From IMG/VR virus record IMGVR_UViG_3300027541_000009, positions 186,001 through 250,000 of that record: a stretch of 64,000 bases of DNA. The stretch is one strand, 5' to 3'. Below are positions 1 through 64,000 of this stretch, piece by piece. Numbering within the stretch: position 1 is the stretch's first letter; every line of letters begins with the position of its first letter. The notes below the pieces were generated by a model. The model ran no database searches and was not told where the DNA came from. It saw only the letters and a list, made by a program, of their open reading frames with translations. A program made the position numbers and the translations under genes.

Positions 1-423
1 GGCGGTGGTGGTGGTGGCGGAGCTGGCGCTGATGGAGGAAGTCAAACCTATGGTGGAAGTGGTGGAAATGGACTCCAATATTCAATTACAGGAACACAAA
101 CTTATTATGGTGGTGGAGGAGGTGGTGGAGCATATCATCCATACCAATCACAAACTTCTGGTGGATTAGGTGGTGGTGGTAATGGTAATTGGTATACTGT
201 TGCTGGCGGTAATGGAACTGTTAACACCGGAGGTGGTGGTGGAGGAAATGATAGATATAGTAATGGAGAACCTGCTGGTAATGGTGGATCTGGCATTGTA
301 ATTATTGCATACAAAGACAGTTATCCAGCTGCCACTGTAGTAAGTGGAACTGTAACCAATCCAACTCGTTCCGGATATAGGGTTTATAGATTTACAACTT
401 CTGGTTCTATTCGTTTTAATTAA
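1..423 (+). CDS. C-terminal part of glycine-rich virion/tail-associated protein (5' truncated)
   Basis: Frame 1 open from base 1 to TAA at 421-423; GGGGG-rich, ends ...NGGSGIVIIAY...YRVYRFTTSGSIRFN, typical of phage Gly-rich domains. Confidence 0.75.
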   Translation, partial: GGGGGGGAGADGGSQTYGGSGGNGLQYSITGTQTYYGGGGGGGAYHPYQSQTSGGLGGGGNGNWYTVAGGNGTVNTGGGGGGNDRYSNGEPAGNGGSGIVIIAYKDSYPAATVVSGTVTNPTRSGYRVYRFTTSGSIRFN

Positions 424-437
424 TTAAGGAGAAAAAT

Positions 438-824
438 ATGGCACATTTTGCAGAAATTAATCACGAAAATCAAGTTCTTCGTGTAGTCGTTGTCGGAAAC
501 GATGATTGTAGAGACCAATATGGTCAAGAATCTGAAGAAGTAGGAATTGCATTTTGCAAGTCTCTCTTTGGAGATTATACAAACTGGAGACAAGCAAGCT
601 ATAATGGCAGTCTAAGGAAAAATTATCCATCAGTTGGATACACTTATGATGATATGAGAAATGCTTTTATTCCACCAAAACCTTATGAAAGTTGGAGATT
701 AAATGAGGCAACTTGTTTATGGGAATCTCCAGTGCCCATGCCAGAGCGAGATCCAGAAAATCCAGCAATCTATAACTGGGATGAGCAAAATCAAGAATGG
801 AAGAAGGTGGAGATTAGTCAATAA
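438..824 (+). CDS. Hypothetical protein (MAHFAE-type, usually found next to Gly-rich tail proteins)
   Basis: 128-aa ORF with AGGAG SD; motifs RKNYP..G.TYD..R.AFIPPKPYESW and WESPVP.P. Confidence 0.8.
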   Translation: MAHFAEINHENQVLRVVVVGNDDCRDQYGQESEEVGIAFCKSLFGDYTNWRQASYNGSLRKNYPSVGYTYDDMRNAFIPPKPYESWRLNEATCLWESPVPMPERDPENPAIYNWDEQNQEWKKVEISQ

Positions 825-1597
825 TGGCATATACTTTTGAAAAATATGGGACCTTTACTGGTCCCGGAACAAATGTTGAATTTAGAGATAATGACGATTT
901 TTCATTAGACCCATTTGATGGTTACTTTAACCTAAGCGATGTTTCAATGCTTTTGGTTAACACTACAGCATCTCCATCAGATTATGTTACTCTGCATTTG
1001 GATGGAAGTAGTACTTCCAATGTAACTCTAGAGAGAAACAGTGGTCCTATTCCAACTTTTAACATTGAGGCAGATCTAACTAACTTTAGTAAAGATGTTT
1101 ATATTGATCGCAATCTTGAAGTACAAAAAACTCTAACAGCAGAGAATTTAATATGGGGAGGAAGATCATTAAATTCTGCAGCTAGTAGCTGGGATGGAAA
1201 AAAAGGATTTGATATTCCCCATCCAACAAAACAAGACCACAGGCTAAGATATATTTGCGTAGAAGGTCCATCTGCAGAAGTTTATTTGAGGGGAAAACTT
1301 AAAGATTCAAATACAATTGAACTTCCAGAATACTGGAGAAATCTTGTAGATTTTGAAACACTTGGAGTAACATTAACTCCTGTTGGACATTATCAAGAAT
1401 TGTTTGTTGATAAAATTGAATGGGGTACAAAGATTATTGTAAAAAATAATTCTGGTGCCACAATCAATTGCGATTACACTGTCTTTGCTGAAAGAAAAGA
1501 TACAACTAAAAATATACCAGAATATGAAGGCTTGACACCTGAAGACTATCCAGGAGATAATAGAGAGTATGTTATTAATGGAAAAAGATATACTTGA
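824..1597 (+). CDS. Tail-associated structural protein with C-terminal FDIPHP..LRY.C.EGP domain
   Basis: 257-aa ORF; C-terminal domain of a type common at the ends of phage tail proteins. Confidence 0.65.
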   Translation: MAYTFEKYGTFTGPGTNVEFRDNDDFSLDPFDGYFNLSDVSMLLVNTTASPSDYVTLHLDGSSTSNVTLERNSGPIPTFNIEADLTNFSKDVYIDRNLEVQKTLTAENLIWGGRSLNSAASSWDGKKGFDIPHPTKQDHRLRYICVEGPSAEVYLRGKLKDSNTIELPEYWRNLVDFETLGVTLTPVGHYQELFVDKIEWGTKIIVKNNSGATINCDYTVFAERKDTTKNIPEYEGLTPEDYPGDNREYVINGKRYT

Positions 1598-2271
1598 GTA
1601 AAATACACGAATTATTTCCTTTGATAATTTATCAAGGTGATGTCCAATGTCATGAAGAATTTAAAAAAAATAATTTAGATCGTCTTCGTGATTATTGGTT
1701 TAATGGATATGAGAACGAAAGTCCTGAGTACTCTGGAAAAATATTTGTCCATTCAAAAGAAGAATATAAGTCTTTTTTTAAAGAACTTCGTACTCACATA
1801 GACAATTACTTCAAAATTCTCAATGTAGATTATAGTAAACTGAGTTATCACAACATCAAATCGTGGGTTGGATGCCATTTTAGTGATGAAGAACCACCAT
1901 TAAAACCACATACGCACAATGAATCTAATTTAAGTTATGTTTATTATCTAAAGACTGACGAAACTTCTGATAGATTGTGTATTGTTCAGGATAAAAATAA
2001 AAATGAATGTGTTGGTGGAATATTTGAAACATCCTCTCAAAACAATTTAATCAGTAATTACAATAAGTATAATTGCAATTACTATACGATTACTCCAAAA
2101 GAAGGGACAGTTGTTATCTTTCCGAGTAATGTTGGTCATTTTACGCAAAAGTTTACGGAGAGAAAAGAAGAGCGTATTGTAATTCCTGGTGATATTCGTG
2201 TTACTTTGAAAGAAGAACATTTTAACTATCACCAGAGTTCGACGCACCCCTCTCAATGGTTGGAACTCTAA
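1594..2271 (+). CDS. 2OG-Fe(II) oxygenase-family protein
   Basis: HxH (PHTH), LSYVYYL, PKEGTVVIFPS..H and RIVI motifs typical of cyanophage 2OG-Fe(II) oxygenases. Confidence 0.85.
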   Translation: MSKIHELFPLIIYQGDVQCHEEFKKNNLDRLRDYWFNGYENESPEYSGKIFVHSKEEYKSFFKELRTHIDNYFKILNVDYSKLSYHNIKSWVGCHFSDEEPPLKPHTHNESNLSYVYYLKTDETSDRLCIVQDKNKNECVGGIFETSSQNNLISNYNKYNCNYYTITPKEGTVVIFPSNVGHFTQKFTERKEERIVIPGDIRVTLKEEHFNYHQSSTHPSQWLEL

Positions 2272-2275
2272 ACCC

Positions 2276-2304
2276 TTGACACCGACCCCTGACCGTGCTA
2301 TGAT
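2276..2304 (+). promoter_or_regulatory. sigma70-type promoter
   Basis: TTGACA-17 nt-TATGAT with extended TG, upstream of two small ORFs and the tRNAs. Confidence 0.8.
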
Positions 2305-2329
2305 ACATGGGTAATCAACGGACGACCGA

Positions 2330-2512
2330 ATGCAAGACGAGTACCTCTCACGCTGTGTTGTGGACCCTATCAAGCGTACAGTGTACCTGTATTCCAGTGA
2401 AGGTTCAGAAAAGCAAGTGACCTGTGATACGGTAGATGAATTTATGAATGTGCTAGAGTTCGTTCGTGCTACAGTGGATGAAGAAACTCTCTCTTACGCA
2501 AGTCCCCTATGA
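2330..2512 (+). CDS. Hypothetical protein
   Basis: 60-aa ORF directly downstream of promoter. Confidence 0.7.
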   Translation: MQDEYLSRCVVDPIKRTVYLYSSEGSEKQVTCDTVDEFMNVLEFVRATVDEETLSYASPL

Positions 2513-2715
2513 GTCCATATAAAATTTCATATAAAGACCTCAAAGAGGAACCAATCAAGACCACTCCAGAGAATGTAAAAGAGGCAAATGAAGCACTCTT
2601 TTCAGCAAAGTGGAATCTCCCTCAAGCAGCAAAGCACTGCGGAATGTCACAAAAAGAAATGAAGTTGACATTCTGGGAGTACATCAAGTATAATCCTACT
2701 ACTTACAAAGCGTAA
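2509..2715 (+). CDS. Hypothetical protein (possible small HTH)
   Basis: ATGA-coupled 68-aa ORF; NLPQAAKHCGMSQKEM resembles a helix-turn-helix. Confidence 0.65.
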   Translation: MSPYKISYKDLKEEPIKTTPENVKEANEALFSAKWNLPQAAKHCGMSQKEMKLTFWEYIKYNPTTYKA

Positions 2716-2722
2716 GTTTTTT

Positions 2723-2806
2723 GGGGCGGTGGTGGAATCGGTAGACACACCAGACTTAAAATCTGTTGGGCTTATGCCCGTGGGAGTTCAAGTCTCCCTC
2801 GCCCTA
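2723..2806 (+). tRNA. tRNA-Leu(TAA)
   Basis: Acceptor GGGGCGG/TCGCCCT, D-arm TGGTGGAATCGGTAGACAC, anticodon loop CT-TAA-AA, long variable arm, T-loop GTTCAAGT; no encoded CCA. Confidence 0.93.
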
Positions 2807-2848
2807 TGAGGTTATACCTCTAAATAAACAAAAGTAAGGGACTATTCT

Positions 2849-3118
2849 ATGAAATACAGAATAGATGCCAGATATGTTTGGTACAATCGCGGAACACAAA
2901 TTGTTCTGATGTATTTCATAAATCAAATTCCTTTTACTTTTGACGACCTTCCAGACGAATCAATATTCGATTTGGAACTTATCAAATTAGCAGATAACGA
3001 AAGAAGATTTGAACCAGAGGACCTTTATCAAGCATCATATTACTTAATGCTTGAAGAATGTCATCCTCTTATGTTTGAACTTGAACTGGAAAATCCAGAA
3101 ATGTTACCTGTTGATTAA
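2849..3118 (+). CDS. Hypothetical protein (late promoter-like CTAAATA upstream)
   Basis: 89-aa ORF between the two tRNAs. Confidence 0.7.
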   Translation: MKYRIDARYVWYNRGTQIVLMYFINQIPFTFDDLPDESIFDLELIKLADNERRFEPEDLYQASYYLMLEECHPLMFELELENPEMLPVD

Positions 3119-3119
3119 T

Positions 3120-3191
3120 GCCCTTGTAGCTCAGTGGTAGAGCAACGGTTTTGTAAACCGTTGGTCGCTGGTTCAAATCCAGTCGGGGGCT
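3120..3191 (+). tRNA. tRNA-Thr(TGT)
   Basis: Acceptor GCCCTTG/CGGGGGC, D-arm AGCTCAGTGGTAGAGC, anticodon loop TT-TGT-AA, T-loop GTTCAAAT. Confidence 0.95.
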
Positions 3192-3209
3192 CTGAGTTCT
3201 ATAACTCCA

Positions 3210-3368
3210 ATGTCACTTATTTCACAACAAGACCGTCAAATGGTCATTGAAGCACTTGAATATTATGTTCAAAAACTTAAGGAAGATAACTGCACTCCTG
3301 CCTCTATCAGTGCATTCCAAACACTCCTTAACTGGGTCGAACTGGAGCACTTCAAACATGAAAATTAA
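3210..3368 (+). CDS. Hypothetical protein (52 aa, MSLISQQDRQ...)
   Basis: Read manually; below the ORF-track cutoff; overlaps the next start. Confidence 0.55.
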   Translation: MSLISQQDRQMVIEALEYYVQKLKEDNCTPASISAFQTLLNWVELEHFKHEN

Positions 3369-3531
3369 TCTATGGTATTGTGAGTCCATGAAGCAGTGGC
3401 GTTGGATTCTCACTGATGATTCAAGACCAATCATTAAACAAGAATCTGGTCAACAACCATTTCTCCGTGATGCTATGAATGATGTAGCAAACACTGTAGA
3501 ATATATGATGGAATGTAAGCAACCTGAATGA
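3358..3531 (+). CDS. Hypothetical protein (MKINLWYC...)
   Basis: ATG at 3358 inside track ORF 3247..3531; ATGA-coupled to next gene. Confidence 0.6.
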   Translation: MKINLWYCESMKQWRWILTDDSRPIIKQESGQQPFLRDAMNDVANTVEYMMECKQPE

Positions 3532-4151
3532 AGTCTGACTTCTATATTGATAAAGTAACAAAAAAACAATCAGAAGAACTTTTACTAAAATACCATTATC
3601 TTAAAGATATATCAAAAGGATTCAAGTCTGGATATAATTACGGACTCTTTAAAAATAATGAGTTCTCTCCTTTGAATATAGGTGGTCTTCAAGGAGTTTG
3701 TATATTCACTGGACTGCCAGTACCTGAAGTAGCGAAAGGAGCATTTGGACTTGAAAGACACGAACAACAAGGACTCTTCGAACTCTCCAGATTATGCATC
3801 AGACCTGATACACAATCTAGTGAATATAACATCACTTCTTGGTTTGTTTCAAAAGCGATTAGACAACTTCGGAGAGATACTGAAGTTAAAGCAATCCTCT
3901 CTTATGCTGATAACGATTACCATTCTGGTACAATCTATCGGGCTTGCAATTTTAAATATTACGGTCTCACGGATAGAAAAAAAGATTTCTACTATTCAGA
4001 CGGAACTAAACACTCTCGTGGAAAAGTAAAAGGTTATGAAGGTGAGTGGAAAGAACGAAGTAGAAAGCACAGATATTTAATGGTATTTGATAAACAACTT
4101 CAAAAACGCTTGACTTGGAAAGAAGAGTCATGGTATAATATTGAGGTGTGA
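3528..4151 (+). CDS. Mom-like (GNAT-fold) DNA modification acetyltransferase
   Basis: Motifs KYHYL, GVCIF.G, ELSRLC, SWFVSKAIR.L, ILSYAD..YH.GTIYRACNF.Y.G characteristic of the phage Mu Mom family. Confidence 0.8.
   Translation: MKSDFYIDKVTKKQSEELLLKYHYLKDISKGFKSGYNYGLFKNNEFSPLNIGGLQGVCIFTGLPVPEVAKGAFGLERHEQQGLFELSRLCIRPDTQSSEYNITSWFVSKAIRQLRRDTEVKAILSYADNDYHSGTIYRACNFKYYGLTDRKKDFYYSDGTKHSRGKVKGYEGEWKERSRKHRYLMVFDKQLQKRLTWKEESWYNIEV
4110..4139 (+). promoter_or_regulatory. sigma70-type promoter feeding a short ORF-less transcript
   Basis: TTGACT-18 nt-TATAAT with extended TG. Confidence 0.65.
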
Positions 4152-4161
4152 AGGAAGTGCG

Positions 4162-4195
4162 AAAAGAGACTGGGAGTAATCCTAGTCTCTTTTTT
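4162..4195 (+). terminator. Rho-independent terminator
   Basis: AAAAGAGACTGGGA-GTAA-TCCTAGTCTC followed by T run. Confidence 0.85.
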
Positions 4196-4239
4196 CGTTT
4201 AATAAATAACTTATAACGGAAACTATAAGTATTAATAAG

Positions 4240-7200
4240 ATGGGTCTCTCCAGATTAGATAATTTTCTGAAATCAGTTCGTGGTACAATTATATACGTAG
4301 ATCCCAATAGTTTAGATTCTACGGATAGTGTTGAAAATCAAGGAAACTCTCTAACTCGTCCATTTAAAACGATTCAGAGAGCATTAATTGAATCTGCAAG
4401 ATTTTCGTATCAAAGAGGATTAAACAACGATAGATTCGGAAAAACTACGATTCTATTGTATCCGGGAGATCACTTAGTAGATAACAGACCCGGATATATT
4501 CCAGATGGAGAGAATAATTATAGACTGAGAAATGGACTAACTTCAAATGATTTCCCACCATTTGATTCCACAACAAGCTTTGATTTAACCGACAGAAATA
4601 ACTCTCTATACAAACTTAATAGTGTTTATGGTGGTGTTATTATCCCTCGTGGAACATCTATCGTTGGAATGGATCTTCGTAAAACAAAGATTCGTCCCCT
4701 ATATGTTCCGAACCCAACTAATGATAACATTGAGAGAACTGCTATTTTTAGAGTAACTGGTGGATGCTATTTCTGGCAGTTCACTGTTTTTGATGCAGAT
4801 CCAAATGGAATATGCTACACAGATTATACAGATAATCTATTTGTCCCTAATTTTTCTCACCATAAGTTAACAGTTTTTGAATATGCGGATGGTGTAAATG
4901 GTGTCAGAATTCAAGACGCATTTTATCCCTCTGCTTTAGAATATGATCGTACTGATCTTGACATGTATTATGAAAAGATTGGTCTTGCTTATGGAGCATC
5001 ATCTGGTCGTGCAATTGAACCAGATTATCCTTCAGCAAGTTTAGATATTGAACCAAAAATTGATGAATACAGAATTGTTGGATCAACTGGTCTATCAGTA
5101 GGAATAAGCAGTATTAAAGCTGGTAATGGAATCACCCCAACAAATAAAATTACAGTAACCACTGTAGATAATGTTCCTGGTTTAGAACCAGATACTCCAA
5201 TCAAAATTAACGGAATAGAAGTTCCTGGATATAATGGACAATATGTAATATCGGAAAAATTAAATGATACCACATTTGTCTATAGAGTTCAAAATGCACC
5301 ACAAGTAGCTTTACCATCACCAACTGGATCTACACTCGCTTTAGCATCCGATACCGTTAACTCTGCTTCTCCATACATCTTCAACTGTTCATTGCGTTCT
5401 GTATACGGAATGTGTGGACTTCTTGCAGATGGGGATAAGGCAAGTGGATTTAAATCCATGGTTGTTGCCCAATTTACTGGAATTGGACTACAGAAAGATG
5501 ATAATGCATTTGTTGTTTATAACTCTGACACGGGACTTTATGAAGACAATACAATAACTGGTAATGAAAATATAAGTTCCAATTCAAAAGCACTCTTTAA
5601 ACCAGCATATAAAAACTACCACATCAAATGTGTTAACGATGCATTCATTCAGAATGTCTCTGTTTTTGCAATTGGTTATGCAGAGCATTTTTCTGTTGAT
5701 ACTGGTGGAGACCAATCAATCACAAACTCCAACTCTAACTTTGGTGCGAAGTCATTAGTTTCAAGTGGATTCAGAAGAAATGCTTTCCCCCAAGATGATT
5801 TTGGTTATATCAGTCATATTATTCCACCAAAGGATGTTTCCCCAACAGAATATGCAATTGAATTTGACTCTATAGATGTTCAAAAAGTTGTAGGGGTTAC
5901 TACAACAAACGAAAGGTTATACTTATACGGTCAGACTGACCCAGATGTTCTTCCAGAAACCATAAAAGAAGGATATAGAGTTGGTGCAAAAGAGAACGAC
6001 TATCTAAATCTTACACTATCGGTTAATGAGACAGTAAAAGAATATCGCTCTCGTATTGTGATGCAGAATTCTCAAACGAGTTCTGAAAAGAGTTTTTATG
6101 TTGGTAGAAGCATTGTTGGAATTAATAGCATCGATACATCAAGCATCATTTCTTTTCCAACAGCTCATAATTTCGAAAATGGAGAAACAGTTCGCATTTT
6201 AAGTAGAAATGGACATTTGCCCGATGGGTTAATTCCAAATAATATTTACTATGCAATAACGAATGCAAATCCATTAAGTGGATTGACTACAAATACAACT
6301 CTTAAACTTGCAAAAAATTTAAATGATGCAATTAATGGAAATCAGATCACAATTAACTCAAATGGTGGAATTTTAAGAATAGTCAGTAGAGTTTCTGATA
6401 AGAATCCTGGAGATATTGGACACCCTGTTCAATATGATAATATTCAGCAACAATGGTATATAAAGGTAGCAACTGCATCAAGTGAAAATACAATTAATTC
6501 TATTATAAAGACTCTTGGTGTTTCTGCATTAGGAAATGCAACTCCAAGAACTTATATAACTCGTAAAAAAGATAATAGAATTTTATCGGATAGAATTTAT
6601 AGATTAAGATATGTAATTCCTGCACAAACTGGTAGATTATATGCAAGACCACCAAGTGATGGTTTTGTTATTCAAGAATCAAATGCTTCTATTGGGTCAA
6701 CCACTGGAGAAATACAAACATATTTTGGTACAGGAACTTTATCAAATATTAATCAACAAAGAAACTTCAAATTTATTGCTGATGCAAATTGGAGTGGAAA
6801 TGTTGCGAATATTTTAACAGAATTGCCACATAATTTATCAGTTGGTTCTCAAGTTGAACTTGTCAACATTAAGAGCGAATATAATCCAATTGGCGTATCC
6901 CAAACAGGATTTAATAGAGTATTTACAGTTTCTGGCATTTCAAGCTCCAGACAATTTTCGGTTGGATTAAATACAAATCCCGGCGAATATTTAAATGATA
7001 CCACAGAAAGAGATATAGATCTTCCATACTTCAAGAGAAAGAAATATACTTCAGTTTATTATATTCAACAAAACAAAGAGGTTCAAAAATACATACCAGA
7101 AAAACAAGATGGTATATATTACTTAACTATATTAAATTCCTCAAACGCACCCACAGTTACTCCATTTACAGAAGAAAAATATTCACAATCAATAAAAGAT

Positions 7201-10200
7201 CTTTACCCACAACTAAACAGAGACAATCCAGAATCTGATCCAGATGCAGCAAATTCATTTGCAACTCCATCTTTAATTGGACAAGTTGTTGTTGATGATG
7301 TACAAAATAGTATTACTAAAGAAACTATTAATGATTTTCTTAAAGATAATGATGTTGGAGTTGGTATTACTGACATCAAATCATCATCTCAAACAAATCA
7401 TGACTTTTATACATCAATAGAACATGGTCTAAATCGAGTCACTAAAGTAAGTATTGCAAATACTGGAGCAAAATATGTTCCCGGCACATATTATAATGCA
7501 AAATTAGTCGGATTTGTTGGGTCTGCTGCAGGTCAAGATGCAACTGCAAAAGTTGTAATTGACTCTTACGGAAGTCTTTCCCAAGTTCAAATTATGCATG
7601 GTGGTAGTGCATATGGAATCGGAAATACACTTGCTGTAGTCGGTATAGCAACAACAACTGGACACACTCACGGAGTTGTTACTGTTTCGAAAATTTATAA
7701 TAATGTTGGAGATGTAGTGAGGGTTTCTGGAATTTCTTCAGTCTCCTATTTGGAATATAATGATTTATATAGAATTACCGATGTTAAGGTTGGCGCTGCA
7801 AAGAGCTTTGTGGCAGTTTCAGCAAATCCCGTGCCTAATCGAAGTTCAACTGGGGTTGGAAGAACATTCTCAGAAAATTCCTTTGTTTATTTAACTGGAA
7901 GATCTATTGGAATTTCAACGATTAGATATACCCATACAACTGGAATTGCTACGATTGTAACATTAGAAAATCATGGTTTTAGTATAGACAATACTGTTAG
8001 ACTGAGTGGAAATCAACTTCCAATTCATAATGGAAGATTCTCTATTATTAATAATGTTGGGTTAACGTCCTTTGTAGTAAATGTTGGAATTGCTACCACA
8101 GCTCAAAACAGTACAAGTTTTGGTCATGTTTATCCAGAAGGAGTAACTTCAAATTATGGAGATATAAGTCCCGATAATGAAAATATTTCTGGAAGAGTGA
8201 ATTATAATTATGCTGGAATCACTACTACTTTGCTTTTTGGTATTACCGATGCAACCACGGATAATGTGACCATCCGAGGAATTGATAATTTGGATATTAA
8301 AATTGGAGATTACTTGCAAATAGACGGAGAAGTTGTAAGAGTTAAAACAACTGTACCATCAACAATTGTTAGTGGAGATCCAATTTTTGTATTTAGAGGT
8401 GCTCTTGGTACTAAAGCAGTAAGTCACAAAATTAACTCTACAGTAAGAAGAATAAGTGTAAATCCAGTTGAGTTAAGAAGAAATTCAATTATTCGTGCAT
8501 CTGGTCATACCTTCGAATATGTTGGATTTGGACCAGGTAACTATTCAACTGCTTTCCCCGATAAGCAAGATAGACAAACTTCCACAGAAGAAGAATTATT
8601 AGCACAATCTACAAGAAGAGAAGGTGGTGTTAATTTCTACACCGGTATGAATGATAAAGGAATTTCATATGCGGGTAATAAGAAATTAAGCACAGTTACT
8701 GGACAGGAAGAAGTATTTGATACTCCAATCTTAACCGTAACTGGTGAAGATATTGGAAATGAACCGTCTCTTAATGTTTTGACTGCTATTGAAGGGACTT
8801 TTAATCGTTCTATCCGTGTTGAAGGTGGGGCAAACGGAAGAGCAATTTCTGAGTTCAATGGACCAGTAGTTTTCAATGAGAAGATAACTTCAAATTCATC
8901 TAAAGGTATTGAAGTAGTTTCTCTCTTCTTACAAGGAGATGCAGCAGTCTCAAGAAAGCATACTGTAGGAATTTCTACTCCAGCACTTGCTGGTAACCCG
9001 GGTGATGTTCATTATAACGCTATTCCATCTACGGGTGATTATATTGGTTGGGTTTATACTAATAATAATAGATGGGAAAAGTTTGGAAGAATCTTCCCAT
9101 ATTCGGAAAATGCTGTTGGACTATCTGCAAATGGAAACTTTGTTGGTGTTGCATCCAACATAGACATAAGAGGATCTGGTCCGATTAAGATTAATGGTTC
9201 TTTTGGATCTGCGATAGGTATCGCAACCATTACAGTTTCTTCCGACAATATTGCTATTGGTCTCGCTAATAGTACCTCATATGTTGGATTAACAACTCAA
9301 ATTAAGTTTGTAGGCACAAATCTTCGTGTAGATACTCAATACAATACAACAACTGGCATTTCTACAGTCAATATTATTGGACTTGGTGAAACTTCAATTT
9401 ATAGAGCAAATCAGTTTATTAAATTGAACGCAACGCCAACTAATTTCTTAAAGGCAAATGGTGCAGATGCCCCATTATCATATTCCGAAGTTACCACAGC
9501 TCTTGGATTTGTTCCCACCAACAGTTCCTCTCTTACTGGTGCATATCCATTAGGAAACTCAGCTGTTGTTGATAGTATTGATCAGGCAATTAATGGTGGA
9601 CCTTTCAATGGTTCAAGAACTGATTTCTCCATGAAGATTAATGGTACTAACTATATACCATCAGGTAATGCGGCAAACCTTATAGTTTCTATTGGGGGAG
9701 TTATTCAGAAACCAGGAACTGACTATACAGTTCTACAAACTGCTGGGGATAACACAAATACAATTCGCTTTTTAACCCCACCACAGGCAGGAAAATCTCA
9801 CTTCATAGTTGCATTAGGTGCTCAGGGTGCATTATTATCTGATAACTCTTGGAAGAACAAAGGTGAACTTGTTGTTGGATCTGCAAACAACAGTGCAATA
9901 ATTGTTGGACCTGGACCTGAAGGTACTATGTTAACAATTGATTCAACTGTAGGTGCTGGCATAACTTGGAAAAATCTATATTCAACAACATCGACTACAG
10001 CAAACAAAGTGTTAGTTAACAAGGAATTTTGTTCCGTAACTCAAAATAATACCACAATAACTTTGCCAACAAATCCAGTGGCTGGGTGGTTTGTTACAAT
10101 AAACAACACAGGCAATTTCCAAAATATTACCATCGCAAGAAATGGTAGTTTACTCATGGGACTTGCGGAAGACATGATAATGGATGTCGGTTATGTTTCG

Positions 10201-10248
10201 CTGAATCTCATGTTTGTAAATAGCACCATTGGTTGGCGATTATTCTAA
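4240..10248 (+). CDS. Large virion structural protein (tail fibre/baseplate-associated)
   Basis: 2002 aa, G/S/T/N-rich beta-type composition, late promoter ATAAATA at about 4203-4209, in tail gene cluster. Confidence 0.8.
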   Translation: MGLSRLDNFLKSVRGTIIYVDPNSLDSTDSVENQGNSLTRPFKTIQRALIESARFSYQRGLNNDRFGKTTILLYPGDHLVDNRPGYIPDGENNYRLRNGLTSNDFPPFDSTTSFDLTDRNNSLYKLNSVYGGVIIPRGTSIVGMDLRKTKIRPLYVPNPTNDNIERTAIFRVTGGCYFWQFTVFDADPNGICYTDYTDNLFVPNFSHHKLTVFEYADGVNGVRIQDAFYPSALEYDRTDLDMYYEKIGLAYGASSGRAIEPDYPSASLDIEPKIDEYRIVGSTGLSVGISSIKAGNGITPTNKITVTTVDNVPGLEPDTPIKINGIEVPGYNGQYVISEKLNDTTFVYRVQNAPQVALPSPTGSTLALASDTVNSASPYIFNCSLRSVYGMCGLLADGDKASGFKSMVVAQFTGIGLQKDDNAFVVYNSDTGLYEDNTITGNENISSNSKALFKPAYKNYHIKCVNDAFIQNVSVFAIGYAEHFSVDTGGDQSITNSNSNFGAKSLVSSGFRRNAFPQDDFGYISHIIPPKDVSPTEYAIEFDSIDVQKVVGVTTTNERLYLYGQTDPDVLPETIKEGYRVGAKENDYLNLTLSVNETVKEYRSRIVMQNSQTSSEKSFYVGRSIVGINSIDTSSIISFPTAHNFENGETVRILSRNGHLPDGLIPNNIYYAITNANPLSGLTTNTTLKLAKNLNDAINGNQITINSNGGILRIVSRVSDKNPGDIGHPVQYDNIQQQWYIKVATASSENTINSIIKTLGVSALGNATPRTYITRKKDNRILSDRIYRLRYVIPAQTGRLYARPPSDGFVIQESNASIGSTTGEIQTYFGTGTLSNINQQRNFKFIADANWSGNVANILTELPHNLSVGSQVELVNIKSEYNPIGVSQTGFNRVFTVSGISSSRQFSVGLNTNPGEYLNDTTERDIDLPYFKRKKYTSVYYIQQNKEVQKYIPEKQDGIYYLTILNSSNAPTVTPFTEEKYSQSIKDLYPQLNRDNPESDPDAANSFATPSLIGQVVVDDVQNSITKETINDFLKDNDVGVGITDIKSSSQTNHDFYTSIEHGLNRVTKVSIANTGAKYVPGTYYNAKLVGFVGSAAGQDATAKVVIDSYGSLSQVQIMHGGSAYGIGNTLAVVGIATTTGHTHGVVTVSKIYNNVGDVVRVSGISSVSYLEYNDLYRITDVKVGAAKSFVAVSANPVPNRSSTGVGRTFSENSFVYLTGRSIGISTIRYTHTTGIATIVTLENHGFSIDNTVRLSGNQLPIHNGRFSIINNVGLTSFVVNVGIATTAQNSTSFGHVYPEGVTSNYGDISPDNENISGRVNYNYAGITTTLLFGITDATTDNVTIRGIDNLDIKIGDYLQIDGEVVRVKTTVPSTIVSGDPIFVFRGALGTKAVSHKINSTVRRISVNPVELRRNSIIRASGHTFEYVGFGPGNYSTAFPDKQDRQTSTEEELLAQSTRREGGVNFYTGMNDKGISYAGNKKLSTVTGQEEVFDTPILTVTGEDIGNEPSLNVLTAIEGTFNRSIRVEGGANGRAISEFNGPVVFNEKITSNSSKGIEVVSLFLQGDAAVSRKHTVGISTPALAGNPGDVHYNAIPSTGDYIGWVYTNNNRWEKFGRIFPYSENAVGLSANGNFVGVASNIDIRGSGPIKINGSFGSAIGIATITVSSDNIAIGLANSTSYVGLTTQIKFVGTNLRVDTQYNTTTGISTVNIIGLGETSIYRANQFIKLNATPTNFLKANGADAPLSYSEVTTALGFVPTNSSSLTGAYPLGNSAVVDSIDQAINGGPFNGSRTDFSMKINGTNYIPSGNAANLIVSIGGVIQKPGTDYTVLQTAGDNTNTIRFLTPPQAGKSHFIVALGAQGALLSDNSWKNKGELVVGSANNSAIIVGPGPEGTMLTIDSTVGAGITWKNLYSTTSTTANKVLVNKEFCSVTQNNTTITLPTNPVAGWFVTINNTGNFQNITIARNGSLLMGLAEDMIMDVGYVSLNLMFVNSTIGWRLF

Positions 10249-10265
10249 ATTAGGAGGTTACTAAA

Positions 10266-10472
10266 ATGTCTCAAACACAAGTAGATTTAATTTTAGATGG
10301 AGCAGTGGGGACTGCAGATATTGCCAATTCTGCAGTCACAACTGCAAAAATTGCTGACGGGAATGTTACGGCAGCAAAAATTGCTGCCGCAACTATCACA
10401 AAAGATAAACTTGCTGCTGATGTTTCTTTTAAGACTCCATTTACAACAAATGGATTTTCTAATCCTATTTGA
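10266..10472 (+). CDS. Small protein with (V/I)TxAKIA repeats
   Basis: 68 aa, AGGAGG SD; repeats of the type seen in tail-fibre shafts. Confidence 0.65.
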   Translation: MSQTQVDLILDGAVGTADIANSAVTTAKIADGNVTAAKIAAATITKDKLAADVSFKTPFTTNGFSNPI

Positions 10473-10736
10473 TTAGGTTCCGTCTTCTTTGATTACAATA
10501 ATATTGTAAGCACCGCATGTTGCACTAAATGATTGATTTGCGGAGAGAACAATTTCATTAGGAAAAACAAGAGGCTCACGACCTTTTGCTATACTTGTTG
10601 AACCTCCAGTAAGGGATATTCCACCCCAATTCATCAAAGTACAATTTGCCATGAAGTTTATCACTAATCTTACATTTTGACCGGTGCTATTGGTATATGT
10701 TGCATTAGTACTTCCACTTAAAACTTGAGAAGCCAT
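10473..10736 (-). CDS. Hypothetical late protein
   Basis: 87 aa, fills the gap exactly; minus-strand TATAAATA upstream. Confidence 0.7.
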   Translation of the reverse strand: MASQVLSGSTNATYTNSTGQNVRLVINFMANCTLMNWGGISLTGGSTSIAKGREPLVFPNEIVLSANQSFSATCGAYNIIVIKEDGT

Positions 10737-10760
10737 ATTAATTCTGAAATACTTTTATAA

Positions 10761-10772
10761 TATTTATAAATA
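10761..10772. promoter_or_regulatory. Bidirectional T4-type late promoter
   Basis: Palindrome TATTTATAAATA gives TATAAATA on both strands between divergent genes. Confidence 0.75.
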
Positions 10773-10798
10773 AGTAAAAAGGTAGGCGCTCTCCTCCA

Positions 10799-13720
10799 AT
10801 GGGAATAAATAAGAATTTTGTTGTCAAAAACGGTTTAGAAGTAAACAATAATCTTATCTTTGCCGACGCTACAAACGATAAAGTTGGTATTGGTACTACC
10901 GTAACAAGAGCAACTTTAGATGTTCGTGGTGGTATTGCCGCAACTCATATAAATTTAACCGGAATTGCAACTTTCCAAACTCTTGTACTTGAAGGACCAG
11001 TAGCTGCAGGAAGTCTAACAAGTTTAGGATCAACTGGACAGTATCTAAGAACAACTTATAGTGGAGTTGAGTGGTCAAGTTTTCCTAATTTTAGAACGGT
11101 ACAAACTTATACTGCTTTTGATGGACAATTTGAGTTTCCATTTACTCATACACCAAATGAACTTGATGTTTTTGTCAATGGTGTAAAATTATCAAGTTCA
11201 GAATACTATGATAGCAGTGTCGATGTAACTTTAGTTTCTTCAACAAATCAGGGTGATATTGTAGAACTTGTTGGTTATGGTGTGCTCGGCGCATATACTG
11301 GCGGATCAACTATTAATGGTATTACAGTTCTTGATGAAGGAACACCTGTAGGTACAGTTGATTTAGTTACATCAATTAACTTTGTTGGCGGTGATGTAGT
11401 TGCTGCTGGCACGGGTGCAGGAGTTACAGTATTCATTACACCAACTGACATAAACTATATCGATGGTGATGCAAGAATCACTGGAATATTGACTGTAGGT
11501 TCTTCAAGTGTAACTATAAATGGTCCACAAAATAAAATTGATACTGGAACTATCACAACTGACGAATTAAATGTAACTGGACAACAATATTCAAGTTTAA
11601 ATTTTACAAAGACAGTAGATAATCCAGTTTCTATTGGATCAACAGAAATAATTTTAGACAGTAGTTCCGATATTATAGTTGGAGATAGAATTACTGTAGT
11701 TGGAGTGCTAACTTCAGCACCTGTTGTTGCAATAACTACAACTGCAGTTACTCCATATAATAGAACATTTTTAAATACTTCAACAGCAATTAACACTGGA
11801 ATAGGTTCAACAGCAATTGGTGTTGCAAGTACAATTGGAGTATCTGTTGGAAGTTCTATCAGTATCGTTGGTATTTTTACAGATGTTCCAGTTGTTGGAT
11901 TCTCAACAATTTTAGTTCAAAGTGGTTATGTTAATGCGGTTTTAATCAGTCCCGGATTTGCAAAAACCACTGTAATCCCGATTAATTCTCCAGTAGGATT
12001 CTCAAGTAGAGTTACTCAAAAAGATGTAGTTCAAATTGGAGCATCCAGCACAATATCAACCGGAATTAGTTCTGCAAGTTCTGTATTGGTACAAAGATTT
12101 GTAAATTCTTCCGGTCTTTCTGTAGGAAATGTATCAATATCTGCGGGTATTGTTACTGCATCATCTGGTATTATAACATACTATGGTGATGGACAATATT
12201 TACTTGGCGTAAGTGTTGGTAGCACCCAATATTGGAATAAAACATCAGTTGGAATTCATACATTATCTAATGTCGGCATAGGAACAACGGCAAAATCAGC
12301 ATATTCTTTAGATGTAAATTCTGATATTAACTTTGGTGGTTCATTATATCAAAATGGCAGTCTTTTTGTCGCTTCGCGTTGGACTACTGGAGCAGGAACA
12401 ACAATTTACCGACAAAGTAGAGTTGGTATAGGTACAACAAAAGCAGATACTGACTTGCATGTACAAGGAGATCTTAAAGTAACGGGAAATATCTTAGATA
12501 AAGATGGAAATTTTGGTTCTTTGGGTTATGTCTTAGGAAGTGATGGTTCTAATGTTTCTTGGATTAATAGTTCAACATTAGGAATCCAAGGTGCTCAAGG
12601 AATTCAGGGACTTGATGGTATTCAAGGTCTCATGGGAATTCAGGGAAATGAAGGTTATGTTGGTCAAGATGGTTCCCAAGGTTCTCAAGGTGTTCAAGGA
12701 ATTCAAGGTAGATCAAATCAAGGTGTTCAAGGTCTTCAAGGTTCTAATGGAACACAAGGCACTCAAGGCACCAGTGTTCAAGGAAGAGAGGGAGCCTTTG
12801 CTGGTCAGGGAGCGCAAGGAACTGAAGGTTCACAAGGAACTCTAGGTCCTCTCGGCAATACAGGTCCACAAGGTGTTCAAGGTACTCAGGGACTTGCTGG
12901 ACAAGATGGTGTATTATTGAATGTTGGGTCTTCTGGTTCATTTAATGTTGTTCTAACATCATCCTCCGCAGGAGTTACTACTCAAATTTCAAGTTCAGAT
13001 TCGTCAAAACCATTTGTTTTTGACACATCTATTCCCGGTGTTGGAATTGGAACAACAACAATCAGTAGCAATTTGCATATTGGTGCTGGTAGAACAACTC
13101 CTAATGGAGCTCCAATCAAAGTTAATGCAGGATCTTTATTAACAACGCCAGAATCAAATGCAATTGAATATGATGGAGTGAATCTATTCGTAACACAAAA
13201 TGATATTACAAATGGAACTAAGAGAGCATTTATTGACTCAACGCAATTTTATAGATTAAATGCAAACGGTAGTGATATTAGTGCAACAACGGCAGAAACC
13301 TCAGTTTCTTGGTTTGGAAACAATGTAGGAGTTTCACTTCTCTCTGGACATTATTATGAAATTGACTATAATCTCTTCTTCACGAAAACGACAGCAGGAA
13401 CTTGCACATTGCTCTTCAGTTCTTCTTCCGGGTCTGGATTTGCATCATTAACTGCAACTGGTAATGTTACTGGTAATATTGACATTGTTGGTGGAAGAGT
13501 ACTTGCAGGAACTGGTCAAACAGTCACAATGTCTCCATCAGCATCTATTATTAATGGTGCAGGAGGATTGATTCAGGTTAAAGGACTTGCTATACCATCT
13601 GCAGACTGCAGAGTGACTTTAAAAGCATTTGTCAGTGCTGGTACAATTACGCCGCTTAAGGATAGTTATCTAAAAATTAGGTGCTTAGGAAATTCAGACT
13701 CAATTGGAAATATTGCTTAA
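10799..13720 (+). CDS. Tail fibre protein with collagen-like G-X-Q domain
   Basis: 973 aa; KNFVVKNGL N-terminus, VGIGTT repeats, G-X-Q triplets at about 12580-12910. Confidence 0.85.
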   Translation: MGINKNFVVKNGLEVNNNLIFADATNDKVGIGTTVTRATLDVRGGIAATHINLTGIATFQTLVLEGPVAAGSLTSLGSTGQYLRTTYSGVEWSSFPNFRTVQTYTAFDGQFEFPFTHTPNELDVFVNGVKLSSSEYYDSSVDVTLVSSTNQGDIVELVGYGVLGAYTGGSTINGITVLDEGTPVGTVDLVTSINFVGGDVVAAGTGAGVTVFITPTDINYIDGDARITGILTVGSSSVTINGPQNKIDTGTITTDELNVTGQQYSSLNFTKTVDNPVSIGSTEIILDSSSDIIVGDRITVVGVLTSAPVVAITTTAVTPYNRTFLNTSTAINTGIGSTAIGVASTIGVSVGSSISIVGIFTDVPVVGFSTILVQSGYVNAVLISPGFAKTTVIPINSPVGFSSRVTQKDVVQIGASSTISTGISSASSVLVQRFVNSSGLSVGNVSISAGIVTASSGIITYYGDGQYLLGVSVGSTQYWNKTSVGIHTLSNVGIGTTAKSAYSLDVNSDINFGGSLYQNGSLFVASRWTTGAGTTIYRQSRVGIGTTKADTDLHVQGDLKVTGNILDKDGNFGSLGYVLGSDGSNVSWINSSTLGIQGAQGIQGLDGIQGLMGIQGNEGYVGQDGSQGSQGVQGIQGRSNQGVQGLQGSNGTQGTQGTSVQGREGAFAGQGAQGTEGSQGTLGPLGNTGPQGVQGTQGLAGQDGVLLNVGSSGSFNVVLTSSSAGVTTQISSSDSSKPFVFDTSIPGVGIGTTTISSNLHIGAGRTTPNGAPIKVNAGSLLTTPESNAIEYDGVNLFVTQNDITNGTKRAFIDSTQFYRLNANGSDISATTAETSVSWFGNNVGVSLLSGHYYEIDYNLFFTKTTAGTCTLLFSSSSGSGFASLTATGNVTGNIDIVGGRVLAGTGQTVTMSPSASIINGAGGLIQVKGLAIPSADCRVTLKAFVSAGTITPLKDSYLKIRCLGNSDSIGNIA

Positions 13721-13764
13721 TTATTTCGCTCCAATTCTAAATAAGACATAGGAGATCTACAAGA

Positions 13765-15018
13765 ATGGCATACAACAGAGAACTATCGCAGTTTGCATCT
13801 TATTTGGGTGTAAATGATGCGGCTAAAAGAATAGGAATATTAACAGATATAAATGTTTCTGGTGTTGTTACTGCCAATTATTATCATGGAGATGGTAGAT
13901 ATTTAACTAATATTGTCGCATCATTTGTTCCAACGGGTCCAGCAAAATCAATTCAATTGAATAATGGTGGATATCCTGCGGGTGCAAATAACTTTTTTTA
14001 TGATACAGGTACTGATAATGTTGGTATCGGAATTTCAACTCCAACATCAAAATTTCATGTAACTGACACTTCTCTTTTTACTGGAATTTCCACATTTACA
14101 AATACTACGCTTTTTAGAGGAAATCCAGTTATAATTGGATCTGCCACTTCAACTGGCACTCCATCACAATCACTTCAAGTAACTGGCAACGCATATATAT
14201 CATCAAGACTTGGAATTGCTCTTACAGTTACGCCAACAACTCAAGTTTCTATTGCCGGAACTTTAGGATTATCTGAAGTTGGTGGTACTGGGAATAGAAC
14301 TCTGATAACATCAACTACAGGTGGATTAATCATTAATCATAATGATTCTCAAGATATTATATTCCAGACTAACTCTACAAATAGATTTAGATGGAGACAC
14401 GCTTCAAGTGCTCTATTAATTGGCGCAGATACCCCAACTGGAACGGCAAACCAAAGACTTCAAGTTGCTGGCGGTGCATATTTTAACGGATCTTTGGGTA
14501 TTAATTTTGCTGCTCCAACATCAGCTCTTTATGTTGATGGCGATTCTTTCATATCCGGAGTCACAACATCAGCAAACTTTAATATAACAGGACAATACAG
14601 AGCAGGCAATGTACCAGTTATTGATTTCAACCGAAGATTATTAAATATCACAGCAGGTGCAATCGTTGGTATAAACTCTAATGGAATATATGTTGGTGCA
14701 GGTCTTACGACATTAGACTTTGTTGGAACTGGAGTAAGCGTTAGGGTCAATAACTCAACTTCACGAATTGAAGTTGCAATGAGAGATGAAGGTATTCTTG
14801 GATCATATGTTGAAGATGCAAAAGATATGTTTGGGCATCTACCTTTTGAAAAAAGAATATTAGCGAATGAAACAATCACAATTGGAAATCAAAATACAGG
14901 AGTCTCGTCAAGTTATGTTGTAGGAAATTTTGCAAAGTTAGTGATAGATTTTAACGGAACTTTAAACATTGATTCCAATAAGGTTGTAGTTATAAATCCA
15001 CTGGGATTAAATAAATAG
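13765..15018 (+). CDS. Tail fibre-like structural protein
   Basis: 417 aa; YHGDGRYLT and NVGIG.. motifs; CTAAATA late promoter upstream. Confidence 0.8.
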   Translation: MAYNRELSQFASYLGVNDAAKRIGILTDINVSGVVTANYYHGDGRYLTNIVASFVPTGPAKSIQLNNGGYPAGANNFFYDTGTDNVGIGISTPTSKFHVTDTSLFTGISTFTNTTLFRGNPVIIGSATSTGTPSQSLQVTGNAYISSRLGIALTVTPTTQVSIAGTLGLSEVGGTGNRTLITSTTGGLIINHNDSQDIIFQTNSTNRFRWRHASSALLIGADTPTGTANQRLQVAGGAYFNGSLGINFAAPTSALYVDGDSFISGVTTSANFNITGQYRAGNVPVIDFNRRLLNITAGAIVGINSNGIYVGAGLTTLDFVGTGVSVRVNNSTSRIEVAMRDEGILGSYVEDAKDMFGHLPFEKRILANETITIGNQNTGVSSSYVVGNFAKLVIDFNGTLNIDSNKVVVINPLGLNK

Positions 15019-15049
15019 ACTATAAATAACTAAAAAACAAATTAGGGAT

Positions 15050-16312
15050 ATGTCTCAACTAAATGTTGATAATATTGCAAATAGATTAGGGACAGGTGGA
15101 CCTACTGTTCCTGCTTTGACATCTACGGGTAGCATTACTGTTCAAGGAAATCTGAATGTAACTGGAATTACAACTCTTTCTTCAGCCAATTTCCCCTCGG
15201 GATTTACCGTTTCTAGTGGTACTATTACTGCACCTACTTTTACATCAAATACTGCTTCAGGCACCGCGCCATTTACAGTTTCATCTACAACTAAAGTAAA
15301 CAATCTGAATGCAGATTTACTTGATGGATATGATAGTTCGATATTTTTTAATGCAGGAAATCTTAGTTCTGGTACAATACCAACTGCAAGATTAGCATCA
15401 GGTACTGCTAACTCAGGAACTTTCTTAAGAGGTGATCAAACTTGGCAACCAGTCACATCTGCCGATTATAACTCTCTTGAGCAGATTTTTGGCGGAACAA
15501 GAAAAAGTATTTCGGCAATCTATAGTATTAATGCAAGACAAAATACTCTGAATGGTTGGGCAACTAATGGTCCTGCTGTAGCTGCTGGTCCATTGGTCAG
15601 CGATCTTCGTGCATATGGTGCCAATGGACAGTCTGATGCCGAACAGTGGTCTTGGTTTGGTTTAGGATTTATCCCAAGAGTAAATGATAGTACTTATAAT
15701 TATGGAGATACTGGACAAAATTATCCTCTCACTAGACAGCAGATGAATGTGACTGGGAATAATATAGGTTCTCAAGCTCTATCAGGAGCATATCCAAACA
15801 GTACTTCTTACAACCCCGTAAGCATCTTAATGATGCCAATTCGTAATCATTCCAACATTTCTAAGACAATTACAATTTATGGAATGCATTCATCATATTG
15901 GTCATCTGGACATGATGGAAGTTCTTTGTGGGTATATTCTCCGGGACAAAACGGAACTTATAGTGGAGTAACATCTGGTACTTGGACAAATCTTGGGCAA
16001 AGAACTGGTAATAGTAGTTACGGACTTACTTGGTCGGCAAACATTACAATTCCAGCACAAACAACTTATGTTGTCATGCAAGTTGCAACATCATACTATT
16101 GGACAAATACTGGTGGTATTTTTTGGATGTATGACCAAAATAAATTCTATAATTTATCATCTACTTTTTCTGATCCATATATTCAAGTTGATAGTAGAAT
16201 GATTAATACTATGAAATTTGCTGATTGGTATAGATACGGTCTAACTTCAACTAATCAGTATCAATTCTACAAAGTTTATAATGCATGTGCAGACATGTAT
16301 GGTAATAGATAA
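15050..16312 (+). CDS. Tail fibre protein (possible receptor-binding tip)
   Basis: 420 aa; NLNADLLDG and GTANSGTFLRGD motifs; aromatic-rich C-terminus; TATAAATA at 15021. Confidence 0.8.
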   Translation: MSQLNVDNIANRLGTGGPTVPALTSTGSITVQGNLNVTGITTLSSANFPSGFTVSSGTITAPTFTSNTASGTAPFTVSSTTKVNNLNADLLDGYDSSIFFNAGNLSSGTIPTARLASGTANSGTFLRGDQTWQPVTSADYNSLEQIFGGTRKSISAIYSINARQNTLNGWATNGPAVAAGPLVSDLRAYGANGQSDAEQWSWFGLGFIPRVNDSTYNYGDTGQNYPLTRQQMNVTGNNIGSQALSGAYPNSTSYNPVSILMMPIRNHSNISKTITIYGMHSSYWSSGHDGSSLWVYSPGQNGTYSGVTSGTWTNLGQRTGNSSYGLTWSANITIPAQTTYVVMQVATSYYWTNTGGIFWMYDQNKFYNLSSTFSDPYIQVDSRMINTMKFADWYRYGLTSTNQYQFYKVYNACADMYGNR

Positions 16313-16330
16313 TATAAAAGGAGTACTCTA

Positions 16331-16798
16331 ATGGCATACGTACAATTTAACGAACAAAATATTAGTACAGTTCAAGTATCATCTGAACAAGAAGGTGATG
16401 GTTGGTATTTAATTCCAACTGAACATGAAGGTCATAGTTTTTATAAACTTGTTGATGGGGAAGTAGTTCCATTCTCCGAAACTGAGGTTGAACAATTTAA
16501 TCGCAACACATTTAAGAAAAGTTATCAAACAGAATTAAAAACTAAAGTTTCTTTAGTTTTAACTGAAACTGATTGGTTAGTTCAAAGACATTCTGAACAA
16601 TCTAGTTCTAATGGAGAAACATCTTTATCCGATGCGGAATATTCAAGTTTAGTTGAATATAGATCAAATCTTCGTTTTCTTTCTAACGAAGATTTATATC
16701 CTGAAGAATATGTCTTTCCAGAATTTCCTCTGAAAAACAGATATTCGTTCAGTTCAATAAGTGATTTAGAATCTTTACTAAATTTAATTCCAAATTGA
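16331..16798 (+). CDS. Tail fibre assembly chaperone-like protein
   Basis: L.ETDWLVQR...YRSNLR.L motif directly after a fibre gene. Confidence 0.7.
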   Translation: MAYVQFNEQNISTVQVSSEQEGDGWYLIPTEHEGHSFYKLVDGEVVPFSETEVEQFNRNTFKKSYQTELKTKVSLVLTETDWLVQRHSEQSSSNGETSLSDAEYSSLVEYRSNLRFLSNEDLYPEEYVFPEFPLKNRYSFSSISDLESLLNLIPN

Positions 16799-16991
16799 AC
16801 TTGAGGTAGACACTCATAAAACTGTCCACTGACCTCCCAAAACCGACTTGGGAGGTTTTATAATGTCTAAAGACACCTGAGAAACGAATGAGGTACTCAA
16901 ATCTGAACCGACTGATTTTTGTCGGCAGTTTTGTATGGGTTGCTCATTGGGCAACCAAAGTAACCGAAGCAGTGTTTAATGCACTATTCTG

Positions 16992-17417
16992 ATGCTTACA
17001 TTATACACCAGTGGATACAACTATAGCAAGCGTCGTTGCAATCAAGTTGTAGATTGGTTCATTTCCAAACACCTTCCAAGATATAAACTTGAAATCATTG
17101 TCAATCATCGTGGAATGTTACGCGATGGAGTTTATGGTTGGGTAGGAGTAATTGGTTGTAATTGGAGACCAAGATGCTTTGAGATTGAACTACACAATCA
17201 TATGGACCCTGACCATTACACCAGAACCCTTCTACACGAACTCTGGCATGTTTATCAGCATGTTATGGGTGCTCTGAAGGATAAGCACGGAAAGAGGTAC
17301 TGGAGGGGCATAGACCACTCTGAGACGGACTATGAAGACCAACCATGGGAACAACAAGCATTTCAAATGGAAGAAGTGCTTTTCAATGAATACTTAGACT
17401 ACTTGACACAACACTGA
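16992..17417 (+). CDS. HExxH metallopeptidase-like protein
   Basis: TLLHELWHVYQH and downstream Y..QPWE..A motif. Confidence 0.7.
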   Translation: MLTLYTSGYNYSKRRCNQVVDWFISKHLPRYKLEIIVNHRGMLRDGVYGWVGVIGCNWRPRCFEIELHNHMDPDHYTRTLLHELWHVYQHVMGALKDKHGKRYWRGIDHSETDYEDQPWEQQAFQMEEVLFNEYLDYLTQH

Positions 17418-17431
17418 AAACTCTGTACAAT
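17403..17431 (+). promoter_or_regulatory. sigma70-type promoter
   Basis: TTGACA-17 nt-TACAAT. Confidence 0.75.
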
Positions 17432-17455
17432 GACCTTTGTGGAGGTTGAAAAACT

Positions 17456-17674
17456 ATGATCACTATGAAAGCTCCTAAGACCAAGAAGAAATTTGTAAGT
17501 GTAACACCGCTAAGTTCCAAGGCAAAGAATCGCTTTGTGAATATCATGCAATCACTTCATACAATGGAAGTGGAACAAGAAACTGATAACATGTTATTTT
17601 TGGTTTCTATCAATCGACAATACTGCACTTGGATTCCCAAGTCTGGTAATGAACATTGGAAAATTGAGAAATGA
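17456..17674 (+). CDS. Hypothetical protein
   Basis: 72 aa after promoter, GGAGG SD. Confidence 0.7.
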   Translation: MITMKAPKTKKKFVSVTPLSSKAKNRFVNIMQSLHTMEVEQETDNMLFLVSINRQYCTWIPKSGNEHWKIEK

Positions 17675-17982
17675 TTGGATTGATTGCTGCGTTGACTTGT
17701 GGAATTTCTACATACTATGGAGTCGGAGACGGATTTCATGGAAAAGTTACTGCGAATGGTGAGCGGTTTGACGCTTATCGTTGGACTGCAGCTCACCCTT
17801 ATCTACCTATGGGTTCACGCATACGGGTGACAAATCAAGACAATGGTAAACAAGTTATTGTTCGTGTAAATGATCGTGGTCCATACTCACATGCTGATTT
17901 GGATCTTTCTTATGCTGCTTTTGCTCACATTTCTTCTGTAAAAAAAGGTAACGCTGTCGTTTGTTGGAGGGTTGTTGGATGA
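17671..17982 (+). CDS. rlpA: RlpA-like (DPBB) lytic transglycosylase-family protein
   Basis: YYG...FHGK.TANGERFD....TAAH..LP.GS..RVTN..NGK.VIVRVNDRGPY...DLSYAAF signature. Confidence 0.9.
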   Translation: MIGLIAALTCGISTYYGVGDGFHGKVTANGERFDAYRWTAAHPYLPMGSRIRVTNQDNGKQVIVRVNDRGPYSHADLDLSYAAFAHISSVKKGNAVVCWRVVG

Positions 17983-18356
17983 AAAAACTGATTGTTCTTG
18001 CTGCACTATTGTTTGGTTCTCCTGTTTTTGCACAGTCTGCACCAGTAGTTCCTAAGGTAAAAGTTTATCGTCCTTTTGTATATGAAACAAACTGTATTTT
18101 AGAGTATGGTGTTCAAACCTATGATGATGTTTGTAAAGTCATTGAAACTCGTGAAACTGGTGGAGCATTGAGAACTCGTAACATTTTCTCCAATAAGTTT
18201 GGTTTGACTATCAAAGGACGGTTTGATAAAGAGAAAGGATATGTGACTTGGGATAGTCACAACAAATTTGAATATAAGTTTGATTATAAAGTTGGTGGTA
18301 GTGGTTGGACTTATGTAATGCCAGGTGTTCTTCTTGAAAATATTAGTTGGGACTGA
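17979..18356 (+). CDS. Hypothetical exported protein
   Basis: Signal-peptide-like MKKLIVLAALLFGSPVFA; ATGA overlap. Confidence 0.7.
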   Translation: MKKLIVLAALLFGSPVFAQSAPVVPKVKVYRPFVYETNCILEYGVQTYDDVCKVIETRETGGALRTRNIFSNKFGLTIKGRFDKEKGYVTWDSHNKFEYKFDYKVGGSGWTYVMPGVLLENISWD

Positions 18357-18529
18357 TGAAAGTTACTGAACATAACATTCAAGATACAGACTTGAATTTG
18401 GACGATATTATCGAACTAATTCGATTGGTTAAGAAAGAATCAAAAGAGCATGAAGATCGTGCTGTTTTGCTACGCTATGGTGTTTTGATTGGTAAGTTGG
18501 TCTGCCTTCGACATGACTTAATTTCTTAA
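18356..18529 (+). CDS. Hypothetical protein
   Basis: TGATG-coupled ORF. Confidence 0.55.
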   Translation: MKVTEHNIQDTDLNLDDIIELIRLVKKESKEHEDRAVLLRYGVLIGKLVCLRHDLIS

Positions 18530-18573
18530 AAAATTATAAACTACCTTAAATAGTAGTAGAATAGGAGAAAACC

Positions 18574-18738
18574 ATGGTTGTATTTCTTACTGCAACCATT
18601 ATTACTTGCTCTGACGCATTGAGTGTGATTCAACGCATTTCTAAAGTTGTGGGATTAACTGAAGTTCAAAGAACAGAAATTATTCAAGAAATCCGCAAAG
18701 TTATTCCTTCCTGTCCCGTTAAAGTAGTAAAACAATGA
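18574..18738 (+). CDS. Hypothetical protein (54 aa)
   Basis: AGGAG SD, read manually (MVVFLTATIITCSDA...). Confidence 0.6.
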   Translation: MVVFLTATIITCSDALSVIQRISKVVGLTEVQRTEIIQEIRKVIPSCPVKVVKQ

Positions 18739-18908
18739 ATGAAGAATCTCAAATTGACAAGTGGAATCGTGGACTGACTCTCTTTGAGGAAAGTGTATTG
18801 AAACCAGATCCTGAACTTCGCAACTGTGCTCATAACCAAAAGTGTTTTAATGAACTTATGGCAGTTCGTGAACAAGTCCTACAATATCTTAAGACATTGA
18901 GACAATGA
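18735..18908 (+). CDS. Hypothetical protein (57 aa)
   Basis: ATGA-coupled on both sides, read manually. Confidence 0.6.
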   Translation: MNEESQIDKWNRGLTLFEESVLKPDPELRNCAHNQKCFNELMAVREQVLQYLKTLRQ

Positions 18909-19144
18909 GTTCTTATACCTTTTGGTTGATTATATTTGCTTTTGTTTTGTATTTTATTGCTACAGACCAATCAGTAGCGAGGGCATTTTATATGCTAACT
19001 CAACTAGCAAGAGTACAGTATGAAAAGACAAAGTGGTGGATTTTACATAATCCAGCAAATCCAATTGTAAAGTATTTTATGTGGAGAAGAGCATATAAAC
19101 TTGCGAAGGAATTGCAACAGGAGTTAAAATCAAGAAATAAATAA
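18905..19144 (+). CDS. Hypothetical membrane protein
   Basis: N-terminal hydrophobic segment. Confidence 0.65.
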   Translation: MSSYTFWLIIFAFVLYFIATDQSVARAFYMLTQLARVQYEKTKWWILHNPANPIVKYFMWRRAYKLAKELQQELKSRNK

Positions 19145-19164
19145 ACATTATCTGAGTAATACAT

Positions 19165-19482
19165 ATGCTCTCCACTCAATACCGTCTTCGCCTTGAAGCA
19201 ATCTGTGAGCGAATTGTAAAAGGCGAATCTGTAGAGTTAAGCGACATGATTTGGGCAGAGAAGTTGGCAAAAGCAAATCGTTCCGCTGCAACACTTCTAA
19301 GGCAAGCAAGACGCCGTGCTGCAAATCCAGATATGCAAGAAGGAAGTTTAGATGACTTTATGAACGCATTGGATTTGGGTGATCCCGACCCTTCAAATCA
19401 CCGCACTGGATTCAATGGAGCTGATGATATTATTGATTTCTTCACAGGAGACAAACCAGACGATTGGCGACAAAGAGACTGA
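19165..19482 (+). CDS. Hypothetical protein
   Basis: 105-aa ORF with phage-like codon use. Confidence 0.75.
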   Translation: MLSTQYRLRLEAICERIVKGESVELSDMIWAEKLAKANRSAATLLRQARRRAANPDMQEGSLDDFMNALDLGDPDPSNHRTGFNGADDIIDFFTGDKPDDWRQRD

Positions 19483-19703
19483 TGAAATATTTACTTTTAC
19501 TTTTGCCATTTGCAACTCTACCCGCAAGTGCTATCACTTGGAGAGAGTTTTGGGAACCTTTTGAACCAAGAGTTTATTATAGAGAACCAATTTGCACAGA
19601 AGTTGTGTATCGTGAAGAATATGTGCCAGGCAATAGATGGAATCCTGGATATGTAAGGACTTGGAGAGAACGAGTCAGAGTTCCTTGTTCAATTTATAAT
19701 TAA
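19482..19703 (+). CDS. Hypothetical exported protein
   Basis: MKYLLLLLPFATLPASA signal peptide. Confidence 0.65.
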   Translation: MKYLLLLLPFATLPASAITWREFWEPFEPRVYYREPICTEVVYREEYVPGNRWNPGYVRTWRERVRVPCSIYN

Positions 19704-19812
19704 GTTGTATTAAGCAATCCACATAAACCTCCTAGATAGTGGTAGAATAGTAAGGTCATAAAAATGAACTGAAAACTCTTTATTATGATATTCTTTGTGC
19801 GTGGAGGTCATT

Positions 19813-19986
19813 ATGCACAATTTAATTTCTTACAATCAACTTGCTGGGTGGAAAAAAATCGGTAATACGCTAGATGAGTTTATAGACCAGCACGAAATTA
19901 TGAATTCATATTTTGAATGTCTAACTGAATGTGATGAGGATACGCAGAGTTGTAGAAGAATATGTAGAAAACTCTTGACCACATAG
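19813..19986 (+). CDS. Small Cys-rich hypothetical protein
   Basis: GGAGG SD; C-x3-C-x6-C-x3-C C-terminus. Confidence 0.65.
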   Translation: MHNLISYNQLAGWKKIGNTLDEFIDQHEIMNSYFECLTECDEDTQSCRRICRKLLTT

Positions 19987-20064
19987 ACCAGTTTAAAGTC
20001 TGTCCATTCACCCTTGACTTTCGCGGTCAAGGGTTTTATAGTAGGTGCATAGACATCCAAAGCA

Positions 20065-20619
20065 ATGACCTACACAGCAAAACTCAAAGTTTCTTTTGAT
20101 ACTGAATGGACTCCAAGTTATTCGTCTGGAATGTATGACGACGAAACTCTTCCTGAGGAGCATTATACTTTTGAGATTCCCTGTGAAGACATCAACACCA
20201 TTCAACTCTTCCGTTTCTTTGGAACTGTTGCCCGCACGATGGGACATAATGAAATTGGTATTATGAAAGGTGCTTGTTCGCTTGCATTTAATGATATGCG
20301 TAGTGAAGAAGATATGCGTAAAATTTCGGAAGAGTTTGAGCTGATGATGTCAGAGGATTATTCTAAAGAACTCCGTAGGTTGGAAGATGAGATTTATGAT
20401 CTGAAAGCAAAACTTTCACGCTGCCAGCAACCCGAAAATCCTCAATATACCGATGAGGAAATGTCAGCAATGACTCATCAAGAATGGAATGGTGTTGTTC
20501 CTGGGTCTCCTGAAGCAGTTGAGAAAGGTTGTAAGTGTCCTGTAATGGATAATGAAGAGATGCCTGAAGAACGCAAGTGGGTTAATGCTGATTGTCCTAT
20601 TCACGGTAAAGTAAAATGA
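20065..20619 (+). CDS. Hypothetical protein (C-terminal GCKCPVMDN..CPIH)
   Basis: First gene after a class-2 promoter. Confidence 0.75.
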   Translation: MTYTAKLKVSFDTEWTPSYSSGMYDDETLPEEHYTFEIPCEDINTIQLFRFFGTVARTMGHNEIGIMKGACSLAFNDMRSEEDMRKISEEFELMMSEDYSKELRRLEDEIYDLKAKLSRCQQPENPQYTDEEMSAMTHQEWNGVVPGSPEAVEKGCKCPVMDNEEMPEERKWVNADCPIHGKVK

Positions 20620-20813
20620 CTGAACGAGCACAAGAATTTATGAATGAAGTATGGGAACACCGAAATAATTTCGGTGCTGATACTGAAGAAAAGTTAGTTT
20701 CTGCTATTCTTTGTCTTGCTGCAGAAAAAGTGCAGTTCTTTACGGCTCAAGATGGTAGAATTGTTTTGGATAAAGGTGATATGATTCGACTTGCAGAGGA
20801 ACTAAACCAATGA
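20616..20813 (+). CDS. Hypothetical protein
   Basis: ATGA-coupled. Confidence 0.65.
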   Translation: MTERAQEFMNEVWEHRNNFGADTEEKLVSAILCLAAEKVQFFTAQDGRIVLDKGDMIRLAEELNQ

Positions 20814-21103
20814 AAATCTTTCAAGTCGCAAAATGGGGTGTAAGAGAGGATTATGGTAAAGAGTTCTACCTATCACTCTTTCTTACTGAACGATATTCAC
20901 TGCTTCAAGTTGCAGTTGATTTTGGTGAATATGGTAAGTGGATTGAGTGGCCTTATCTTCAAATCTCTATGGGATATGGTAGACTGTTTTCCTTTCTATT
21001 CTCTCTTGGTCGTTTAGGATTTACTTTTGATATCTGGGGGAGAAACTGGCGTGATGAGTTGTTCTATCAAGCAAAAGATTATATGAAGTTGAAAGATGAC
21101 TAA
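20810..21103 (+). CDS. Hypothetical protein
   Basis: ATGA-coupled. Confidence 0.65.
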   Translation: MKIFQVAKWGVREDYGKEFYLSLFLTERYSLLQVAVDFGEYGKWIEWPYLQISMGYGRLFSFLFSLGRLGFTFDIWGRNWRDELFYQAKDYMKLKDD

Positions 21104-21254
21104 ACCTCTACCTGACAAAAGAGAACTTGATATAATGTGGACTGTTGCAACCAGTACCAGTTTGGAAACTGGCACAAGACCTAACATCCATTTTGCCAGG
21201 ATGCTGTATGATGAGTTCAACGACATCAAACCCCCAGTAGGACTTGGAAAATGA
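21096..21254 (+). CDS. Hypothetical protein, paralog of 30993..31166
   Basis: LPDKRELDIMWTVATS motif; read manually. Confidence 0.6.
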   Translation: MTKPLPDKRELDIMWTVATSTSLETGTRPNIHFARMLYDEFNDIKPPVGLGK

Positions 21255-21550
21255 GTGGTGGACATTTTGGTAACTGTGGTTACGATTACTACAAAGTTTA
21301 TCAGTTTGCTGATGAATTGGAAGATGAGATTCTCAAAAATGGTCAGAAACGTGAAGATGGTGGATACTATGGTGAAGAGTATTATCCTGCTTTTGAACCA
21401 GAAACTATCGAATATCTAAAAGAACAACTGCCAAAAATGAAAAAGATGGCAGAGATTATGAGGCATATTGATTATCTGTATTCAGGTGATCATGGTGAAG
21501 ATAGTTTTATGGAACGGGTGAAAGAAGTGGAGGCTAAGTATGAAATTTGA
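21251..21550 (+). CDS. Hypothetical protein (MSGGHF..; IDYLYSGD.GE.SF)
   Basis: ATGA-coupled 99-aa ORF. Confidence 0.7.
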   Translation: MSGGHFGNCGYDYYKVYQFADELEDEILKNGQKREDGGYYGEEYYPAFEPETIEYLKEQLPKMKKMAEIMRHIDYLYSGDHGEDSFMERVKEVEAKYEI

Positions 21551-21758
21551 TGGAATTGATTGGGCAGTTTTGTTTGTATTTTTTATTGCAATCGTTGCTG
21601 GTGCTATCATCACCTATGATGCCCAACAACAACGAGTATTATTCCAACAAACATACAATAAAAACTTGGAGTGTCGTCAAGCACTCAAAGACCAAACAGT
21701 AGTAAGAGTGAATGAGATTTGTGGAGAAGTTCCTGTGATTGGAGATTTTGTGAAATGA
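21540..21758 (+). CDS. Small membrane protein (ICGEVP family)
   Basis: N-terminal TM; paralog of 22850..23077. Confidence 0.65.
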   Translation: MKFDGIDWAVLFVFFIAIVAGAIITYDAQQQRVLFQQTYNKNLECRQALKDQTVVRVNEICGEVPVIGDFVK

Positions 21759-21912
21759 ACCAATATTATAACGACTATCCAAAAGAACCTATTGGTGGTG
21801 GTAATCCTTATTACTGCTGTTCTTATTGTAAGATAAGTGACCCACAAATCAACGGAGAACTTAAAAATCATACAGAATGGTGTGAGTATCGTATTCAAAA
21901 GGAACTTGGAAA

Positions 21913-22095
21913 ATGATTGAACTTCGTATCGTTGAGAATGAACTGGGAGTGAAACCAGACATTCAGTATCGGTATCATATTTTTACTACTGATGCTTCTG
22001 GTAATTTATGTCCTCCCATCCTTTATGATTGTGAGGAATGGAGTGAATGGAAAACTGCTCCTTATGTAAATGTAGAGGAGATTGAAAATGATTGA
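21913..22095 (+). CDS. Hypothetical protein
   Basis: ATGA-coupled. Confidence 0.55.
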   Translation: MIELRIVENELGVKPDIQYRYHIFTTDASGNLCPPILYDCEEWSEWKTAPYVNVEEIEND

Positions 22096-22239
22096 AATCA
22101 AAAAATCTTATGTCTTGGAACTAACAGAACAACAAGCAAAAGAACTCTATTGGATTTTGAGAGATGTAAATTTAGAAACTGATAATACACTAAAACTTGT
22201 TTATCATGAACTAAAAAAATTATTTGATGCGGGGATACG

Positions 22240-22530
22240 ATGAACGAAACACTTAATAAGAACCTCACACTCATTCAGGAGGTTGCTACAAAGGCACTTG
22301 AAGAACTCAAGAATTCCACAGAACGATTTGGTGGTGTAAATTATGCTGACCTACGAGTGGTTGATGTGTGGGTGAAATATAGTATTCACGAAGAGGATTT
22401 GGAGTATGGTGTGTTGATTGAAGAATGTTCTCCAACTGCTTATGATTTTCAGGATTATATGTTAGAATACCTGAAAGATAATCTGCCTAATAATTTGGGG
22501 TGGAGCATTTATGTGGAGTTGGATTGGTGA
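22240..22530 (+). CDS. Hypothetical protein
   Basis: ATGA-coupled 96-aa ORF. Confidence 0.65.
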   Translation: MNETLNKNLTLIQEVATKALEELKNSTERFGGVNYADLRVVDVWVKYSIHEEDLEYGVLIEECSPTAYDFQDYMLEYLKDNLPNNLGWSIYVELDW

Positions 22531-22849
22531 TGACTAAAACTCAATCAGCATTAGAACGAGTTATTATTGAACTTGATAGTTGGTGTGATAATTGGACTCC
22601 GACATCTTATAATGACCCTCGCATTAGTTTGAGACAGATTGCTGACCGTGCCCGTGATGTTTTAGAACAGGAGAAAAATGACTATGATTTTAGATGAAGA
22701 AGTCATCAAACTTGTAAAAGAACACTTTGAAGAAGATTGGGATGAAAATGATGGTTGGGAGTATTCTGGAAACTTTGATGCCTTTGTGAAGTTTGCCCAA
22801 GAAATCTTTCAAATGGGTTATAATGAAGGTAGTTATGATATGTCCTACT

Positions 22850-23077
22850 ATGAGTGAAATGAAACCCTTTATCTTTATCTTCATCATTCCACTTCTCATC
22901 ATTACTGGTTATTTCCTTTCTATGGAACTACTGAATACTTACAATACTCAAAAGGACAGAGAGATGTTCTTGAAATCTTATGAGATTGTGATAGAATGTA
23001 GGAAGTCTTATAATGTGATTAATTCCGCAACTAACATTTGTGGTGAAGTTCCTGTATTTGTGAGTTCTGTAAAATGA
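22850..23077 (+). CDS. Small membrane protein (ICGEVP family)
   Basis: TM segment; ECR...ICGEVP shared with 21540. Confidence 0.6.
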   Translation: MSEMKPFIFIFIIPLLIITGYFLSMELLNTYNTQKDREMFLKSYEIVIECRKSYNVINSATNICGEVPVFVSSVK

Positions 23078-23274
23078 CTAAATGCACCTGTTCTTACATT
23101 CAAATAGGAACCAAGACCTCCAATAGCAAAAACCTCAATCCAGATTGCCCATTACACGGAACTGATAGTGTGTGGTATAATAGTCCAGAACAAGTCAATA
23201 AACGAAAGGATAGGTCTCAACGACTTCGGGAACTTTATGATGCTGCTCGCAAAGCAAGGGAGAATGTGAAATGA
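23074..23274 (+). CDS. Hypothetical protein (CTC...CPLH)
   Basis: ATGA-coupled. Confidence 0.6.
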   Translation: MTKCTCSYIQIGTKTSNSKNLNPDCPLHGTDSVWYNSPEQVNKRKDRSQRLRELYDAARKARENVK

Positions 23275-23525
23275 AAGTTTATTCACTCTATCACAACGAA
23301 ACTTATGTTGCTTCCTTTCCAAATAAGGAAGATGCTGTTTTCTATGGTAAGCAATTCTATGAGGATGGATGGTCTTGTAATATTATTGAAGAGTATTTGA
23401 GTAAATCTCCACCACTTTATAGCACTCCTTATATTCCACCTGCTTCAAGCACTACTCCTACTATTCATAATGTAGTAAAAGCAGAACCTTATAAAGATGT
23501 GAGAGCAAATTGGGAGGAGAAATGA
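23271..23525 (+). CDS. Hypothetical protein
   Basis: ATGA-coupled. Confidence 0.6.
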   Translation: MKVYSLYHNETYVASFPNKEDAVFYGKQFYEDGWSCNIIEEYLSKSPPLYSTPYIPPASSTTPTIHNVVKAEPYKDVRANWEEK

Positions 23526-23664
23526 CTTACGAAGTTCAAACTTGGGATGATGCAGATAAAACTGTGTATTATGAAACCGTAAAGGATGCTATTGATTATG
23601 AGAGTGCTCGTGATATAATTGTAGAGAAGTATCCAAATCGTAAAGTAATTGCTGTAATTAGAAA

Positions 23665-24024
23665 ATGAATTTACTTGAAACACTTGAATACTTTCTCACA
23701 GAAACCGCAGCAGATATGGATGGTTTGTCTTGGGAAATCCGTGAGGAAACTAACTTTGAGGACAACAACATAGACCATTTGACTGAATGTTATGATTTCA
23801 ATAAAGAACTTTATGATAATCTCAAACAAATCAAACTGATGATTGAAGAGAAAGACCCAGTAAAACAAATCCTCAACGACCCTAATGATGAACTGATTGA
23901 AAAGTTTGTGGAAAAGAAAAAAGAAGTTAATGATAAACTGATTGAGAATGTGCTAAAATGGTCTGATAAAGTTTTAGATGGTATTGATTTGAATGAAAAA
24001 CTACCCGATGAAGAAAATGACTGA
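23665..24024 (+). CDS. Hypothetical acidic protein
   Basis: 119 aa, coupled. Confidence 0.65.
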   Translation: MNLLETLEYFLTETAADMDGLSWEIREETNFEDNNIDHLTECYDFNKELYDNLKQIKLMIEEKDPVKQILNDPNDELIEKFVEKKKEVNDKLIENVLKWSDKVLDGIDLNEKLPDEEND

Positions 24025-24189
24025 ACCAACAGACACAGAAATCCTTGAATTTCTACTCAATCAATTCAAGATGTGTTCTCCTAAAATGAATGGAGAACAC
24101 GATTGGGTTTTTATGAATAGTGGATTTCCTATGAGTAGAGCAAAAGGTAAAAGTGCCCGTGATGCTGTGATTGCTGCGATGAGGGCAAG

Positions 24190-24438
24190 ATGACTGAAAT
24201 TGTTAATCTTGAAGAATGTGTTGATTATGTCGTCAAAGTTGTTCGCAGAGACGATACAACTCTTTATGGTAAAATTAGAAATTCTCCCACCTATCCAGAT
24301 GATGACCGTCCTTTTGTATTTGATTTGGGAAATGGTGGGGGACTTCGTTATAGTAAATATGGTAGAGTAGTAAAAAAGGCAAACAAACTTGATATTATTT
24401 GGATTAAAAAAATAGCAAAGGAAACCTGTGATGACTGA
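24190..24438 (+). CDS. Hypothetical protein
   Basis: ATGA-coupled. Confidence 0.6.
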   Translation: MTEIVNLEECVDYVVKVVRRDDTTLYGKIRNSPTYPDDDRPFVFDLGNGGGLRYSKYGRVVKKANKLDIIWIKKIAKETCDD

Positions 24439-24637
24439 AAGAAAACCTATACAAATCTCTGGTGATATGGTATTATGTTCCGACAATACCTTATGGAAAC
24501 TTGATGGTAGTTGGTGGGCAAAACTTGCTCCCATTCCTACTGACGAAGAATACGAAGAACAACGAGATGCCAGATTGGAATGGCATAACAAACTTACAGA
24601 AGCATTATATGAACGAGGTAGTTGGAGTAAAAAATGA
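24431..24637 (+). CDS. Hypothetical protein
   Basis: Coupled ORF. Confidence 0.6.
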   Translation: MTERKPIQISGDMVLCSDNTLWKLDGSWWAKLAPIPTDEEYEEQRDARLEWHNKLTEALYERGSWSKK

Positions 24638-24685
24638 CTTATAAATAAAATGTCTATAGAAACCGCAATTCTCTACGGACAGATT

Positions 24686-24706
24686 AGGTGCTTTCGGGCA
24701 CCTTTT
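24686..24706 (+). terminator. Rho-independent terminator (TTCG loop)
   Basis: AGGTGCT-TTCG-GGCACCT-TTT. Confidence 0.75.
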
Positions 24707-24743
24707 CTATTATAAATACTAATGCGGTTTCTGTAGAATAACG

Positions 24744-25529
24744 ATGACTTACCAAAGTCCAAGAATTTACATATACAAAATTACCTTTGAAGAAGTTCCA
24801 TATTACTATTATGGAGTTCATAAGGAAAAATACTTCAACGAAGAATACTGGGGTTCTCCTACAACAAACAAGTGGTGTTGGGAACTTTATACACCAAAGA
24901 AACAAATACTTCAATTTTTTGATTATACGGATGAAGGTTGGTTGAAAGCACAAGAAATTGAAGAAAGATTGATAAAACCATTTTTTAATACAGATAAATG
25001 GTGTCTAAATGAAAGTTGTGGTGGTAAAGTATCTCTAAAAGTTTTGCGTGAAAGTGGAAATAAATGTTATGAACTTGGTTTAGGAGTTCATTCACTAACC
25101 AAAGAGCAAAGAAGTGAAAATGCTAAAAGAACTGGTAAAATTTATGGAAAAAAAGGAGGTGAAAGAGTATATCAACTTGGTGTTGGAGTTCACGGAAGAA
25201 CAAAAGAACAGATGAGTGAAGATGGGAAACAAGGAGGAAAAAAATCATACGAACTTAAAATAGGAATACACGGAAGAACCAAAGACCAGATGGTTGAAAA
25301 TGGTAGAAAGTGTGGAAATAGAACATATGAACTTGGAATTGGAATACACGGACAAAGCAAAGAAAAAATGACGGAAAATGGAAGAAGAGGTGGAAAAATA
25401 GGAGGTAAAAAAACAAGTTCTCAAAGATGGATGTGTCTTGAAACTGGATTTATCACAAACGCAGGTGCTCTTTCAAATTATCAAAAGAAAAATGGAATAG
25501 ACATCACTAAACGAGTGAGAGTGGTATAA
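24744..25529 (+). CDS. Seg-like GIY-YIG homing endonuclease with four C-terminal repeats
   Basis: IYIYKIT....YYYYGVH..Y.GS N-terminal nuclease motif; four Y(E/Q)L..G(V/I)H..(T/S)K(E/D)...E.(G/A)..G repeats; TATAAATA at 24711. Confidence 0.8.
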   Translation: MTYQSPRIYIYKITFEEVPYYYYGVHKEKYFNEEYWGSPTTNKWCWELYTPKKQILQFFDYTDEGWLKAQEIEERLIKPFFNTDKWCLNESCGGKVSLKVLRESGNKCYELGLGVHSLTKEQRSENAKRTGKIYGKKGGERVYQLGVGVHGRTKEQMSEDGKQGGKKSYELKIGIHGRTKDQMVENGRKCGNRTYELGIGIHGQSKEKMTENGRRGGKIGGKKTSSQRWMCLETGFITNAGALSNYQKKNGIDITKRVRVV

Positions 25530-25609
25530 GGACACTTTACAAACTGGAACAAGGTGCCTTTACAGGGCACCTTTTTTGTTGTATACTGACCTTATGAGTA
25601 ATCACTTAA

Positions 25610-26185
25610 ATGAATAACGATTGGAAACCAACTGAAATCAACGAAGGACAATCAACAAACTGGGAACCAAGGAAGCAACACCCCGAAGAAGTCGCAAATG
25701 GACTTCGTGATGCTTTTAGACAAGCAATCAAAGATGGTGTGATGGATGCTACTCCTTATTTTAAATCTATGACTTTCAAATCTGATATTGAAAAAACAGA
25801 AGCAGAAATCAAAGTGCTTCAAAAGAAACTTGAACTCCTCAAAGAGATTGAGACACATAAATCTCAACCAAGAATGTATCTTGAAAACTCTGGGAAGTAT
25901 GAGGTTGTCTCTTATAATGGTGAGAATTATTATCGTCTGGAATATCCAACTGATGTTATTTGGTATAAGAAAAAGAAACCTGCTGATGGTATGATGCTGG
26001 TTCGTATTACTGATGGTGAAACTCGTCGTCTGCTTGAAGGACTTTGGTTTAATGAGGTGCGAAAGGGAAATTATACTTATGTGGGTGAAGAATGGTTGCC
26101 TGATGAGTTAGAATATGAAGAAGATGAGATGGGATATAATCAAGGATGGAATGATTGTTTGAACGAAATCAAGAGGAAAAACTGA
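25610..26185 (+). CDS. Hypothetical protein (C-terminal WLP..GWNDC module)
   Basis: 191 aa, first gene after class-2 promoter. Confidence 0.7.
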   Translation: MNNDWKPTEINEGQSTNWEPRKQHPEEVANGLRDAFRQAIKDGVMDATPYFKSMTFKSDIEKTEAEIKVLQKKLELLKEIETHKSQPRMYLENSGKYEVVSYNGENYYRLEYPTDVIWYKKKKPADGMMLVRITDGETRRLLEGLWFNEVRKGNYTYVGEEWLPDELEYEEDEMGYNQGWNDCLNEIKRKN

Positions 26186-26186
26186 A

Positions 26187-26495
26187 ATGACTGAACCAGA
26201 AATCATCGTAGAAAGAAAAAAATACGGAAGATGTGCTGTGGATTATACTATGAGAGTTTATCAAAAACTTGATGAAGAAACCATAATGATTGATGGTGTG
26301 AAGTATCAAAAAGTAGAAGAACCAAAACCACAAACACTTTATGAGATGTTCTGTAAAGAACAATTGGAGTTTGTAAATAGAGAAGTTATTTGTGATATTG
26401 TTGAAAGATGGTTGCCTGATGAAGATGGTGGTGATGATAGATATGCTTGTGGTTGGAATGATTGTGTTGAGAAGTTGAAGTTGAGGTTGAAATGA
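26187..26495 (+). CDS. Hypothetical protein (WLP..GWNDC module)
   Basis: 102 aa. Confidence 0.7.
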   Translation: MTEPEIIVERKKYGRCAVDYTMRVYQKLDEETIMIDGVKYQKVEEPKPQTLYEMFCKEQLEFVNREVICDIVERWLPDEDGGDDRYACGWNDCVEKLKLRLK

Positions 26496-27055
26496 TTGAA
26501 CCATTAAACCATAAATTAGATGTAAGTAAAATCAAAACACTCACAGATGTAAAGAATGTCTTTGAGTGTATGAATTTGTATTCTTATGCTGAAGAAGACC
26601 ACGAAAAGTATGAACTCCTCAAAGAATACTTCACAATTCCAAACGAAGCACAAGAAATCAAATTTGAACTACCACGCAAGTCATTAGAAGAAATCTCACA
26701 AGAGTTTGATGAGAAGATTGATAAACATATTGAGAGTATCAAGCATAAGTTTGCTGAACTCAAATGTCATCAAGAGTATTACTACAATCAAAAGTTCAAT
26801 AGAATTATTGAGAACTTTAAGTATGCGAAGGAACACGGACAATTCCCAGTCAGACTTACAGTAGGTAATTTAGATTGTTCTACTCTTGGTGTGAGCAGTG
26901 CTGTAGATTGGACTACAGAATTTAGAATTGGTAAAGATGTGGTAGGATACTGGGACATCAAACCAAACATCAAAGTGTATCTGGAAAAGAAACCAAATGT
27001 GATTGTGAGATACTTTACTAAGCTACTTCTTGACTTTACTTGGAACGACAAGTGA
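26492..27055 (+). CDS. Hypothetical protein
   Basis: 187 aa, ATGA-coupled. Confidence 0.7.
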   Translation: MIEPLNHKLDVSKIKTLTDVKNVFECMNLYSYAEEDHEKYELLKEYFTIPNEAQEIKFELPRKSLEEISQEFDEKIDKHIESIKHKFAELKCHQEYYYNQKFNRIIENFKYAKEHGQFPVRLTVGNLDCSTLGVSSAVDWTTEFRIGKDVVGYWDIKPNIKVYLEKKPNVIVRYFTKLLLDFTWNDK

Positions 27056-27131
27056 CACTTTCTAAACTGGCACAAGAGCATCCCACAGGTGCTCCTTTTG
27101 GTTGTATAATGACTTCATAACAAACAAACCG

Positions 27132-27305
27132 ATGCACTACGAAACTGACATCATCATTCATCAGTATTCATCTGATGGTGATTTTTATTACAAACTCAAA
27201 GTCACAGATGTAATGAATATGGATTACTACTATGAGGGTAGTGCTTCCACACTTGATGATGTTATGGAATGTATCCAACTCCATCTCAAACAACACCAGA
27301 ACTGA
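27132..27305 (+). CDS. Hypothetical protein
   Basis: First ATG after class-2 promoter. Confidence 0.6.
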   Translation: MHYETDIIIHQYSSDGDFYYKLKVTDVMNMDYYYEGSASTLDDVMECIQLHLKQHQN

Positions 27306-27306
27306 A

Positions 27307-27528
27307 ATGACTGATACACAAAAACTTCAATTCCTTCTCACCAAACTTCAAGAAACTGCAGACAGTAAGCATTGTTATGATGAATGTGGTGATGATTATT
27401 CTCCTTCAGACGCTGGAAATTATGATGATGCTTTTGATGCGGGATTTGAGTATGGTGAAATAACATTTGCTCGTGATTTGCTTCAACAACTTAAACTTCA
27501 AACACAAATTGAACCTCATTTGAAATGA
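27307..27528 (+). CDS. Hypothetical acidic protein
   Basis: MTDTQK start inside track ORF 27232. Confidence 0.6.
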   Translation: MTDTQKLQFLLTKLQETADSKHCYDECGDDYSPSDAGNYDDAFDAGFEYGEITFARDLLQQLKLQTQIEPHLK

Positions 27529-27854
27529 CTGCCTTCACTTACAAAGGATACGGACGCATCTACACTAATCCAGAACACATTCAAGTTGTAGAAGATATTA
27601 TCAAATTACTTGATGAGTTTGAGTGGAGTTATTATCCAGAAGGACTTGTAGCATCTTGGGATATGTATCCAAATGTTGAGTATGTTGGTAAGTTTGAATT
27701 GGATGGAGAAAAGTTCAAAGAATTCTGTAAAAAAGCAGACATTCCTGTGTTTATCTTTGATGCTGGTATGAATGATTATCCTTCTGGATATTATCCTACA
27801 GAACCTTTGAGTAAAGAAGAAATCAAAACACTTTCTTATGGAGAACTGAAATGA
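27525..27854 (+). CDS. Hypothetical protein
   Basis: ATGA-coupled. Confidence 0.7.
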   Translation: MTAFTYKGYGRIYTNPEHIQVVEDIIKLLDEFEWSYYPEGLVASWDMYPNVEYVGKFELDGEKFKEFCKKADIPVFIFDAGMNDYPSGYYPTEPLSKEEIKTLSYGELK

Positions 27855-28177
27855 CTATCAAAGCAACTGAACTTCTCAAACTCTTTTCCAAAGCAAAGCA
27901 ACTTGATTTAAGTGTTGAAATTCGTGAGGACAAAGATGGTGATTATATAGTTCGTATCTACGAAATGTACCACCCAGAAGGATTTGATGAAACAGTATTC
28001 ATCAATCAACAAGGTGAAACTAATTGGGATAAGAGATGTTATAGTTTTGATTATATGATGGATGTTCTTGATGAAAAGTTAGAAGAAAAACGACAAGAAG
28101 AAATCAAAGAACAAAAACGACAAGAACTTCTTGCTCGTTTGACTGATTTTGAAAAGGACTTGCTTGGAGTAAAATGA
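27851..28177 (+). CDS. Hypothetical protein
   Basis: ATGA-coupled. Confidence 0.7.
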   Translation: MTIKATELLKLFSKAKQLDLSVEIREDKDGDYIVRIYEMYHPEGFDETVFINQQGETNWDKRCYSFDYMMDVLDEKLEEKRQEEIKEQKRQELLARLTDFEKDLLGVK

Positions 28178-28359
28178 CTGAACGAGTAAAATTCAAAACT
28201 ATCACACGAGTGATTGACCCAAAGACACGCATTCATTATCTGGATGCTGTTGATGAGAATGGATACCATTGGTCTGCTCAAATGACCCACCAAGAAGAAC
28301 CTTGGATTATCTACAAAGAAGTTTGGAAAAAAGACCCACAGCAACCTTATGACACTTGA
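28174..28359 (+). CDS. Hypothetical protein
   Basis: ATGA-coupled. Confidence 0.6.
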   Translation: MTERVKFKTITRVIDPKTRIHYLDAVDENGYHWSAQMTHQEEPWIIYKEVWKKDPQQPYDT

Positions 28360-28615
28360 AGAAATCCTAGAAGAATATGGACAGGAAGTATTAGACACAT
28401 ACTACGAACTGTTCCCAGACAAAAGTATTTCAAAGTTTCCTGACCGTTTCTGTGGTTTTGTTGGTGAATATTCTGATTTTGTGTTAGACTGTTACTATTC
28501 AACGGGTAGTGATGAACTTGAACCTATTGAACACTTTGAAAACGGAGTGTTTCAAGAGTATTATTACTACGACGAAAAAACCTCAACTGGATTTGTATTT
28601 TATAATGAACGATGA
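28349..28615 (+). CDS. Hypothetical acidic protein
   Basis: 88 aa, coupled. Confidence 0.65.
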   Translation: MTLEEILEEYGQEVLDTYYELFPDKSISKFPDRFCGFVGEYSDFVLDCYYSTGSDELEPIEHFENGVFQEYYYYDEKTSTGFVFYNER

Positions 28616-28848
28616 AACCAAAAAACGCAGGATTTGACGGAGCAAAAGGTATCAATCTCAATCATCCTGCTATGGAGGATGGTGGTATCTTTCAGTTGAG
28701 AAGAGGTAAAAAACCATTACAACCAGATAAGTATAATCTCAAAAACCAACTACTCTGGTATTATCCTGACGATGAGGATGCTAAACTTTATTATTGTAAT
28801 GAGAACAACCAACTATTTGAGTTGGATTTTATACCTGTATCACAATGA
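28612..28848 (+). CDS. Hypothetical protein
   Basis: ATGA-coupled. Confidence 0.6.
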   Translation: MKPKNAGFDGAKGINLNHPAMEDGGIFQLRRGKKPLQPDKYNLKNQLLWYYPDDEDAKLYYCNENNQLFELDFIPVSQ

Positions 28849-29147
28849 CTAATGAAGATATGCCTTGGGTGATTGGACTAACTGATGAAGAAATCCAACA
28901 ACTCCGCACCAATAAACAAGAACTCACAGAATACGGCAAACAGAAAATCCGAGAACTTATGAATAAAAAACCAACTCTTTATAATAAACTAGAAGAGTGG
29001 GTTGATTATGGAAACTTCGCACAATCCAGAGATGTTCTGGTAAATGAGATTGTGAATATCGTAAAGGATTGGTTGCCGAAAGAACACGAAACTAACAGTT
29101 ATAAGTGGAATGAGTGTATTAGAATGATTAGGGAAAATCTACGATGA
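28845..29147 (+). CDS. Hypothetical protein (WLP..WNEC module)
   Basis: ATGA-coupled. Confidence 0.65.
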   Translation: MTNEDMPWVIGLTDEEIQQLRTNKQELTEYGKQKIRELMNKKPTLYNKLEEWVDYGNFAQSRDVLVNEIVNIVKDWLPKEHETNSYKWNECIRMIRENLR

Positions 29148-29821
29148 CTGATGGTAAGTTGAGGTTTTATGATAAAGGAAAAGAAACTCTCACAATTGAT
29201 GATAGTTCTTGGGGAAAAGTCCAAACTCCAGAAACACAGTTGCACATCAAAGAAATGACCCACGAAGAAATGCTTGAAGAAGCGGCAAAACGAGAAAAAG
29301 AGAATGAAGTATTAAAGATTGCTATTGATTTCATTGAAGAACATTCAGAAGCAATGAAACAACTTCGTAAGATTGAGCATGAAGAACTAATTGAAGAACT
29401 GCAAGCAAAGAAAAAAGAAAACTTCCAACTGGTTGCCGATGCTTGTATGAAAGAATATGAGCAGAAGTATCATCGTGATGTATTCCCAGTGGATGAGCAT
29501 TGGGTGTATATGGTTTCCGAATATTTCGGCACAGGGGAGGGTCAAACTGTGTGTGTTATGATGACACAGGCAAATCCTGGTCATAAAGAAGATTTTGAAA
29601 ACTCTACCAATAAGTATGTTGCTTGTACTACACAGCAATATCGTGCTGTAAGGGCATTTCATGAGCAGTTTGGCACTTGGTATCTTCATGGTCTCAGATT
29701 TCTCAGTAAAGAAGATTTCTTCAGTGAATATTCATACTACATTCCTCCAGCAATGATGAAGCTCCTTAATAGAAGTTGCTTCAAAGACTTCTACACCCGT
29801 GTTCATTATAACTTCTCATAA
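29144..29821 (+). CDS. Hypothetical protein
   Basis: 225 aa, ATGA-coupled. Confidence 0.75.
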   Translation: MTDGKLRFYDKGKETLTIDDSSWGKVQTPETQLHIKEMTHEEMLEEAAKREKENEVLKIAIDFIEEHSEAMKQLRKIEHEELIEELQAKKKENFQLVADACMKEYEQKYHRDVFPVDEHWVYMVSEYFGTGEGQTVCVMMTQANPGHKEDFENSTNKYVACTTQQYRAVRAFHEQFGTWYLHGLRFLSKEDFFSEYSYYIPPAMMKLLNRSCFKDFYTRVHYNFS

Positions 29822-29966
29822 TGGACTTCACAAAACGCCAACTGGTTCTATTGACAACTGCCCTTACTTTGTTCTATGATGAGATTGCAAAGACAGCACC
29901 TTCTGAAATGAAGTTGGAAGTTATGGAACTTGCACAGATGATTCAAGATGCTTATGAGGAAGTAGA

Positions 29967-30152
29967 GTGAGTAGATTTACTGAAAACCCAGACGAAATTG
30001 TACTTCAAGACATTCAAATGTTTCATCTTGAAAGTATGAATGAACGCACCTTATGGGTTGGTGTGTATACTGAAGACGATAAAATCTATCACTTGAATAT
30101 TTCTGCGGATGGTGATAAACTGAGGTACTATTGGAGTGATGAAACCCCGTGA
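29967..30152 (+). CDS. Hypothetical protein
   Basis: GTGA-coupled. Confidence 0.6.
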   Translation: MSRFTENPDEIVLQDIQMFHLESMNERTLWVGVYTEDDKIYHLNISADGDKLRYYWSDETP

Positions 30153-30499
30153 GATTTGAAAATCCAACGAAATGGGAACTCTTTCTTGATGGATTCCATA
30201 ACTTCTGGAACTGTCTGGATTGTTATAATGACGGGGATGATTGGGGATATAGTGAGTTCTGGGAAGGTTTATCTTTGGGATGGTATATGGAGTACATCTA
30301 TCCTTATGATGACCCATACAATATCACTATTTCACCTGAACGCAAGTTGAGGTTAGACCAAAAACCACCAGTCATTTATGTATCAGAAGAAGCATATGAT
30401 GCTCTTGTAGAAGCAATCAATCAACCACCAGAATATAATGAAAAGATTGCTAGATTATTAAGTCGTAAAGCACCTTGGGAAGATGAACGAGAAATCTAA
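30149..30499 (+). CDS. Hypothetical protein
   Basis: 116 aa; C-terminus (VSEEAYDALVEAINQPP..N..IARLL) recalls DUF1778-type tails. Confidence 0.65.
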   Translation: MRFENPTKWELFLDGFHNFWNCLDCYNDGDDWGYSEFWEGLSLGWYMEYIYPYDDPYNITISPERKLRLDQKPPVIYVSEEAYDALVEAINQPPEYNEKIARLLSRKAPWEDEREI

Positions 30500-30655
30500 A
30501 ATCTACTACAATATCTGGTGTTGTGCCTATCAACGCAGAGGGATGTACAAAGGAACAGATAGGGAGCACAGAGAGCATGAAACTATCCGTATGTGTCTTG
30601 ATATGAAAGACGTAAAGTTTTACCAATTTGATACTGAAAAACCGCATTATCTCTA

Positions 30656-31009
30656 ATGACTTGGATCGATTACTACATTAACCACTGCTGGTTTACTGGT
30701 TGGCAAAACATTCGCGGATCATTTCGTATCTGGCGTGATTTGATTTCTGGAAACTATAAGGACTATGCGCTGATGTGGTATGACGACCCTTATGAAGAGT
30801 GTTTGTCTTGGTTTTGGCAATGTTTAGGTGATGACGATACTTTACCCAAGGAGTTTCTTGAGCATCTGCAGCAAATGGCAGAAGATGTAAAGACTGGTAA
30901 AGTTAAAACAATTCCATTTACCCTAGAAATGATTGATAAACTTGATGACCTTGTTGGTGATATTGAAGTTGATTTAAATGAAAAGTTACCCAATGAAGAC
31001 ATTACCTGA
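30656..31009 (+). CDS. Hypothetical protein
   Basis: 117 aa, TAATG-coupled. Confidence 0.7.
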   Translation: MTWIDYYINHCWFTGWQNIRGSFRIWRDLISGNYKDYALMWYDDPYEECLSWFWQCLGDDDTLPKEFLEHLQQMAEDVKTGKVKTIPFTLEMIDKLDDLVGDIEVDLNEKLPNEDIT

Positions 31010-31166
31010 TAAAAACGAATTGCGTATTATGTGGAGTGTTGCTACTTCATCCGCAATTGAATCTAGACAACCTGCATATGAAATCTTTGCCAATCTGTTG
31101 TATAATGATTTAAACGATAAAGAATTTCCTATTAAACTTGGGGAGAAGAGTGATGGGGATGTTTGA
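30993..31166 (+). CDS. Hypothetical protein, paralog of 21096..21254
   Basis: LPDKNELRIMWSVATS. Confidence 0.6.
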   Translation: MKTLPDKNELRIMWSVATSSAIESRQPAYEIFANLLYNDLNDKEFPIKLGEKSDGDV

Positions 31167-31545
31167 CTATTTGAGGTCTTCCTATGATCTTGGAGAACAA
31201 TTCACAAATGTAGAACTACACACCAAAGATATTGAAGACGGAATAGGTGGCACAATGTCTCACTATTGGTTAGACCCTCACGGATATTTGTATCATATTG
31301 ATTTCTCCCACACTGCAGACTTTGTAGAACTCAAAGAAGGTGATGAAGGATATGATTCTATACATCTGTGGTGTAACTTTAAGTGGGTTCCCAATGGCAA
31401 TCACGGAAAAATTAGTCCTTGTATGATTACCAAATATGTTGAGGTTTATCCTCCAACTTGGGACGGTGAATGGACTGACTGGCCTCGCTGTAAAATCCAC
31501 TTCAAGTATGGTAGACTTATGGACTATGAGTTTGGAACACGATGA
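31153..31545 (+). CDS. Hypothetical protein (MGMFDY...TKD family)
   Basis: MGMFDYL N-terminus, F..GRL C-terminus, a common phage family. Confidence 0.75.
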   Translation: MGMFDYLRSSYDLGEQFTNVELHTKDIEDGIGGTMSHYWLDPHGYLYHIDFSHTADFVELKEGDEGYDSIHLWCNFKWVPNGNHGKISPCMITKYVEVYPPTWDGEWTDWPRCKIHFKYGRLMDYEFGTR

Positions 31546-31859
31546 TTTCTACTGAACTGTTTCCTCATGAGAATCACCCATACCGATTAGAGTTTGGTGA
31601 AAAGAAAAATCCTACGGTTTGTTATTTTTCTTGCGAAGAACACTTGCAAAAATATCTAGAAAGGTATAGACTGGATAGTAAGACAACAAAGATTGATTAT
31701 CGTGATGGAAAACCCATTGAGTCCAGTAAAAAACACAAGAGAAGTGTGGAACAAAAGTCTAAACCAAAAAGTGACGGAAGTTCAAGTACAGTTCGCAAAC
31801 GAAAACCCAGCGTGGATTCCAATCGAAACACTACTCGCTCTACAAAGTCTAAAAAATGA
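31542..31859 (+). CDS. Hypothetical protein with basic tail
   Basis: ATGA-coupled. Confidence 0.65.
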   Translation: MISTELFPHENHPYRLEFGEKKNPTVCYFSCEEHLQKYLERYRLDSKTTKIDYRDGKPIESSKKHKRSVEQKSKPKSDGSSSTVRKRKPSVDSNRNTTRSTKSKK

Positions 31860-32139
31860 TACAGGTAATTGAAAATGAAGATGGATCTTTCGATATCTCC
31901 TGGGATGAAAATTCTCCTACGGAAAGTATTCTCAACACCTGGACTGAAAAAGACTTCATCAAAGTCATTATGGAACATCTTCAAAAACTGAAAGACGATG
32001 GATGATAAAACCAAACTCATTCTTGCTATGATGCAGATTGATAATCTTACTGAACTACTAAAAGGAAATCAGTATCAAGACTTTCTATACAGTAAACTAA
32101 TCTCCACACGAATTGAACTACAGAGGCAACTGAATCATT

Positions 32140-32358
32140 ATGAGTAAACAGTTTTATGACGACGATGCTTTTTATGTGGAGCAAAAAAGTTGGGGTACTT
32201 GGCAATCACATTATCCAGATGGTGGTGGGATTATCACATCACTAACTGAAGACCAATGTGTAACTGCTACTCGTTGGTATTTAAAAGCAAAACAAGACGG
32301 TGAGTTTGACAAATCACCTGATAAAACTTATGATTCAACTGTTGGAGGAAAACTATGA
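32140..32358 (+). CDS. Hypothetical protein (ends TVGGKL)
   Basis: 72 aa. Confidence 0.65.
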   Translation: MSKQFYDDDAFYVEQKSWGTWQSHYPDGGGIITSLTEDQCVTATRWYLKAKQDGEFDKSPDKTYDSTVGGKL

Positions 32359-32499
32359 CTATTCGCAATTTTGTAGATAAAAACGGCAATTCGTGGGAAT
32401 GGGTTGAGACAGAAGAGACTGTAAAAGCAGTTCAAGAACTTGCAAAGTTTGCTGGTAATTACAACGGACCTCTTTATGCACCACATCCTGATTTGAAAA

Positions 32500-32718
32500 A
32501 TGAACAATAAACCCCTAACGCCTGAAGAAGTACAGCAAGCAGCAGAACAATTCTTTCCTTTGTTTCGCATTGTTAATAGTCGTATGCCTACAAATGCCAC
32601 AACAGAAGACACGCTCAAGGTAATGGAAACGGTCTGTAATCTTGCACACAAACTTCGTTTAGAAGAAGAAAAGATTAAATTTGGATTCAATAAGAATGAA
32701 AATGCGACTGAATCCTAA
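32500..32718 (+). CDS. Hypothetical protein
   Basis: ATGA-coupled. Confidence 0.65.
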   Translation: MNNKPLTPEEVQQAAEQFFPLFRIVNSRMPTNATTEDTLKVMETVCNLAHKLRLEEEKIKFGFNKNENATES

Positions 32719-33022
32719 TCAACAATTTTGGGCAAATATCTTTCGTTGTGCTGTAGAAAGGTCTAACATTTACTTTAATGAAAAAGACCTCGATAGACAC
32801 GCAAGAGAGCATACAACTGTCGTATTAGCGTTACAAAAAGGAGAACAATTTTGGAAAGAACTGCTGTAGAATATCCCTATCATGTTCTTGATAAGACTAC
32901 TCCTTGGTATGAGTGGTTGTGTTACTGCGAAATCTGCCACCAATTAAATGCTCCAGGACAACCATCTTTGGGGCGTTTTATGTCATATAGGCGTTACTTA
33001 AAATCTGTTGGACTTCTTGATA

Positions 33023-33244
33023 ATGATTAGAAAATTTATTGAATGGTTTTTTACTTCAACAGAAATTTTTGTTGAAGATGATGTTTATTCAAAGTTACTT
33101 GAACTTGAATTGAGAATTGAAGCACTTGAAGCGGAAAGTGTAGAGAATAGCAATTGCTTTTATGAACTCTCTAATTCTATTGATGCAGTTGATGCACGCA
33201 TAGATATTCTGACTCTTGAAAATTGGAATAAAAACGATGTATGA
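33023..33244 (+). CDS. Hypothetical coiled-coil protein
   Basis: TAATG-coupled. Confidence 0.55.
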   Translation: MIRKFIEWFFTSTEIFVEDDVYSKLLELELRIEALEAESVENSNCFYELSNSIDAVDARIDILTLENWNKNDV

Positions 33245-33416
33245 ACTCGATGATTTTGAAAAGGCTCTTGCACACTTTGGCACAAGAGTCGATGTAATTA
33301 TTGCAATGGAAATGGGAGGCAAATTAGATGCTGACGCTGCTTACAAAAATATTAAAATGGAACTCAAGGAACTCAAACGAGTTCGAAAGTCTATCAAGAA
33401 AGACAAGGATTTGTGA
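33237..33416 (+). CDS. Hypothetical protein
   Basis: MYE.L..FE.AL.HFGTRV..I.AMEMGGK pattern. Confidence 0.6.
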   Translation: MYELDDFEKALAHFGTRVDVIIAMEMGGKLDADAAYKNIKMELKELKRVRKSIKKDKDL

Positions 33417-33526
33417 TAAGTGTGGAGTGGTGAAACCACTTGACAAAGACCACTATCAGGTGGTAAAATACTTCCGCGATGGTTTCTCTTACTATTGCCA
33501 CGATTGCTCTAAACACAAACCAAGAA

Positions 33527-34093
33527 ATGACTGACTTTGATTACAAAAAGTATTCTCTTGAGAATCTTGAAAATTGGATGCATGATGCAATGTCTTCTGG
33601 TGAAGCAACACCAAAAGAGATTTATGATGTAATTGTTGGTGTAGTAAAAGATAATTACTACACATATAAACAAAAAACATCTGAAGCATATGAACTTCTT
33701 GGACTTTTGAATAGTGGTGTTGATAATAACAAATATAAGGATTATCTAAATGAAATCTTGAGTTGTGATAAAGATAACTCTTCACCAGAGTGTAAAAGTG
33801 CTTGGGATGATTTTTGGGAAGATATTGATAATCGCTCAGAAAAATCCAAAGTCCATATAACTGAAGATGGAGACCTTTATCCAGTAAAAGATAGAGTAGT
33901 AAAGTGGCAACTTCCTGTTGAAGAATGTAAAGATACTGATACTGATGAGACAGAATATTTTATCAGTTTCCCTGATGATTTATTAGAAGCAGCAAATCTG
34001 AAGGAAGGTGATACTGTGGAGTGGATTGACCGTGGGGACGGTAGTTTTGAGTTGCGTAAAGTAACTAAACCACTTGGAATGGATGAGTGTTGA
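33527..34093 (+). CDS. Protein with C-terminal AbrB/MazE/SpoVT-like DNA-binding domain
   Basis: YFISFPDDLLEAANLKEGDTVEW.D.GDGSFELRK matches the AbrB-fold pattern; start ATG 33527. Confidence 0.7.
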   Translation: MTDFDYKKYSLENLENWMHDAMSSGEATPKEIYDVIVGVVKDNYYTYKQKTSEAYELLGLLNSGVDNNKYKDYLNEILSCDKDNSSPECKSAWDDFWEDIDNRSEKSKVHITEDGDLYPVKDRVVKWQLPVEECKDTDTDETEYFISFPDDLLEAANLKEGDTVEWIDRGDGSFELRKVTKPLGMDEC

Positions 34094-34270
34094 TGTATAC
34101 AATCAAACTTCTTGCACCCGCTGCTTTAATGTTATGTGCCGAAAGTGCATTATCTAATCAAGGATATTGTGCTCTTGACCAACCCAAACCATCTGTGGTA
34201 AGATACTACGAAGCTGGTAAGTCCTGTTATGTTGAAGGGACTTTTTACACTAAATGCGAGGACCGATTAA

Positions 34271-34495
34271 ATGGCACTAAGTAAACAAACTTTAGATCAT
34301 ATCTTGGAAGCAGAATCACATCTTCGTGCTGCTATTCGTGTTGCATCTACATCAGAAAAACCATTAGTTGTAAAACAACTGTCACAAGTTCTTCTTGATA
34401 TGGAAAACTGCAAAAAAATCGAAGAACTGATGGATATGTTGGAAGATAGAAAACCAGGAAGTCGTGGTAGTTTTGGTTCTTTCTTCAACGATTAA
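34271..34495 (+). CDS. Hypothetical protein
   Basis: 74 aa. Confidence 0.65.
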   Translation: MALSKQTLDHILEAESHLRAAIRVASTSEKPLVVKQLSQVLLDMENCKKIEELMDMLEDRKPGSRGSFGSFFND

Positions 34496-34588
34496 GAACT
34501 GTTAAACAATCCCAAAGAGAATATTAAGAAACCACACAACCCCCTTAAATAGTGTTAGGATATGGACATAATCACGGGAGCAAAACTT

Positions 34589-34753
34589 ATGACTCTTCCT
34601 TCAAAGGGAAATAAAAAACTTACAGACGAAGAGTTTAATGAAATGACTGCACTTAAAAATGTAATCAATCAACGCCCTGCTGCTGTAGTTCCTGAGAAGA
34701 TGGAGCAATTTACTGAGTATCTTGTGCGAAGTTTGAGAGAAAAGGGTGGTTGA
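34589..34753 (+). CDS. Hypothetical protein
   Basis: GGGAG SD; follows composite promoter at 34543. Confidence 0.6.
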   Translation: MTLPSKGNKKLTDEEFNEMTALKNVINQRPAAVVPEKMEQFTEYLVRSLREKGG

Positions 34754-34765
34754 GTTTCTGGGGGG

Positions 34766-34793
34766 TTGACAACCCTCTTTTTTATGCTATACT
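34766..34793 (+). promoter_or_regulatory. sigma70-type promoter of dam overlapping an upstream terminator; probably leaderless mRNA
   Basis: TTGACA-16 nt-TATACT (extended TG), ATG 7 nt downstream; GGGGGTT-GAC-AACCCTC-T6 hairpin. Confidence 0.7.
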
Positions 34794-34799
34794 TATCCA

Positions 34800-35651
34800 A
34801 TGAACAAAACTTTTCTTAAATGGGCTGGCAATAAAACAAGAGTTCTGCCCCATCTTATTCCCCATATTGGTTATCCAAAGCGTTATTGTGAACCCTTTGG
34901 TGGTAGTCTTGCTGTTGCTTTGAATACACCAGCACAGCAATATATCCTCAACGATGTGAATAAGGATTTGGTAGCAATCTATCAGAATTTGGTAAATCCA
35001 AATGATGATAGTTTCATTCAATACTGCGAAGAACTATTCACGCCAGAGAATAATACAAGAGAAGTATATTTGGAGTTGCGAGAGCACTTCAATCAAGCAA
35101 CAGATACTACAGAGAGAGCAAGGTTATTCATTTATTTGAATAAGCACTGTTTTAATGGACTATCAAGATATAATAGCAAAGGAATGTTTAATGTTCCTTA
35201 TGGTAGAGAAGTTGTAAATAAGGATACTGGGGAGAAAGAAATACAAAGTGCTTACTTTCCCAGAGAGGAAATGATGAACTTCAGGATGTATTTCTTATCC
35301 AAACAATTGGTGAGGTTCACATCACTTTCTTTTGAAGATTCATCTCTGTATGAGGATTTGGAAGCAGGTGATGTTGTCTACTTTGACCCACCGTATGTTC
35401 CTGCATCAAATACTGCAAATTTCACAAGTTATGCGACTGATGGATTTACTTCTGACCAACAAGTTCAGTTAGCACAACTTGCAGAATCTCTTTCATCTAA
35501 AGGTATCAAAGTGATTGTATCAAATCACGATGTTCCTATTACAAGAGAACTCTACAAAAATGCTACAATCTATCAAATTCAAGTAACTAGAACGATTGCT
35601 GCAAAAGGCGGCAGTAGGAAAAAAGCAAGTGAACTCATAGCAGTTTACTAA
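34800..35651 (+). CDS. dam: DNA adenine methyltransferase (Dam/D12 class)
   Basis: LKWAGNK, YCEPFGGS, LNDVN, YLNKHCFNGL.RYN..G.FNVPYG, VVYFDPPY, SNHD motifs. Confidence 0.93.
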   Translation: MNKTFLKWAGNKTRVLPHLIPHIGYPKRYCEPFGGSLAVALNTPAQQYILNDVNKDLVAIYQNLVNPNDDSFIQYCEELFTPENNTREVYLELREHFNQATDTTERARLFIYLNKHCFNGLSRYNSKGMFNVPYGREVVNKDTGEKEIQSAYFPREEMMNFRMYFLSKQLVRFTSLSFEDSSLYEDLEAGDVVYFDPPYVPASNTANFTSYATDGFTSDQQVQLAQLAESLSSKGIKVIVSNHDVPITRELYKNATIYQIQVTRTIAAKGGSRKKASELIAVY

Positions 35652-35697
35652 CTTGGATCCTCTAAAGTGTACCTATAATGTAAGCAACAAACTTGAA

Positions 35698-36111
35698 ATG
35701 TCCACCCGAGCACGAATCGGTCTTGAACTTAAGAATGGTTCTATTCTCTCTGTGTATCACCACTGGGATGGTTATCCTGAATGGTTGGGTCGTATCCTGA
35801 ACACTCATTACAACACTCGTCAGAAAGTTGCTGACTTGATTGATGGTGGTGATATGTCTTGCTGCTGGACTGATGACCGCTGGAATGATAGTGCAGTGAA
35901 GGGTGTTTATGGACCCAACTATTATTCTTATCGTAACGATGATTGTCCTCCTCGTCTTGATGCTGATTTGTGTGAGTATCTTCTGCCTGCTAATGGTGAA
36001 GAGTATGCCTATGTCTTCCGCAACGGTGAATGGGTGTGCTACAATATGAATTGTTATGAACAAAAACTTCCTGAAGTGATTGAAATCCCCTCTGCTGCGC
36101 TTGCTGTTTAA
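35698..36111 (+). CDS. Hypothetical protein (MSTRARIG..SVYHHWDGYP family)
   Basis: Widespread phage family motif YxHWDGYP...EEYAY; follows repeat copy 1. Confidence 0.8.
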   Translation: MSTRARIGLELKNGSILSVYHHWDGYPEWLGRILNTHYNTRQKVADLIDGGDMSCCWTDDRWNDSAVKGVYGPNYYSYRNDDCPPRLDADLCEYLLPANGEEYAYVFRNGEWVCYNMNCYEQKLPEVIEIPSAALAV

Positions 36112-36128
36112 TTCTTAGGTAAATTATT

Positions 36129-36536
36129 ATGAAACAACAAAACGGATTTATTGACCCTGCTGTTGCTGCTATTGCTGTCGGTGTGGTTGTGATTGGTGGT
36201 CTCATCTTTATTGGTGGTCCACAATATAATGTGTGGCAGCAATCTCTTGCTGGTAAAGCAGAGTTGCAAAAAGCAGAATACACTCGTCAGGTAGCAGTTC
36301 TTGAAGCACAAGCAAAGAAAGATAGTGCTCAACAACTTGCTGATGCTGAAATCATCCGTGCTACTGGTGTTGCTAAGGCAAACCAAATCATTGGTGATAG
36401 TCTGAAGGACAACCGTGAGTATCTTCAGTATCTTTACATTACTGGTCTTGAAGAAGGATCTAACAAAGGTAATGTGACCATCTATGTTCCCACCGAAGGT
36501 GGTATGCCTGTTCCTACTCTTCAAATGAGCAAATGA
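36129..36536 (+). CDS. Membrane-anchored SPFH/HflK-like coiled-coil protein
   Basis: TM helix, then AEIIRA.GVAKANQIIGDSL...YLQYL..YVPTE.GMP. Confidence 0.7.
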   Translation: MKQQNGFIDPAVAAIAVGVVVIGGLIFIGGPQYNVWQQSLAGKAELQKAEYTRQVAVLEAQAKKDSAQQLADAEIIRATGVAKANQIIGDSLKDNREYLQYLYITGLEEGSNKGNVTIYVPTEGGMPVPTLQMSK

Positions 36537-37019
36537 ACAAAAAGTACATTGTTGTTGGATTGATTGGTTTTGCAGTTATTCTTGGTTGGAATGTCTTTCT
36601 AATCCAGCGTGATGACAAAATGTATGATGCTTACTATCGCTCTAAGGCAATAGAGAATCTCAAGAAACCACCCTCTATAGAAATCAGATGAGTATTGTAC
36701 TCGGTGTAGCAATCTACGCAGCACTGGTTGCATTTGTATCCTCCATTATGCTATATTACTTAAAGGTAATGTATTCACGCGAAGAAGCAAAACTTAAGGA
36801 GAAATCCAAATGATCCCCAAACGACTCCGTGACCTTATTAAACAAGCAGAAATGGACAAAGTAGCAGAAGAGTTCTGGAAAGAAGTTGAGCGTGAAGCAG
36901 CGAAACTTGAGGTAACTGTTGACTACTATCTCGCTGAGTTTTACTAATGACTTTTATTCTTGGTATGGGAATCGGTATTCTTTTGACTGTAGGAGTTTCT
37001 TTTATAGTTGCTTCCGACA

Positions 37020-37048
37020 TTGACAATAACGACAACTAATCTTAAACT
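37020..37048 (+). promoter_or_regulatory. sigma70-type promoter
   Basis: TTGACA-17 nt-TAAACT. Confidence 0.65.
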
Positions 37049-37071
37049 TAAGAGGTAATTTACAAAGACAA

Positions 37072-37314
37072 ATGGCACAAAAGTTTCTTTACATCGTTGA
37101 CCACTACATTCCTTTTCCGTCCAGTGAATACGGTGGACTTTGGAATGTGATTGCGGAAAACGACAATGAATGTTTTGATTTGATTTCTGCAGAAGATTCT
37201 GACAATTTTTATGAGCAACACTATACTACTCTTCGTGAAAATGTGTTAAGCGCGAGGACTTATGCGCTTGCTGAGGATGTAGAATCTGCAGTAGTTGAAT
37301 CTTTTACAACCTGA
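37072..37314 (+). CDS. Hypothetical protein (VDH.IPFPSSEYGG)
   Basis: 80 aa after promoter. Confidence 0.7.
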   Translation: MAQKFLYIVDHYIPFPSSEYGGLWNVIAENDNECFDLISAEDSDNFYEQHYTTLRENVLSARTYALAEDVESAVVESFTT

Positions 37315-37470
37315 TGACTCACCACGTTACTCACACCAATAAAATGGTGTTTGATTTGAAGAAACAGTACCAAGAACGTATTGAACAACTGCAAAGTAAA
37401 ATTGCAGAACAAGAACACGAAATCTCACAACTGCAGAAACAAATTGAGTATATGTCGCGTGACAAGTTCT

Positions 37471-37752
37471 ATGATTGCTGAGTTTCCGCATAAAGCACCC
37501 GAAAATTATTATTATGAGTTCGAAGAGTTCAAGCGTGGAGTTATTGCTATATGGTTGTATTGCAATCGTAAGTTTGATTACAATAATGGTGCTCCCACAA
37601 GGACAATCTGGGGATTCTACAAATCCAAGACCAGAGAATACTTTGCCCCAATCAATAGTAAGACAGTTGGTGCTCGTGTAAATATCAACGACACGCGAAA
37701 CTATTCAGCAATGCCTATCAAGCAGTCTCCATTGGATGCGTTCTTTGTATGA
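37471..37752 (+). CDS. Hypothetical protein
   Basis: ATGA-coupled start 37471. Confidence 0.7.
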   Translation: MIAEFPHKAPENYYYEFEEFKRGVIAIWLYCNRKFDYNNGAPTRTIWGFYKSKTREYFAPINSKTVGARVNINDTRNYSAMPIKQSPLDAFFV

Positions 37753-38012
37753 CATACAAACCACAAGTCAATGATTATGTTGAATGGACAAAAGGTGTTG
37801 AAGGTTGGGTTTATTTTAGGGATGACGAATATGTTACGATTGAGTATGTTGTTCGTCCTAAAGACCAAGTAAACTATCACGCCTGCCCCATTCACGCAAA
37901 TGAAAGATTGCTTGTTGTTTGTTATAAAGAAGATTGGAAACATTTAAAGTATGTTAAATCAAGAAAATCAAGATATGAAGAAGAACAGAACTGTCTGGCG
38001 ATTGCTTGCTAA
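37749..38012 (+). CDS. Hypothetical protein
   Basis: ATGA-coupled. Confidence 0.65.
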   Translation: MTYKPQVNDYVEWTKGVEGWVYFRDDEYVTIEYVVRPKDQVNYHACPIHANERLLVVCYKEDWKHLKYVKSRKSRYEEEQNCLAIAC

Positions 38013-38241
38013 GGCACTTGGAGAAAAAGCAAGTAAATGTGATAAAGAAGCGGATAAGGTAGCACTTATCCGCCTTTTGATGTTTTTGAGCATTTTTATT
38101 ACCAACTGCTTCATTATCGCTAATGCAATTCGACATTGGAATGATGAGACTAAGATAGAAGTATTTGTTGAAACTTCTAGTATGCCAGAATATCAAACTC
38201 CACCTATGAGAGTTGCAAATAAACCCCTTGAGTTTGAGTAA
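37975..38241 (+). CDS. Hypothetical membrane protein (WR..AKALGEK..IRHW)
   Basis: TM segment. Confidence 0.65.
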   Translation: MKKNRTVWRLLAKALGEKASKCDKEADKVALIRLLMFLSIFITNCFIIANAIRHWNDETKIEVFVETSSMPEYQTPPMRVANKPLEFE

Positions 38242-38270
38242 CAATAAATAACTAAAAAGTTATTCATAAG

Positions 38271-38915
38271 ATGGACGCTCAAGACATTCGCAATCTTCAA
38301 GAAGCATATATGGAAGTTGTTGAAAACCAGCAACTTGATGAGATGCCATATCAAGTAATGGGTTCTCCTGATGGAAAGAAAGAGAAGAAGATTGGTAAAC
38401 CAGTAAAGAGTAGAAAGTATGCTGACGCAAGAGCAGCAGAACTTGAAGATACTCATAAAAAAACAGGTGGCAAATATCGTTCACAATATGTTGAGGATTA
38501 TGACCTATACGACATCATTCTTTCGCACCTTCTTGATGAAGGATATGCTGATACTGAACAAGCAGCAACGGCAATTATGGGGAATATGAGTGAAGAGTGG
38601 AGAGAGAGTATTATGATTGCTGAAGGAATGACTATGAAGGACTTCAAGGCAAATCGTCAGAAGAATAAGAGGAGATCTGCTTCTGCTGATGCTGAGAAGA
38701 GAGGTCATGTAGGTAAGGAATGGTATAACAGTGGTAGAAGATATTCTCCAGATGAAGCAAAGAGAAGTCGTGCAAATATGGATGATGAAGAAAGACGCAC
38801 GAGACATCGTAGTGCTGTAGATCCTGATAATGAGGATGATAATAACTACTCTGCAGATAAGACGAAGAATCCTAAGAAACTTCGTAAGCAAAAAGCAATG
38901 GGAGAATTAGGATAA
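38271..38915 (+). CDS. Late, highly charged protein; candidate internal head protein
   Basis: ATAAATA promoter at about 38244; LQEAY and LDE prohead-protease-like sites. Confidence 0.65.
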   Translation: MDAQDIRNLQEAYMEVVENQQLDEMPYQVMGSPDGKKEKKIGKPVKSRKYADARAAELEDTHKKTGGKYRSQYVEDYDLYDIILSHLLDEGYADTEQAATAIMGNMSEEWRESIMIAEGMTMKDFKANRQKNKRRSASADAEKRGHVGKEWYNSGRRYSPDEAKRSRANMDDEERRTRHRSAVDPDNEDDNNYSADKTKNPKKLRKQKAMGELG

Positions 38916-38916
38916 A

Positions 38917-39165
38917 ATGCTAACATTTAGAGAGTTCTACGAAATCTGCGAAGCAAAAAGACCAGACACTCCACCTCAAGCAGTTCCTGGAACTTACAAG
39001 AGGAGTGATACTGGTGTGCAAACTTATACTCTTCAAAGATATGAAGGTCCAGAAGGGAAACCAACAAAGAAAGAAGTTAATAAGTTAATTGTAAAGCGTA
39101 GTGGCGGAAAAGAAGTAACAAAGAGACTGAAAAAGTTAGCAAAATCTGTTAAAAAAATTGATTGA
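38917..39165 (+). CDS. Candidate internal head protein
   Basis: MLTFREFYEICEA N-terminus resembling T4 capsid-targeting sequence; basic body. Confidence 0.6.
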   Translation: MLTFREFYEICEAKRPDTPPQAVPGTYKRSDTGVQTYTLQRYEGPEGKPTKKEVNKLIVKRSGGKEVTKRLKKLAKSVKKID

Positions 39166-39205
39166 TTTTTACTTGGATCCTCTAAAGTGTACCTATAATG
39201 TAAGC

Positions 39206-39352
39206 ATGAAACAAATTATGGACTGCTTCGATGACATTCAAATTGAAGAATCTAATGGATTTGATTTTATTGAAAAAGATCTAACTGAACTCATTGAAGA
39301 ATCTAACGACTTCAATCTTAATGAGTATCTTAACTCCAACTATGATTACTGA
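39206..39352 (+). CDS. Small acidic hypothetical protein
   Basis: Follows repeat copy 2. Confidence 0.55.
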   Translation: MKQIMDCFDDIQIEESNGFDFIEKDLTELIEESNDFNLNEYLNSNYDY

Positions 39353-39412
39353 CAGTTTCTAAACTGTCCACCAAATCACCCACACAGAACACTTTTCCTT
39401 TATTATTCTCAA

Positions 39413-39613
39413 ATGACTGAACACATCCCCAACGTGCTCCCTCACATTCAAGAACTGAAAGATGCTTGGCGTCGTCAAGATTTTATCTTTACTAAGCAGC
39501 AACAAGAAGAATATGATTTGCTTCTTGCTACTCGCCGCGAACGTGTAAAGCAATTCTATACTGAAGGACGAGTATTCAAGGGTTCATATAAAGCAAAGGA
39601 AGTAGAGTTCTAA
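39413..39613 (+). CDS. Hypothetical protein
   Basis: ATG just after class-2 -10. Confidence 0.7.
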   Translation: MTEHIPNVLPHIQELKDAWRRQDFIFTKQQQEEYDLLLATRRERVKQFYTEGRVFKGSYKAKEVEF

Positions 39614-39640
39614 ATACTAAAAAGTAGTGTTTAGATAACA

Positions 39641-40249
39641 ATGAAAACCTTTCAGGAGTTTATGTCTATTTGCGAAGAAGTTGATGACAAGTCAAAAGCA
39701 CTTGGATTCCAAGCAACAATCAGAAAAGCAAGACCTGGCGGTCGTATTGGTGCTGAACGCAAAAAGACAACTCCTGAAAAACGCCGTATGAAAGCAGTTG
39801 GCGGTGGTAAAATGGAACCAGCAAAAGAATACAAACCACGCAAGGATATTGGAAAACCAAAGGGTTCACAAATTCAACAACCAGAACAAGAGCGTGGATC
39901 TGCTAGAGAAAGACAACTGGCAGCAGCAAAAGAGGAAAGAAGAAAAGCAGCACAGGCAAGAATTGCTGCTAAGAAAGGTGGAGAATCACCAGCACCAGCA
40001 GCAGAAAAACCAAAAGCAAAAGAAGTAGTAAAAGCAGCAACTAAACTTCTTTCTAAGAAGAAAGCAACAGCAGAACCCGCTCCTGGATACAAACCACAAA
40101 AAGCATCTGGTCTAAGCAGACAAGAAAGATTGCATGTTACAAGAAAGGGAGAACAGAAACTCCGCGATCTTGTAATTGCAGGAGAAAGAGAAAGAGGTAA
40201 AAACATTAAGAGTGAGAAAGACCTCCAACACCGATACACTTCTCGCTGA
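39641..40249 (+). CDS. Candidate internal head protein (K/R/A-rich)
   Basis: CTAAATA late promoter at 39610; MKTFQEFMSICEE similar to T4 capsid-targeting MKTYQEFIAE. Confidence 0.7.
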   Translation: MKTFQEFMSICEEVDDKSKALGFQATIRKARPGGRIGAERKKTTPEKRRMKAVGGGKMEPAKEYKPRKDIGKPKGSQIQQPEQERGSARERQLAAAKEERRKAAQARIAAKKGGESPAPAAEKPKAKEVVKAATKLLSKKKATAEPAPGYKPQKASGLSRQERLHVTRKGEQKLRDLVIAGERERGKNIKSEKDLQHRYTSR

Positions 40250-40308
40250 TACTTACTTGGATCCTCTAAAGTGTCCCTATAGTATAAGCACTCAAACGAA
40301 ACAACATT

Positions 40309-40464
40309 ATGCTCTGGCAAGACCGCAACGGTAACTGGTTCAGCACTGTTTCTCCTATCGACATGAAAATTGAGCGAGCAATGATTGAAGCAAACGCTAA
40401 CAAAGTCTGGGAAGAAAAAGAGCGTTCTGGTGATTGGTTGTTTGATGAAATGTTTGGCGGTTGA
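40309..40464 (+). CDS. Hypothetical protein (51 aa)
   Basis: Read manually, between repeat copy 3 and a class-2 promoter. Confidence 0.6.
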   Translation: MLWQDRNGNWFSTVSPIDMKIERAMIEANANKVWEEKERSGDWLFDEMFGG

Positions 40465-40554
40465 TTAACTGTCCGCCAGCACCCTTTCCAAGCGTCAGGA
40501 AGGGTGCTATAATGTCTTTTAGATACCAAACCACCTGAAACTCTGTAATTCGTA

Positions 40555-41742
40555 ATGATTCCTCATCTGATCAATCTTCGTCCTCACCAAGAACGCGGAG
40601 TTGCTGCTATGCAACAGCATGATAAAGGTCAAGTCATTGTTCCTACTGGTGGTGGCAAGACTCTGAAGATGATCTATGATTGTCTGCGTGAGTTGCAGTC
40701 ACAAACTCCCCAGACCATTGTTGTTGTTGCTCCGCGTATTCTTCTGGCAGAGCAACTGTCTTCGGAGTTCCTGGAGTTTATCACTAACGCTGCTGTTTTC
40801 CATGTTCACAGTGGCGAAACTCATCACGAGTCTTCTACTCGCCCTCAAGAGATTCGCAACTGGGTTGATGCTAATGCCGACAATCATCGCCTGATTGTAA
40901 CCACCTACAACTCTCTGTCGCGTCTTCAAGTGGCAGAAGTTGATGTGGATACCATTTACTTTGACGAGGCACATAATTCTGTTCAGCGTCACTTTTTCCC
41001 TGCAACTGAGCACTTTGCTGCTAATGCACGCCGCTGCTACTTCTTCACTGCTACCAGGAAGACTTCGCTCACTCCTTCTAAACCTGGAATGAACGATCGT
41101 GATGTCTATGGAGATATTATTTGCCGCGTTTCTGCTCCTGAACTTGTTGATGGAGGATACATTATTGCTCCTAAGATTGTAGCGAAGAAGTTTGATGTAC
41201 TTGCACCAAAGCAGGTAACTGCTGAATGTGACAGTAGCAATCTGATGGACACTCTGGAGGATATTGATTGCAAGAAAATCCTGGTATGTGTTAAGTCTGC
41301 GAAGCAACTTATCAACCTGATGTCTCATACTGACTGTGCTTCCCAACTAAATCAGCGTGGTTATTCTTACCTCTACATCACCTCAAAAACTGGAGCGATT
41401 ATTGATGGTAAGAAAGTCAATCGTGAAGTATTCTTTGACACGCTCAATTCTTGGGGTCGTGACCCTAACAAGAAGTTTGTTTGCTTCCATCGCTCTATTT
41501 TGAGCGAAGGAATTAATGTCAGCGAACTAGAGGCGGTCGTCTTTCTTCGCAATATGGATGTGATTGAAATGACCCAAACTATTGGTCGGGTTCTTCGCCT
41601 TGGCGGCAAAGAAAAGGTCTTCGGTCTCTGTGTGGTGCCTGTATATTCCAAAGTTGGAGTATCTACAGAGCGAGCACTCCAGCGAGTTGTTGATGCTGTG
41701 TTTGAGAAGGGTGAGATGGTTGATAGTGTAGTGCGGCGGTGA
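40555..41742 (+). CDS. Superfamily 2 (DEAH; ResIII-like) helicase
   Basis: LRPHQ, PTGGGKT, VVAPRILL.EQ, FDEAH, FTAT, LSEGIN, QTIGRVLR. Confidence 0.9.
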   Translation: MIPHLINLRPHQERGVAAMQQHDKGQVIVPTGGGKTLKMIYDCLRELQSQTPQTIVVVAPRILLAEQLSSEFLEFITNAAVFHVHSGETHHESSTRPQEIRNWVDANADNHRLIVTTYNSLSRLQVAEVDVDTIYFDEAHNSVQRHFFPATEHFAANARRCYFFTATRKTSLTPSKPGMNDRDVYGDIICRVSAPELVDGGYIIAPKIVAKKFDVLAPKQVTAECDSSNLMDTLEDIDCKKILVCVKSAKQLINLMSHTDCASQLNQRGYSYLYITSKTGAIIDGKKVNREVFFDTLNSWGRDPNKKFVCFHRSILSEGINVSELEAVVFLRNMDVIEMTQTIGRVLRLGGKEKVFGLCVVPVYSKVGVSTERALQRVVDAVFEKGEMVDSVVRR

Positions 41743-41855
41743 GTCTCGCCTAAGAACCCAGTCACAGTCAGGGGTCAAAACCTGATTTTTCTTCAATTCT
41801 ACTGCAGCGGTGTCATAGGTCATCCACTGCAACCAAATTCCTGATTTTTACTAAA
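41743..41855. repeat. Copy 1 of duplicated ~110-bp intergenic element
   Basis: 38-bp identical core (41786-41823) with 47971-48008, similar flanks. Confidence 0.85.
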
Positions 41856-41869
41856 GTATAGATTTTACC

Positions 41870-42565
41870 ATGGATTTCGTTGAGTTCGTTCCTGCTTACA
41901 ACCGAATTAAAGCAAAAGGTTTCATAAAGTCTCATCGCAAAGGTGATACTGGAGTTGGTCATACTTTTGAACAAGAACTTGGTTTGACTGAGAATTGTAT
42001 CTCTGGTCCAGATATTGATGGAAAAGAGTTGAAAGCAGCAAGGAAAGGTGCTGGTGGAAAACAAACTCTCTTTACAAAGGAAGGTGAATGGCAGATACCT
42101 CAATTAAAGTTCCTAGAAACTTTTGGATTTCCTCACACAAAACACATTGGGGAATTGTCTGGACAATCTACTGTGACAAGAACCAAAAACAACAGAGGAT
42201 TTTGGATTCATACTGATGATGAATATGTTTCCATAAAGCACGAAGAACTGGAGATTGTTAGGTGGGATTGGGATTCACTTATTAAACAGTTTGCTCACAA
42301 ATTTCCATCTTGTGTTAAAGTATTTGCCGATGTTGAAGTTCGTAATGGTATAGAGTATTTTCACTACAATGAAGCGTATGTCTACATTTCTATTGATAAA
42401 AATCTGTTTCGTAAGGCAATCGAAGATGATGTAATTTCTATTGACTTACGACTGAGAACCCAGTATAATGTTGGCACTGGTAAGGGTGTTCGCAATCGTG
42501 GCACTTGCTTTCGTATAAATCACTCAAATATGGATAAATTGTTTGTAAAAGAGGTTCTTGAATGA
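41870..42565 (+). CDS. MvaI/BcnI-family restriction endonuclease
   Basis: GDTGVGHTFEQELGL.EN....PD..G.ELKA..TLFTK and C-terminal IDLR....RNRGT.FRI. Confidence 0.8.
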   Translation: MDFVEFVPAYNRIKAKGFIKSHRKGDTGVGHTFEQELGLTENCISGPDIDGKELKAARKGAGGKQTLFTKEGEWQIPQLKFLETFGFPHTKHIGELSGQSTVTRTKNNRGFWIHTDDEYVSIKHEELEIVRWDWDSLIKQFAHKFPSCVKVFADVEVRNGIEYFHYNEAYVYISIDKNLFRKAIEDDVISIDLRLRTQYNVGTGKGVRNRGTCFRINHSNMDKLFVKEVLE

Positions 42566-43425
42566 AGGATGTTATTCTTTATGGTGACTGCCGCTCAACT
42601 CTTAAACATTTTGTAGACGCTGGTGTAAAAGCACAAATGTGTGTGACCTCTCCACCATACTACGGTCTGCGTGATTACGGTAACGAAGATAATCAAATTG
42701 GTTTAGAAGAGTCGCCTGAAGAGTTTATCTCCCAACTGGTAGAGGTGTTTCGCGGTGTGCGTGATGTTCTTACAGATGATGGCACATTGTGGGTTAACAT
42801 TGGTGATTCTTATTACAACTATCGTTCTGGTAAAGGTCAGACACTACCTAAGCAATCTGTGGCATCTAACAACCAAGATTTGCCACAAATACGAAATCCT
42901 AGAAGAGGAAATAAACTTGAGGGTCTAAAGGATAAAGATTTGATTGGTATTCCTTGGATGCTAGCATTTGCTTTGCGTGCAGATGGTTGGTATCTACGAC
43001 AGGATATTATTTGGAGCAAACCAAATCCAATGCCCGAAAGTATGAAAGATCGATGTACCAAATCTCACGAATATATCTTCCTCTTATCTAAGAGCAAGAA
43101 CTATTATTTTGATGTTGATTCGATTAAAGAACCCACTGTAGATGGCAAGGAATTAAAACGGAAACGTAGTGTATGGGAAGTAACAACTAAACCATACAAA
43201 GGTTCTCACTTTGCAGTTTATCCTCCAGAACTTATTGAACCTTGTATTATTGCTGGTTCTCGTGAAGGTGACACTATTCTTGACCCATTTATGGGTAGTG
43301 GGACTACTGCTGCTGTTGCCAAATCTTTGGGAAGGAATTATGTTGGATGCGAACTTCACGAGGAGTATGGTAAATTGATTGAAAAGAGAGTTAGTGAAAC
43401 TGTTGGTCTTACCAAGTTTATGTAA
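42562..43425 (+). CDS. N4-cytosine/N6-adenine DNA methyltransferase (beta class)
   Basis: VTSPPY catalytic motif before DPFMGSGTT SAM motif; ATGA overlap with the endonuclease. Confidence 0.92.
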   Translation: MKDVILYGDCRSTLKHFVDAGVKAQMCVTSPPYYGLRDYGNEDNQIGLEESPEEFISQLVEVFRGVRDVLTDDGTLWVNIGDSYYNYRSGKGQTLPKQSVASNNQDLPQIRNPRRGNKLEGLKDKDLIGIPWMLAFALRADGWYLRQDIIWSKPNPMPESMKDRCTKSHEYIFLLSKSKNYYFDVDSIKEPTVDGKELKRKRSVWEVTTKPYKGSHFAVYPPELIEPCIIAGSREGDTILDPFMGSGTTAAVAKSLGRNYVGCELHEEYGKLIEKRVSETVGLTKFM

Positions 43426-43427
43426 CG

Positions 43428-43607
43428 ATGAAAGAAGGATTTACAATGTTCAAGGATACATATGCTGCAATTCCGTTTGGGAATCAGTATCTTATCATTC
43501 ACAATGGTCAGCAACTTGAGAAAGTTTGTAGGACCGAAAGTTCTGCGCGAAAGTATATCACAGACCACAAAAAAGGTAAGTCAATGGCAAAACTTCCAGT
43601 GAATTAA
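43428..43607 (+). CDS. Hypothetical protein (59 aa)
   Basis: Read manually; stop abuts repeat copy 4. Confidence 0.6.
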   Translation: MKEGFTMFKDTYAAIPFGNQYLIIHNGQQLEKVCRTESSARKYITDHKKGKSMAKLPVN

Positions 43608-43654
43608 ACTTGGATCCTCTAAAGTGTACCTATAGTGTAAGACGCATTTACCCT

Positions 43655-43897
43655 ATGCCTCGCGCTCGCAAGCAAACTGCTAATGTCTCTGTTGCTCCCG
43701 AAGTGTCCGTCCCACAGGTACTGATTACTCGTGAACAATACTTCCAAGACATTCAGGTTCGCTGGCAAATCCATCAGTATGAAGTCAACAAACTTCGTGA
43801 AGATGTGGTGAAGTTCACTCAAACTGTTTCGCCTTATGTGAAGCAAGTATTGAACTTTATTGAACAACAAATATCTGCCCGTCGTGTGGCAGTATAA
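43655..43897 (+). CDS. Hypothetical protein
   Basis: After repeat copy 4. Confidence 0.65.
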   Translation: MPRARKQTANVSVAPEVSVPQVLITREQYFQDIQVRWQIHQYEVNKLREDVVKFTQTVSPYVKQVLNFIEQQISARRVAV

Positions 43898-43965
43898 AAA
43901 CTGACACAGGAGCACTTGCAATTTAGCAAGTGCTCCTTTATTGTACCTTTGTTCGTAAAACTTCA

Positions 43966-44169
43966 ATGATTTTCCTCACTGTTCCTGGTCACGGTTGCGT
44001 CTATACTCTGTCGCAAGAAGATGGAGATGAGTTATATTATTCTCCCATTATGCAAAATGGCACTGTAGATCTTGAAGCGTTTGCTCCCGTAGGTCTTGAT
44101 GATGTAGATATGGATGAAATGGAACTCTTTGATATTCGCAATCGTCTTGCTAAACTGATGCAAGTTTGA
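43966..44169 (+). CDS. Hypothetical protein
   Basis: After class-2 promoter. Confidence 0.6.
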   Translation: MIFLTVPGHGCVYTLSQEDGDELYYSPIMQNGTVDLEAFAPVGLDDVDMDEMELFDIRNRLAKLMQV

Positions 44170-44207
44170 TTGATTGAAACTTGGATCCTCGAAAGTGTAC
44201 CTATAGT

Positions 44208-45125
44208 ATGAGTAAGCAACCAATGCAAAATAAGCACCTTGAGCACCCTGAAGATGAAATCCTGACGGGTAATCTATCTGTTCTTGATTGGTTCTCTGAG
44301 GTTGATAGTTTTATCAGCGTCAAGATGGATGGTGCTCCTGCTATTGTTTGGGGCACTAATCCTGAGAATGGTAAGTTTTTTGTCTGCACCAAAGCAGCAT
44401 TTAACAAGCAAAAGATTCGCCTTTGCTATAACGAAGATGACATCTTTACTCATTTTGGTGGACAACCAAGGGTAGCACAAATCCTCATCTTCTGTCTGGA
44501 TTATCTTCCTCGCACTAACAATGTGTATCAGGGAGATTGGATTGGTTTCGGTAAAGGGTTGGATACATTCACGCCCAACACGATTACCTATCGTTTTCCT
44601 GAAGTTGTGCGTCAAGAGATTATCGTTGCTCCACATACTTACTACACTGGTGAGCGTCTGCCTGAAATGGTAGCACATCCTATCACTAGCAAGTTTGCAA
44701 GCACAAAGAAATGTTTGTTTGTGCAACCTGCTGTGTCGCTGAATCCTTATCGTGAAGATTTGGAGGATGTGTGTAACTTTGCTAAACAAATGAGCACTCT
44801 GTGTGAGTTTGTGAGCGACAAGAAAGCATCACAAATCAAAAAAGAGATTAACGCTTGCATCCGAGAGCAACGCACCATCCGTGAGGATGAAATTGCAGAA
44901 AAATGCGATTGTGACATCAACCTCATCAGATTGTGGAAGTTGGTGAAGTCTATCAAGGATGATTTGTTCCTGTTCATTCATGAAGAGGATGACATTGAAT
45001 GTTTCCTCTGGGATGTTGCAGGTTTCCACGAGGGTTATGTCATTCATAACAAGTTTGGGTCTTACAAAGTAGTTGATCGTGAGGTATTCTCTCATGCCAA
45101 CTTCACAATCGCAAAGAGTTGGTAA
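44208..45125 (+). CDS. KxDG-motif (ligase/nucleotidyltransferase-like) phage protein
   Basis: N.HLEHPED, SVKMDGAPAIVWG, YQGD, EGYV, YKVVDR..FS..NF; resembles covalent nucleotidyltransferase motifs I, IV and V. Confidence 0.6.
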   Translation: MSKQPMQNKHLEHPEDEILTGNLSVLDWFSEVDSFISVKMDGAPAIVWGTNPENGKFFVCTKAAFNKQKIRLCYNEDDIFTHFGGQPRVAQILIFCLDYLPRTNNVYQGDWIGFGKGLDTFTPNTITYRFPEVVRQEIIVAPHTYYTGERLPEMVAHPITSKFASTKKCLFVQPAVSLNPYREDLEDVCNFAKQMSTLCEFVSDKKASQIKKEINACIREQRTIREDEIAEKCDCDINLIRLWKLVKSIKDDLFLFIHEEDDIECFLWDVAGFHEGYVIHNKFGSYKVVDREVFSHANFTIAKSW

Positions 45126-45153
45126 CTTGGATCCTCGAAAGTGTACCTATAGT

Positions 45154-45585
45154 ATGAGCACTCCTACGATGCAAGCACAAGCACAACAAACTATTGCAGA
45201 GAATGTGTATAAGAACACTCTGCTGCTGATTGAAGCACTGAAAGACAACTATCGTCAGTATTCTATTCGCGGTCACCAAAAGTTCGTGAATGATGCTGAT
45301 AATCAAGAGTATCATCAGCGCAAGATTGATGAACTCAAGTCTGGCAAGTGTGACATTGATTATACTGTTGAGACTGGCAAAAAGTATCACAAAGTCATTC
45401 TGGTGAATGGTGGTGGATCGAGATCGGTTCACTGTTTTATCGACAAGCAAAATGGAGGCGTTTTCAAGTCAGCGTCGTGGCGTAGTCCTGCAAAGGGTGA
45501 GCGATACAATCTCTTGTTAATTAAGGACCGTGAATGGTTGTTTGAGAACGCAGATTGGTCGTCCGGATATCTTTACAAAAGGTGA
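45154..45585 (+). CDS. Hypothetical protein (GKKY.K..SVHCFID..G.V.K.ASW..PAK family)
   Basis: ATG supplied by repeat copy 6. Confidence 0.75.
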   Translation: MSTPTMQAQAQQTIAENVYKNTLLLIEALKDNYRQYSIRGHQKFVNDADNQEYHQRKIDELKSGKCDIDYTVETGKKYHKVILVNGGGSRSVHCFIDKQNGGVFKSASWRSPAKGERYNLLLIKDREWLFENADWSSGYLYKR

Positions 45586-46074
45586 TTATTGCAAATAGTA
45601 ACCTTTGGACTTTTTCCCTTTATAAAGGTCTCCCCTATCAATTTTATGTTCTCTACAAAACTTTCCAAGATTAAAAACTTCTACTATTTCTCCAGTTGGT
45701 GTTACTAACCGATGAACTTTTGCTAATGCCAACTCCGTGTTTTTTTGATTACTGCACCACTCAAGATTACTGACATTGTTGTTTGTTTTTACGCCATCAA
45801 TGTGATTAACTTGAGGGAGATTATTTGGATTTGGAATGTAAGTTTCTGCGACCAAACGATGAACTTTTTTTAACTTCTGTCCTTCTTCCGTTTTAATCCA
45901 AACAGTCAAGTATCCCTTGCAATGATTATTAAATCTTCTTTTTTTTGGTTCTTTATCCAATACTACTCCCCACCCATCTCTTCCACGATTGCGCCAGTAT
46001 GACCAAACTTCACCGTTTTCTGTGATAAAATAACCTTTATGTTCTGGGTGTTCTTTCATCTTTAATACCTGCAT
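45586..46074 (-). CDS. HNH homing endonuclease
   Basis: VHRLVAETYIPNPNNLPQVNHIDGVKTNNNVSNLEW; minus-strand TATAAATA at about 46085-46092. Confidence 0.9.
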   Translation of the reverse strand: MQVLKMKEHPEHKGYFITENGEVWSYWRNRGRDGWGVVLDKEPKKRRFNNHCKGYLTVWIKTEEGQKLKKVHRLVAETYIPNPNNLPQVNHIDGVKTNNNVSNLEWCSNQKNTELALAKVHRLVTPTGEIVEVFNLGKFCREHKIDRGDLYKGKKSKGYYLQ

Positions 46075-46109
46075 ACTGTGTTATTATTTATAACCTATCT
46101 GTACGCAAA

Positions 46110-46334
46110 ATGAACTACCTTTGTTTTGTTGATGGTTTGCTAGAATACGCTAGTTCAGACCCTTCTTCTTTCGCTCACTATCAGTTAGTGTATGCTGAAG
46201 AGCACAAAAATGCTAATGTTCAGTATCTTACTCTGACTGACGAAGAGTATGACGAAATGTTCCCTTATGAGGAGGATGAACAACCTTACCTTGATGGTTG
46301 GGAAGATTCGATTTTTGATGGAAATGAAGAATGA
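46110..46334 (+). CDS. Hypothetical acidic protein
   Basis: 74 aa. Confidence 0.65.
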   Translation: MNYLCFVDGLLEYASSDPSSFAHYQLVYAEEHKNANVQYLTLTDEEYDEMFPYEEDEQPYLDGWEDSIFDGNEE

Positions 46335-46588
46335 GCACAATCCCTGACACTGAAATGACTTATGATGAACAAATCAAAGAAATGACTGTCACAAAGTCTC
46401 TCAAACTTTTGCGTGATGGGTTCAAGAACGAACTTGCCACTGCTCTATTCGCAGATGAGCGCACAACTGAACTCTTTGCCCAACTGATTAGTGAGTTTGT
46501 AGAGACAAACATTCCTGTGGTTGATGATGAGAACCAGATGGAACTTTCTATGATGCTGTTGGAAACTCTTGACATTGTAGCACGATGA
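46331..46588 (+). CDS. Hypothetical protein
   Basis: ATGA-coupled. Confidence 0.65.
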   Translation: MSTIPDTEMTYDEQIKEMTVTKSLKLLRDGFKNELATALFADERTTELFAQLISEFVETNIPVVDDENQMELSMMLLETLDIVAR

Positions 46589-46839
46589 CTTACTCTAACC
46601 TTTCAAAGATTCGCCCCAAACTTCGCACACAAGGAAACATTACAGGCAACTTCGGAAAACCCAAATCTAAGGGAGGTTCTACACTCAATGACATCGGTGG
46701 TAATGGTAACATAGGTGCGACACAGAATGAATACTTGAATCGTCTCTATTATGCTTTTGATAACACTACCGACTCTAAACTTCGTCACTTCATTTATACT
46801 GAAATCAAAAAGATTCTCATTCAACAAGGAAAGTGGTGA
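46585..46839 (+). CDS. Hypothetical protein
   Basis: ATGA-coupled. Confidence 0.7.
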   Translation: MTYSNLSKIRPKLRTQGNITGNFGKPKSKGGSTLNDIGGNGNIGATQNEYLNRLYYAFDNTTDSKLRHFIYTEIKKILIQQGKW

Positions 46840-46877
46840 GTGATTCTTACTTGGATCCTCTAAAGTGTACCTATAGT

Positions 46878-47120
46878 ATGAGCACAACCACTGAAATGGA
46901 TCAAGTCTTTCACTATGTCACCAACTGGAAAGAAGGTAAGGTGATGCAAATGTTCATTCAACAAATCACCCCTGAGTATCAAGAATGTGACCACAAATAT
47001 GTTGCTATTGCTCTCAATCCTGTAACTAACAAGAGCATGGTAATGTCTAATCCTCGCAGTCATTATGATACTCTCCAGTGGGTTCGTAAGTTCTGTGGTT
47101 CTTTCTCTCTTCTGTACTGA
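46878..47120 (+). CDS. Hypothetical protein
   Basis: ATG supplied by repeat copy 7. Confidence 0.65.
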   Translation: MSTTTEMDQVFHYVTNWKEGKVMQMFIQQITPEYQECDHKYVAIALNPVTNKSMVMSNPRSHYDTLQWVRKFCGSFSLLY

Positions 47121-47292
47121 TTATGAACAACTATCGACTCTTGATTGAGTATAAAGTCCCCAACAGTGCAGAGACTTACTATGAAGAAAGGTTCATCAAG
47201 TCTCGTTCATCTTGTGGTAAAATCGCTGATGATTACCTAGCACAAGACCGCACAAATCTTATCCGCTCTGTTGAAGTTACCCCTGTTTAATT

Positions 47293-47562
47293 ATGTACCG
47301 CACTCTTTCTGAACTTCGTGACTCTATCAACCAAATGATTGAGAGTCAAGGTGAGAACGCTCCCTGTGCTGCGTTTGTATTCACTCAACACGATGTCGTT
47401 GAGTTTGATGGTGAGGACAATCAAGAGAAGTATTTTTCTTCTCTTTTCACTCAAGATGTGCTCGCTGATGTAGGCGGTTCCGACTACATTTACGAACAGA
47501 TTGGTGAGGTGATTGATGATTCAATCCGTGACCGTAAGCAAATGTCCATCTACGCTAACTGA
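47293..47562 (+). CDS. Hypothetical protein
   Basis: 89 aa. Confidence 0.7.
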   Translation: MYRTLSELRDSINQMIESQGENAPCAAFVFTQHDVVEFDGEDNQEKYFSSLFTQDVLADVGGSDYIYEQIGEVIDDSIRDRKQMSIYAN

Positions 47563-47722
47563 TTATGACTAACAAAACACAACTTTTTGAGTTTCTGTAT
47601 GAAACTTGCAAAAAGAATAATGGTGTCTTAGAAGATACTTTGCGTAACTACATTGACTCCTTAGATGAGGTGGAACTTTGCGAACTTGAGGATTTTCTTG
47701 TCAACAACTTTGGAGATGATTG

Positions 47723-47917
47723 ATGACTGACGGTTACACTTTCAATCGCGTTAATTTTACTCCTAATGAGGAAAGTTGTATTCTTAAGTTTCTCAATCAA
47801 GCACGAGAATGTGGGTATCCTAGTGCAAACGAAGAATGGTATCCTGTGATCGATTCTATCTTCCAAAAATTCTTTAACTCTAACTTGAAAGAGGCACAAG
47901 AGTGGCAAACCCTGTGA
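47723..47917 (+). CDS. Hypothetical protein
   Basis: TGATG-coupled. Confidence 0.6.
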   Translation: MTDGYTFNRVNFTPNEESCILKFLNQARECGYPSANEEWYPVIDSIFQKFFNSNLKEAQEWQTL

Positions 47918-47928
47918 TTCTCACTTGT

Positions 47929-48041
47929 GTCTCACTGAGAACCCAGTCCACCACTGAAGCAAAAACCTGTTTTTTCTTCAATTCTACTGCAGCGGTGTCA
48001 TAGGTCATTCACTGCAGGGAAATCCTCAATTTTTTCTAAAA
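47929..48041. repeat. Copy 2 of duplicated ~110-bp intergenic element
   Basis: See copy 1 at 41743. Confidence 0.85.
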
Positions 48042-48054
48042 TACAAACAAACAC

Positions 48055-48198
48055 ATGAAGTACATCGTTGAACTCTACGTTGGTGGCAAAGTCTTCAAAG
48101 AAGAAGTGCAAGCAACCAACCCAAAAGATGCCCGTGAGACTGCACTGGCACGAAATCCTCACGCAAAAGTTGTTGCGGTCAATGTAAGTTTTCGTTGA
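48055..48198 (+). CDS. Hypothetical protein (MKYIVELYVGGKVF..A.NP.A family)
   Basis: 47 aa, read manually; its TGA lies in the left extension of repeat copy 8. Confidence 0.65.
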   Translation: MKYIVELYVGGKVFKEEVQATNPKDARETALARNPHAKVVAVNVSFR

Positions 48199-48232
48199 TT
48201 CTAACTTGGATCCTCTAAAGTGTACCTATAGT

Positions 48233-48403
48233 ATGAGCAACACTTTCACCGTCCGTTTCGTATCCGATGCTCTGGATTCTCCCGAGTATATTGGACCTTT
48301 CTACACTGAAGATGACGCCCAAGACTATTGCGATGCCCGCAACGGTTCGCTATCACTTTCTGGGATTCCTTCCTGGGTTGCCTGTTACTCTGTCGTTGAC
48401 TGA
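48233..48403 (+). CDS. Hypothetical protein (YIGPF motif)
   Basis: Only in-frame ATG is at the repeat's right edge. Confidence 0.6.
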   Translation: MSNTFTVRFVSDALDSPEYIGPFYTEDDAQDYCDARNGSLSLSGIPSWVACYSVVD

Positions 48404-48540
48404 TTAGTAATGCGAATTGCTTTCCTGATTGCTACTATTGCACTTGGTTTTAAAGTTGCAATTCCTGCTTATGCGACGGTGAATGAGTATCAAGAACGCC
48501 AAGCAGATCAGTTCTGCCAAATTGACCCTAACTACTGCAA

Positions 48541-48783
48541 ATGATGCAATTCCAAGTTACTGAAATCGCTTTTGATTTTGATGATGAATGTCCGTATTGT
48601 GGCGAGAATCAATCTCCAGAACACGATGCAGAATGTGATGGATTCTTGGAGTTTGATTATGCCACTCAAGCAACAATCGGTCAAATCTGGGAGGCAGATG
48701 ATGAAGAAGATTTAGTAGAAGAGATTACAACTGCCTACGGTTGGTGTATCAAATCCATTGATTATCGCCACATCTTGAAATGA
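48541..48783 (+). CDS. Hypothetical protein (WEADDEEDLVEEIT..GWCI)
   Basis: 80 aa. Confidence 0.65.
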   Translation: MMQFQVTEIAFDFDDECPYCGENQSPEHDAECDGFLEFDYATQATIGQIWEADDEEDLVEEITTAYGWCIKSIDYRHILK

Positions 48784-48809
48784 TTTCCCTCCCTAACTTC
48801 ACAAACAAA

Positions 48810-49034
48810 ATGACACTTACTCAAGACCAATACGATAAACTGCTTGCACTCTACATTGAGTCGATTGTTGATGGTATGGACCTCGACAGTTTGGTACAAT
48901 TTGCAAGCGATACGATTGAAGAGAATCTCCGCGAAACTTGCTCACTTCCAGAAGAGTTAATCGAAGAGATTTCACGACTCTATGATGAGGATTATGTGAA
49001 CGATTTGGTGGAAAGTGTAACACAAGAAAGTTGA
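48810..49034 (+). CDS. Hypothetical protein (IVDGMD..L)
   Basis: Acidic; stop lies in repeat extension. Confidence 0.65.
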   Translation: MTLTQDQYDKLLALYIESIVDGMDLDSLVQFASDTIEENLRETCSLPEELIEEISRLYDEDYVNDLVESVTQES

Positions 49035-49085
49035 TAGCAACTTGGATCCTCTAAAGTGTACCTATAGTATCACCGCAATTCCACA

Positions 49086-49676
49086 ATGTCCAAACTTACC
49101 ACTTTGCAGGTATCTGCCAAACTGAATGTAACTGATTTCAGTGCATTTGATAAACCTGGCAAGAACAAAGGTGCTCGCGGGCAACTGTTAGAAATTGTCC
49201 TTGGAGTTCCTAACTCTTCTGACCTCAAAGATTTGGAGGATGGAGAGATTAAGACTTTTACAGTTGGTGAATCTATTGCTGCCACACAGTTGAAGCATTG
49301 TCTATCTGAAATCATTGAAGATTCTGTGTCTTTTGATGATAGTAAGGTTGGACAGAAACTGAAGCAAACTGTATATGTTGGATTCACCCGTGAGAACGAT
49401 TATGTAGGTTCTGTTGTACTGAATGAGGAAACTCATCCCGAACACTATCAGGAACTGCGTGAGGATTATGAGTTCATTTGTGAGCAGATTCGCCGTGCAT
49501 TTGATATTGAAAGCGAACTGAATACAATCACTGGACCTAACGGATTGCTGCAGATTCGCACCAAAGCATCTAAAACTAACGGTCGCTATGTTCCTCTCCG
49601 TTTCGCAGGTGTGACGCTTAAGGATAAAGGAATGGCATTTTATTTGTGTGGTTCATTCGGTCGCAATCTTTTCTGA
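49086..49676 (+). CDS. MutH/Sau3AI-like PD-(D/E)xK endonuclease
   Basis: NKG..GQLLE..LG...S....D...GEIKT N-terminus and LQIRTKAS...AFYL C-terminus typical of the MutH/Sau3AI fold. Confidence 0.75.
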   Translation: MSKLTTLQVSAKLNVTDFSAFDKPGKNKGARGQLLEIVLGVPNSSDLKDLEDGEIKTFTVGESIAATQLKHCLSEIIEDSVSFDDSKVGQKLKQTVYVGFTRENDYVGSVVLNEETHPEHYQELREDYEFICEQIRRAFDIESELNTITGPNGLLQIRTKASKTNGRYVPLRFAGVTLKDKGMAFYLCGSFGRNLF

Positions 49677-49710
49677 TAGCAACTTGGATCCTCTAAAGTG
49701 TACCTATAGT

Positions 49711-49893
49711 ATGACTAACACCTCTTTCGACTTCCAAACCGACATCACTCCTGCACTTCTGGAGTTCATGTGCAACAATCACACAGATTTGAATGATTGT
49801 GTAGATTTCGTTTGCAATGTCTTTGACCTTGATGCAACTGACGAACTGATTGATTATGTTGCTGATGAGTTCGACGCTTTCTTCGGCAACTGA
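49711..49893 (+). CDS. Hypothetical acidic protein
   Basis: ATG at repeat copy 10. Confidence 0.6.
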   Translation: MTNTSFDFQTDITPALLEFMCNNHTDLNDCVDFVCNVFDLDATDELIDYVADEFDAFFGN

Positions 49894-49924
49894 TTCACAC
49901 TCACTGTTTTACCACTAAATCACA

Positions 49925-50107
49925 ATGACACACTACAATCCTTACGTTCAAAATCTCATTGAAATGGGATATGATGCCCAAGATTGTTACGCTGTTGCTG
50001 CAGTAGGTGAATTGAACCCTACTTATCCGCGTAACATTCACGGTCGCATCTTTGAGACTGAAGAAGAATATAAGCAAGCAGTTGCTGATTATATCAACGG
50101 TTTGTGA
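49925..50107 (+). CDS. Hypothetical protein
   Basis: 60 aa. Confidence 0.65.
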   Translation: MTHYNPYVQNLIEMGYDAQDCYAVAAVGELNPTYPRNIHGRIFETEEEYKQAVADYINGL

Positions 50108-50152
50108 TTCGTAAGAGTCACTAACTTGGATCCTCTAAAGTGTACCTATAGT

Positions 50153-50383
50153 ATGAGCACTTACACTTCACCTCTCACCTCTAAAGTCTACGAAATCGTC
50201 AAGACTTCACACACACGAAACGCATGGGATTCTGAAGGCAATTTGACTCCTTATGTGCAATCTGTCTTTGACATCTATCACGAAGGCAAAAAAGTTCAGT
50301 TTGCATTAACTGCTGAAGGTGTTGCTGAGAGTGTAGCACATCTTGAGAATCCTGGTCGTGATGTATCTTCCCGCTTTGACTGA
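50153..50383 (+). CDS. Hypothetical protein
   Basis: Only in-frame ATG is at repeat copy 11. Confidence 0.65.
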   Translation: MSTYTSPLTSKVYEIVKTSHTRNAWDSEGNLTPYVQSVFDIYHEGKKVQFALTAEGVAESVAHLENPGRDVSSRFD

Positions 50384-50676
50384 ATGAGACGACAGAAAGT
50401 GAAAACAATTCTGTTAATCTTTATCGTTGCGAGTATCCTATCACCAGGAGTTCGTAACATCACTGCCACCACATTACACACTGTTGCTGACATTATTGCA
50501 CCCCATGATTGAGACTGATTTCTACATTCTTTCCGAAGAACAATTTGCACAATTCTCACAACTTGCAGAGGAAATCAATGTGAGTATTGATTATTATTTG
50601 TGTGAGTTTTGTGATGTATCTGGACCTTTGATTGAAGTGTGATACTAACTTGGATCCTCTAAAGTGTACCTATAGT

Positions 50677-50880
50677 ATGAGCACTTCCCAAATGTCCCAA
50701 ATGTCTAAAGTCTACGCTGTGATTGGCGGTTTGGATTATGAAGGTGAAGACTTCAAATCTCTCCGCTTGTTTGATTGCTTCTCCGCTGCAGATGCTTACC
50801 TGAAGCATCTGGAAGCAAACTACGATTATGCTCTACTGGAAACCCGTGAGGTGAATGTAGAGTCTGCAATCGTTGCTTGA
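50677..50880 (+). CDS. Hypothetical protein (G.DYEGE)
   Basis: Single gene between repeat copies 12 and 13. Confidence 0.65.
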   Translation: MSTSQMSQMSKVYAVIGGLDYEGEDFKSLRLFDCFSAADAYLKHLEANYDYALLETREVNVESAIVA

Positions 50881-50933
50881 TTGCAACTTGGATCCTCTAA
50901 AGTGTACCTATAGTATAACCACAACTTCCAACC

Positions 50934-51251
50934 ATGCGAAAGATTGAACTCCAAATGAATAAAGCAATCATTGATTGCAAAGACTGGAAAAATGACAACA
51001 CTGAAGTTCTCTATTCGCCCGAAAGAGATGCCTCTTATGTGTATCTTCACGGCAATCATATTGCAACGATTGGTGATACCTTCCTTGAACTTTACACCTG
51101 TGGTTATAGAACTGTAACCACCAAATCACGTCTCAATGCTATTCTGAAAGTTCATGGAAATGATGCTCGTATCTTTCAACGTGACTTTGAATGGTTTGTG
51201 ATTGATAACGGCAACAAAGTTCCTTTCACTGAAGGTATGGTGCTTAACTGA
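50934..51251 (+). CDS. Hypothetical protein (MRKIE..LHGN.IA..TTKSRLNA family)
   Basis: Widespread phage family motif. Confidence 0.8.
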   Translation: MRKIELQMNKAIIDCKDWKNDNTEVLYSPERDASYVYLHGNHIATIGDTFLELYTCGYRTVTTKSRLNAILKVHGNDARIFQRDFEWFVIDNGNKVPFTEGMVLN

Positions 51252-51410
51252 TGACTAACGAACAAAAGATTGAGGCATTACCCACAATCCGTACCTTCCC
51301 ATATACGATTGGTCTCCGTACATACTTCTCGGAAGAAGAATATCAAAAAGCACTCCACGATTTCCTGACTTGGAGAAACCACCAACAGAGTAAAAGGAAC
51401 CGCACTAATG

Positions 51411-51713
51411 ATGACTAACGAACAAAAGATTGAGGCACTGACTAATCTTCTGGACAACGTGATTCACTCTCTGAGTATGAAACAATACGAGATTGAAGAT
51501 GCAACTGAATCTCATAAGTGTGAAGTAGAAGCAGACAACTATTACCAAAAGATGCTCACTCTAACTGAATCAAACAAAATGTTCACGATTCGCTACTTTA
51601 CACCGTATCAACAACAGTGGAGAACGCAAACATTCTCTACACTAGATGAAGCAAATCGTATGATTGAGTTCTACAAATCATGCGGAAGTCCTGCTGAACT
51701 CATTAACAACTAA
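51411..51713 (+). CDS. Hypothetical protein (possible two-module fusion)
   Basis: MTNEQKIEAL start duplicated at 51251. Confidence 0.6.
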   Translation: MTNEQKIEALTNLLDNVIHSLSMKQYEIEDATESHKCEVEADNYYQKMLTLTESNKMFTIRYFTPYQQQWRTQTFSTLDEANRMIEFYKSCGSPAELINN

Positions 51714-51720
51714 TCTTCCA

Positions 51721-51957
51721 ATGTTACTCTCCAAACAGTCATTCAACAATCAACAAGTTCTCCCTTTCATAGTAAAGAAAGAGGATGAATATACTGAAGA
51801 AGGTAGTTACTCACTTCACCTATTCTCCCGAATCGTTATCACCAAGGAAGGAAAGAAATACCGATACTTACCTTTACGATTTGAAGGAGAAGAAGCACGA
51901 TTCCGCAAACGTAGTGATGCAGAGGATTATGCAAGGTACAGATTAGCACTTGATTGA
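51721..51957 (+). CDS. Hypothetical protein
   Basis: ATG 51721; followed by terminator. Confidence 0.6.
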   Translation: MLLSKQSFNNQQVLPFIVKKEDEYTEEGSYSLHLFSRIVITKEGKKYRYLPLRFEGEEARFRKRSDAEDYARYRLALD

Positions 51958-51968
51958 TGATACACAGT

Positions 51969-51993
51969 GACCCCACATCAGGGGTCTTTTTTT
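51969..51993 (+). terminator. Rho-independent terminator
   Basis: GACCCC-ACATCA-GGGGTC-T7 between convergent genes. Confidence 0.75.
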
Positions 51994-53005
51994 ATGCTTT
52001 TTCGTACCATCTATAACCATAAGCATTGCACCAAGTTTGCCCATTGTTTATACGTTGAATGTTGTTTTTGATATTAGCAACGCCACTATAATTACCATCA
52101 CCTTTGATAAAGAATGACGCCTCACTCATACTACCAAATTCTACGATTTCGTTGGTTTTAATACTTACACCATAGACAGGTTTCTTTCTTTTTTCGTTGC
52201 TAATTGCAGCAATTTTTTTATAGTGTTCTATTGAATTTGTTTTTGTTGCTGGTGTCCAATCTGTTGGTTTTGATCTAAAGAAATACCAACCTTTTACCTG
52301 TAATTTGCTATTGTCGGGACTGTTAAGTGAGTGATGAATAGCGTGATTATTTGTACGATTTCCTTGTATTTCTTCTGCCGCATCTGCCATTGATTTCCAC
52401 ATCTTTTTACGCCCTAATGTTGGATTGATTCCATATACAGCACCACGAACATTTACTCTCTTTTCTATTACTTTAGGTGTTTCACCTTTCCAAGCCCATC
52501 TATATCCAAGTGCTTGAAATGTCACACCTTTAATGCAAGCAATTATCCCAGTTTTTCCCTTTTTATTTCCACAACTATCAGCAGCAATTCCTACACTCTC
52601 ATAGTCTCTAACCCATTCACCTTCTAATGTATAACAACTCACTGCTTTGGAATGTGGATGATTTGCCCAATACTTTTTTGGTTTCTTTACACCATCACCA
52701 CCTAATGTAATGTTATATCCATTCTTACCACAAGTATCAAGTTTGTTTATCCAAAAGGTTTCACGTTCATTAACATTATCATCGCTACATTCTTCCAATA
52801 CTCTAAACTTAAAGTTATCTGCTCCGTACTTACATATGGCACGAACAATAGGCATAGAGTGAGATGAATTGTTCTCTGCTAAATTATCCTTACTTCTTGC
52901 GTTCTGTAGGTGTTGCTTCCATCTATCATATGGGTTGGGTTGTGTAGTCTTTCCCACATAGAGTTTGCTATTCTCAAGGTTGGTGATTGAGTAGATGTAT
53001 GCCAC
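51992..53005 (-). CDS. GIY-YIG homing endonuclease with NUMOD1-like repeats
   Basis: YIYSITN..N.KLYVGKT..RW.QH..KYG.DNF..LE..RE..WI..GYN; repeated F/Y.S...AA...I...GY.W modules; minus-strand TATAAATA at 53032-53039. Confidence 0.9.
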   Translation of the reverse strand: MAYIYSITNLENSKLYVGKTTQPNPYDRWKQHLQNARSKDNLAENNSSHSMPIVRAICKYGADNFKFRVLEECSDDNVNERETFWINKLDTCGKNGYNITLGGDGVKKPKKYWANHPHSKAVSCYTLEGEWVRDYESVGIAADSCGNKKGKTGIIACIKGVTFQALGYRWAWKGETPKVIEKRVNVRGAVYGINPTLGRKKMWKSMADAAEEIQGNRTNNHAIHHSLNSPDNSKLQVKGWYFFRSKPTDWTPATKTNSIEHYKKIAAISNEKRKKPVYGVSIKTNEIVEFGSMSEASFFIKGDGNYSGVANIKNNIQRINNGQTWCNAYGYRWYEKA

Positions 53006-53065
53006 TGAATTGATGAAAAATGTACTTGCGTTATTTATATTTAAGTGCTGAAATAATGATATTAG

Positions 53066-53129
53066 TTTTCCACAATGTTGTGGAAAAAGTATAATAAATG
53101 TGTGGAAAAACTGTTAGAATTGTGGAAAA
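53066..53129. promoter_or_regulatory. Cluster of four DnaA-box-like 9-mers (TTTTCCACA)
   Basis: TTTTCCACA at 53066 (+) and TGTGGAAAA at 53079, 53101, 53121. Confidence 0.7.
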
Positions 53130-53174
53130 CTTATAGTCATTTAAATGTCTCTGGGGGTCGTTATCTTACAGGTC

Positions 53175-53204
53175 ATTCTATCACACTCGCCCCCAAAATG
53201 TCAA
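53175..53204 (-). promoter_or_regulatory. sigma70-type promoter pointing toward the DnaA boxes
   Basis: Minus strand TTGACA-18 nt-TAGAAT with extended TG. Confidence 0.6.
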
Positions 53205-53277
53205 TACCCCCGCGTTCTCAAATCCCCACAATCCCCCCGCATAAATCCACCGACCCCTGATAAATACCCCCAGACCA

Positions 53278-53306
53278 TTGACAAAAACCGCCCAGCATCT
53301 TATAGT
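53278..53306 (+). promoter_or_regulatory. sigma70-type promoter
   Basis: TTGACA-17 nt-TATAGT. Confidence 0.75.
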
Positions 53307-53333
53307 AGTTTCATAACACACAGGAGCGAACTT

Positions 53334-53507
53334 ATGTCAGTTGCATATCAGCAGGCACAGAAGCAGCGTTATAGGATTACTCTGGATCTATCAGTGTTCG
53401 GTGACTTCGACCCACACCAGATTGATTGGGAGAAGTTATTCAAGTTGGAACCTGCAGAGAAGTGTGATGCTTATGTTGAGGACCTAAGTACACCTGACCG
53501 ATGGTAA
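53334..53507 (+). CDS. Hypothetical protein
   Basis: AGGAG SD; start 53334 within track ORF 53145. Confidence 0.7.
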   Translation: MSVAYQQAQKQRYRITLDLSVFGDFDPHQIDWEKLFKLEPAEKCDAYVEDLSTPDRW

Positions 53508-53588
53508 TTTGGTATCAATTTATACCATATAAGGCGTTTTTATTTTGTTAACATAAAGCATAAATAATCGGGTCTTTATGTTAACAAA

Positions 53589-53768
53589 ATGAGAACACTA
53601 AAATATAAACATTTGGGCGACATGAGGATTATACGAGTCGCCCAAATAACCACTGATATTCTACCTCAACTGCAAGAGGTTATGCAACAGTTAGAGGAGA
53701 ACGGTGAGGATAGTCGTGAGGTGATATTGCGCGTCTTAAGTGATATCGAAGACCGTCTGGGTAACTGA
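53589..53768 (+). CDS. Hypothetical protein (59 aa)
   Basis: Read manually; start lies in a 17-bp hairpin arm; stop abuts repeat copy 14. Confidence 0.55.
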   Translation: MRTLKYKHLGDMRIIRVAQITTDILPQLQEVMQQLEENGEDSREVILRVLSDIEDRLGN

Positions 53769-53822
53769 AACTTGGATCCTCTAAAGTGTACCTATAGTGT
53801 AAGGACAACCACAAACCACTAA

Positions 53823-54026
53823 GTGACTCAAATCGAACTGAACACCGCTATCGAGAATGCCTTCCAACTTTGTGCCGCTCAGAGTTGGGAACTGTTCGAC
53901 GCCTGGTATGAGCGTCTGCACAATGTTCAGGTGATTGATAACATTGAGCACATCACAGAAATCGAAGCAGAGCATAACGAAACGAACCTCAATCTGATGC
54001 TCGCTGGTGTTATGCCTTCTGCCTGA
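53823..54026 (+). CDS. Hypothetical protein
   Basis: GTG start after repeat copy 14. Confidence 0.6.
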   Translation: MTQIELNTAIENAFQLCAAQSWELFDAWYERLHNVQVIDNIEHITEIEAEHNETNLNLMLAGVMPSA

Positions 54027-54060
54027 TTTCGTCTCTTAATTAACACTCACAACACACACA

Positions 54061-54318
54061 ATGACTGTTACTTTCCAAGCAAATCTGACCGATACTGAGT
54101 ATAACGGTTGGACGAATTATGAGACCTGGAATGTTGCTCTCTGGATTCAAAATGATGAGGGTTTCTATAGTCTTGCCCGTGAGGTAGGTAACTATGAAGA
54201 CTTCGTAGATGCTCTGGAAGCGTGTTCTTTCAATTCCCTAAAAACGCCTGACGGAGTATCATTCAAAGACCCCAAGATTAACATCCTTGAGATTAACTCT
54301 GACGTGTTCGATTTCTGA
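54061..54318 (+). CDS. Hypothetical protein (YNGWTNYETWNVALWI.ND family)
   Basis: Widespread phage family motif. Confidence 0.8.
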   Translation: MTVTFQANLTDTEYNGWTNYETWNVALWIQNDEGFYSLAREVGNYEDFVDALEACSFNSLKTPDGVSFKDPKINILEINSDVFDF

Positions 54319-54404
54319 CCTTAAGTAACAACAAGGGGGGAATAAGATGCGCCCTATAAAGACACTTACTCAACACACACTGATTTACACTTTTCTTCTT
54401 CATT

Positions 54405-54575
54405 ATGTCCAAGCAAGTTCTTCTTTCTCTGCTGGCACAAGGTAACAACGGCAGCGAAATTCTGTCCATTCTGGATGCAATCGTTGCTGATAATGTTGCT
54501 GGTTTCGATTATATCGAGTCGCCGCAACTTGAGTCGGCACTGGGTATTCCTACTCTGGAAGAGATTGCCTTCTGA
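54405..54575 (+). CDS. Hypothetical protein (56 aa)
   Basis: Read manually; host-like codon use. Confidence 0.6.
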   Translation: MSKQVLLSLLAQGNNGSEILSILDAIVADNVAGFDYIESPQLESALGIPTLEEIAF

Positions 54576-54624
54576 TTGTTAGTAACTGTATGCCCCTTGG
54601 TTGTTAGACAGAGCGTGAGCGATG

Positions 54625-54653
54625 TTGACACTGAGGGGCGTTTATGTTATGAT
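54625..54653 (+). promoter_or_regulatory. Strong sigma70-type promoter with no immediate ORF
   Basis: TTGACA-17 nt-TATGAT with extended TG. Confidence 0.7.
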
Positions 54654-55130
54654 TGGCAGTGATGCTTATCGGCAGTTAATTGCCGCCGATTTGTTATAGC
54701 GCCGCGCGGCGTTGTTATAAGCCCGCCGATGCCCCCCCCCCTTATTAAAAAAAGCAAACTACCCTAACCTACAGAGGTGACAAATCGACCGATAAATATC
54801 AATCTCATAAAAATTTTCCGGAGGTATTTCTAAGTGTTTGGATGGATTCACAAGAACGGTAAGAGTCGCCCCAATAAAAATAAATCAAAAGGTGCAGCAA
54901 GAACTTGTGCTCAAAAGAATGCTGCGAGAAAGCGAAAGAAGAAAAAATGAGAAGGAGAACACCATATTGGAATTTTTGGAGAGTGATACTCGCAGGTTGG
55001 ATAATCAGATATCCAAAAACAATGGGTAGAATTGTATTAATCCCCCTGGGGGTTTTTGTTGTATTGATATATAATGCGTTAGTAAAATAAGTTTTTACTA
55101 AAAAATTTTCCGGAAAAAGTTTAATAAAAA

Positions 55131-55322
55131 ATGGAAAAAATATACCACATATACGCAGGGGATAAGTGTTTATTCCACTCTATTAAAGAAGATGAGTTCT
55201 CGACCACTTGGAATACTCTGAAGAATATGGTGGAAATTATGAAAACTGATTACAATGCAGAGGATTTATCCTATGAGGAACTTATTGTAAATAAGGAAAT
55301 TATTTTGAACTCCTCTCATTGA
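55131..55322 (+). CDS. Hypothetical protein
   Basis: 63 aa. Confidence 0.65.
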   Translation: MEKIYHIYAGDKCLFHSIKEDEFSTTWNTLKNMVEIMKTDYNAEDLSYEELIVNKEIILNSSH

Positions 55323-55372
55323 CAAAAGCATATATAGACTGTTAAAATTGATGTTGAAGGTTATTTTAACTT

Positions 55373-56140
55373 ATGGCAAAAGGATTCACTGTTAAAACTG
55401 TAGCACCAAAGAAGTCCACTGAAGAATGGGACTACGATGCGATTAAAGAAAGGATGAAGGGTAAGAGTATTGTATTCTGTCTTCCTGGACGAGGATGCTC
55501 TTATATCTTTTTGAAAGCATTTGTACAACTTTGTTTTGATATTGTACAAAATGGAATGAGTATTCAAATTTCTCAAGATTATTCATCAATGGTTAACTTT
55601 GCACGATGCAAGTGTCTTGGAGCAAATGTTCTCCGTGGACCAAACCAAAAACCTTGGGATGGAAAACTTCAATATGATTATCAGCTCTGGATTGATAATG
55701 ATATTGTTTTTGATTCTAACAAGTTCTGGCAGCTTTGTGATTTAGCTCTTTCTGCTGAAGGAGAAGAGAAAGAAGTTGTTGCAGGTTGGTACGCAACAGA
55801 AGATGGTCACACAACTTCTGTCGCACACTGGTTAGAAGAAGATGATTTCCGTAAGAATGGTGGTGTAATGAACCACGAAACTGTGGAATCAATCAGCAAG
55901 CGTCGTAAGCCATTCACTGTAGATTACACAGGTTTTGGATGGGTTATGATTAAGAATGGAGTCTTTGAGAATCTTGAGTATCCTTGGTTTGCTCCGAAGA
56001 TGCAAGTCTTTGAGTCTGGTAATGTTCAAGATATGTGTGGCGAAGATGTTTCATTCTGTCTTGATGCCAAGGATGCGGGGTTTGATATCTGGTGCGATCC
56101 TCGCATTAGAGTTGGACATGAAAAAACTCGCATTATCTAA
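55373..56140 (+). CDS. Glycosyltransferase-like (GT-A fold) protein
   Basis: WIDNDIVF (DxD), TGFG..MIK..VFE, GEDVSFC, D....VGH; TTGACA-18-TAAAAT promoter at 55319. Confidence 0.75.
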   Translation: MAKGFTVKTVAPKKSTEEWDYDAIKERMKGKSIVFCLPGRGCSYIFLKAFVQLCFDIVQNGMSIQISQDYSSMVNFARCKCLGANVLRGPNQKPWDGKLQYDYQLWIDNDIVFDSNKFWQLCDLALSAEGEEKEVVAGWYATEDGHTTSVAHWLEEDDFRKNGGVMNHETVESISKRRKPFTVDYTGFGWVMIKNGVFENLEYPWFAPKMQVFESGNVQDMCGEDVSFCLDAKDAGFDIWCDPRIRVGHEKTRII

Positions 56141-56287
56141 TGAACTATCACGTACTTTATAAAGGACGTAAAATTTATATGAACCTCACTACAGATGAAT
56201 GTCTTGAGGTTCTTCAAGACTTATCTGAGCGTTTTTACTCGGGTGATGATATTGATCCTAATTTAATTGAACTGGAGGAAATTAACA

Positions 56288-56428
56288 ATGGCTAAAGGTG
56301 GAAGTAATAAAACCGTATTTGAACCAGGAGCACCTAAAAAGACTCGTCAAGGACGTTCTGCTCGAACACTTCTCAGTGCAACCTCTCGCAATGGACGTAA
56401 GAAAAGGTATCGTGGTCAAGGGAAGTAA
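56288..56428 (+). CDS. Small basic peptide (KKTRQG...YRGQG)
   Basis: GGAGG SD; read manually. Confidence 0.6.
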   Translation: MAKGGSNKTVFEPGAPKKTRQGRSARTLLSATSRNGRKKRYRGQGK

Positions 56429-56656
56429 ATGCTTCAATTAAATCCACAAATCCCAACCATTACCTTTTGGGGTAATGGTTGGGCTTTTTTTGTAATTGAC
56501 CGTTCTCAAGAACACGATCTTGAATGGGTAGTTTTTCTAGATAGTAATGGGGAATGTTGGACTTTTAAAAACTCTGATATTCGTATTCAGAAGAACTATA
56601 CTCTTCATAGAAATAATCCAATCGGATTTTCTTCATGTACTACTCAGATCCAATAG
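56429..56656 (+). CDS. Hypothetical protein (MLQLNP.IP family)
   Basis: 75 aa. Confidence 0.65.
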   Translation: MLQLNPQIPTITFWGNGWAFFVIDRSQEHDLEWVVFLDSNGECWTFKNSDIRIQKNYTLHRNNPIGFSSCTTQIQ

Positions 56657-57273
56657 ATGAATGGAACTCAATTCACAAGGAAGATCTGTGGGTATATAAT
56701 AAACTGTTTCTAGCACGCTCTCTGGGGCACCTATGTGGTCCTGTAGGCGCATCTGTACCATCTCCAGACTACTATATCGTCCGACCAAGTATTAATTTAC
56801 TCGGTATGGGACGATTTTCTCGTATAGAGTGGATTGATAATTCTACAGATCATCTTCACCCAGCAGAATTTTGGTGTGAGATATTTCAAGGAGAACATAT
56901 TAGTGTAGATTTCAGAGATAGAAAAGCATAATTGGTTGTCTTAGGTGATAGATATGATAATAAGTCATTGTATAAATGGAAGAAATGGACTAAAATTGAC
57001 AAAGATATTGAATTTCCTTTGATTCTAAACAACTTAAAAGGTAATTATGAGTGGATTAACTGTGAATTTATTGGCAATAAACTGATTGAAGTTCATTTTA
57101 GACGCAATCCAGACTTTCGTTATGGCAATTCAGTTGCAATTCCCGTTTGGAAAGGAGAAAAAATACAAAAAATAGAAGATTTTACCTTTGTTAAAGACGA
57201 AGACTATCTAAGAGAAGGGTTTTACATCGACACCCGGGATAGCAACCCCGTAAAAAGTTCTGATTTTAACTAA
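56635..57273 (+). pseudogene. ATP-grasp-like gene interrupted by in-frame TAA at 56929-56931 (or sequencing error)
   Basis: Two track ORFs in the same frame separated by one stop; YIVRP..NL.GMG, EIFQGEHISVD and IN.EFIG..LIEVH.R read as one domain. Confidence 0.55.
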
Positions 57274-57285
57274 TCAGGAGCAAAA

Positions 57286-57447
57286 ATGGACCAAAAAATG
57301 CTGAGGGAAATCGCAAACGACGATATGAATCCCAAAAAACACGATTTTTTCCACCAAAATGAAATTCATTCAAAAATTCGCAATGATGAAGACTATGATG
57401 ATTGGGAATATGGAACAGAACCTCTTTATGAATCAAAAAATCGGTAA
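57286..57447 (+). CDS. Hypothetical protein (53 aa)
   Basis: AGGAG SD; read manually. Confidence 0.6.
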   Translation: MDQKMLREIANDDMNPKKHDFFHQNEIHSKIRNDEDYDDWEYGTEPLYESKNR

Positions 57448-57472
57448 TAAATAAGATAGAATTATAACTAAA

Positions 57473-57874
57473 ATGCCTTTAGAAAGGGTAAGTAAAGGAT
57501 TTAAAGACATTAGTATGTCATTTCAGAGCAATCCTCTGACTAATGACTTGATTGCTATTAACAATGCAAATGCGATTGCTCGTTCCATTCGAAATATTGT
57601 CTTTACTTACCCTGGTGAAAAATTTTTTAATGAAGGTTTTGGTTCCAAAATTAATCGCTCTCTCTTTGAAAACCTAGATCAACTGACAGCTGAAAACATT
57701 AAGGATGAAATAGAGTATTCTATTTCAAACTATGAACCAAGAGTTTCTTTAAATCAAGTGGTCGTAATTCCAGATTATGATAACAATTCATTTGACGTAT
57801 TAATTTCTTATAGAATTGTCGGTATTGATGTTACACCTCAACAGTTACAGTTTGTTTTGCAACCTATTAGGTAA
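57473..57874 (+). CDS. gp25: Baseplate wedge subunit gp25
   Basis: FKDIS.SF..NP..NDL, AI.RSIRNIV.T.PGEK.F...FGS, YEPRV; late promoter ATAAATA at 57447. Confidence 0.92.
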   Translation: MPLERVSKGFKDISMSFQSNPLTNDLIAINNANAIARSIRNIVFTYPGEKFFNEGFGSKINRSLFENLDQLTAENIKDEIEYSISNYEPRVSLNQVVVIPDYDNNSFDVLISYRIVGIDVTPQQLQFVLQPIR

Positions 57875-59806
57875 ATGCCATTAACAAATTTTTCAAATCT
57901 GGATTTTAACCAGATAAAAGCTTCTTTAAGAGACTATTTAAAAGCAAACTCAAATTTCACCGACTATGATTTTGAGGGATCTAATTTATCGTCTATACTT
58001 GATGTTTTAGCATATAACACATATATTACCTCATATAACGCAAACATGGTTGCGAATGAGGTTTTTATTGATAGTGCTACTCTTAGAGAGAATGTTGTTG
58101 CCCTCGCTAGGAATATTGGATATGTTCCTAGGTCAAGAAAAGCAGCAAGAGCTACGGTAAGCTTTTTTATTGATACCTCAAATATCACTCCTGTTCCAGC
58201 ATCAATAACTCTAAAAAAAGGAATTGTAGCAACATCATCAAGTTCTTTTGGAAATCAATCATTTGTTTTTTCAATATTAGATGATGTGACTGTACCAGTA
58301 ATTAATAAAGTAGCAACATTTAATGATTTAAAAATATATGAGGGTGTACTGCTAACAACATCTTTTACTTATTCTTCGAGAAATCCAAATCAAAGATTTA
58401 TATTACCCAATCCTGGCGTAGATACTTCTTTAATCTCAGTATCAGTAAAAGATGACCAGAATTCAACCTCTTTGGTCAATTATTCTTTACAAAATAGTGT
58501 CTTTGATGTAGATAAGGATTCTACTGTCTATTATATCCAAGAAATTGAAGACGAAAGATATGAATTGCTTTTTGGTGATGGTATTTTATATGGCAAAAAA
58601 CTTGAGAATGATAATTTTATAGAAGTTAATTATATTGTATCAAATGGTGATAGTGGAAATGGAGTAAATCAATTTGCTTTTTCCGGAAGATTAACATATA
58701 CCAGAAATTCTGTAGAGTATACAGTAAACTCAGGAATTTCTTTGTTGGCAACTGGGTTAATTTCTTCTGGTGGAGAAAACATAGAAACTGTAGAATCTAT
58801 TAAAAAATATTCAACAAGAATATATGCTTCCCAGAATAGAGCGTTGACTGCTAGTGATTATGAATCATTAATACCTTCAAAGATTTATCCAGAAACGGAA
58901 TCAATATCAGTTTTTGGTGGAGAAGAGTTGATTCCTCCCCAATATGGAAAAGTTTTCATAAGTATTAAACCAAGGACTGGAGATTTTATTCCCAATTTAA
59001 TAAAAGAAAATATTAAAAGAGATTTAAAGAAATACGCAGTGGCAGGAATTGTTCCTGAAATTTTAGATCTTAAGTATCTCTATATTGAGGTAGATTCTAA
59101 AATTTATTATAATACAAATTCCGCACAAGGATCTGATTATGTTTCGAGTATTGTTCAGTCAAATACCAATAAATATGCAGAATCAACCGAATTGAATAAG
59201 TATGGAGCAAGATTTAAATACAGTAAATTTCTTAAGATAATAGATGATAGTCATCCAGCAATAACATCAAACATCACTAAGATTCAAATGAGAAGGGATT
59301 TAAGAGTAGTCTTAAATTCTATAGCAGAATATCAGATTGGATTCGGCAATGCATTCCATATTAAGAGTATGAATGGATACAATGTGAAATCTACAGCATT
59401 TACTATTTCCGGAATACAAGGTTCTGTTTACTTATCGGACATCCCAGATACTAATGGAAATACTGGAAGCATGTTCCTTTTTACTGTACCAAGTGTTAAT
59501 TCCAATGATGCAACTATAGTAAGAAGAAATGTTGGTAGAATTGATTATGTCAAAGGAATAATTACACTCAATCCAATAAATGTTTTATCTACCGATAAAG
59601 TAAAAGATGGACAATCAATCATTGAAATTTCAACTATTCCAAAATCAAATGATGTTATCGGATTACAGGATTTATATTTGCAGCTAGATATTAATAACAG
59701 TATATTTGAAATGATTACTGATCAAATATCATCAGGACTTGATCCATCTGCATCAAATTACATAGTAACTTCAAGCTACAGTAACGGGAATTTAGTAAGA
59801 CAATAA
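57875..59806 (+). CDS. gp6: Baseplate wedge subunit gp6
   Basis: LDF.QIK..L, FTDYDFEGS.LS...DVLAYNTY, FGDG..GKK, QNRA.TA.DY, P.YGKVFISIKP. Confidence 0.95.
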   Translation: MPLTNFSNLDFNQIKASLRDYLKANSNFTDYDFEGSNLSSILDVLAYNTYITSYNANMVANEVFIDSATLRENVVALARNIGYVPRSRKAARATVSFFIDTSNITPVPASITLKKGIVATSSSSFGNQSFVFSILDDVTVPVINKVATFNDLKIYEGVLLTTSFTYSSRNPNQRFILPNPGVDTSLISVSVKDDQNSTSLVNYSLQNSVFDVDKDSTVYYIQEIEDERYELLFGDGILYGKKLENDNFIEVNYIVSNGDSGNGVNQFAFSGRLTYTRNSVEYTVNSGISLLATGLISSGGENIETVESIKKYSTRIYASQNRALTASDYESLIPSKIYPETESISVFGGEELIPPQYGKVFISIKPRTGDFIPNLIKENIKRDLKKYAVAGIVPEILDLKYLYIEVDSKIYYNTNSAQGSDYVSSIVQSNTNKYAESTELNKYGARFKYSKFLKIIDDSHPAITSNITKIQMRRDLRVVLNSIAEYQIGFGNAFHIKSMNGYNVKSTAFTISGIQGSVYLSDIPDTNGNTGSMFLFTVPSVNSNDATIVRRNVGRIDYVKGIITLNPINVLSTDKVKDGQSIIEISTIPKSNDVIGLQDLYLQLDINNSIFEMITDQISSGLDPSASNYIVTSSYSNGNLVRQ

Positions 59807-59807
59807 A

Positions 59808-62800
59808 ATGACAAAGAAAAGAGTAAAATTTAATACCATTTTAGAAAGACAGCTACCTTCTTATGTAAGGGAAGAATTTCCTTTAGTTGCTGAATTTTTA
59901 AAACAATATTATCTTTCTCAGGAATTTACTGGAGCTCCTTATGATTTGATACAAAATATTGATCAATATATTAAATTAGATGAAATTAAGAGCAATACAG
60001 ACTTTGCGATTCTTTCAAATGATATTTCATTTGATGATGATGTTATTACGGTCTCCTCAGAATCTGGAACTATTGGTTTTCCAGATTCCTATGGTTTGAT
60101 TAAAATTGATGATGAAATTATAACCTACGAATATAAAACTTCAAATTCTTTTGTTAATTGTATCAGAGGTTTTAGTGGAATTTCTTCTTACTCAAATGTT
60201 GGAATAAGCACAAGTAGAACTAATTCTCTATCGGATTTATCTGATCAACTCGTATTCGAATCAACAGAATCTAAAGAGCATTTATCTGGTTCAAAAATAA
60301 CTAATTTAAGTTCGTTATTTTTAAAAGAGTTTTTAAAAAAGATAAAGTATCAATTAATTCCCGGATTTGAAGGGAGGGAATTATATAGTAATTTAGACCA
60401 ATATCTATTTCTAAAACAATCAAAGGATTTTTATTCCTCAAAGGGAACAGATATTTCATATAAGATTCTATTTAAAGTTTTATATGGAGAAGATGTTGAT
60501 ATTGTAAAACCACAAAATAGTCTAATTAGACCATCAAATGCTGGATTTAATGTCATCAATGCTTTAGTTGTAGAATCTATAGAAGGAGACCCATATAATT
60601 TAAGAAACTCTACTTTATTTCAAGATGAGTATGGCGATATAACCAAATGTTATGCTTCAATATCTGATGTAGAAAAAATTTATTCTACGGAAGGAAAAGA
60701 GTATTATAGATTGGGATTTGATGGTGGGTATAATAGAGATATTGGTGTAAGTGGAGCACTATATGGAAACTTTTCCATACATCCCAAGACAAGAATAATA
60801 GGTGACGTAAATCCAGATGTATCAACAATTGATGTAGATTCTACAGTTGGATTCCCCTCTAGTGGTGATTTATTTGTAACTTATGAAGATGGTACAACAG
60901 GCGTAGTTTCATATGCATCAAAAAGTCTGACTCAGTTTTTTGGATGTGTAAATATAACTAAAAAAATATTCGATGCTTCTGATATTTCTTTAAATGTATT
61001 TGCATACGGATCCTCAAGTCAATCGGATAGTAATGAGACTATAAAAGTTAGAATTAATTCGGTACTAAATGAGGTGTCTCTTGTTGATGATGAAGCAGTT
61101 TATTATCAAATTTCGGGTGATAATGCAATAATTAGAACTTTAGGTGCTGATTCTATAGATCCAATTTCAAATAGTTGGATTTTTAACATCCAAACTACAT
61201 ACGAAGTTAAAGAAATATCCGTATTCAATTCTTCATCAAAAATTTATAGTGTAAAAACAAGCGATAAACACAATTTTGCAACTGGAGACTCGGTTAATTT
61301 AATTTCAAATAATGGTTCTAAAACTGTATTGTCCATTATTGGAGTTGTTTCAGATACTGAGGTTTATATTGGAAGTAATATTGCTGTTCCGACAAATTTC
61401 AAATATACTATAGAGAAAGTACTGACTAAAGTTAGACATACTCTATACAACGAACTATCAAATCAAAATGCAAATGTTCAAAATATTTACAAAATAAAAG
61501 AAAAAACTTTAGTTGCGTCTCCATCATTACCATTTTATAATGGACAGTCTCTCAATGCTTCTGATAGATCTTTATATATTAGTGGTACTTTTCCTGCCGG
61601 AGATACTTTTAGGATAACAAATCAAAAAGATCATGGATTCTATACGGGAGATTGTATTTACTACGAATCTTCGGGAGAAACTAGTGATATTCCAAGATCA
61701 TTATTTGATAGTGGAGTTTATTATATAAAAAGAGTAGATGCAAATAATGTACAATTTGCCAAAAGTAGTTCAGATATTCAGAATTCCAAATTCTTAAAAA
61801 CAGAAGAAAACATAAATGTAGCATCTGATAAAATTATTCTCCAACAATTCAAATCAAAATCATTAATATCACAAAAATTACTTAGAGAAATTTCTTTACC
61901 ATATAATGATGGGAAGAATTATGAAACTTTTCCCGGACCTACCGGAATTCTTATTAACGGAACAGAAATATTAAATTATAAATCTAAAGATATAATTTAT
62001 TATGGACCCGTAGAAAGTATTGATGTTTCTTCAGGAGGTTCTGAATATGATGTTATTAGTCCTCCTGTTTTAGATATAACTGATTCTATTGGAATTGGTG
62101 CTACTGGATATTGCGCCGTTTCTGGTGGTTTATTTGAAATTAGATTATTAGATCCCGGTTTTGATTATGTTTCAAAACCAACAATAAGAATTACTGGGGG
62201 AAATGGAGTTGGAGCTGTAGCAGATGTATCAACTAAATTTATAGATCATGAAGTATTTTTCAATTCTGAGCAAAAGTTTAATGAAGTTAATATAATTAAC
62301 AACTCCATTGGTTTTTCTACTTATCATAAATTTAGAAATGCAGAAAAAATAACATATTATACAAATAATCAAAAAGGAGTTGGTGGAATTTCGACAAATG
62401 CGGAGTATTATGCCCGCGTTGTTGACTTAAAGACTTTAACAATCCATAATAGTGCCGAAGATGCTCTTGTTGGGATTAATACCGTTTCTTTAACCACATA
62501 TGGTATAGGTAATCATTCATTCAAATGCATCAATAAAAAACAAGTTATTTCTACCATTAATGTTCTAAACCCAGGATTTGGATATCAAAATAAAATAAGA
62601 ACTACCTCACCTTCGGGGATTAATACATCAACTAATAGTATTAATATAAATGAACACGATTTTAATTCTGGAGAAATAGTCAGATATACTAGCAGTGGAA
62701 CAGCAATAGGTGGATTAACTAAAAACTCTGATTATTATTTGACTAAGATCGACGACAATAATTTTAAGCTATCAATTGTTGGGGTAAGTTCATCCAATCA

Positions 62801-64000
62801 AGATTTTTATTATACAACAAATCAATATGTAGATTTAACCTCTAGAGGAACTGGAGTACACTACTTTAACTATCAACCAATTTCTGTTGAAGTTGTGGGA
62901 GAAATTGGGGTTTCAACATCTGCCGGTGTGGATTTTGCGGCAAAAATTCAACCAGTTTTTAGGGGAGAAATAACATCTTTCCATTTACAAAATGGAGGAA
63001 GATCATATGGAACACCTGAAGTATTGAATTACCTCAGAGAACCACTTTTGATTTTAAGACAAGGAAAAAGTTCAGAAATAGTACCAATTATCAATAATGG
63101 AAGAATAGTAGAAGTTTTAGTTAATAATTCTGGTTATGATTATAATAATGCACCAACTATCAACATATCTGGAGATGGATTAGGCGCTGTTTTGGTGCCA
63201 ATTGTTGAAAATGGTCAAATTAAACAAGTAAAAATAATAAATGGAGGAATTGGATATTCTCAAAAAAATACTTTTATTACAGTCCAAGATTCTGGTTCTG
63301 GGGCAACATTTAAATCAAAATTAAAATCATGGAATATAAATTTAGTGAGTAGGAATTTTAGCAATACAACTCCAGATGATGGATTCGTATTTTATAATTC
63401 ATACACTAAAGGTGGTCTTCAGTACTCTCATTTATATGCACCAAGAAAACTTAGAGAATCAATATATTCTGTAGATCCTACAGGAAGACCATCTTATGGA
63501 AATTTTGATTTAAGTAGAGTAGGAGGAAGTGAAGTATCTTCGACTAAACATTCTCCGATAATTGGTTGGGCATATGATGGGAATCCAATCTATGGTCCAT
63601 ATGGATACGCTAAAAAGGACGCTTCCGGTGGCGGTTCAATAACACAGATGAAATCTGGGTATAAACTTGCACCAGTATCAAGTGATAGACCATCTGAAAA
63701 AATATACCCATTAGGGTTTTTTGTAGAAGATTACAAATATTATACTCGACTAAATCAAGATGATAGTGTTTTGGATGAGCATAATGGTAGATTTTGTGTT
63801 ACTCCAGAATTTCCCAATGGAGTATACGCTTATTTTTGCACAATAGCAGCGACAACTACCAGAACATCTTCAAGTCCATTTCGAAATTACAGGATACCCG
63901 TATTTCCATATCTTATTGGAAATACTTTCAAGTCACGTCCAAATGAATTCAATTTTAAAGCCTCTTCAAATCAAGATGATATTGACTTAAACAAAACTGA
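59808..64000 (+). CDS. gp7: Baseplate wedge initiator gp7-like protein (3' truncated)
   Basis: ATG at 59808 right after gp6 (MTKKRVKF..QLPSYVREEFPL..EFLKQYY; KDFYSSKGT..S..ILFK.LYG; later HSPIIGWAYDGNPIYGPYG); runs off the window so absent from the ORF track. Confidence 0.8.
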   Translation, partial: MTKKRVKFNTILERQLPSYVREEFPLVAEFLKQYYLSQEFTGAPYDLIQNIDQYIKLDEIKSNTDFAILSNDISFDDDVITVSSESGTIGFPDSYGLIKIDDEIITYEYKTSNSFVNCIRGFSGISSYSNVGISTSRTNSLSDLSDQLVFESTESKEHLSGSKITNLSSLFLKEFLKKIKYQLIPGFEGRELYSNLDQYLFLKQSKDFYSSKGTDISYKILFKVLYGEDVDIVKPQNSLIRPSNAGFNVINALVVESIEGDPYNLRNSTLFQDEYGDITKCYASISDVEKIYSTEGKEYYRLGFDGGYNRDIGVSGALYGNFSIHPKTRIIGDVNPDVSTIDVDSTVGFPSSGDLFVTYEDGTTGVVSYASKSLTQFFGCVNITKKIFDASDISLNVFAYGSSSQSDSNETIKVRINSVLNEVSLVDDEAVYYQISGDNAIIRTLGADSIDPISNSWIFNIQTTYEVKEISVFNSSSKIYSVKTSDKHNFATGDSVNLISNNGSKTVLSIIGVVSDTEVYIGSNIAVPTNFKYTIEKVLTKVRHTLYNELSNQNANVQNIYKIKEKTLVASPSLPFYNGQSLNASDRSLYISGTFPAGDTFRITNQKDHGFYTGDCIYYESSGETSDIPRSLFDSGVYYIKRVDANNVQFAKSSSDIQNSKFLKTEENINVASDKIILQQFKSKSLISQKLLREISLPYNDGKNYETFPGPTGILINGTEILNYKSKDIIYYGPVESIDVSSGGSEYDVISPPVLDITDSIGIGATGYCAVSGGLFEIRLLDPGFDYVSKPTIRITGGNGVGAVADVSTKFIDHEVFFNSEQKFNEVNIINNSIGFSTYHKFRNAEKITYYTNNQKGVGGISTNAEYYARVVDLKTLTIHNSAEDALVGINTVSLTTYGIGNHSFKCINKKQVISTINVLNPGFGYQNKIRTTSPSGINTSTNSININEHDFNSGEIVRYTSSGTAIGGLTKNSDYYLTKIDDNNFKLSIVGVSSSNQDFYYTTNQYVDLTSRGTGVHYFNYQPISVEVVGEIGVSTSAGVDFAAKIQPVFRGEITSFHLQNGGRSYGTPEVLNYLREPLLILRQGKSSEIVPIINNGRIVEVLVNNSGYDYNNAPTINISGDGLGAVLVPIVENGQIKQVKIINGGIGYSQKNTFITVQDSGSGATFKSKLKSWNINLVSRNFSNTTPDDGFVFYNSYTKGGLQYSHLYAPRKLRESIYSVDPTGRPSYGNFDLSRVGGSEVSSTKHSPIIGWAYDGNPIYGPYGYAKKDASGGGSITQMKSGYKLAPVSSDRPSEKIYPLGFFVEDYKYYTRLNQDDSVLDEHNGRFCVTPEFPNGVYAYFCTIAATTTRTSSSPFRNYRIPVFPYLIGNTFKSRPNEFNFKASSNQDDIDLNKT

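What the first reader, a model, noticed from the sequence alone, without database searches (positions are those of the whole stretch)
16809..43944. Second early-promoter class: 18-bp dyad operator at fixed distance, with a hairpin over the -35 region
Seen in sequence: GACACT-cataaa-ACTGTC (16809), ACCAGT-ttaaag-TCTGTC (19987), GACACT-ttacaa-ACTGGA (25531), GACACT-ttctaa-ACTGGC (27054), GACAGT-ttctaa-ACTGTC (39351, perfect dyad), GGCGGT-tgatta-ACTGTC (40456) and GGCAGT-ataaaa-ACTGAC (43888). Each is followed 32-34 nt later by a TAnnnT -10, and 6 of 7 have a GC-rich hairpin of unrelated sequence between them. The right half resembles AAAGTGT(A/C)C in the 29-bp repeat, so one factor may serve both classes. 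Inference: binding site for a dimeric activator (host, or virion-delivered), with the hairpin acting as an upstream terminator or cruciform. An upstream motif has been reported for early genes of marine cyanomyoviruses, so this may be related to it rather than new.
Basis: partly seen in the sequence, partly recalled or inferred. Interest (0 to 1): 0.6.

Follow-up and report, generated by a model that had tools for sequence, protein, structure and literature searches.

The report
Cyanophage early-promoter palindrome with nested terminators
The seven dyads are real copies (an eighth was found) of a palindromic upstream promoter element shared by marine cyanomyoviruses and probably already published for phage Syn9, so the finding is solid but not new; the protein that reads it is still unknown.

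Summary
All seven dyads sit at the stated coordinates. A whole-genome scan adds an eighth at 21156. All eight lie on the + strand at gene ends, each 32-34 nt upstream of a TAnnnT box.

The element is not special to this genome. The same palindrome, GmCAsT-N6-AsTGkC (often with TGT/ACA flanks), at the same distance from a -10 box, occurs in:
- the intergenic regions of Syn9 between 43 and 54 kb
- P-TIM40, S-PM2, P-SSM2, P-HM2, S-SKS1, Bellamy and S-B43
- the unrelated cyanomyovirus S-TIM5
- at least 120 environmental viral contigs, where the distance peaks sharply at 32 nt

It is absent from T4, KVP40 and P-SSP7. It is not enriched in five Synechococcus/Cyanobium genomes.

The two half-sites do not covary, so this is a DNA site for a protein, not an RNA hairpin. 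The GC-rich hairpin is optional: 6 of 8 sites here and about 40% of sites elsewhere. It has a U-rich tail and keeps its pairing in a relative where the dyad has decayed. It is an intrinsic terminator nested in the promoter spacer.

This is most likely the early-gene regulatory element reported for Syn9 and P-TIM40 by Doron et al. 2016, a paper I could not read. The binding factor is unknown, and no read data could be obtained.

The parts
16809..16826 (+). palindromic upstream element, site 1 (GACACT-N6-ACTGTC)
   Evidence: centre about -53.5 from the predicted start
16831..16857 (+). spacer hairpin, site 1, followed by TTTT that runs into the -10 box
   Evidence: MFE -15.4, z -4.9
16859..16864 (+). 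-10 box TATAAT, site 1
   Evidence: 32 nt after the dyad
19987..20004 (+). palindromic upstream element, site 2; starts directly after the stop codon of ORF 19795-19986
20010..20034 (+). spacer hairpin and terminator, site 2; a TTGACT -35 hexamer lies in its stem
   Evidence: MFE -15.1, z -5.0; top terminator-like call of the independent scan
20037..20042 (+). -10 box TATAGT, site 2
   Evidence: 32 nt after the dyad
   Evidence: matrix score 14.3, next below the seven listed sites
21207..21212 (+). -10 box TATGAT, site 3; only a weak 5-bp hairpin at 21185-21203
   Evidence: 33 nt after the dyad; MFE -5.1, z -1.1
25531..25548 (+). palindromic upstream element, site 4
25551..25573 (+). spacer hairpin and terminator, site 4, followed by TTTTTTGTTG
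   Evidence: MFE -14.2, z -4.5; terminator-like call
25582..25587 (+). -10 box TATACT, site 4 (TTTACA lies 17 nt upstream)
27054..27071 (+). palindromic upstream element, site 5; overlaps the TGA stop of ORF 26492-27055
27076..27094 (+). spacer hairpin and terminator, site 5
   Evidence: MFE -9.2, z -1.9; terminator-like call
27105..27110 (+). -10 box TATAAT, site 5
   Evidence: 33 nt after the dyad
39351..39368 (+). palindromic upstream element, site 6; perfect dyad that overlaps the TGA stop of ORF 39158-39352; no hairpin follows
39401..39406 (+). -10 box TATTAT, site 6; the predicted start falls on the A of the ATG at 39413 (leaderless)
40456..40473 (+). palindromic upstream element, site 7, upstream of the helicase gene 40555-41742
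   Evidence: helicase genes of Syn9 and Bellamy carry the element at the same place
40479..40507 (+). spacer hairpin, site 7 (poor T tract)
   Evidence: MFE -15.4, z -3.3
40508..40513 (+). -10 box TATAAT, site 7
   Evidence: 34 nt after the dyad
43888..43905 (+). palindromic upstream element, site 8; contains the TAA stop of ORF 43610-43897
43908..43937 (+). spacer hairpin and terminator, site 8
   Evidence: MFE -22.3, z -8.5; top terminator-like call; pairing kept by a compensatory T-A to C-G change in relative L222
43939..43944 (+). -10 box TATTGT, site 8
   Evidence: 33 nt after the dyad

Best explanation
Each site is a compact promoter cassette of the kind that marine cyanomyoviruses place in front of small genes in their hyperplastic, presumably early, region.

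An 18-bp palindrome, GmCAsT-N6-AsTGkC (24 bp with its TGT/ACA flanks), lies about 53-55 bp upstream of the predicted transcription start. It is followed 32 +/- 1 nt later by a good -10 box. The -35 hexamer is weak or absent.

The palindrome is most likely bound as duplex DNA by a two-fold symmetric protein that is present when infection begins. This would be a host protein or a virion-delivered one. It would help the host RNA polymerase use these -35-poor promoters.

The roughly 32-nt stretch between palindrome and -10 box is free in sequence. In about half of the cassettes it holds an intrinsic terminator that ends the preceding transcription unit, so that terminator and next promoter overlap.

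Shown here: the motif, its symmetry, the fixed spacing, its spread across phages, its lack of enrichment in host-type genomes, and the terminator-like nature and independence of the hairpin.

Inferred: protein binding, activation rather than repression, early timing, and the exact start sites.
For: Sites and spacing in the window.

Same element at 31-33 nt from TAnnnT in other phages:
- Syn9 at 43-54 kb
- P-TIM40, S-PM2, P-SSM2 and P-HM2, with 7-16 matches against 0-2 for the control
- S-SKS1, Bellamy and S-B43
- S-TIM5

The distance from the last dyad base to the -10 box peaks at 32 (60 sites), 33 (26) and 31 (8).

Invariant C3/G16 and A4/T15, with no covariation at pair 5/14. That pair is complementary in 10 of 31 sites against 15 expected.

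Conserved Y-R-T lies 6-8 nt after the -10 box, and no conserved -35 is seen.

Hairpins:
- MFE <= -10 in 39% of spacers against 2.7% of shuffles
- U-rich tails: at least 5 T in 8 nt in 48% of hairpin sites against 12% of sites without one
- independent terminator calls at 20010, 25551, 27076 and 43908
- a compensatory change in L222, where the dyad has decayed and another promoter has replaced this one

Not enriched in host-type genomes. Absent from T4, KVP40 and P-SSP7.
Against: - No transcript data. Start sites and timing are therefore unproven here.
- A centre near -53.5 is not a classical activator position (-41.5 or -61.5).
- No candidate binding protein was identified.
- If a host factor is used, one would expect some host sites. 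The pattern is at or below control level in five picocyanobacterial genomes.
- That this element is the published Syn9 early element rests on my memory of the abstract of Doron et al. 2016. The paper is not held.
Confidence: 0.75

Rival explanations
1. The palindrome is an operator for a phage-encoded repressor made early in infection. The repressor shuts these promoters off at the early-to-middle switch. The promoters themselves would fire on their -10 box alone.
For: - The element is phage-specific and not enriched in host-type genomes.
- Its symmetry and lack of covariation fit any dimeric DNA binder.
- Several sites carry a usable -35 hexamer, such as TTGACT at 20014 and TTTACA at 25559.
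Against: - A site at -62 to -45 does not overlap the polymerase footprint at -35 and -10, which is a poor place for simple repression.
- The rigid 32 +/- 1 nt spacing to the -10 box suggests a stereospecific contact with polymerase.
- Most sites lack a -35 hexamer.
- The element occurs in two unrelated myovirus lineages, which is easier to explain by a shared host component.
Confidence: 0.15
2. The similarity is a footprint of mobile promoter-terminator cassettes (PeSL-like) spread by recombination. It would be kept by common descent and as recombination homology, not because a protein reads the palindrome.
For: - The sites sit between small ORFs in a hyperplastic region.
- Related contigs show cassette or segment replacement next to such sites.
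- PeSL cassettes are documented in T4-type phages (PMC2839356, PMC4122927).
Against: - Only the palindrome and the -10 box are conserved. The sequence between and around them is unrelated from site to site.
- The same positions stay invariant across very distant phages.
- The truly repeat-like class I cassette, 14 near-identical copies, looks quite different.
Confidence: 0.06
3. The dyad acts in RNA, as a 3'-end stem-loop or processing site of the upstream message.
For: - It lies at or over the upstream stop codon, so it would be in the 3' end of that transcript.
- Site 39351 could form a perfect 6-bp stem.
Against: - No compensatory variation. Pair 5/14 is mostly G/G or C/C (77 G against 57 C opposite a fixed G).
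- Several window sites would pair poorly.
- Its position is fixed relative to the downstream -10 box, while its offset from the upstream stop varies from -11 to +9 nt.
- No Rfam family matches.
Confidence: 0.03

Closest known systems
Early-gene regulatory element of T4-like cyanophages (Doron et al. 2016, ISME J 10:1437, Syn9 and P-TIM40). Cited from my memory of the abstract; the paper is not held.
   Same: The same palindrome and -10 architecture fills the intergenic regions between the small genes of Syn9 at 43-54 kb and occurs in P-TIM40 at 50-54 kb. It is abundant in cyanomyovirus isolates and environmental contigs, as that abstract states for its element. The promoters lack a canonical -35.
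   Different: I could not compare with the published logo or start-site list. Whether that paper describes the two-fold symmetry, the 24-bp extent or the nested terminators is unknown to me.
PeSL (promoter-early stem-loop) cassettes of T4-type phages (PMC2839356, PMC4122927)
   Same: A composite of an intrinsic terminator and an early promoter between small ORFs of hyperplastic regions. It is linked to gene replacement between close relatives. A stem-loop in S-PM2 discussed in a PeSL context (11369-11391, PMC4503421) is the spacer hairpin of one such site.
   Different: In PeSLs the stem-loop lies just upstream of a full sigma-70 promoter with a good -35, preceded by an AT-rich stretch (PMC4122927). 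Here the stem-loop lies inside the promoter, between a conserved palindrome and the -10 box. It occupies the -35 region and is optional.
Activator-dependent promoters of the CRP/FNR type, including cyanobacterial NtcA sites (from general knowledge)
   Same: Two 5-6 bp inverted half-sites separated by 6 bp, a fixed phase to a TAnnnT box, and a weak or missing -35.
   Different: The half-site sequence (ACAGT) is neither CRP (TGTGA) nor NtcA (GTA-N8-TAC). The centre is near -53.5, not -41.5 or -61.5. The pattern is not enriched in picocyanobacterial genomes.
UP elements and Alt-assisted early promoters of phage T4 (from general knowledge; PMC2988021)
   Same: An extra upstream promoter element between -40 and -65 that strengthens early promoters read by host polymerase.
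   Different: UP elements are A/T tracts read by the alpha subunit. This element has invariant G/C positions and dyad symmetry, and it is absent from T4 and KVP40.

Membership tests
Cyanomyovirus early-gene upstream element (Doron et al. 2016) | Motif shared with Syn9 and P-TIM40 and widespread among T4-like cyanophages | tested here: met
   A matrix from the window's sites and degenerate patterns recover the same architecture in Syn9, P-TIM40, S-PM2, P-SSM2, P-HM2, S-SKS1, Bellamy and S-B43. Backwards controls give 0-2. At least 120 IMG/VR stretches match.
Cyanomyovirus early-gene upstream element (Doron et al. 2016) | Sits at a fixed distance upstream of a -10-like box, without a canonical -35 | tested here: met
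   32-34 nt in the window. The peak is at 32 nt in 124 environmental matches. No conserved -35 is seen.
Cyanomyovirus early-gene upstream element (Doron et al. 2016) | Drives transcripts that start behind it and are expressed early in infection | not testable with these tools
The record is an uncultivated viral contig.
Cyanomyovirus early-gene upstream element (Doron et al. 2016) | Identity with the published sequence logo | not testable with these tools
   The paper is not held under its PMC id or its DOI, and no held paper quotes the motif.
PeSL promoter-terminator cassette | Stem-loop that acts as an intrinsic terminator, combined with an early promoter | tested here: met
   Terminator-like calls at four sites, U-rich tails and a compensatory change in a relative. 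Function was not measured.
PeSL promoter-terminator cassette | Stem-loop lies upstream of a complete sigma-70 promoter (-35 and -10, N17) | tested here: not met
   The stem-loop lies between the palindrome and the -10 box, over the -35 position. The -35 match is at most 3 of 6 in 18 of 31 sites.
PeSL promoter-terminator cassette | Concentrated in hyperplastic regions and next to indels or replacements between close relatives | tested here: inconclusive
   All eight lie among small ORFs between the tail-fibre and baseplate genes. There is one promoter swap and one segment replacement in related contigs. That is too few cases for statistics.
NtcA / CRP-family binding site | Consensus GTA-N8-TAC (NtcA) or TGTGA-N6-TCACA (CRP), centred at -41.5 or -61.5 | tested here: not met
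   The consensus is GmCAsT-N6-AsTGkC, centred at -53.5 to -55.5.
Intrinsic (Rho-independent) terminator (the hairpin only) | GC-rich stem-loop followed by a T tract on the transcribed strand, at the end of a gene | tested here: met
   Five of the six hairpins have T-rich tails. Four are among the best terminator-like calls. Site 40479-40507 has a poor T tract.

The most novel reading that the evidence does not exclude
Two readings remain open.

1. The published cyanophage early motif may not be this palindrome.
2. Its symmetry and its sharing with the unrelated myovirus S-TIM5 may not have been noticed.

In either case this would be the operator of an unidentified dimeric factor, present at the onset of infection, that several cyanophage lineages use to capture host polymerase at -35-less promoters. 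The routine nesting of a terminator inside the activator-to--10 spacer would be a promoter layout not described before.
Probability: 0.15. Interest if true: 0.6.

Novelty: already known. Interest (0 to 1): 0.25.

Why it matters
The element marks the transcription units that a very abundant group of ocean viruses probably switches on first.

The sites let one annotate probable early promoters and unit boundaries in uncultivated cyanophage contigs from sequence alone.

The open question is which protein reads the palindrome: host, virion-delivered or phage-made. It can be tested directly with the defined 18-24 bp site. The element's presence in two unrelated myovirus lineages, and its scarcity in host-type genomes, narrows the candidates.

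For this window the result is mainly annotation, not discovery.

Tried and rejected
- **Read evidence.** I did not try to reach reads another way, and read laying was not used.
- **Literature.** Doron et al. 2016 could not be opened by PMC id or DOI. Nine text searches and several look-ups found no held paper that quotes the Syn9 early motif (29, 40, 41, 43, 44, 82).
- **Loose dyad matching.** Up to 3 mismatches gives 68 hits genome-wide, so it does not discriminate on its own. A position matrix with the -10 constraint was needed.
- **Host-regulon idea.** The strict dyad, and the dyad plus -10 pattern, are at or below control level in five Synechococcus/Cyanobium genomes. These genomes were chosen by psbA similarity and may not include the true host.
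- **RNA hairpin or cruciform reading of the dyad.** Rejected for lack of covariation.
- **Known RNA family.** None at these sites.
- **One factor for both classes.** Class I copies have no left half-site, and the 7-nt resemblance lies next to the -10 box. The 14 copies are near-identical, so they count as one observation. This is unsupported but not excluded.
- **Alignments with relative L222.** Those at the 40456 and 39351 sites were uninformative because the neighbourhood differs there.


Full report
**Context.** The window is the reverse strand of bases 33918-97917 of a 204,829-bp viral record. It is an uncultivated IMG/VR contig rated 78% complete. It is a T4-like cyanomyovirus. Its helicase is about 60% identical to those of Synechococcus phages S-B43, S-SKS1 and Bellamy. 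It carries two Photo_RC-family (psbA/psbD-type) genes. The one used as query (359 aa) is closest, at 94%, to a Synechococcus MAG. The region holding the finding lies between tail-fibre-like genes (4240-16798) and baseplate genes (from about 57.9 kb). It is packed with small + strand ORFs of unknown function. This is the same layout as the 43-54 kb block of Syn9.

**Observation.** A position matrix scanned over the whole record separates them from background and finds an eighth site at 21156. No comparable site lies elsewhere in the 205 kb.

- All eight are on the + strand.
- Six of them abut, overlap or lie within 11 nt of the stop codon of the preceding ORF; the stop-to-dyad offset runs from -11 to +9 nt.
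- Each is followed 32-34 nt later by a TAnnnT hexamer.
- The opposite strand has no such arrangement, although the element is palindromic.
- Six of the listed seven have a stable hairpin of unrelated sequence in the interval. Site 39351 has none, and 21156 has only a weak one.

**The element is shared by cyanomyoviruses.** A matrix built only from the window's sites finds the same architecture in S-SKS1, Bellamy and Syn9. In Syn9 nearly every intergenic gap between the small genes at 43-54 kb holds it, followed by TATTCT or TATACT. Degenerate patterns give these counts, with the backwards-read control in brackets:

| Record | Matches | Control |
|---|---|---|
| S-B43 | 11 | 2 |
| S-SKS1 | 10 | 2 |
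| Bellamy | 4 | 1 |
| Syn9 | 6 | 2 |
| P-TIM40 | 16 | 0 |
| S-PM2 | 7 | 0 |
| P-SSM2 | 12 | 0 |
| P-HM2 | 12 | 0 |

- T4, KVP40 and the podovirus P-SSP7 have none above control.
- S-TIM5, a cyanomyovirus that is not T4-like, has the same dyad 33 nt from TATACT-type boxes.
The observed distance from the last dyad base to the -10 box peaks at 32 (60 sites), 33 (26) and 31 (8). This is an independent confirmation of the fixed geometry.
- The helicase gene carries the element in this phage (40456), in Syn9 and in Bellamy.

**Anatomy.** I used 31 curated sites from four phages.

- The consensus is G(A/C)CA(G/C)T-N6-A(G/C)TG(T/G)C. C3/G16 are invariant and A4/T15 nearly so. TGT is preferred before the element and ACA after it, giving a 24-bp palindrome.
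- The variable pair 5/14 shows no compensation. It is complementary in 10 of 31 sites against 15 expected, and is mostly G/G or C/C. With position 5 fixed as G in the environmental set, position 14 is G in 77 sites and C in 57.
- So each half-site matches one consensus independently. This is what a symmetric DNA-binding protein would produce, and not what an RNA stem or a cruciform would.
- Between element and -10 box there is almost no sequence conservation and no clear -35.
- A conserved pyrimidine-purine-T lies 6-8 nt after the -10 box and marks the likely start. This places the dyad centre at -53.5 to -55.5.

**The hairpin.** It is frequent but optional.

- It is present in 6 of 8 sites here and in about 40% of environmental sites (MFE <= -10 in 39% against 2.7% of shuffles). 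The spacing is unchanged whether or not it is present.
- Hairpin-bearing sites have U-rich tails: at least 5 T in 8 nt in 48%, against 12% of sites without a hairpin.
- An independent scan ranks the hairpins at 20010, 25551, 27076 and 43908 among the best terminator-like features of the region.
- In a relative about 70% identical (L222), the site matching 43888 has lost the promoter-proximal half of the dyad and carries a class-I-type promoter instead. The hairpin is retained with a T-A to C-G compensatory change.
- The hairpin is therefore a separately selected intrinsic terminator of the upstream unit, lodged in the free spacer of the next promoter. Terminator-over--35 promoters without the dyad also exist at 34760, 33440 and 54625.

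**Who reads the palindrome?** This could not be settled.

- The strict dyad, and the dyad plus -10 pattern, are at or below control level in five Synechococcus/Cyanobium genomes. So it is not the site of a host regulator with many chromosomal targets.
- Its presence in two unrelated myovirus lineages argues for a component common to the host cell or the polymerase, or for horizontal spread of both element and factor.
- It matches neither NtcA, CRP nor UP-element consensus (from general knowledge).

**Relation to the 29-bp repeat.**

- That class has 14 near-identical copies at 35664-53783.
- It is found only in contigs identical to this genome, plus a few diverged relatives.
- It has no left half-site, and its AAGTGT(A/C)C stretch abuts the -10 box.
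- The dyad class is thus the ancient, widespread one and the repeat the lineage-specific one. A shared factor is not supported.

**Comparison with the literature.**

- From my memory of its abstract, Doron et al. 2016 reported a novel regulatory element controlling early genes of Syn9 and P-TIM40, abundant and conserved among T4-like cyanophages, with host-like promoters driving middle genes.
- The element found here dominates the intergenic regions of Syn9 at 43-54 kb, occurs in P-TIM40, and shows that same wide distribution. I take it to be that element, with a probability of about 0.85.
- I could not read the paper.
- The terminator-promoter composite resembles the PeSL cassettes of T4-type phages (PMC2839356, PMC4122927), except that the stem-loop is nested inside the promoter.
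- A stem-loop in S-PM2 discussed in a PeSL context (11369-11391, PMC4503421) is the spacer hairpin of one such site.

**Limits.** No transcript data were available. Early timing, start sites, termination and protein binding are all inferred.

**Verdict.** The element is an already described kind of cyanophage promoter rather than something new.

Noticed in passing
window 35664-53783 (14 copies, e.g. 39184, 40268, 43621): Class I promoter-like repeat of about 37 bp, near-identical in all copies (core AACTTGGATCCTCT-AAAGTGTACC-TATAGT). It has no canonical -35 at 16-18 nt. It is found only in IMG/VR contigs identical to this genome and, in a variant form, in a few relatives about 70% identical.
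   Followed up: partly
L222:1300-1440 (minus strand) against window 43840-43975: In a relative about 70% identical, the class II promoter at this intergenic site is replaced by a class-I-type promoter. The proximal dyad half has decayed, while the terminator hairpin is kept with a compensatory change. Promoter classes look like exchangeable cassettes.
   Followed up: partly
L224 (IMGVR_UViG_3300024507_000369), part not matching the window beyond window 47917: A contig identical to the window over 41934-47917 then continues with a different segment. That segment carries four dyad promoters of the Syn9 type (TATTCT box with a conserved leader). This is a segment replacement whose edge lies at the repeated element at 47918.
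   Followed up: no
window 41743-41869 and 47918-48054: Two copies of an intergenic element of about 125 nt, 84% identical, with a nearly invariant 60-nt core. No Rfam match and no obvious ORF. Function unknown.
   Followed up: partly
L239 (S-TIM5 165049, 165335, 170893; minus strand 168062) and L240 (130794): The non-T4-like cyanomyovirus S-TIM5 carries the same dyad (GYCAGT-N6-AsTGGC) about 33 nt upstream of TATACT or TATCAT boxes. The element therefore crosses phage lineages.
   Followed up: partly
window 39401-39415: The -10 box of the 39351 promoter ends 6 nt before the ATG of ORF 39413-39613. The predicted start is therefore the A of the start codon (leaderless). Three other sites have predicted leaders of only 15-16 nt.
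   Followed up: no
window 34760-34793, 33440-33469, 54625-54653: Three further promoters have a perfect TTGACA lying inside or beside a GC-rich hairpin but no dyad. The terminator-over--35 layout is therefore general in this genome.
   Followed up: no
window 16908-16925: A terminator-like hairpin with a T tract lies inside the 121-nt leader between the 16809 promoter and ORF 16992-17417. It may be an attenuator or the end of a short transcript.
   Followed up: no
window 24638-24743: Two T4-late-promoter-like TATAAATA boxes and a terminator hairpin (24686-24703) precede ORF 24744-25529, which weakly resembles a homing endonuclease. A late-type unit is thus embedded among the early-type cassettes.
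   Followed up: no
window 2722-2807 and 3120-3192: tRNA-Leu(TAA) and tRNA-Thr(TGT) genes.
   Followed up: no
G000:C1:131919-132791 (outside the window): The phage gene with the stronger Photo_RC (psbA-type) match, used as query, is 94% identical in protein to that of a Synechococcus MAG (ChBW.bin.23) and 92-93% to a Cyanobium isolate (N.Huapi 1H5) and other picocyanobacterial MAGs. This hints at a Synechococcus/Cyanobium-type host.
   Followed up: no

What the first reader, a model, noticed from the sequence alone, without database searches (positions are those of the whole stretch)
34766..49712. Possible GATC-methylation switch: Dam, a GATC in every repeat's -35 box, and a MutH/Sau3AI-like nuclease
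Seen in sequence: all 14 repeats keep GGATCC, so a GATC overlaps the putative -35 hexamer. The dam stop codon overlaps the first repeat, so dam heads the array. A MutH/Sau3AI-fold nuclease lies inside the array. Established: Dam-family enzymes typically methylate GATC; MutH nicks unmethylated GATC strands and Sau3AI cuts GATC; GATC methylation in -35 regions controls promoters such as dnaAp2. Inference: methylation state (packaged, fully methylated DNA versus newly replicated hemimethylated DNA) could switch all these early promoters together, or nicking at the repeat GATC could target recombination between repeats. The nuclease specificity is unknown.
Basis: inference. Interest (0 to 1): 0.75.

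Follow-up and report, generated by a model that had tools for sequence, protein, structure and literature searches.

The report
Phage promoter repeats plus Dam-MutH pair
A T4-like cyanophage carries 14 copies of an early-promoter repeat that happen to contain GATC, plus a separate GATC methylase and MutH-like nuclease pair that probably marks phage DNA as self. Close relatives show the promoter GATC is not needed, so the proposed methylation switch is not supported.

Summary
There are 14 near-identical intergenic repeats, all on the + strand, and each contains GGATCC. A Dam-family methylase ends right at the first copy. The ORF at 49086-49676 has a MutH/Sau3AI fold with an intact catalytic D..E-x-K.

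Relatives whose Dam is 80-89% identical carry the same promoter family at the same positions, but with CTCACC, GGGCCC, GAGCC or GGGGCC where this phage has GGATCC. The GATC lies in a 6-7 nt block that is uniform within a genome and variable between genomes. That block does not follow the Dam tree.

What is conserved is a link between Dam and the nuclease:
- All 25 cultured cyanophage records with the nuclease also have Dam.
- The two genes are adjacent in eight phages and fused in one.
- The three genomes with both genes are GATC-depleted (0.16-0.51 of expectation), against 0.83-0.85 in two relatives that lack both.
- Picocyanobacterial hosts mostly lack a GATC methylase and are GATC-rich.

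The best reading is early-promoter cassettes plus an independent restriction-modification-like GATC module. A lineage-specific effect of methylation on these promoters remains possible but has no support here.

The parts
34760..34793 (+). GC stem-loop that contains a canonical sigma-70-like promoter (TTGACA, 16 nt, TATACT with TG) just upstream of dam. It is a different promoter type from the repeats.
34800..35651 (+). dam: a Dam-family N6-adenine DNA methyltransferase, predicted to be GATC-specific
   Evidence: PF02086 E 6e-60. TIGR00571 scores 257.6 bits against a cut-off of 114.85. EcoDam 2g1p matches at E 9e-67 over the full length, with FLKWAG-K, NGL-R, NVP-GR and DPPY conserved.
35652..35681 (+). 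Repeat 1 (-10 reads TATAAT), abutting the dam stop. The next ATG ORF is 35698-36111.
39172..39201 (+). Repeat 2 (-10 reads TATAAT)
40256..40285 (+). Repeat 3, upstream of a small ORF and the helicase (40555-41742)
43609..43638 (+). Repeat 4
44180..44209 (+). Repeat 5, upstream of the DUF6267 gene (to 45125)
45126..45155 (+). Repeat 6, upstream of the phrog_818 gene (to 45585)
46850..46879 (+). Repeat 7
48205..48234 (+). Repeat 8
49041..49070 (+). Repeat 9, the promoter of the nuclease gene. The ATG lies 17 nt after the -10.
49086..49676 (+). MutH/Sau3AI-fold PD-(D/E)XK nuclease of 196 aa. Catalytic residues are D49, E54, K56 and K91. The LQIR-K and F185-Y186 motifs shared with MutH are conserved.
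49683..49712 (+). Repeat 10
50125..50154 (+). Repeat 11
50649..50678 (+). Repeat 12
50887..50916 (+). Repeat 13
53771..53800 (+). Repeat 14, the last copy, outside the finding's range
40555..41742 (+). DEAD/ResIII helicase. In S-RIM8-type relatives it directly follows the dam and nuclease pair.

Best explanation
Two separate things lie side by side here.

(1) The 14 repeats are the early-promoter cassettes of the plastic early region of a T4-like cyanomyovirus. Each sits between the stop of one small gene and the start of the next and points the same way as the genes. Each carries a -10 (TATAGT or TATAAT), an invariant AAAGTGTnCC spacer, and an A at the predicted start 7 nt after the -10. The GATC lies in a 6-7 nt block at about -31 to -25, which covers the end of the -35 hexamer and the start of the spacer. 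This is the least constrained part of the promoter. The block is kept uniform within a genome, probably by gene conversion or cassette spread, and it differs between genomes. GATC is therefore a lineage-specific passenger, not a conserved control element.

(2) dam and the 49086 gene form a GATC modification and nuclease module of the restriction-modification kind. Dam methylates phage GATC sites. The MutH-like enzyme nicks or cuts GATC sites that lack the methyl group. These would be in the DNA of picocyanobacterial hosts, which lack GATC methylation and are rich in GATC, or in the DNA of co-infecting dam-less phages. The phage genome lowers its own risk by shedding GATC sites.

Shown by analysis here: the anatomy, the folds, the conserved residues, the co-occurrence, adjacency and fusion, the GATC depletion, and the variability of the block.

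Inferred: promoter activity, the GATC specificity and methyl sensitivity of the nuclease, and its target (host or competitor DNA).
For: Promoter cassettes:
- There are 14 copies, all on the + strand, against 0 expected, and none elsewhere in the genome.
- Each copy lies 0-25 nt upstream of an ATG ORF, with the upstream gene's stop about 10 nt before it.
- The repeats have no significant RNA structure, with z from -0.2 to -1.0.
- The same promoter family occupies the syntenic early region of S-SM2 and SynMITS9220M01.
- S-RIM8-type phages have a canonical TTGACC, 17 nt, CATACT promoter at the orthologous positions.

The variable block:
- 140 unique promoter instances fall into at least 11 block variants around an invariant AAAGTGTnCCTATAGT. 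Only 54 of the 140 carry GATC.
- dam-bearing relatives have the block without GATC.
- The Dam tree interleaves the variants. L058, with 8 of 8 CTCACC, is sister to L061 with GGATCG at 100/99 support.

Dam:
- It is closest to EcoDam, DpnM and T4 Dam, all GATC enzymes.

Nuclease:
- The model has pLDDT 95.4.
- The best structural matches are MutH-DNA complexes, with probability 1.0 and TM 0.68, followed by Sau3AI.
- The profile matches MutH at E 2.5e-16.
- D49, K56 and K91 are invariant and position 54 is E or D in 56 of 56 sequences. Y186 aligns with MutH Tyr212, the residue that senses methylation (PMC3848065).

Dam-nuclease linkage:
- The nuclease occurs in 25 phage records, and all of them have Dam. 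Dam occurs in 64 cyanophage records.
- dam and the nuclease gene are about 80 nt apart in S-RIM8, KBS-M-1A, WH25-B, S-RS29, S-H25, S-IOM18, QB2 and S-M1.
- They form a single 493-codon ORF in S-8S29.

Site avoidance:
- Whole-genome GATC observed/expected is 0.51 here, 0.16 in S-RIM8 and 0.27 in S-8S29. It is 0.85 in S-SM2 and 0.83 in SynMITS9220M01, which lack both genes.

Host side:
- The phage psbA is closest to Synechococcus and Cyanobium.
- None of the 4 nearest genomes has a D12 methylase, and only about 6 of 101 in that family have a near-full-length one.
- The GATC methylase DmtA is reported absent from picocyanobacteria (PMC4390886), and mutH from all cyanobacteria (PMC5101192).
- Host-like contigs hold 7.6-8.4 GATC per kb at observed/expected 1.0, against 2.0 per kb in the phage.
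Against: - No transcription start, methylation or cleavage data exist for this phage. The metatranscriptome contigs simply break at the repeats and give no 5' ends.
- The repeats do not meet a simple sigma-70 consensus, because the -35 is weak.
- In this genome dam and the nuclease are 13.4 kb apart, not adjacent.
- Several other 4-nt palindromes are as depleted as GATC here (GGCC 0.27, ACGT 0.27). GATC avoidance in this genome alone is therefore not specific. The argument rests on comparing only five genomes.
- Canonical MutH is nearly inactive without MutL, and nothing shows that this enzyme is autonomous.
- Non-promoter GATC in the early region is at 0.2-0.3 of expectation (20 observed against 69-97 expected), while each promoter keeps one. 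This is a weak hint that the promoter sites are tolerated or useful.
- Within the GATC-bearing variants the flanking bases changed 5 times and GATC never did. This is not significant (about 0.13 by chance).
Confidence: 0.55

Rival explanations
1. Dam methylation of the GATC at about -30 to -27 changes RNA polymerase binding. Early promoters would then behave differently on fully methylated injected DNA than on hemimethylated or unmethylated replicated DNA, which would time early transcription.
For: - All 14 promoters carry the site.
- dam is an early-region gene at the head of the array.
- Four related variants keep GATC while their flanks change.
- The promoter GATCs persist in an early region where other GATCs are at 0.2-0.3 of expectation.
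- Dam-sensitive promoters such as IS10 pIN and dnaAp2 are established (my own knowledge).
Against: - Dam-bearing relatives use the same promoter family without GATC, including directly after dam and in front of the nuclease gene.
- The variants are interleaved on the Dam tree.
- The site lies in the least conserved part of the promoter.
- Conservation inside one genome is no stronger for GATC than for any other base of the core.
Confidence: 0.12
2. The MutH-like enzyme nicks unmethylated or hemimethylated GATC in the repeats. This stimulates recombination between copies, giving PeSL-like gene shuffling and homogenisation of the repeats.
For: - The repeats are homogenised within genomes, and arrays differ in gene content between relatives.
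- T4-type promoter cassettes are reported to mediate modular shuffling (PMC4122927).
- The nuclease fold is that of a GATC nickase.
Against: - Homogenised arrays of the same family exist without GATC, and in genomes without dam or the nuclease (SynMITS9220M01 9 of 9, S-SM2). Neither GATC nor the nuclease is therefore needed for homogenisation.
- The other 404 GATC sites in the genome would be nicked as well.
Confidence: 0.07
3. Dam and the MutH-like protein give the phage its own methyl-directed mismatch repair, using the host's MutS and MutL.
For: - The pair is the same as the E. coli Dam and MutH pair.
- Hosts have MutS and often MutL (PMC5101192).
Against: - GATC is strongly depleted in genomes with the pair, down to 1 site per 1.6 kb in S-RIM8. 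That is the opposite of what strand discrimination needs.
- The protein scores 35 bits against the 243-bit MutH equivalog cut-off.
- From my own knowledge of MutL families, MutL in organisms that lack MutH is the endonuclease type, which is not known to activate MutH. Cyanobacteria lack mutH (PMC5101192).
Confidence: 0.1
4. dam is only an anti-restriction device against host enzymes that cut unmethylated GATC. The nuclease has another specificity and role, for example a homing or repair nuclease.
For: - Dam occurs without the nuclease in S-RIM50, S-RIM12 and ACG-2014b/g.
- GATC depletion is what host restriction would produce.
Against: - The nuclease never occurs without Dam (25 of 25).
- The two genes are adjacent in eight phages and fused in one.
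- The MutH residues in the DNA-reading loops are conserved.
Confidence: 0.1

Closest known systems
E. coli Dam and MutH (methyl-directed mismatch repair)
   Same: The methylase is from the same family (EcoDam E 9e-67) and the nuclease has the same fold. The catalytic D..E-x-K plus K is conserved, as are the LQIR-K loop and the Tyr212-equivalent.
   Different: The pair is phage-borne. No MutS or MutL partner is encoded nearby. Hosts lack mutH and GATC methylation. The nuclease is shorter (196 aa) and scores far below the MutH equivalog cut-off. Genomes with the pair avoid GATC.
Sau3AI-type type II restriction-modification systems and 'MutH-like' R-M pairs (Flavobacteria, katablepharid mitochondrion, PMC8099122)
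   Same: A MutH-fold nuclease is paired with a GATC methylase gene. The nuclease is never found without the methylase, and the carrier genome avoids the site.
   Different: From my own knowledge, Sau3AI has a second, allosteric domain and an m5C partner. Here the nuclease is a single domain and the partner is an m6A Dam. In this genome the two genes are 13.4 kb apart.
Chlorovirus R-M enzymes such as R.CviAI and M.CviAI (GATC) that degrade host DNA (my own knowledge)
   Same: A lytic virus of a phototroph encodes a GATC methylase plus a nuclease blocked by that methylation, in a host with unmethylated GATC.
   Different: The nuclease family is unrelated, and the role here is inferred, not shown.
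T4-type early promoters and PeSL cassettes (PMC4122927)
   Same: Highly conserved promoter cassettes are repeated in front of small early genes in a plastic region next to the baseplate module. The sequence is lineage-specific.
   Different: No stem-loop accompanies the promoter here. The -35 is weak, and the conserved part is the spacer plus the -10.
Dam-controlled promoters (IS10 pIN, dnaAp2, pap, agn43; my own knowledge)
   Same: A GATC lies within the polymerase footprint of a promoter, in a genome that encodes Dam.
   Different: The GATC is not conserved in dam-bearing relatives. No regulator site or methylation data exist.

Membership tests
Dam (D12-class, GATC-specific m6A methyltransferase) | D12-class methyltransferase domain over the full length | tested here: met
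   PF02086 E 6e-60, profile positions 1-253 of 253
Dam (D12-class, GATC-specific m6A methyltransferase) | Score above the curated Dam subfamily cut-off | tested here: met
   TIGR00571 scores 257.6 bits against 114.85. The E. coli equivalog model scores 258 against 441 and is not reached.
Dam (D12-class, GATC-specific m6A methyltransferase) | DPPY catalytic motif and the EcoDam GATC-contact residues (K9, N120, L122, R124, P134; the residue roles are from memory of the EcoDam-DNA structure) | tested here: met
   The alignment to 2g1p shows FLKWAG-K, F-NGL-S-R, NVP-GR and DPPY in register.
Dam (D12-class, GATC-specific m6A methyltransferase) | Methylates GATC | not testable with these tools
   This needs a methylome or a DpnI/MboI digest.
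MutH (mismatch-repair endonuclease, orthologue) | Score above the MutH equivalog cut-off | tested here: not met
   NF003458 scores 35.3 bits against 243. TIGR02248 scores 23.8 against 229.9.
MutH (mismatch-repair endonuclease, orthologue) | Works with MutL and MutS | not testable with these tools
   No mutL or mutS was seen among the ORFs annotated in this window. The rest of the genome was not searched for them.
MutH/Sau3AI-fold PD-(D/E)XK nucleases | Fold | tested here: met
   Model pLDDT is 95.4. Foldseek finds MutH 2aor with probability 1.0 and TM 0.68, and Sau3AI 4pxg with TM 0.62. The profile matches MutH at E 2.5e-16 and Sau3AI at 4e-5.
MutH/Sau3AI-fold PD-(D/E)XK nucleases | Catalytic D..(E/D)-x-K plus the second lysine | tested here: met
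   D49, K56 and K91 are present in 56 of 56 sequences. Position 54 is E in 49 and D in 7. These align to MutH D70, E77, K79 and K116.
MutH/Sau3AI-fold PD-(D/E)XK nucleases | GATC recognition with sensitivity to N6-methyladenine | tested here: inconclusive
   The LQIR-K loop and F185-Y186 (Tyr212-equivalent) are conserved. Linkage to Dam and GATC avoidance are indirect evidence. The protein-DNA complex job was not folded.
Type II restriction-modification system | Methylase and nuclease genes adjacent | tested here: inconclusive
   They are 13.4 kb apart in this genome (34800 and 49086). They are adjacent in eight cultured relatives and fused in S-8S29.
Type II restriction-modification system | The nuclease does not occur without the cognate methylase | tested here: met
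   All 25 phage records with the nuclease have Dam, and Dam also occurs alone.
Type II restriction-modification system | The carrier genome avoids the recognition site | tested here: met
   GATC observed/expected is 0.51, 0.16 and 0.27 in the three carriers and 0.85 and 0.83 in the two non-carriers. Only five genomes were compared.
Sigma-70-type (early) promoter | -10 hexamer with A at position 2 and T at position 6 | tested here: met
   TATAGT in 12 copies and TATAAT in 2
Sigma-70-type (early) promoter | -35 hexamer matching at least 4 of 6 at 16-18 nt | tested here: not met
   None of the 14 repeats is listed by the consensus scan.
Sigma-70-type (early) promoter | Mapped transcription start | tested here: inconclusive
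   Metatranscriptome runs hold the region, but only as contigs that break at the repeats.
PeSL (promoter-early plus stem-loop cassette) | Stem-loop joined to the promoter | tested here: not met
   There are no terminator-like hairpins at the repeats, and fold z-scores are -0.2 to -1.0.
Dam-methylation-controlled promoter | GATC in the promoter is conserved wherever Dam and the promoter co-occur | tested here: not met
   Relatives with dam carry CTCACC, GGGCCC, GAGCC or GGGGCC variants.
Dam-methylation-controlled promoter | Expression depends on methylation state | not testable with these tools
   This needs reporter or in vitro transcription assays.

The most novel reading that the evidence does not exclude
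In this lineage the promoter GATCs are functional. Dam methylation, or nicking of newly replicated and not yet methylated copies by the MutH-like enzyme, would couple the shut-off of all 14 early promoters to replication. The nicks might alternatively serve as entry points for recombination or for clamp loading. In other lineages the lineage-specific block would be read by another factor.
Probability: 0.1. Interest if true: 0.7.

Novelty: new member of a known kind. Interest (0 to 1): 0.38.

Why it matters
T4-like cyanophages are a major cause of mortality in marine and estuarine picocyanobacteria. A phage-carried GATC methylase and MutH-like nuclease pair appears in several genera of these phages. 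It is matched by loss of GATC sites from the phage genome, in hosts that are GATC-rich and unmethylated. Such a pair would be a simple self versus non-self device for destroying host DNA or excluding rival phages. It could be tested directly with cultured phages such as S-RIM8. For the scan, the useful result is negative: uniformity of a motif across repeats within one genome is not evidence that the motif is functional. Relatives show that the GATC is dispensable.

Tried and rejected
- A single-sequence structure prediction of the nuclease failed, with pLDDT 32.6. It worked only with a 56-sequence alignment.
- Pfam and a direct PDB sequence search found nothing for the nuclease.
- A protein-DNA complex prediction with the repeat's GATC duplex was not folded by the tool. 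It is not evidence either way.
- Laying four metatranscriptome runs on 46000-51500 gave only assembly contigs that end at each repeat. There were no 5' ends and no proof of transcription.
I fetched the genomes as regions instead.
- I considered the repeats as structured RNAs or terminators and rejected this.
It is a separate R-M pair.
- Literature searches found no description of this promoter family or of a cyanophage Dam and MutH-like module in the held library.
- GATC depletion as a signal specific to this genome was rejected, because other palindromes are equally depleted.

Full report
**Source.** The window is the minus strand of positions 33918-97917 of a 204,829-b IMG/VR virus record, estimated 78% complete. 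Its genes place it among T4-like cyanomyoviruses. They include tail fibres, baseplate wedge, psbA and homing endonucleases, and the region is syntenic with S-SM2 and SynMITS9220M01. The phage psbA is closest to estuarine and freshwater Synechococcus and Cyanobium. The region also occurs in riverine metatranscriptome libraries.

**Observation.**
- A 30-nt core occurs 14 times with at most 2 mismatches, always on the + strand, against none in shuffles. It occurs nowhere else in the genome.
- Every copy has GGATCC, and 14 of the window's 15 GGATCC sites are in the repeats.
- dam (34800-35651) ends with TAA directly before the first core. No copy lies upstream of it.
First, all bases of the core are about equally invariant, so the GATC is not specially conserved within this genome. 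Second, the GATC lies 18 to 15 nt upstream of TATAGT. With a 17-nt spacer it touches only the last base of the -35 hexamer, and the consensus scan does not call these sites at all.

**What the repeats are.**
- Each copy sits about 10 nt after the stop of the upstream gene and 0-25 nt before an ATG that opens the next ORF.
- It carries TATAGT or TATAAT, and an A lies 7 nt after the -10 in 12 of 14 copies.
- It shows no significant RNA fold and no attached hairpin.
- The same family (invariant AAAGTGTnCCTATAGT) fills the syntenic early region of cultured S-SM2 and SynMITS9220M01 and of many uncultured relatives. I found 140 unique instances.
- More distant relatives (S-RIM8 type) have a canonical TTGACC, 17 nt, CATACT promoter at orthologous positions.
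- I therefore read the repeats as early-promoter cassettes. This is an inference, because transcript 5' ends could not be obtained.

**The two enzymes.**
- Dam matches EcoDam over its full length (E 9e-67), then DpnM and T4 Dam. DPPY and the EcoDam GATC-contact positions are conserved. GATC specificity is very likely.
- The 196-aa protein has no Pfam hit and no direct PDB sequence hit.
- A profile of 56 homologues finds MutH at E 2.5e-16 and Sau3AI at 4e-5.
- A confident model (pLDDT 95.4) matches MutH-DNA complexes first, then Sau3AI, MvaI and BcnI.
- D49, E/D54, K56 and K91 are invariant. The LQIR-K loop and F185-Y186 are conserved, and these align with the MutH region holding Tyr212, the methylation sensor (PMC3848065).
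- The protein is far below the MutH equivalog threshold. It belongs to the fold family but is not a MutH orthologue.

**Test of the switch.**
- I fetched 62 loci around Dam homologues.
- Directly after the dam stop, relatives with Dam 80-89% identical read AGTTACTCACC (L058, L060, L065-L068, L084), AACTGGGCCC (L069-L073, L075) or ACTGAGCCCC (L074, L080-L083). L078 has CTGGGGGCC a few bases after its dam stop. In each case the conserved core follows.
- L058 has 8 of 8 promoters without GATC.
- The promoter in front of the orthologous nuclease gene lacks GATC in 6 of 9 promoter types.
- GATC variants (GGATCC here; GGATCG and TGATCG elsewhere) do exist in other dam-bearing contigs. On the Dam tree they are interleaved with non-GATC variants, and at least 2 to 4 changes are needed.
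- Two complete dam-less genomes have non-GATC blocks. Arrays therefore stay homogeneous without dam, the nuclease or GATC.
- The GATC sits in a 6-7 nt block that is uniform within a genome and variable between genomes, in the least constrained part of the promoter.
- The switch is not a conserved feature. A lineage-specific effect cannot be excluded.

**What is conserved instead.**
- The nuclease occurs in 25 cultured cyanophage records, and all of them have Dam. Dam occurs in 64.
- In eight phages the two genes are about 80 nt apart, with dam first. In S-8S29 they form one 493-codon ORF.
- Whole-genome GATC is at 0.51 (this phage), 0.16 (S-RIM8) and 0.27 (S-8S29) of Markov expectation. It is at 0.85 and 0.83 in S-SM2 and SynMITS9220M01, which lack both genes.
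- Picocyanobacteria lack the cyanobacterial GATC methylase DmtA (PMC4390886) and mutH (PMC5101192).
- In my own search, none of the 4 genomes nearest by psbA had a D12 methylase, and only about 6 of 101 genomes of that family had a near-full-length one.
- Host-like contigs hold 7.6-8.4 GATC per kb, at expectation.
- MutH cuts hemimethylated and unmethylated GATC but hardly cuts fully methylated GATC (PMC3848065).
- Together this fits a restriction-modification-like module. Dam marks phage DNA, and the nuclease attacks unmethylated GATC in host or rival DNA. The carrier genome sheds GATC, as genomes with R-M systems do.

**Weak points.**
- There are no biochemical data.
- The gene pair is split by 13.4 kb in this genome.
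- Other palindromes are equally depleted here, and only five genomes were compared.
- MutH normally needs MutL for activity.
Non-promoter GATC in the early region is at 0.2-0.3 of expectation while each promoter keeps one. Among the four GATC variants only the flanks changed, which is not significant.

**Comparison and novelty.**
- The promoters resemble T4-type early-promoter cassettes (PMC4122927) but have no stem-loop.
- The gene pair combines the E. coli Dam and MutH proteins in the genetic logic of a Sau3AI-like R-M system. MutH-like R-M pairs are known in bacteria and in a protist mitochondrion (PMC8099122).
- It recalls the chlorovirus GATC R-M enzymes (my own knowledge).
- I found no description of the cyanophage module in the held literature.
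- I rate it a new member of a known kind and of moderate interest. The methylation switch as proposed scores low.

Noticed in passing
window 41870-43425: A second, complete type II R-M pair lies inside the promoter array. It comprises an MvaI/BcnI-family endonuclease (E 7e-39) and, overlapping it by 4 nt, an N4/N6 methyltransferase (PF01555, E 4e-57). CCWGG is only mildly depleted in the genome (173 observed, 244 expected).
   Followed up: partly
window 41777-41858 and 47962-48043: An 82-nt direct repeat with 87% identity. The first copy lies between the helicase and the MvaI/BcnI-like gene. It contains paired CTGCAG sites. Its function is unknown.
   Followed up: no
window 44208, 45154, 46878, 48233, 49711, 50153, 50677: Seven repeat copies read TATAGTATG. 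In all seven, that ATG is in frame with the downstream ORF. The other seven copies have ATA, ATC, GTG or ATG-TAA there. Several of the seven have a second in-frame ATG 15-18 nt after the -10, which is the more likely true start. This suggests that read-through transcripts expose the repeat to ribosomes.
   Followed up: partly
window 21488-30664: A 9.2-kb stretch of small ORFan genes has no GATC at all, where about 19 are expected at the genome's own density.
   Followed up: no
window 45586-46074 (-), 51992-53005 (-), 24744-25529 (+): Three homing-endonuclease-like genes: one HNH, one GIY-YIG and one matching phrog_314. The last has four internal 78-nt tandem repeats at 25042-25377.
   Followed up: no
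L047 3110-4588 (S-8S29, OQ504979.1 71201-72679): dam and the MutH-like gene are fused into one 493-codon ORF with a linker of about 26 aa. The dam stop codon seen in S-RIM8 is replaced by a sense codon.
   Followed up: yes
whole genomes of S-RIM8 (L115-L123), S-8S29 (L144-L152), S-SM2 (L124-L133): Some 4-nt palindromes are completely absent. S-RIM8 and S-8S29 have 0 CCGG in 171-173 kb, and S-SM2 has 0 CTAG in 191 kb. In the window's own genome GGCC and ACGT are at 0.27 of expectation.
   Followed up: partly
L048 3000-8800 (S-CAM7): A different early cassette, repeated 13 times: a GC-rich stem-loop followed by CTGCTACAATTGATTCATACCAAACAA. This is PeSL-like. S-CAM7 has dam and the nuclease 32 kb apart.
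   Followed up: partly
promoter family across loci L009-L114: The 6-7 nt block upstream of the conserved core is identical in all copies within a genome but differs between phages with 80-90% identical Dam, and it does not follow the Dam tree. This points to concerted evolution, or to a lineage-specific reader of that block.
   Followed up: partly
window 2722-2807 and 3120-3192: tRNA-Leu (taa) and tRNA-Thr (tgt) genes lie upstream of the tail-fibre genes.
   Followed up: no

Follow-up and report, generated by a model that had tools for sequence, protein, structure and literature searches.

A repeat of 29 bp that recurs 14 times at gene junctions of a T4-like cyanophage is best read as the start signal of its early genes, whereby a 3' core shared by many related phages is joined to a 12-base 5' box that is uniform within each genome and that changes in step with one small, very basic and apparently virion-packaged phage protein, pointing to an injected, promoter-specific transcription factor. 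The repeats were studied in a window of 64,000 nucleotides (positions 186,001 to 250,000 of the IMG/VR record IMGVR_UViG_3300027541_000009), which belongs to a T4-like cyanomyovirus from riverine metagenomes. The original prediction had described an array of 14 co-oriented copies lying between 35651 and 53798, and this observation is borne out by our analysis; its interpretation, namely that the copies are sigma70 early promoters that double as recombination or homogenisation sites in an integron-like, integrase-free array of exchangeable gene cassettes, finds only partial support.

A search of the window allowing up to three mismatches recovered exactly 14 matches, all of them on the + strand, nine being exact and five carrying one change, whereas none of 100 shuffled sequences gave any match; the 12-nt 5' part alone also occurs exactly 14 times. 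Two full-length contigs of the same population (205 kb and 284 kb) contain 14 copies each, so the array holds all copies in the genome. The irregular start-to-start spacings (238-3520 bp) are as originally described, and conservation extends a further 7 nt beyond the 29-mer, as RTRAGCA. Nine of the 14 copies have TGAT-N4 upstream, and the upstream stop codon lies 0-9 nt before the repeat or overlaps its first A. An ATG follows directly in 7 of the 14 copies; across 173 distinct instances from relatives, 106 (61%) have that ATG, and 101 of those 106 open at least 40 codons in that frame, against 1 and 4 in the other two frames, while a second in-frame ATG usually lies 15-18 nt further on. The stop-element-start architecture that had been proposed holds across the clade, and the genes are small early-region genes of a T4-like phage. 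One correction concerns the spacing of the putative promoter hexamers, since TTGGAT lies 15 nt, and not 17 nt, from TATAGT; the 17-nt spacing holds only for the overlapping hexamer TA(G/A)T(A/G)T, the -10 hexamer originally named, and it is this hexamer that stays in register in all core variants.

Coordinates of the repeat copies and of the associated features within the window.
Feature	Position	Strand	Remarks
Element copy 1	35651..35686	+	29-mer plus GTAAGCA; follows the Dam-like methylase gene, whose stop TAA overlaps the first A; first ATG at +18
Element copy 2	39171..39206	+	Heads the unit that contains the candidate factor gene; the ATG at 39206 follows GTAAGC directly
Element copy 3	40255..40290	+	Core variant GTGTCCC, the form common in relatives; heads the helicase unit
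Element copy 4	43608..43643	+	
Element copy 5	44179..44214	+	GAAAG variant; the abutting ATG starts the DUF6267 gene, with a second in-frame ATG at +15
Element copy 6	45125..45160	+	GAAAG variant; the abutting ATG starts the DUF7717 gene
Element copy 7	46849..46884	+	Heads the unit 46878-48198, which is missing exactly element-to-element in the relative L076
Element copy 8	48204..48239	+	
Element copy 9	49040..49075	+	Heads the single gene 49086-49676
Element copy 10	49682..49717	+	
Element copy 11	50124..50159	+	
Element copy 12	50648..50683	+	Heads the single gene 50677-50880
Element copy 13	50886..50921	+	
Element copy 14	53770..53805	+	Last copy in the genome
Candidate specificity factor (family 7)	39641..40249	+	202 aa, pI 10.4; N-terminal T4-type capsid-targeting signature (MKTFQEFMSICE), conserved basic N-terminal two-thirds, dialect-specific C-terminal third
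Late-promoter-like motif CTAAATA	39610..39616	+	31 nt before the family-7 ATG; conserved in 30 of 31 distinct relatives; same layout as before gp25 and the fibre-like genes

Relatives carry the same element at orthologous junctions, even in phages whose genes are only 65-80% identical, and in 80 relatives it was found in 409 instances on the + strand against 5 on the - strand, that is, on the coding strand at gene starts. Its 3' core, consisting of TAAAGYGT, about 3 nt, the -10-like TA(G/A)T(A/G)T and a conserved RAGCA start region, is shared clade-wide, including with S-SM2 and SynMITS9220M01, in which the box differs. The box itself exists in about 10 types, or dialects, each uniform within a contig and swapped in situ between conserved flanks among close relatives. 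These observations do not support a sigma70 reading of the 5' half: TTGGAT matches TTGACA at 3 of 6 positions, no copy passes a permissive sigma70 scan, and relatives replace this box with unrelated sequences such as GGGGGGTCG or GTTACTCACC. Nor is RNA structure conserved in the element (z between -0.9 and +0.8). One contig, L030, carries two element types in blocks and, if that contig is real, one phage can use both types.

Of 44 gene families compared, only the family to which the gene at 39641-40249 belongs (hereafter family 7) tracks the box type, with z = 12.2 against 5.8 for the next highest family. On the family-7 tree the box type needs 13 changes (the minimum being 10), whereas on the anchor gene it needs 32, and related boxes pair with related C-termini. 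With the genomic background held constant, C-terminal identity is 0.80, 0.64, 0.31 and 0.29 for box differences of 0, 1-2, 3-5 and 6-10 nt, respectively, while helicase identity stays at 0.91, and the C-terminus carries more of the signal than the N-terminus. All 23 element-bearing loci with adequate coverage encode family 7, whereas Syn9, Bellamy and the relative L073, which use another element type, do not; moreover, when the box was predicted for 8 independently retrieved contigs, the prediction was correct at box-family level in 7. Caution should be taken, however, in that these statistics use related sequences and are not fully independent, and there is one real exception to the co-variation, in the relative L117.

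The N-terminus of the family-7 protein matches the capsid-targeting sequences of the T4 internal proteins IPI, IPII and IPIII (MKT(F/Y)xEF followed by (L/I)xE, the prohead-protease site), as judged by comparison with T4 MKTYQEFIAE and MKTFKEFTS, and the signature is conserved in relatives, although a gene-start error, corrected here, hides this targeting signal in public annotations. The late-promoter-like motif upstream suggests, on sequence grounds alone, late expression. In contrast, no DNA-binding domain was detected in the protein: it has no Pfam, PHROG or PDB match, and its structure model is poor (pLDDT 65, pTM 0.24).

Taken together, and with moderate confidence, we interpret the repeat as this phage's version of a two-part early-gene promoter used by a large group of T4-like cyanophages. 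In this view the 3' core is presumably read by host RNA polymerase, whereas the 5' 12-14 nt, which occupy the position where a -35 or a T4 MotA box would sit, form a genome-specific recognition box that would be read by the C-terminal helix region of the family-7 protein; the latter, packaged in the capsid and injected with the DNA, would then be present when early transcription begins. The layout resembles a MotA box and the delivery resembles that of Alt (PMC2988021). While the anatomy of the element, its conservation, the dialects, the co-variation and the indels described below are demonstrated by the sequences, promoter activity, the transcription start site, the packaging and injection of the protein and its binding to the box are inferred. 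The geometry also poses a problem, since under sigma70 geometry the start site would fall a few nt after RAGCA, downstream of the abutting ATG, and yet that ATG is kept in frame in the large majority of cases and three genes of the window have no second start, so that either read-through transcripts are translated or the start site lies elsewhere. Read-level data yielded only k-mer contigs that break at every copy, with RNA depth tracking DNA depth, and the apparent joints in these contigs are k-mer graph artefacts.

Because the elements are direct repeats, they also seem to recombine occasionally, deleting or inserting whole promoter-led units. Two pairs of contigs that are 98-99.7% identical differ by indels running exactly from one element to another; the junctions are hybrids and the crossovers lie in the box, within an 18-19-nt shared stretch, and look like short-homology events, although each short form rests on one contig and these cases come from relatives of the phage in the window. 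Two more identity tracts end in or at an element, and of the recent tract ends 13 of 26 lie within 30 nt of an element, against 8.0 expected at gene ends (P = 0.03). Over longer timescales, breakpoints are not enriched at elements: element junctions are broken no more often than other junctions (74% vs 66%, p = 0.30), and neighbour diversity does not differ (p = 0.67). Several recent breakpoints in this very phage lie elsewhere, at 47917, 41743/43461 and 51251/53178. An exclusive cassette role is therefore not supported; no recombinase domain was found in the ORFs scanned, the elements form no hairpin, and no integrase-like function was seen or is needed. The argument that identity across the spacer implies homogenisation is likewise not supported, as the supposed spacer TAAAGYGT is conserved across genera and is thus functional, while the box tracks a specific protein; selection by a trans-acting factor explains the identity among copies better than homogenisation does.

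Among the alternative explanations, the originally proposed model of ordinary host sigma70 promoters of the PeSL kind, kept near-identical by recombination or gene conversion, appears unlikely, even though the -10-like hexamer in all variants, the location in a hyperplastic early region, the element-to-element indels and tract ends, the terminator hairpin directly preceding the element in some relatives and the deletions and mini-circles documented for PeSLs in other T4-like phages (PMC2839356, PMC4122927) all speak in its favour; homogenisation alone does not predict that the box follows one protein, and the mismatched, replaceable -35, the lack of a Shine-Dalgarno sequence and of a stem-loop upstream of the copies in the window and the absence of long-term breakpoint enrichment count against it. 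Somewhat less likely still is that the box is read by a host factor or polymerase feature, and that family 7 is simply a fast-evolving injected anti-defence protein whose match to the box reflects shared descent of two hypervariable traits. T-even internal proteins are indeed highly diverse defence-countering proteins that share only the targeting sequence (PMC3012670), which could by itself explain the C-terminal diversity, and the lack of a detected DNA-binding fold and the exception in L117 also speak in favour of this view; however, other equally divergent families (1, 6, 23 and 29) show no association with box type (z between -0.5 and 2.7), the association persists at constant background, the presence and absence of the protein follow the element type, and host polymerase would, on general grounds, be too conserved among picocyanobacteria to explain about 10 unrelated boxes.

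An action mainly at the RNA level, as a processing site or translation initiation region on polycistronic early transcripts with the box recognised by a phage RNA-binding protein or nuclease, is quite improbable. The in-frame abutting ATG, the second ATG at +15 or +18, the absence of Shine-Dalgarno sequences and a basic protein that could bind RNA would be consistent with it, but no secondary structure is conserved, 39% of copies lack the ATG and have their first ATG at distances varying from 6 to 40 nt, and the -10-like hexamer and strict DNA-level register fit a promoter better. A promoter for a phage single-subunit RNA polymerase, suggested by the resemblance of the core to SP6- and T7-type promoters (...GTGTACCTATAG; by eye, 11 of 17 positions match the SP6 promoter), by the high copy identity and by the fixed position before genes, is close to refuted: no such polymerase is encoded by the large ORFs scanned or annotated in the syntenic regions of S-SM2, SynMITS9220M01, Bellamy or P-TIM68, and T4-like phages use host polymerase (PMC2988021).

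Comparison with described systems places the element near several of them. The promoter-early stem-loop (PeSL) elements of T4-type phages (Arbiol 2010, PMC2839356; Comeau 2014, PMC4122927) are likewise repeated, co-oriented, early-promoter-bearing junction elements between small genes in hyperplastic regions, with a 3' end that reaches the start codon, copies that can recombine to delete or insert the intervening DNA, and different versions in different phage groups. In the present case, however, none of the 17 terminator-like sites of the window lies next to a copy, a hairpin with a T-run being present only at some junctions in relatives; the start codon at the 3' end is present without a Shine-Dalgarno sequence, a genome-specific box that co-varies with a phage protein stands in place of a sigma70-like -35, and the copies are far more uniform than published PeSLs. 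The MotA/AsiA-dependent middle promoters of T4 (PMC2988021) combine, like the element as interpreted here, a host-type -10 with a phage-specific box in place of the -35, read in trans by a phage protein of about 200 aa, and the sequence geometry of our element fits a box centred near -30; nevertheless, no MotA or AsiA homologue was detected by Pfam among the 18 ORFs scanned (a scan that was not exhaustive for small ORFs), the elements head early-region genes, the candidate factor looks virion-delivered rather than early-expressed, and the box has many dialects rather than one consensus.

With the T4 internal head proteins the family-7 protein shares, besides the N-terminal signature, a small size, a basic character, a hypervariable body and a late-type upstream signal, and Alt sets the precedent of an injected head protein that boosts early promoters; yet the known internal proteins counter host defences, Alt is an enzyme without DNA sequence specificity, and no internal protein is known to recognise promoter sequences. 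Finally, a non-sigma70-like conserved element before the early genes of Syn9 and P-TIM40 has reportedly been found to be abundant in cyanophage genomes and metagenomes (Doron et al. 2016, ISME J). The Syn9 repeat found here has a related core, GTGTA-YYC-TATAAG, and the Syn9 and Bellamy repeat has another upstream part (GTGGCACA about 26 nt upstream) and an AAGG ribosome-site-like motif.

These findings bear on some of the most abundant viruses in the sea and in fresh water, since T4-like cyanophages appear to lack the T4 MotA/AsiA system and the present analysis supplies a concrete, testable candidate mechanism for how they launch early transcription from elements that do not resemble host promoters. 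It names a specific protein, present in cultured phages as SSM2_065 and SynMITS9220M01_053, it defines a DNA box for each phage and draws on natural swap experiments already performed by evolution, and it gives the first comparative evidence in cyanophages for promoter-repeat-mediated unit deletions of the PeSL type. More tentatively, and at somewhat less than even likelihood, the C-terminal helix of a capsid-packaged, sequence-specific promoter-recognition protein, delivered together with the DNA, and the -35-position box of all early promoters may co-evolve as a matched pair, creating about 10 or more promoter dialects that change rapidly between close relatives and that may act as transcriptional compatibility groups limiting or shaping gene exchange among co-infecting phages. 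If the proposed mechanism is correct, the protein would be the first injected sequence-specific transcription factor in this phage group, and its action would also explain why promoter copies are near-identical within a genome yet unrelated between sister phages.

The original prediction of a 29-bp repeat array was confirmed, in that the 29-mer occurs 14 times, always on the + strand and at the predicted positions, with nine exact copies and five copies carrying one change, whereas shuffled sequence yielded no match. The 12-nt 5' part alone likewise occurs exactly 14 times, and two full-length contigs of the same phage population (205 kb and 284 kb) hold 14 copies each; the array therefore contains every copy in the genome. 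Conservation runs 7 nt past the 29-mer, as RTRAGCA, the stop codon of the preceding gene lies 0-9 nt upstream or overlaps the first base, and seven copies are followed at once by ATG. The window encodes a T4 gp6-type baseplate wedge protein that is 72-74% identical to those of Synechococcus phages S-SM2 and Bellamy, together with fibre-like genes and two tRNAs; no cultured phage is close at the DNA level, although the same sequence is abundant in riverine metagenomes. The array itself occupies the early-type region of small genes between the fibre genes and the gp25/gp6 genes, an arrangement that is syntenic with S-SM2.

Positions in the window of the genes, repeats and points of divergence considered here
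Position	Strand	Feature	Observation
2722-2807 and 3120-3192		tRNA-Leu(TAA) and tRNA-Thr(TGT) genes	Syntenic with those of S-SM2
34208-47917		Tract 99.9% identical to relative contig L030	Identity ends at 47917
34800-35651		Dam-like (D12) methylase gene	Ends exactly at copy 1
38271-38915		214-aa gene of unknown function, inside the early array	ATAAATA late-promoter-like motif 27 nt before its ATG; may be another late or virion protein
39641-40249		Family 7, the protein linked to box type	pI 10.4
40555-41742		Helicase
41743-43461 (approximate)		Insertion of the restriction-modification genes relative to relative contig L012
41766-41787		Terminator-like hairpin	Start of the two-copy intergenic repeat
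41777-41858 and 47962-48043		Two-copy intergenic repeat, unrelated to the element	86.6% identical over 82 nt
41870-43425		Type II restriction-modification pair	MvaI/BcnI-family endonuclease plus an N6/N4 methylase
44208-45125		DUF6267
45154-45585		DUF7717
46878-48198		Unit whose counterpart is lacking in relative contig L076
47117		Departure of a contig variant, held by one DNA run, from the window upstream of this point	A gene boundary (47120/47123), not an element
51251-53178		Homing endonuclease region	Replaced by 0.65 kb in relative contig L021
51992-53005	-	GIY-YIG (SegE-like) homing endonuclease	The only clear minus-strand gene in the array

Comparison with relatives reveals that the element is clade-wide and composed of two parts. 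S-SM2 has at least 12 copies of a homologous element in the syntenic region and SynMITS9220M01 at least 11; in both, the 3' half matches that of the window (TAAAGYGT, three bases, TATAGT, then RTRAGCA) while the 5' half is entirely different, namely AAGGGGGGTCG in S-SM2 and ATGTTACTCACC in SynMITS9220M01. In 80 loci retrieved around homologues of the DUF6267 gene we found 409 core matches on the coding strand as opposed to 5 on the other strand, with about ten types of 5' box, each of them nearly uniform within a contig. Contigs with the window's own box but only 65-80% gene identity keep the element at orthologous junctions and carry small lineage-wide variants, and at one orthologous junction the same upstream gene end and the same downstream gene start flank at least six different boxes; the box is therefore replaced in situ. 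Some relatives have the core variant ...CCTAGTAGT, yet the hexamer that stays in register in all variants is TA(G/A)T(A/G)T, i.e. the one that the original prediction had taken as the -10. Syn9 and Bellamy use a different repeated element (GTGGCACA, about 26 nt, then CGTGTATTCTATAAGAGTCAAAGG) whose core is related to that of the window, and Prochlorococcus phage P-TIM68 (L110, positions 12000-30300) has a family-7 homologue and its own repeat of 11-15 copies (...ATGTTAGTTACCTCTAAATTGAC...), a further variant of the element. Literature searches for the published Syn9 early motif and start sites (Doron et al. 2016) did not turn up the motif.

The fit of the element to sigma70 is poor. No copy passes a permissive sigma70 scan, TTGGAT matches TTGACA at 3 of 6 positions and lies 15 nt from TATAGT, and no terminator-like hairpin sits next to any copy. 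Across 173 distinct instances ATG follows the core in 106, and of those ATGs 101 open at least 40 codons in that frame, against 1 and 4 in the other two frames; a second ATG lies at +15 (45 cases) or +18 (8 cases), 59 of 60 such ATGs being in frame, whereas copies without the first ATG have their first ATG mostly at +15 to +21. The three bases after the core co-vary strongly (ATG 106, GTA 42, ATA 17, GTG 2), although GTG would be common if the positions were independent. Assuming sigma70 geometry, the start site would fall just after RAGCA, in which case the first ATG would be used only on read-through transcripts and the second on the element's own transcript; this is inference, and since three window genes have no second start, the start site is not fixed by it. 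Metagenomic read data, which consisted of k-mer contigs only, break at every copy, their apparent joints having sides of 29-39 nt, which is the repeat length, and RNA depth tracks DNA depth, so that they were uninformative on start sites, deletions and circles and are not counted as evidence.

Other readings of the element were considered and set aside. That the boxes might be methylation targets was suggested by the presence of GATC and GGGCCC inside some of them, the window's box containing GATC within GGATCC, and by the Dam-like methylase gene next to copy 1; however, methyltransferase presence within 10 kb does not follow box type in relatives, even if methylation of the box is not thereby excluded. 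An RNA structure or a known RNA family finds no support either, as there is no significant fold and no Rfam hit apart from one chance-level match, and the idea of a promoter for a single-subunit polymerase was rejected because no such polymerase gene was found among the large ORFs scanned.

A more telling result emerged when we asked which gene family's sequence tracks box type. A single family (family 7) stands out, with z = 12.2 against 5.8 or less for the 43 other families. On its tree box type needs 13 changes (minimum 10, shuffled mean 26.9) whereas on the DUF6267 tree it needs 32 (minimum 11, shuffled mean 50.5), and related boxes pair with related proteins. The signal is comparatively stronger in the C-terminal third, the Mantel correlation being r = 0.52 for the C-terminus and 0.29 for the N-terminus, with 0 of 500 permutations reaching either value. 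When background relatedness was held constant by using only pairs whose helicases are at least 85% identical (mean 0.91), C-terminal identity fell from 0.80 to 0.64, 0.31 and 0.29 as the box differed by 0, 1-2, 3-5 and 6-10 nt, while N-terminal identity stayed at 0.61-0.69. All 23 element-bearing loci with adequate coverage encode the protein, whereas Syn9, Bellamy and the relative L073 do not; eight independently retrieved contigs agreed with the prediction at box-family level in 7 cases, although one genuine exception exists (the relative L117). The variable residues follow a conserved (S/T)xxER motif and lie in the only well-predicted helix of an otherwise low-confidence AlphaFold model (pLDDT 65, pTM 0.24), which is too poor for a structure-based identification, and a protein atlas gave only unnamed viral clusters. 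The family has at least 2,842 clusters in public data, all unnamed, and in cultured phages the protein is present as SSM2_065 (S-SM2) and SynMITS9220M01_053 (SynMITS9220M01).

Several features of this protein lead us to infer that it may be injected. It begins MKTFQEFMSICE, and T4 IPIII and IPII begin MKTYQEFIAE and IPI begins MKTFKEFTS, this being the capsid-targeting sequence shared by otherwise diverse T-even internal proteins (PMC3012670), and it is the only ORF in the window with this start. Public gene calls often start at Met8 (MSICE...), as in the proteins P0001, P0021, P0031, P0087 and others of the family, thereby cutting off the conserved MKTFQEF signature. A CTAAATA or ATAAATA motif lies 25-31 nt before its ATG in 30 of 31 distinct relatives and in all 8 independent contigs, even where the upstream gene differs, and the same late-promoter-like layout precedes gp25 and the fibre-like genes but not the helicase, methylase or DUF6267 genes. 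In T4 the internal head protein Alt is injected and boosts early promoters, and MotA reads a box at -30 that replaces the -35 (PMC2988021).

With regard to recombination, deep comparisons give no enrichment at elements: adjacency is broken in 74% of informative comparisons at 13 element junctions and in 66% at 43 other junctions (p = 0.30), and element-led genes do not have more diverse upstream neighbours than internal genes (p = 0.67). In this phage, recent differences lie away from elements, as is the case for the end of the identity with L030, the insertion of the restriction-modification genes relative to L012 and the replacement seen in L021. Among the relatives examined, the endonuclease of the restriction-modification pair is found only in this population, and it is absent at this site in L012. 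One copy of the second, unrelated repeat sits at the left edge of this insertion and the other exactly where the identity with L030 ends and where DNA and RNA contigs of the population break. Beyond that point L030 (contig IMGVR_UViG_3300024507_000369, positions 13700-20915) switches to a mosaic with five Syn9-type elements and second, diverged copies of several array genes, being either a real recombinant between phages using different element types or an assembly chimera.

Among near-identical contig pairs, however, 13 of 26 tract ends lie within 30 nt of an element, the expectation being 2.6 for random positions and 8.0 for gene ends (P = 0.03). Two of these events are exact element-to-element indels: the relative contig L048 lacks 3.8 kb (five units) that L050 and L047 have, and L076 lacks a single unit. 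The short forms are hybrids, with the first copy's flank and box followed by the second copy's core variant, and the longest exact stretch that the two parental copies share at the crossover is only 18-19 nt, which is shorter than assembler k-mers, so that a mis-join is unlikely; still, each short form is seen in one contig only, and a search for independent contigs carrying either junction found none beyond the original ones. Two further tracts end at an element's 3' edge (L058 vs L059) or inside the box, between a T2-box and a T3-box phage (L080/L082 vs L094).

Taken together, the original prediction was correct as an observation, and its interpretation is supported only in part: copies can recombine, as it proposed, but they are not the main breakpoints over time. 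The distribution of the element, its two parts, the co-variation and the hybrid junctions are what the sequences themselves show, whereas the promoter role, the start site, the delivery of the protein and its recognition of the box are inferred. Repeated early-promoter junction elements are already known from T4-type phages, and the present element is best seen as a variant of these whose new aspect is its two-part construction; it probably belongs to the class of non-sigma70 early elements reportedly found in Syn9. The link to a basic protein with a capsid-targeting signature is the result of greatest interest, and it lends itself to direct testing in cultured phages. The near-perfect identity of the copies is better explained by recognition by one trans-acting factor than by homogenisation.
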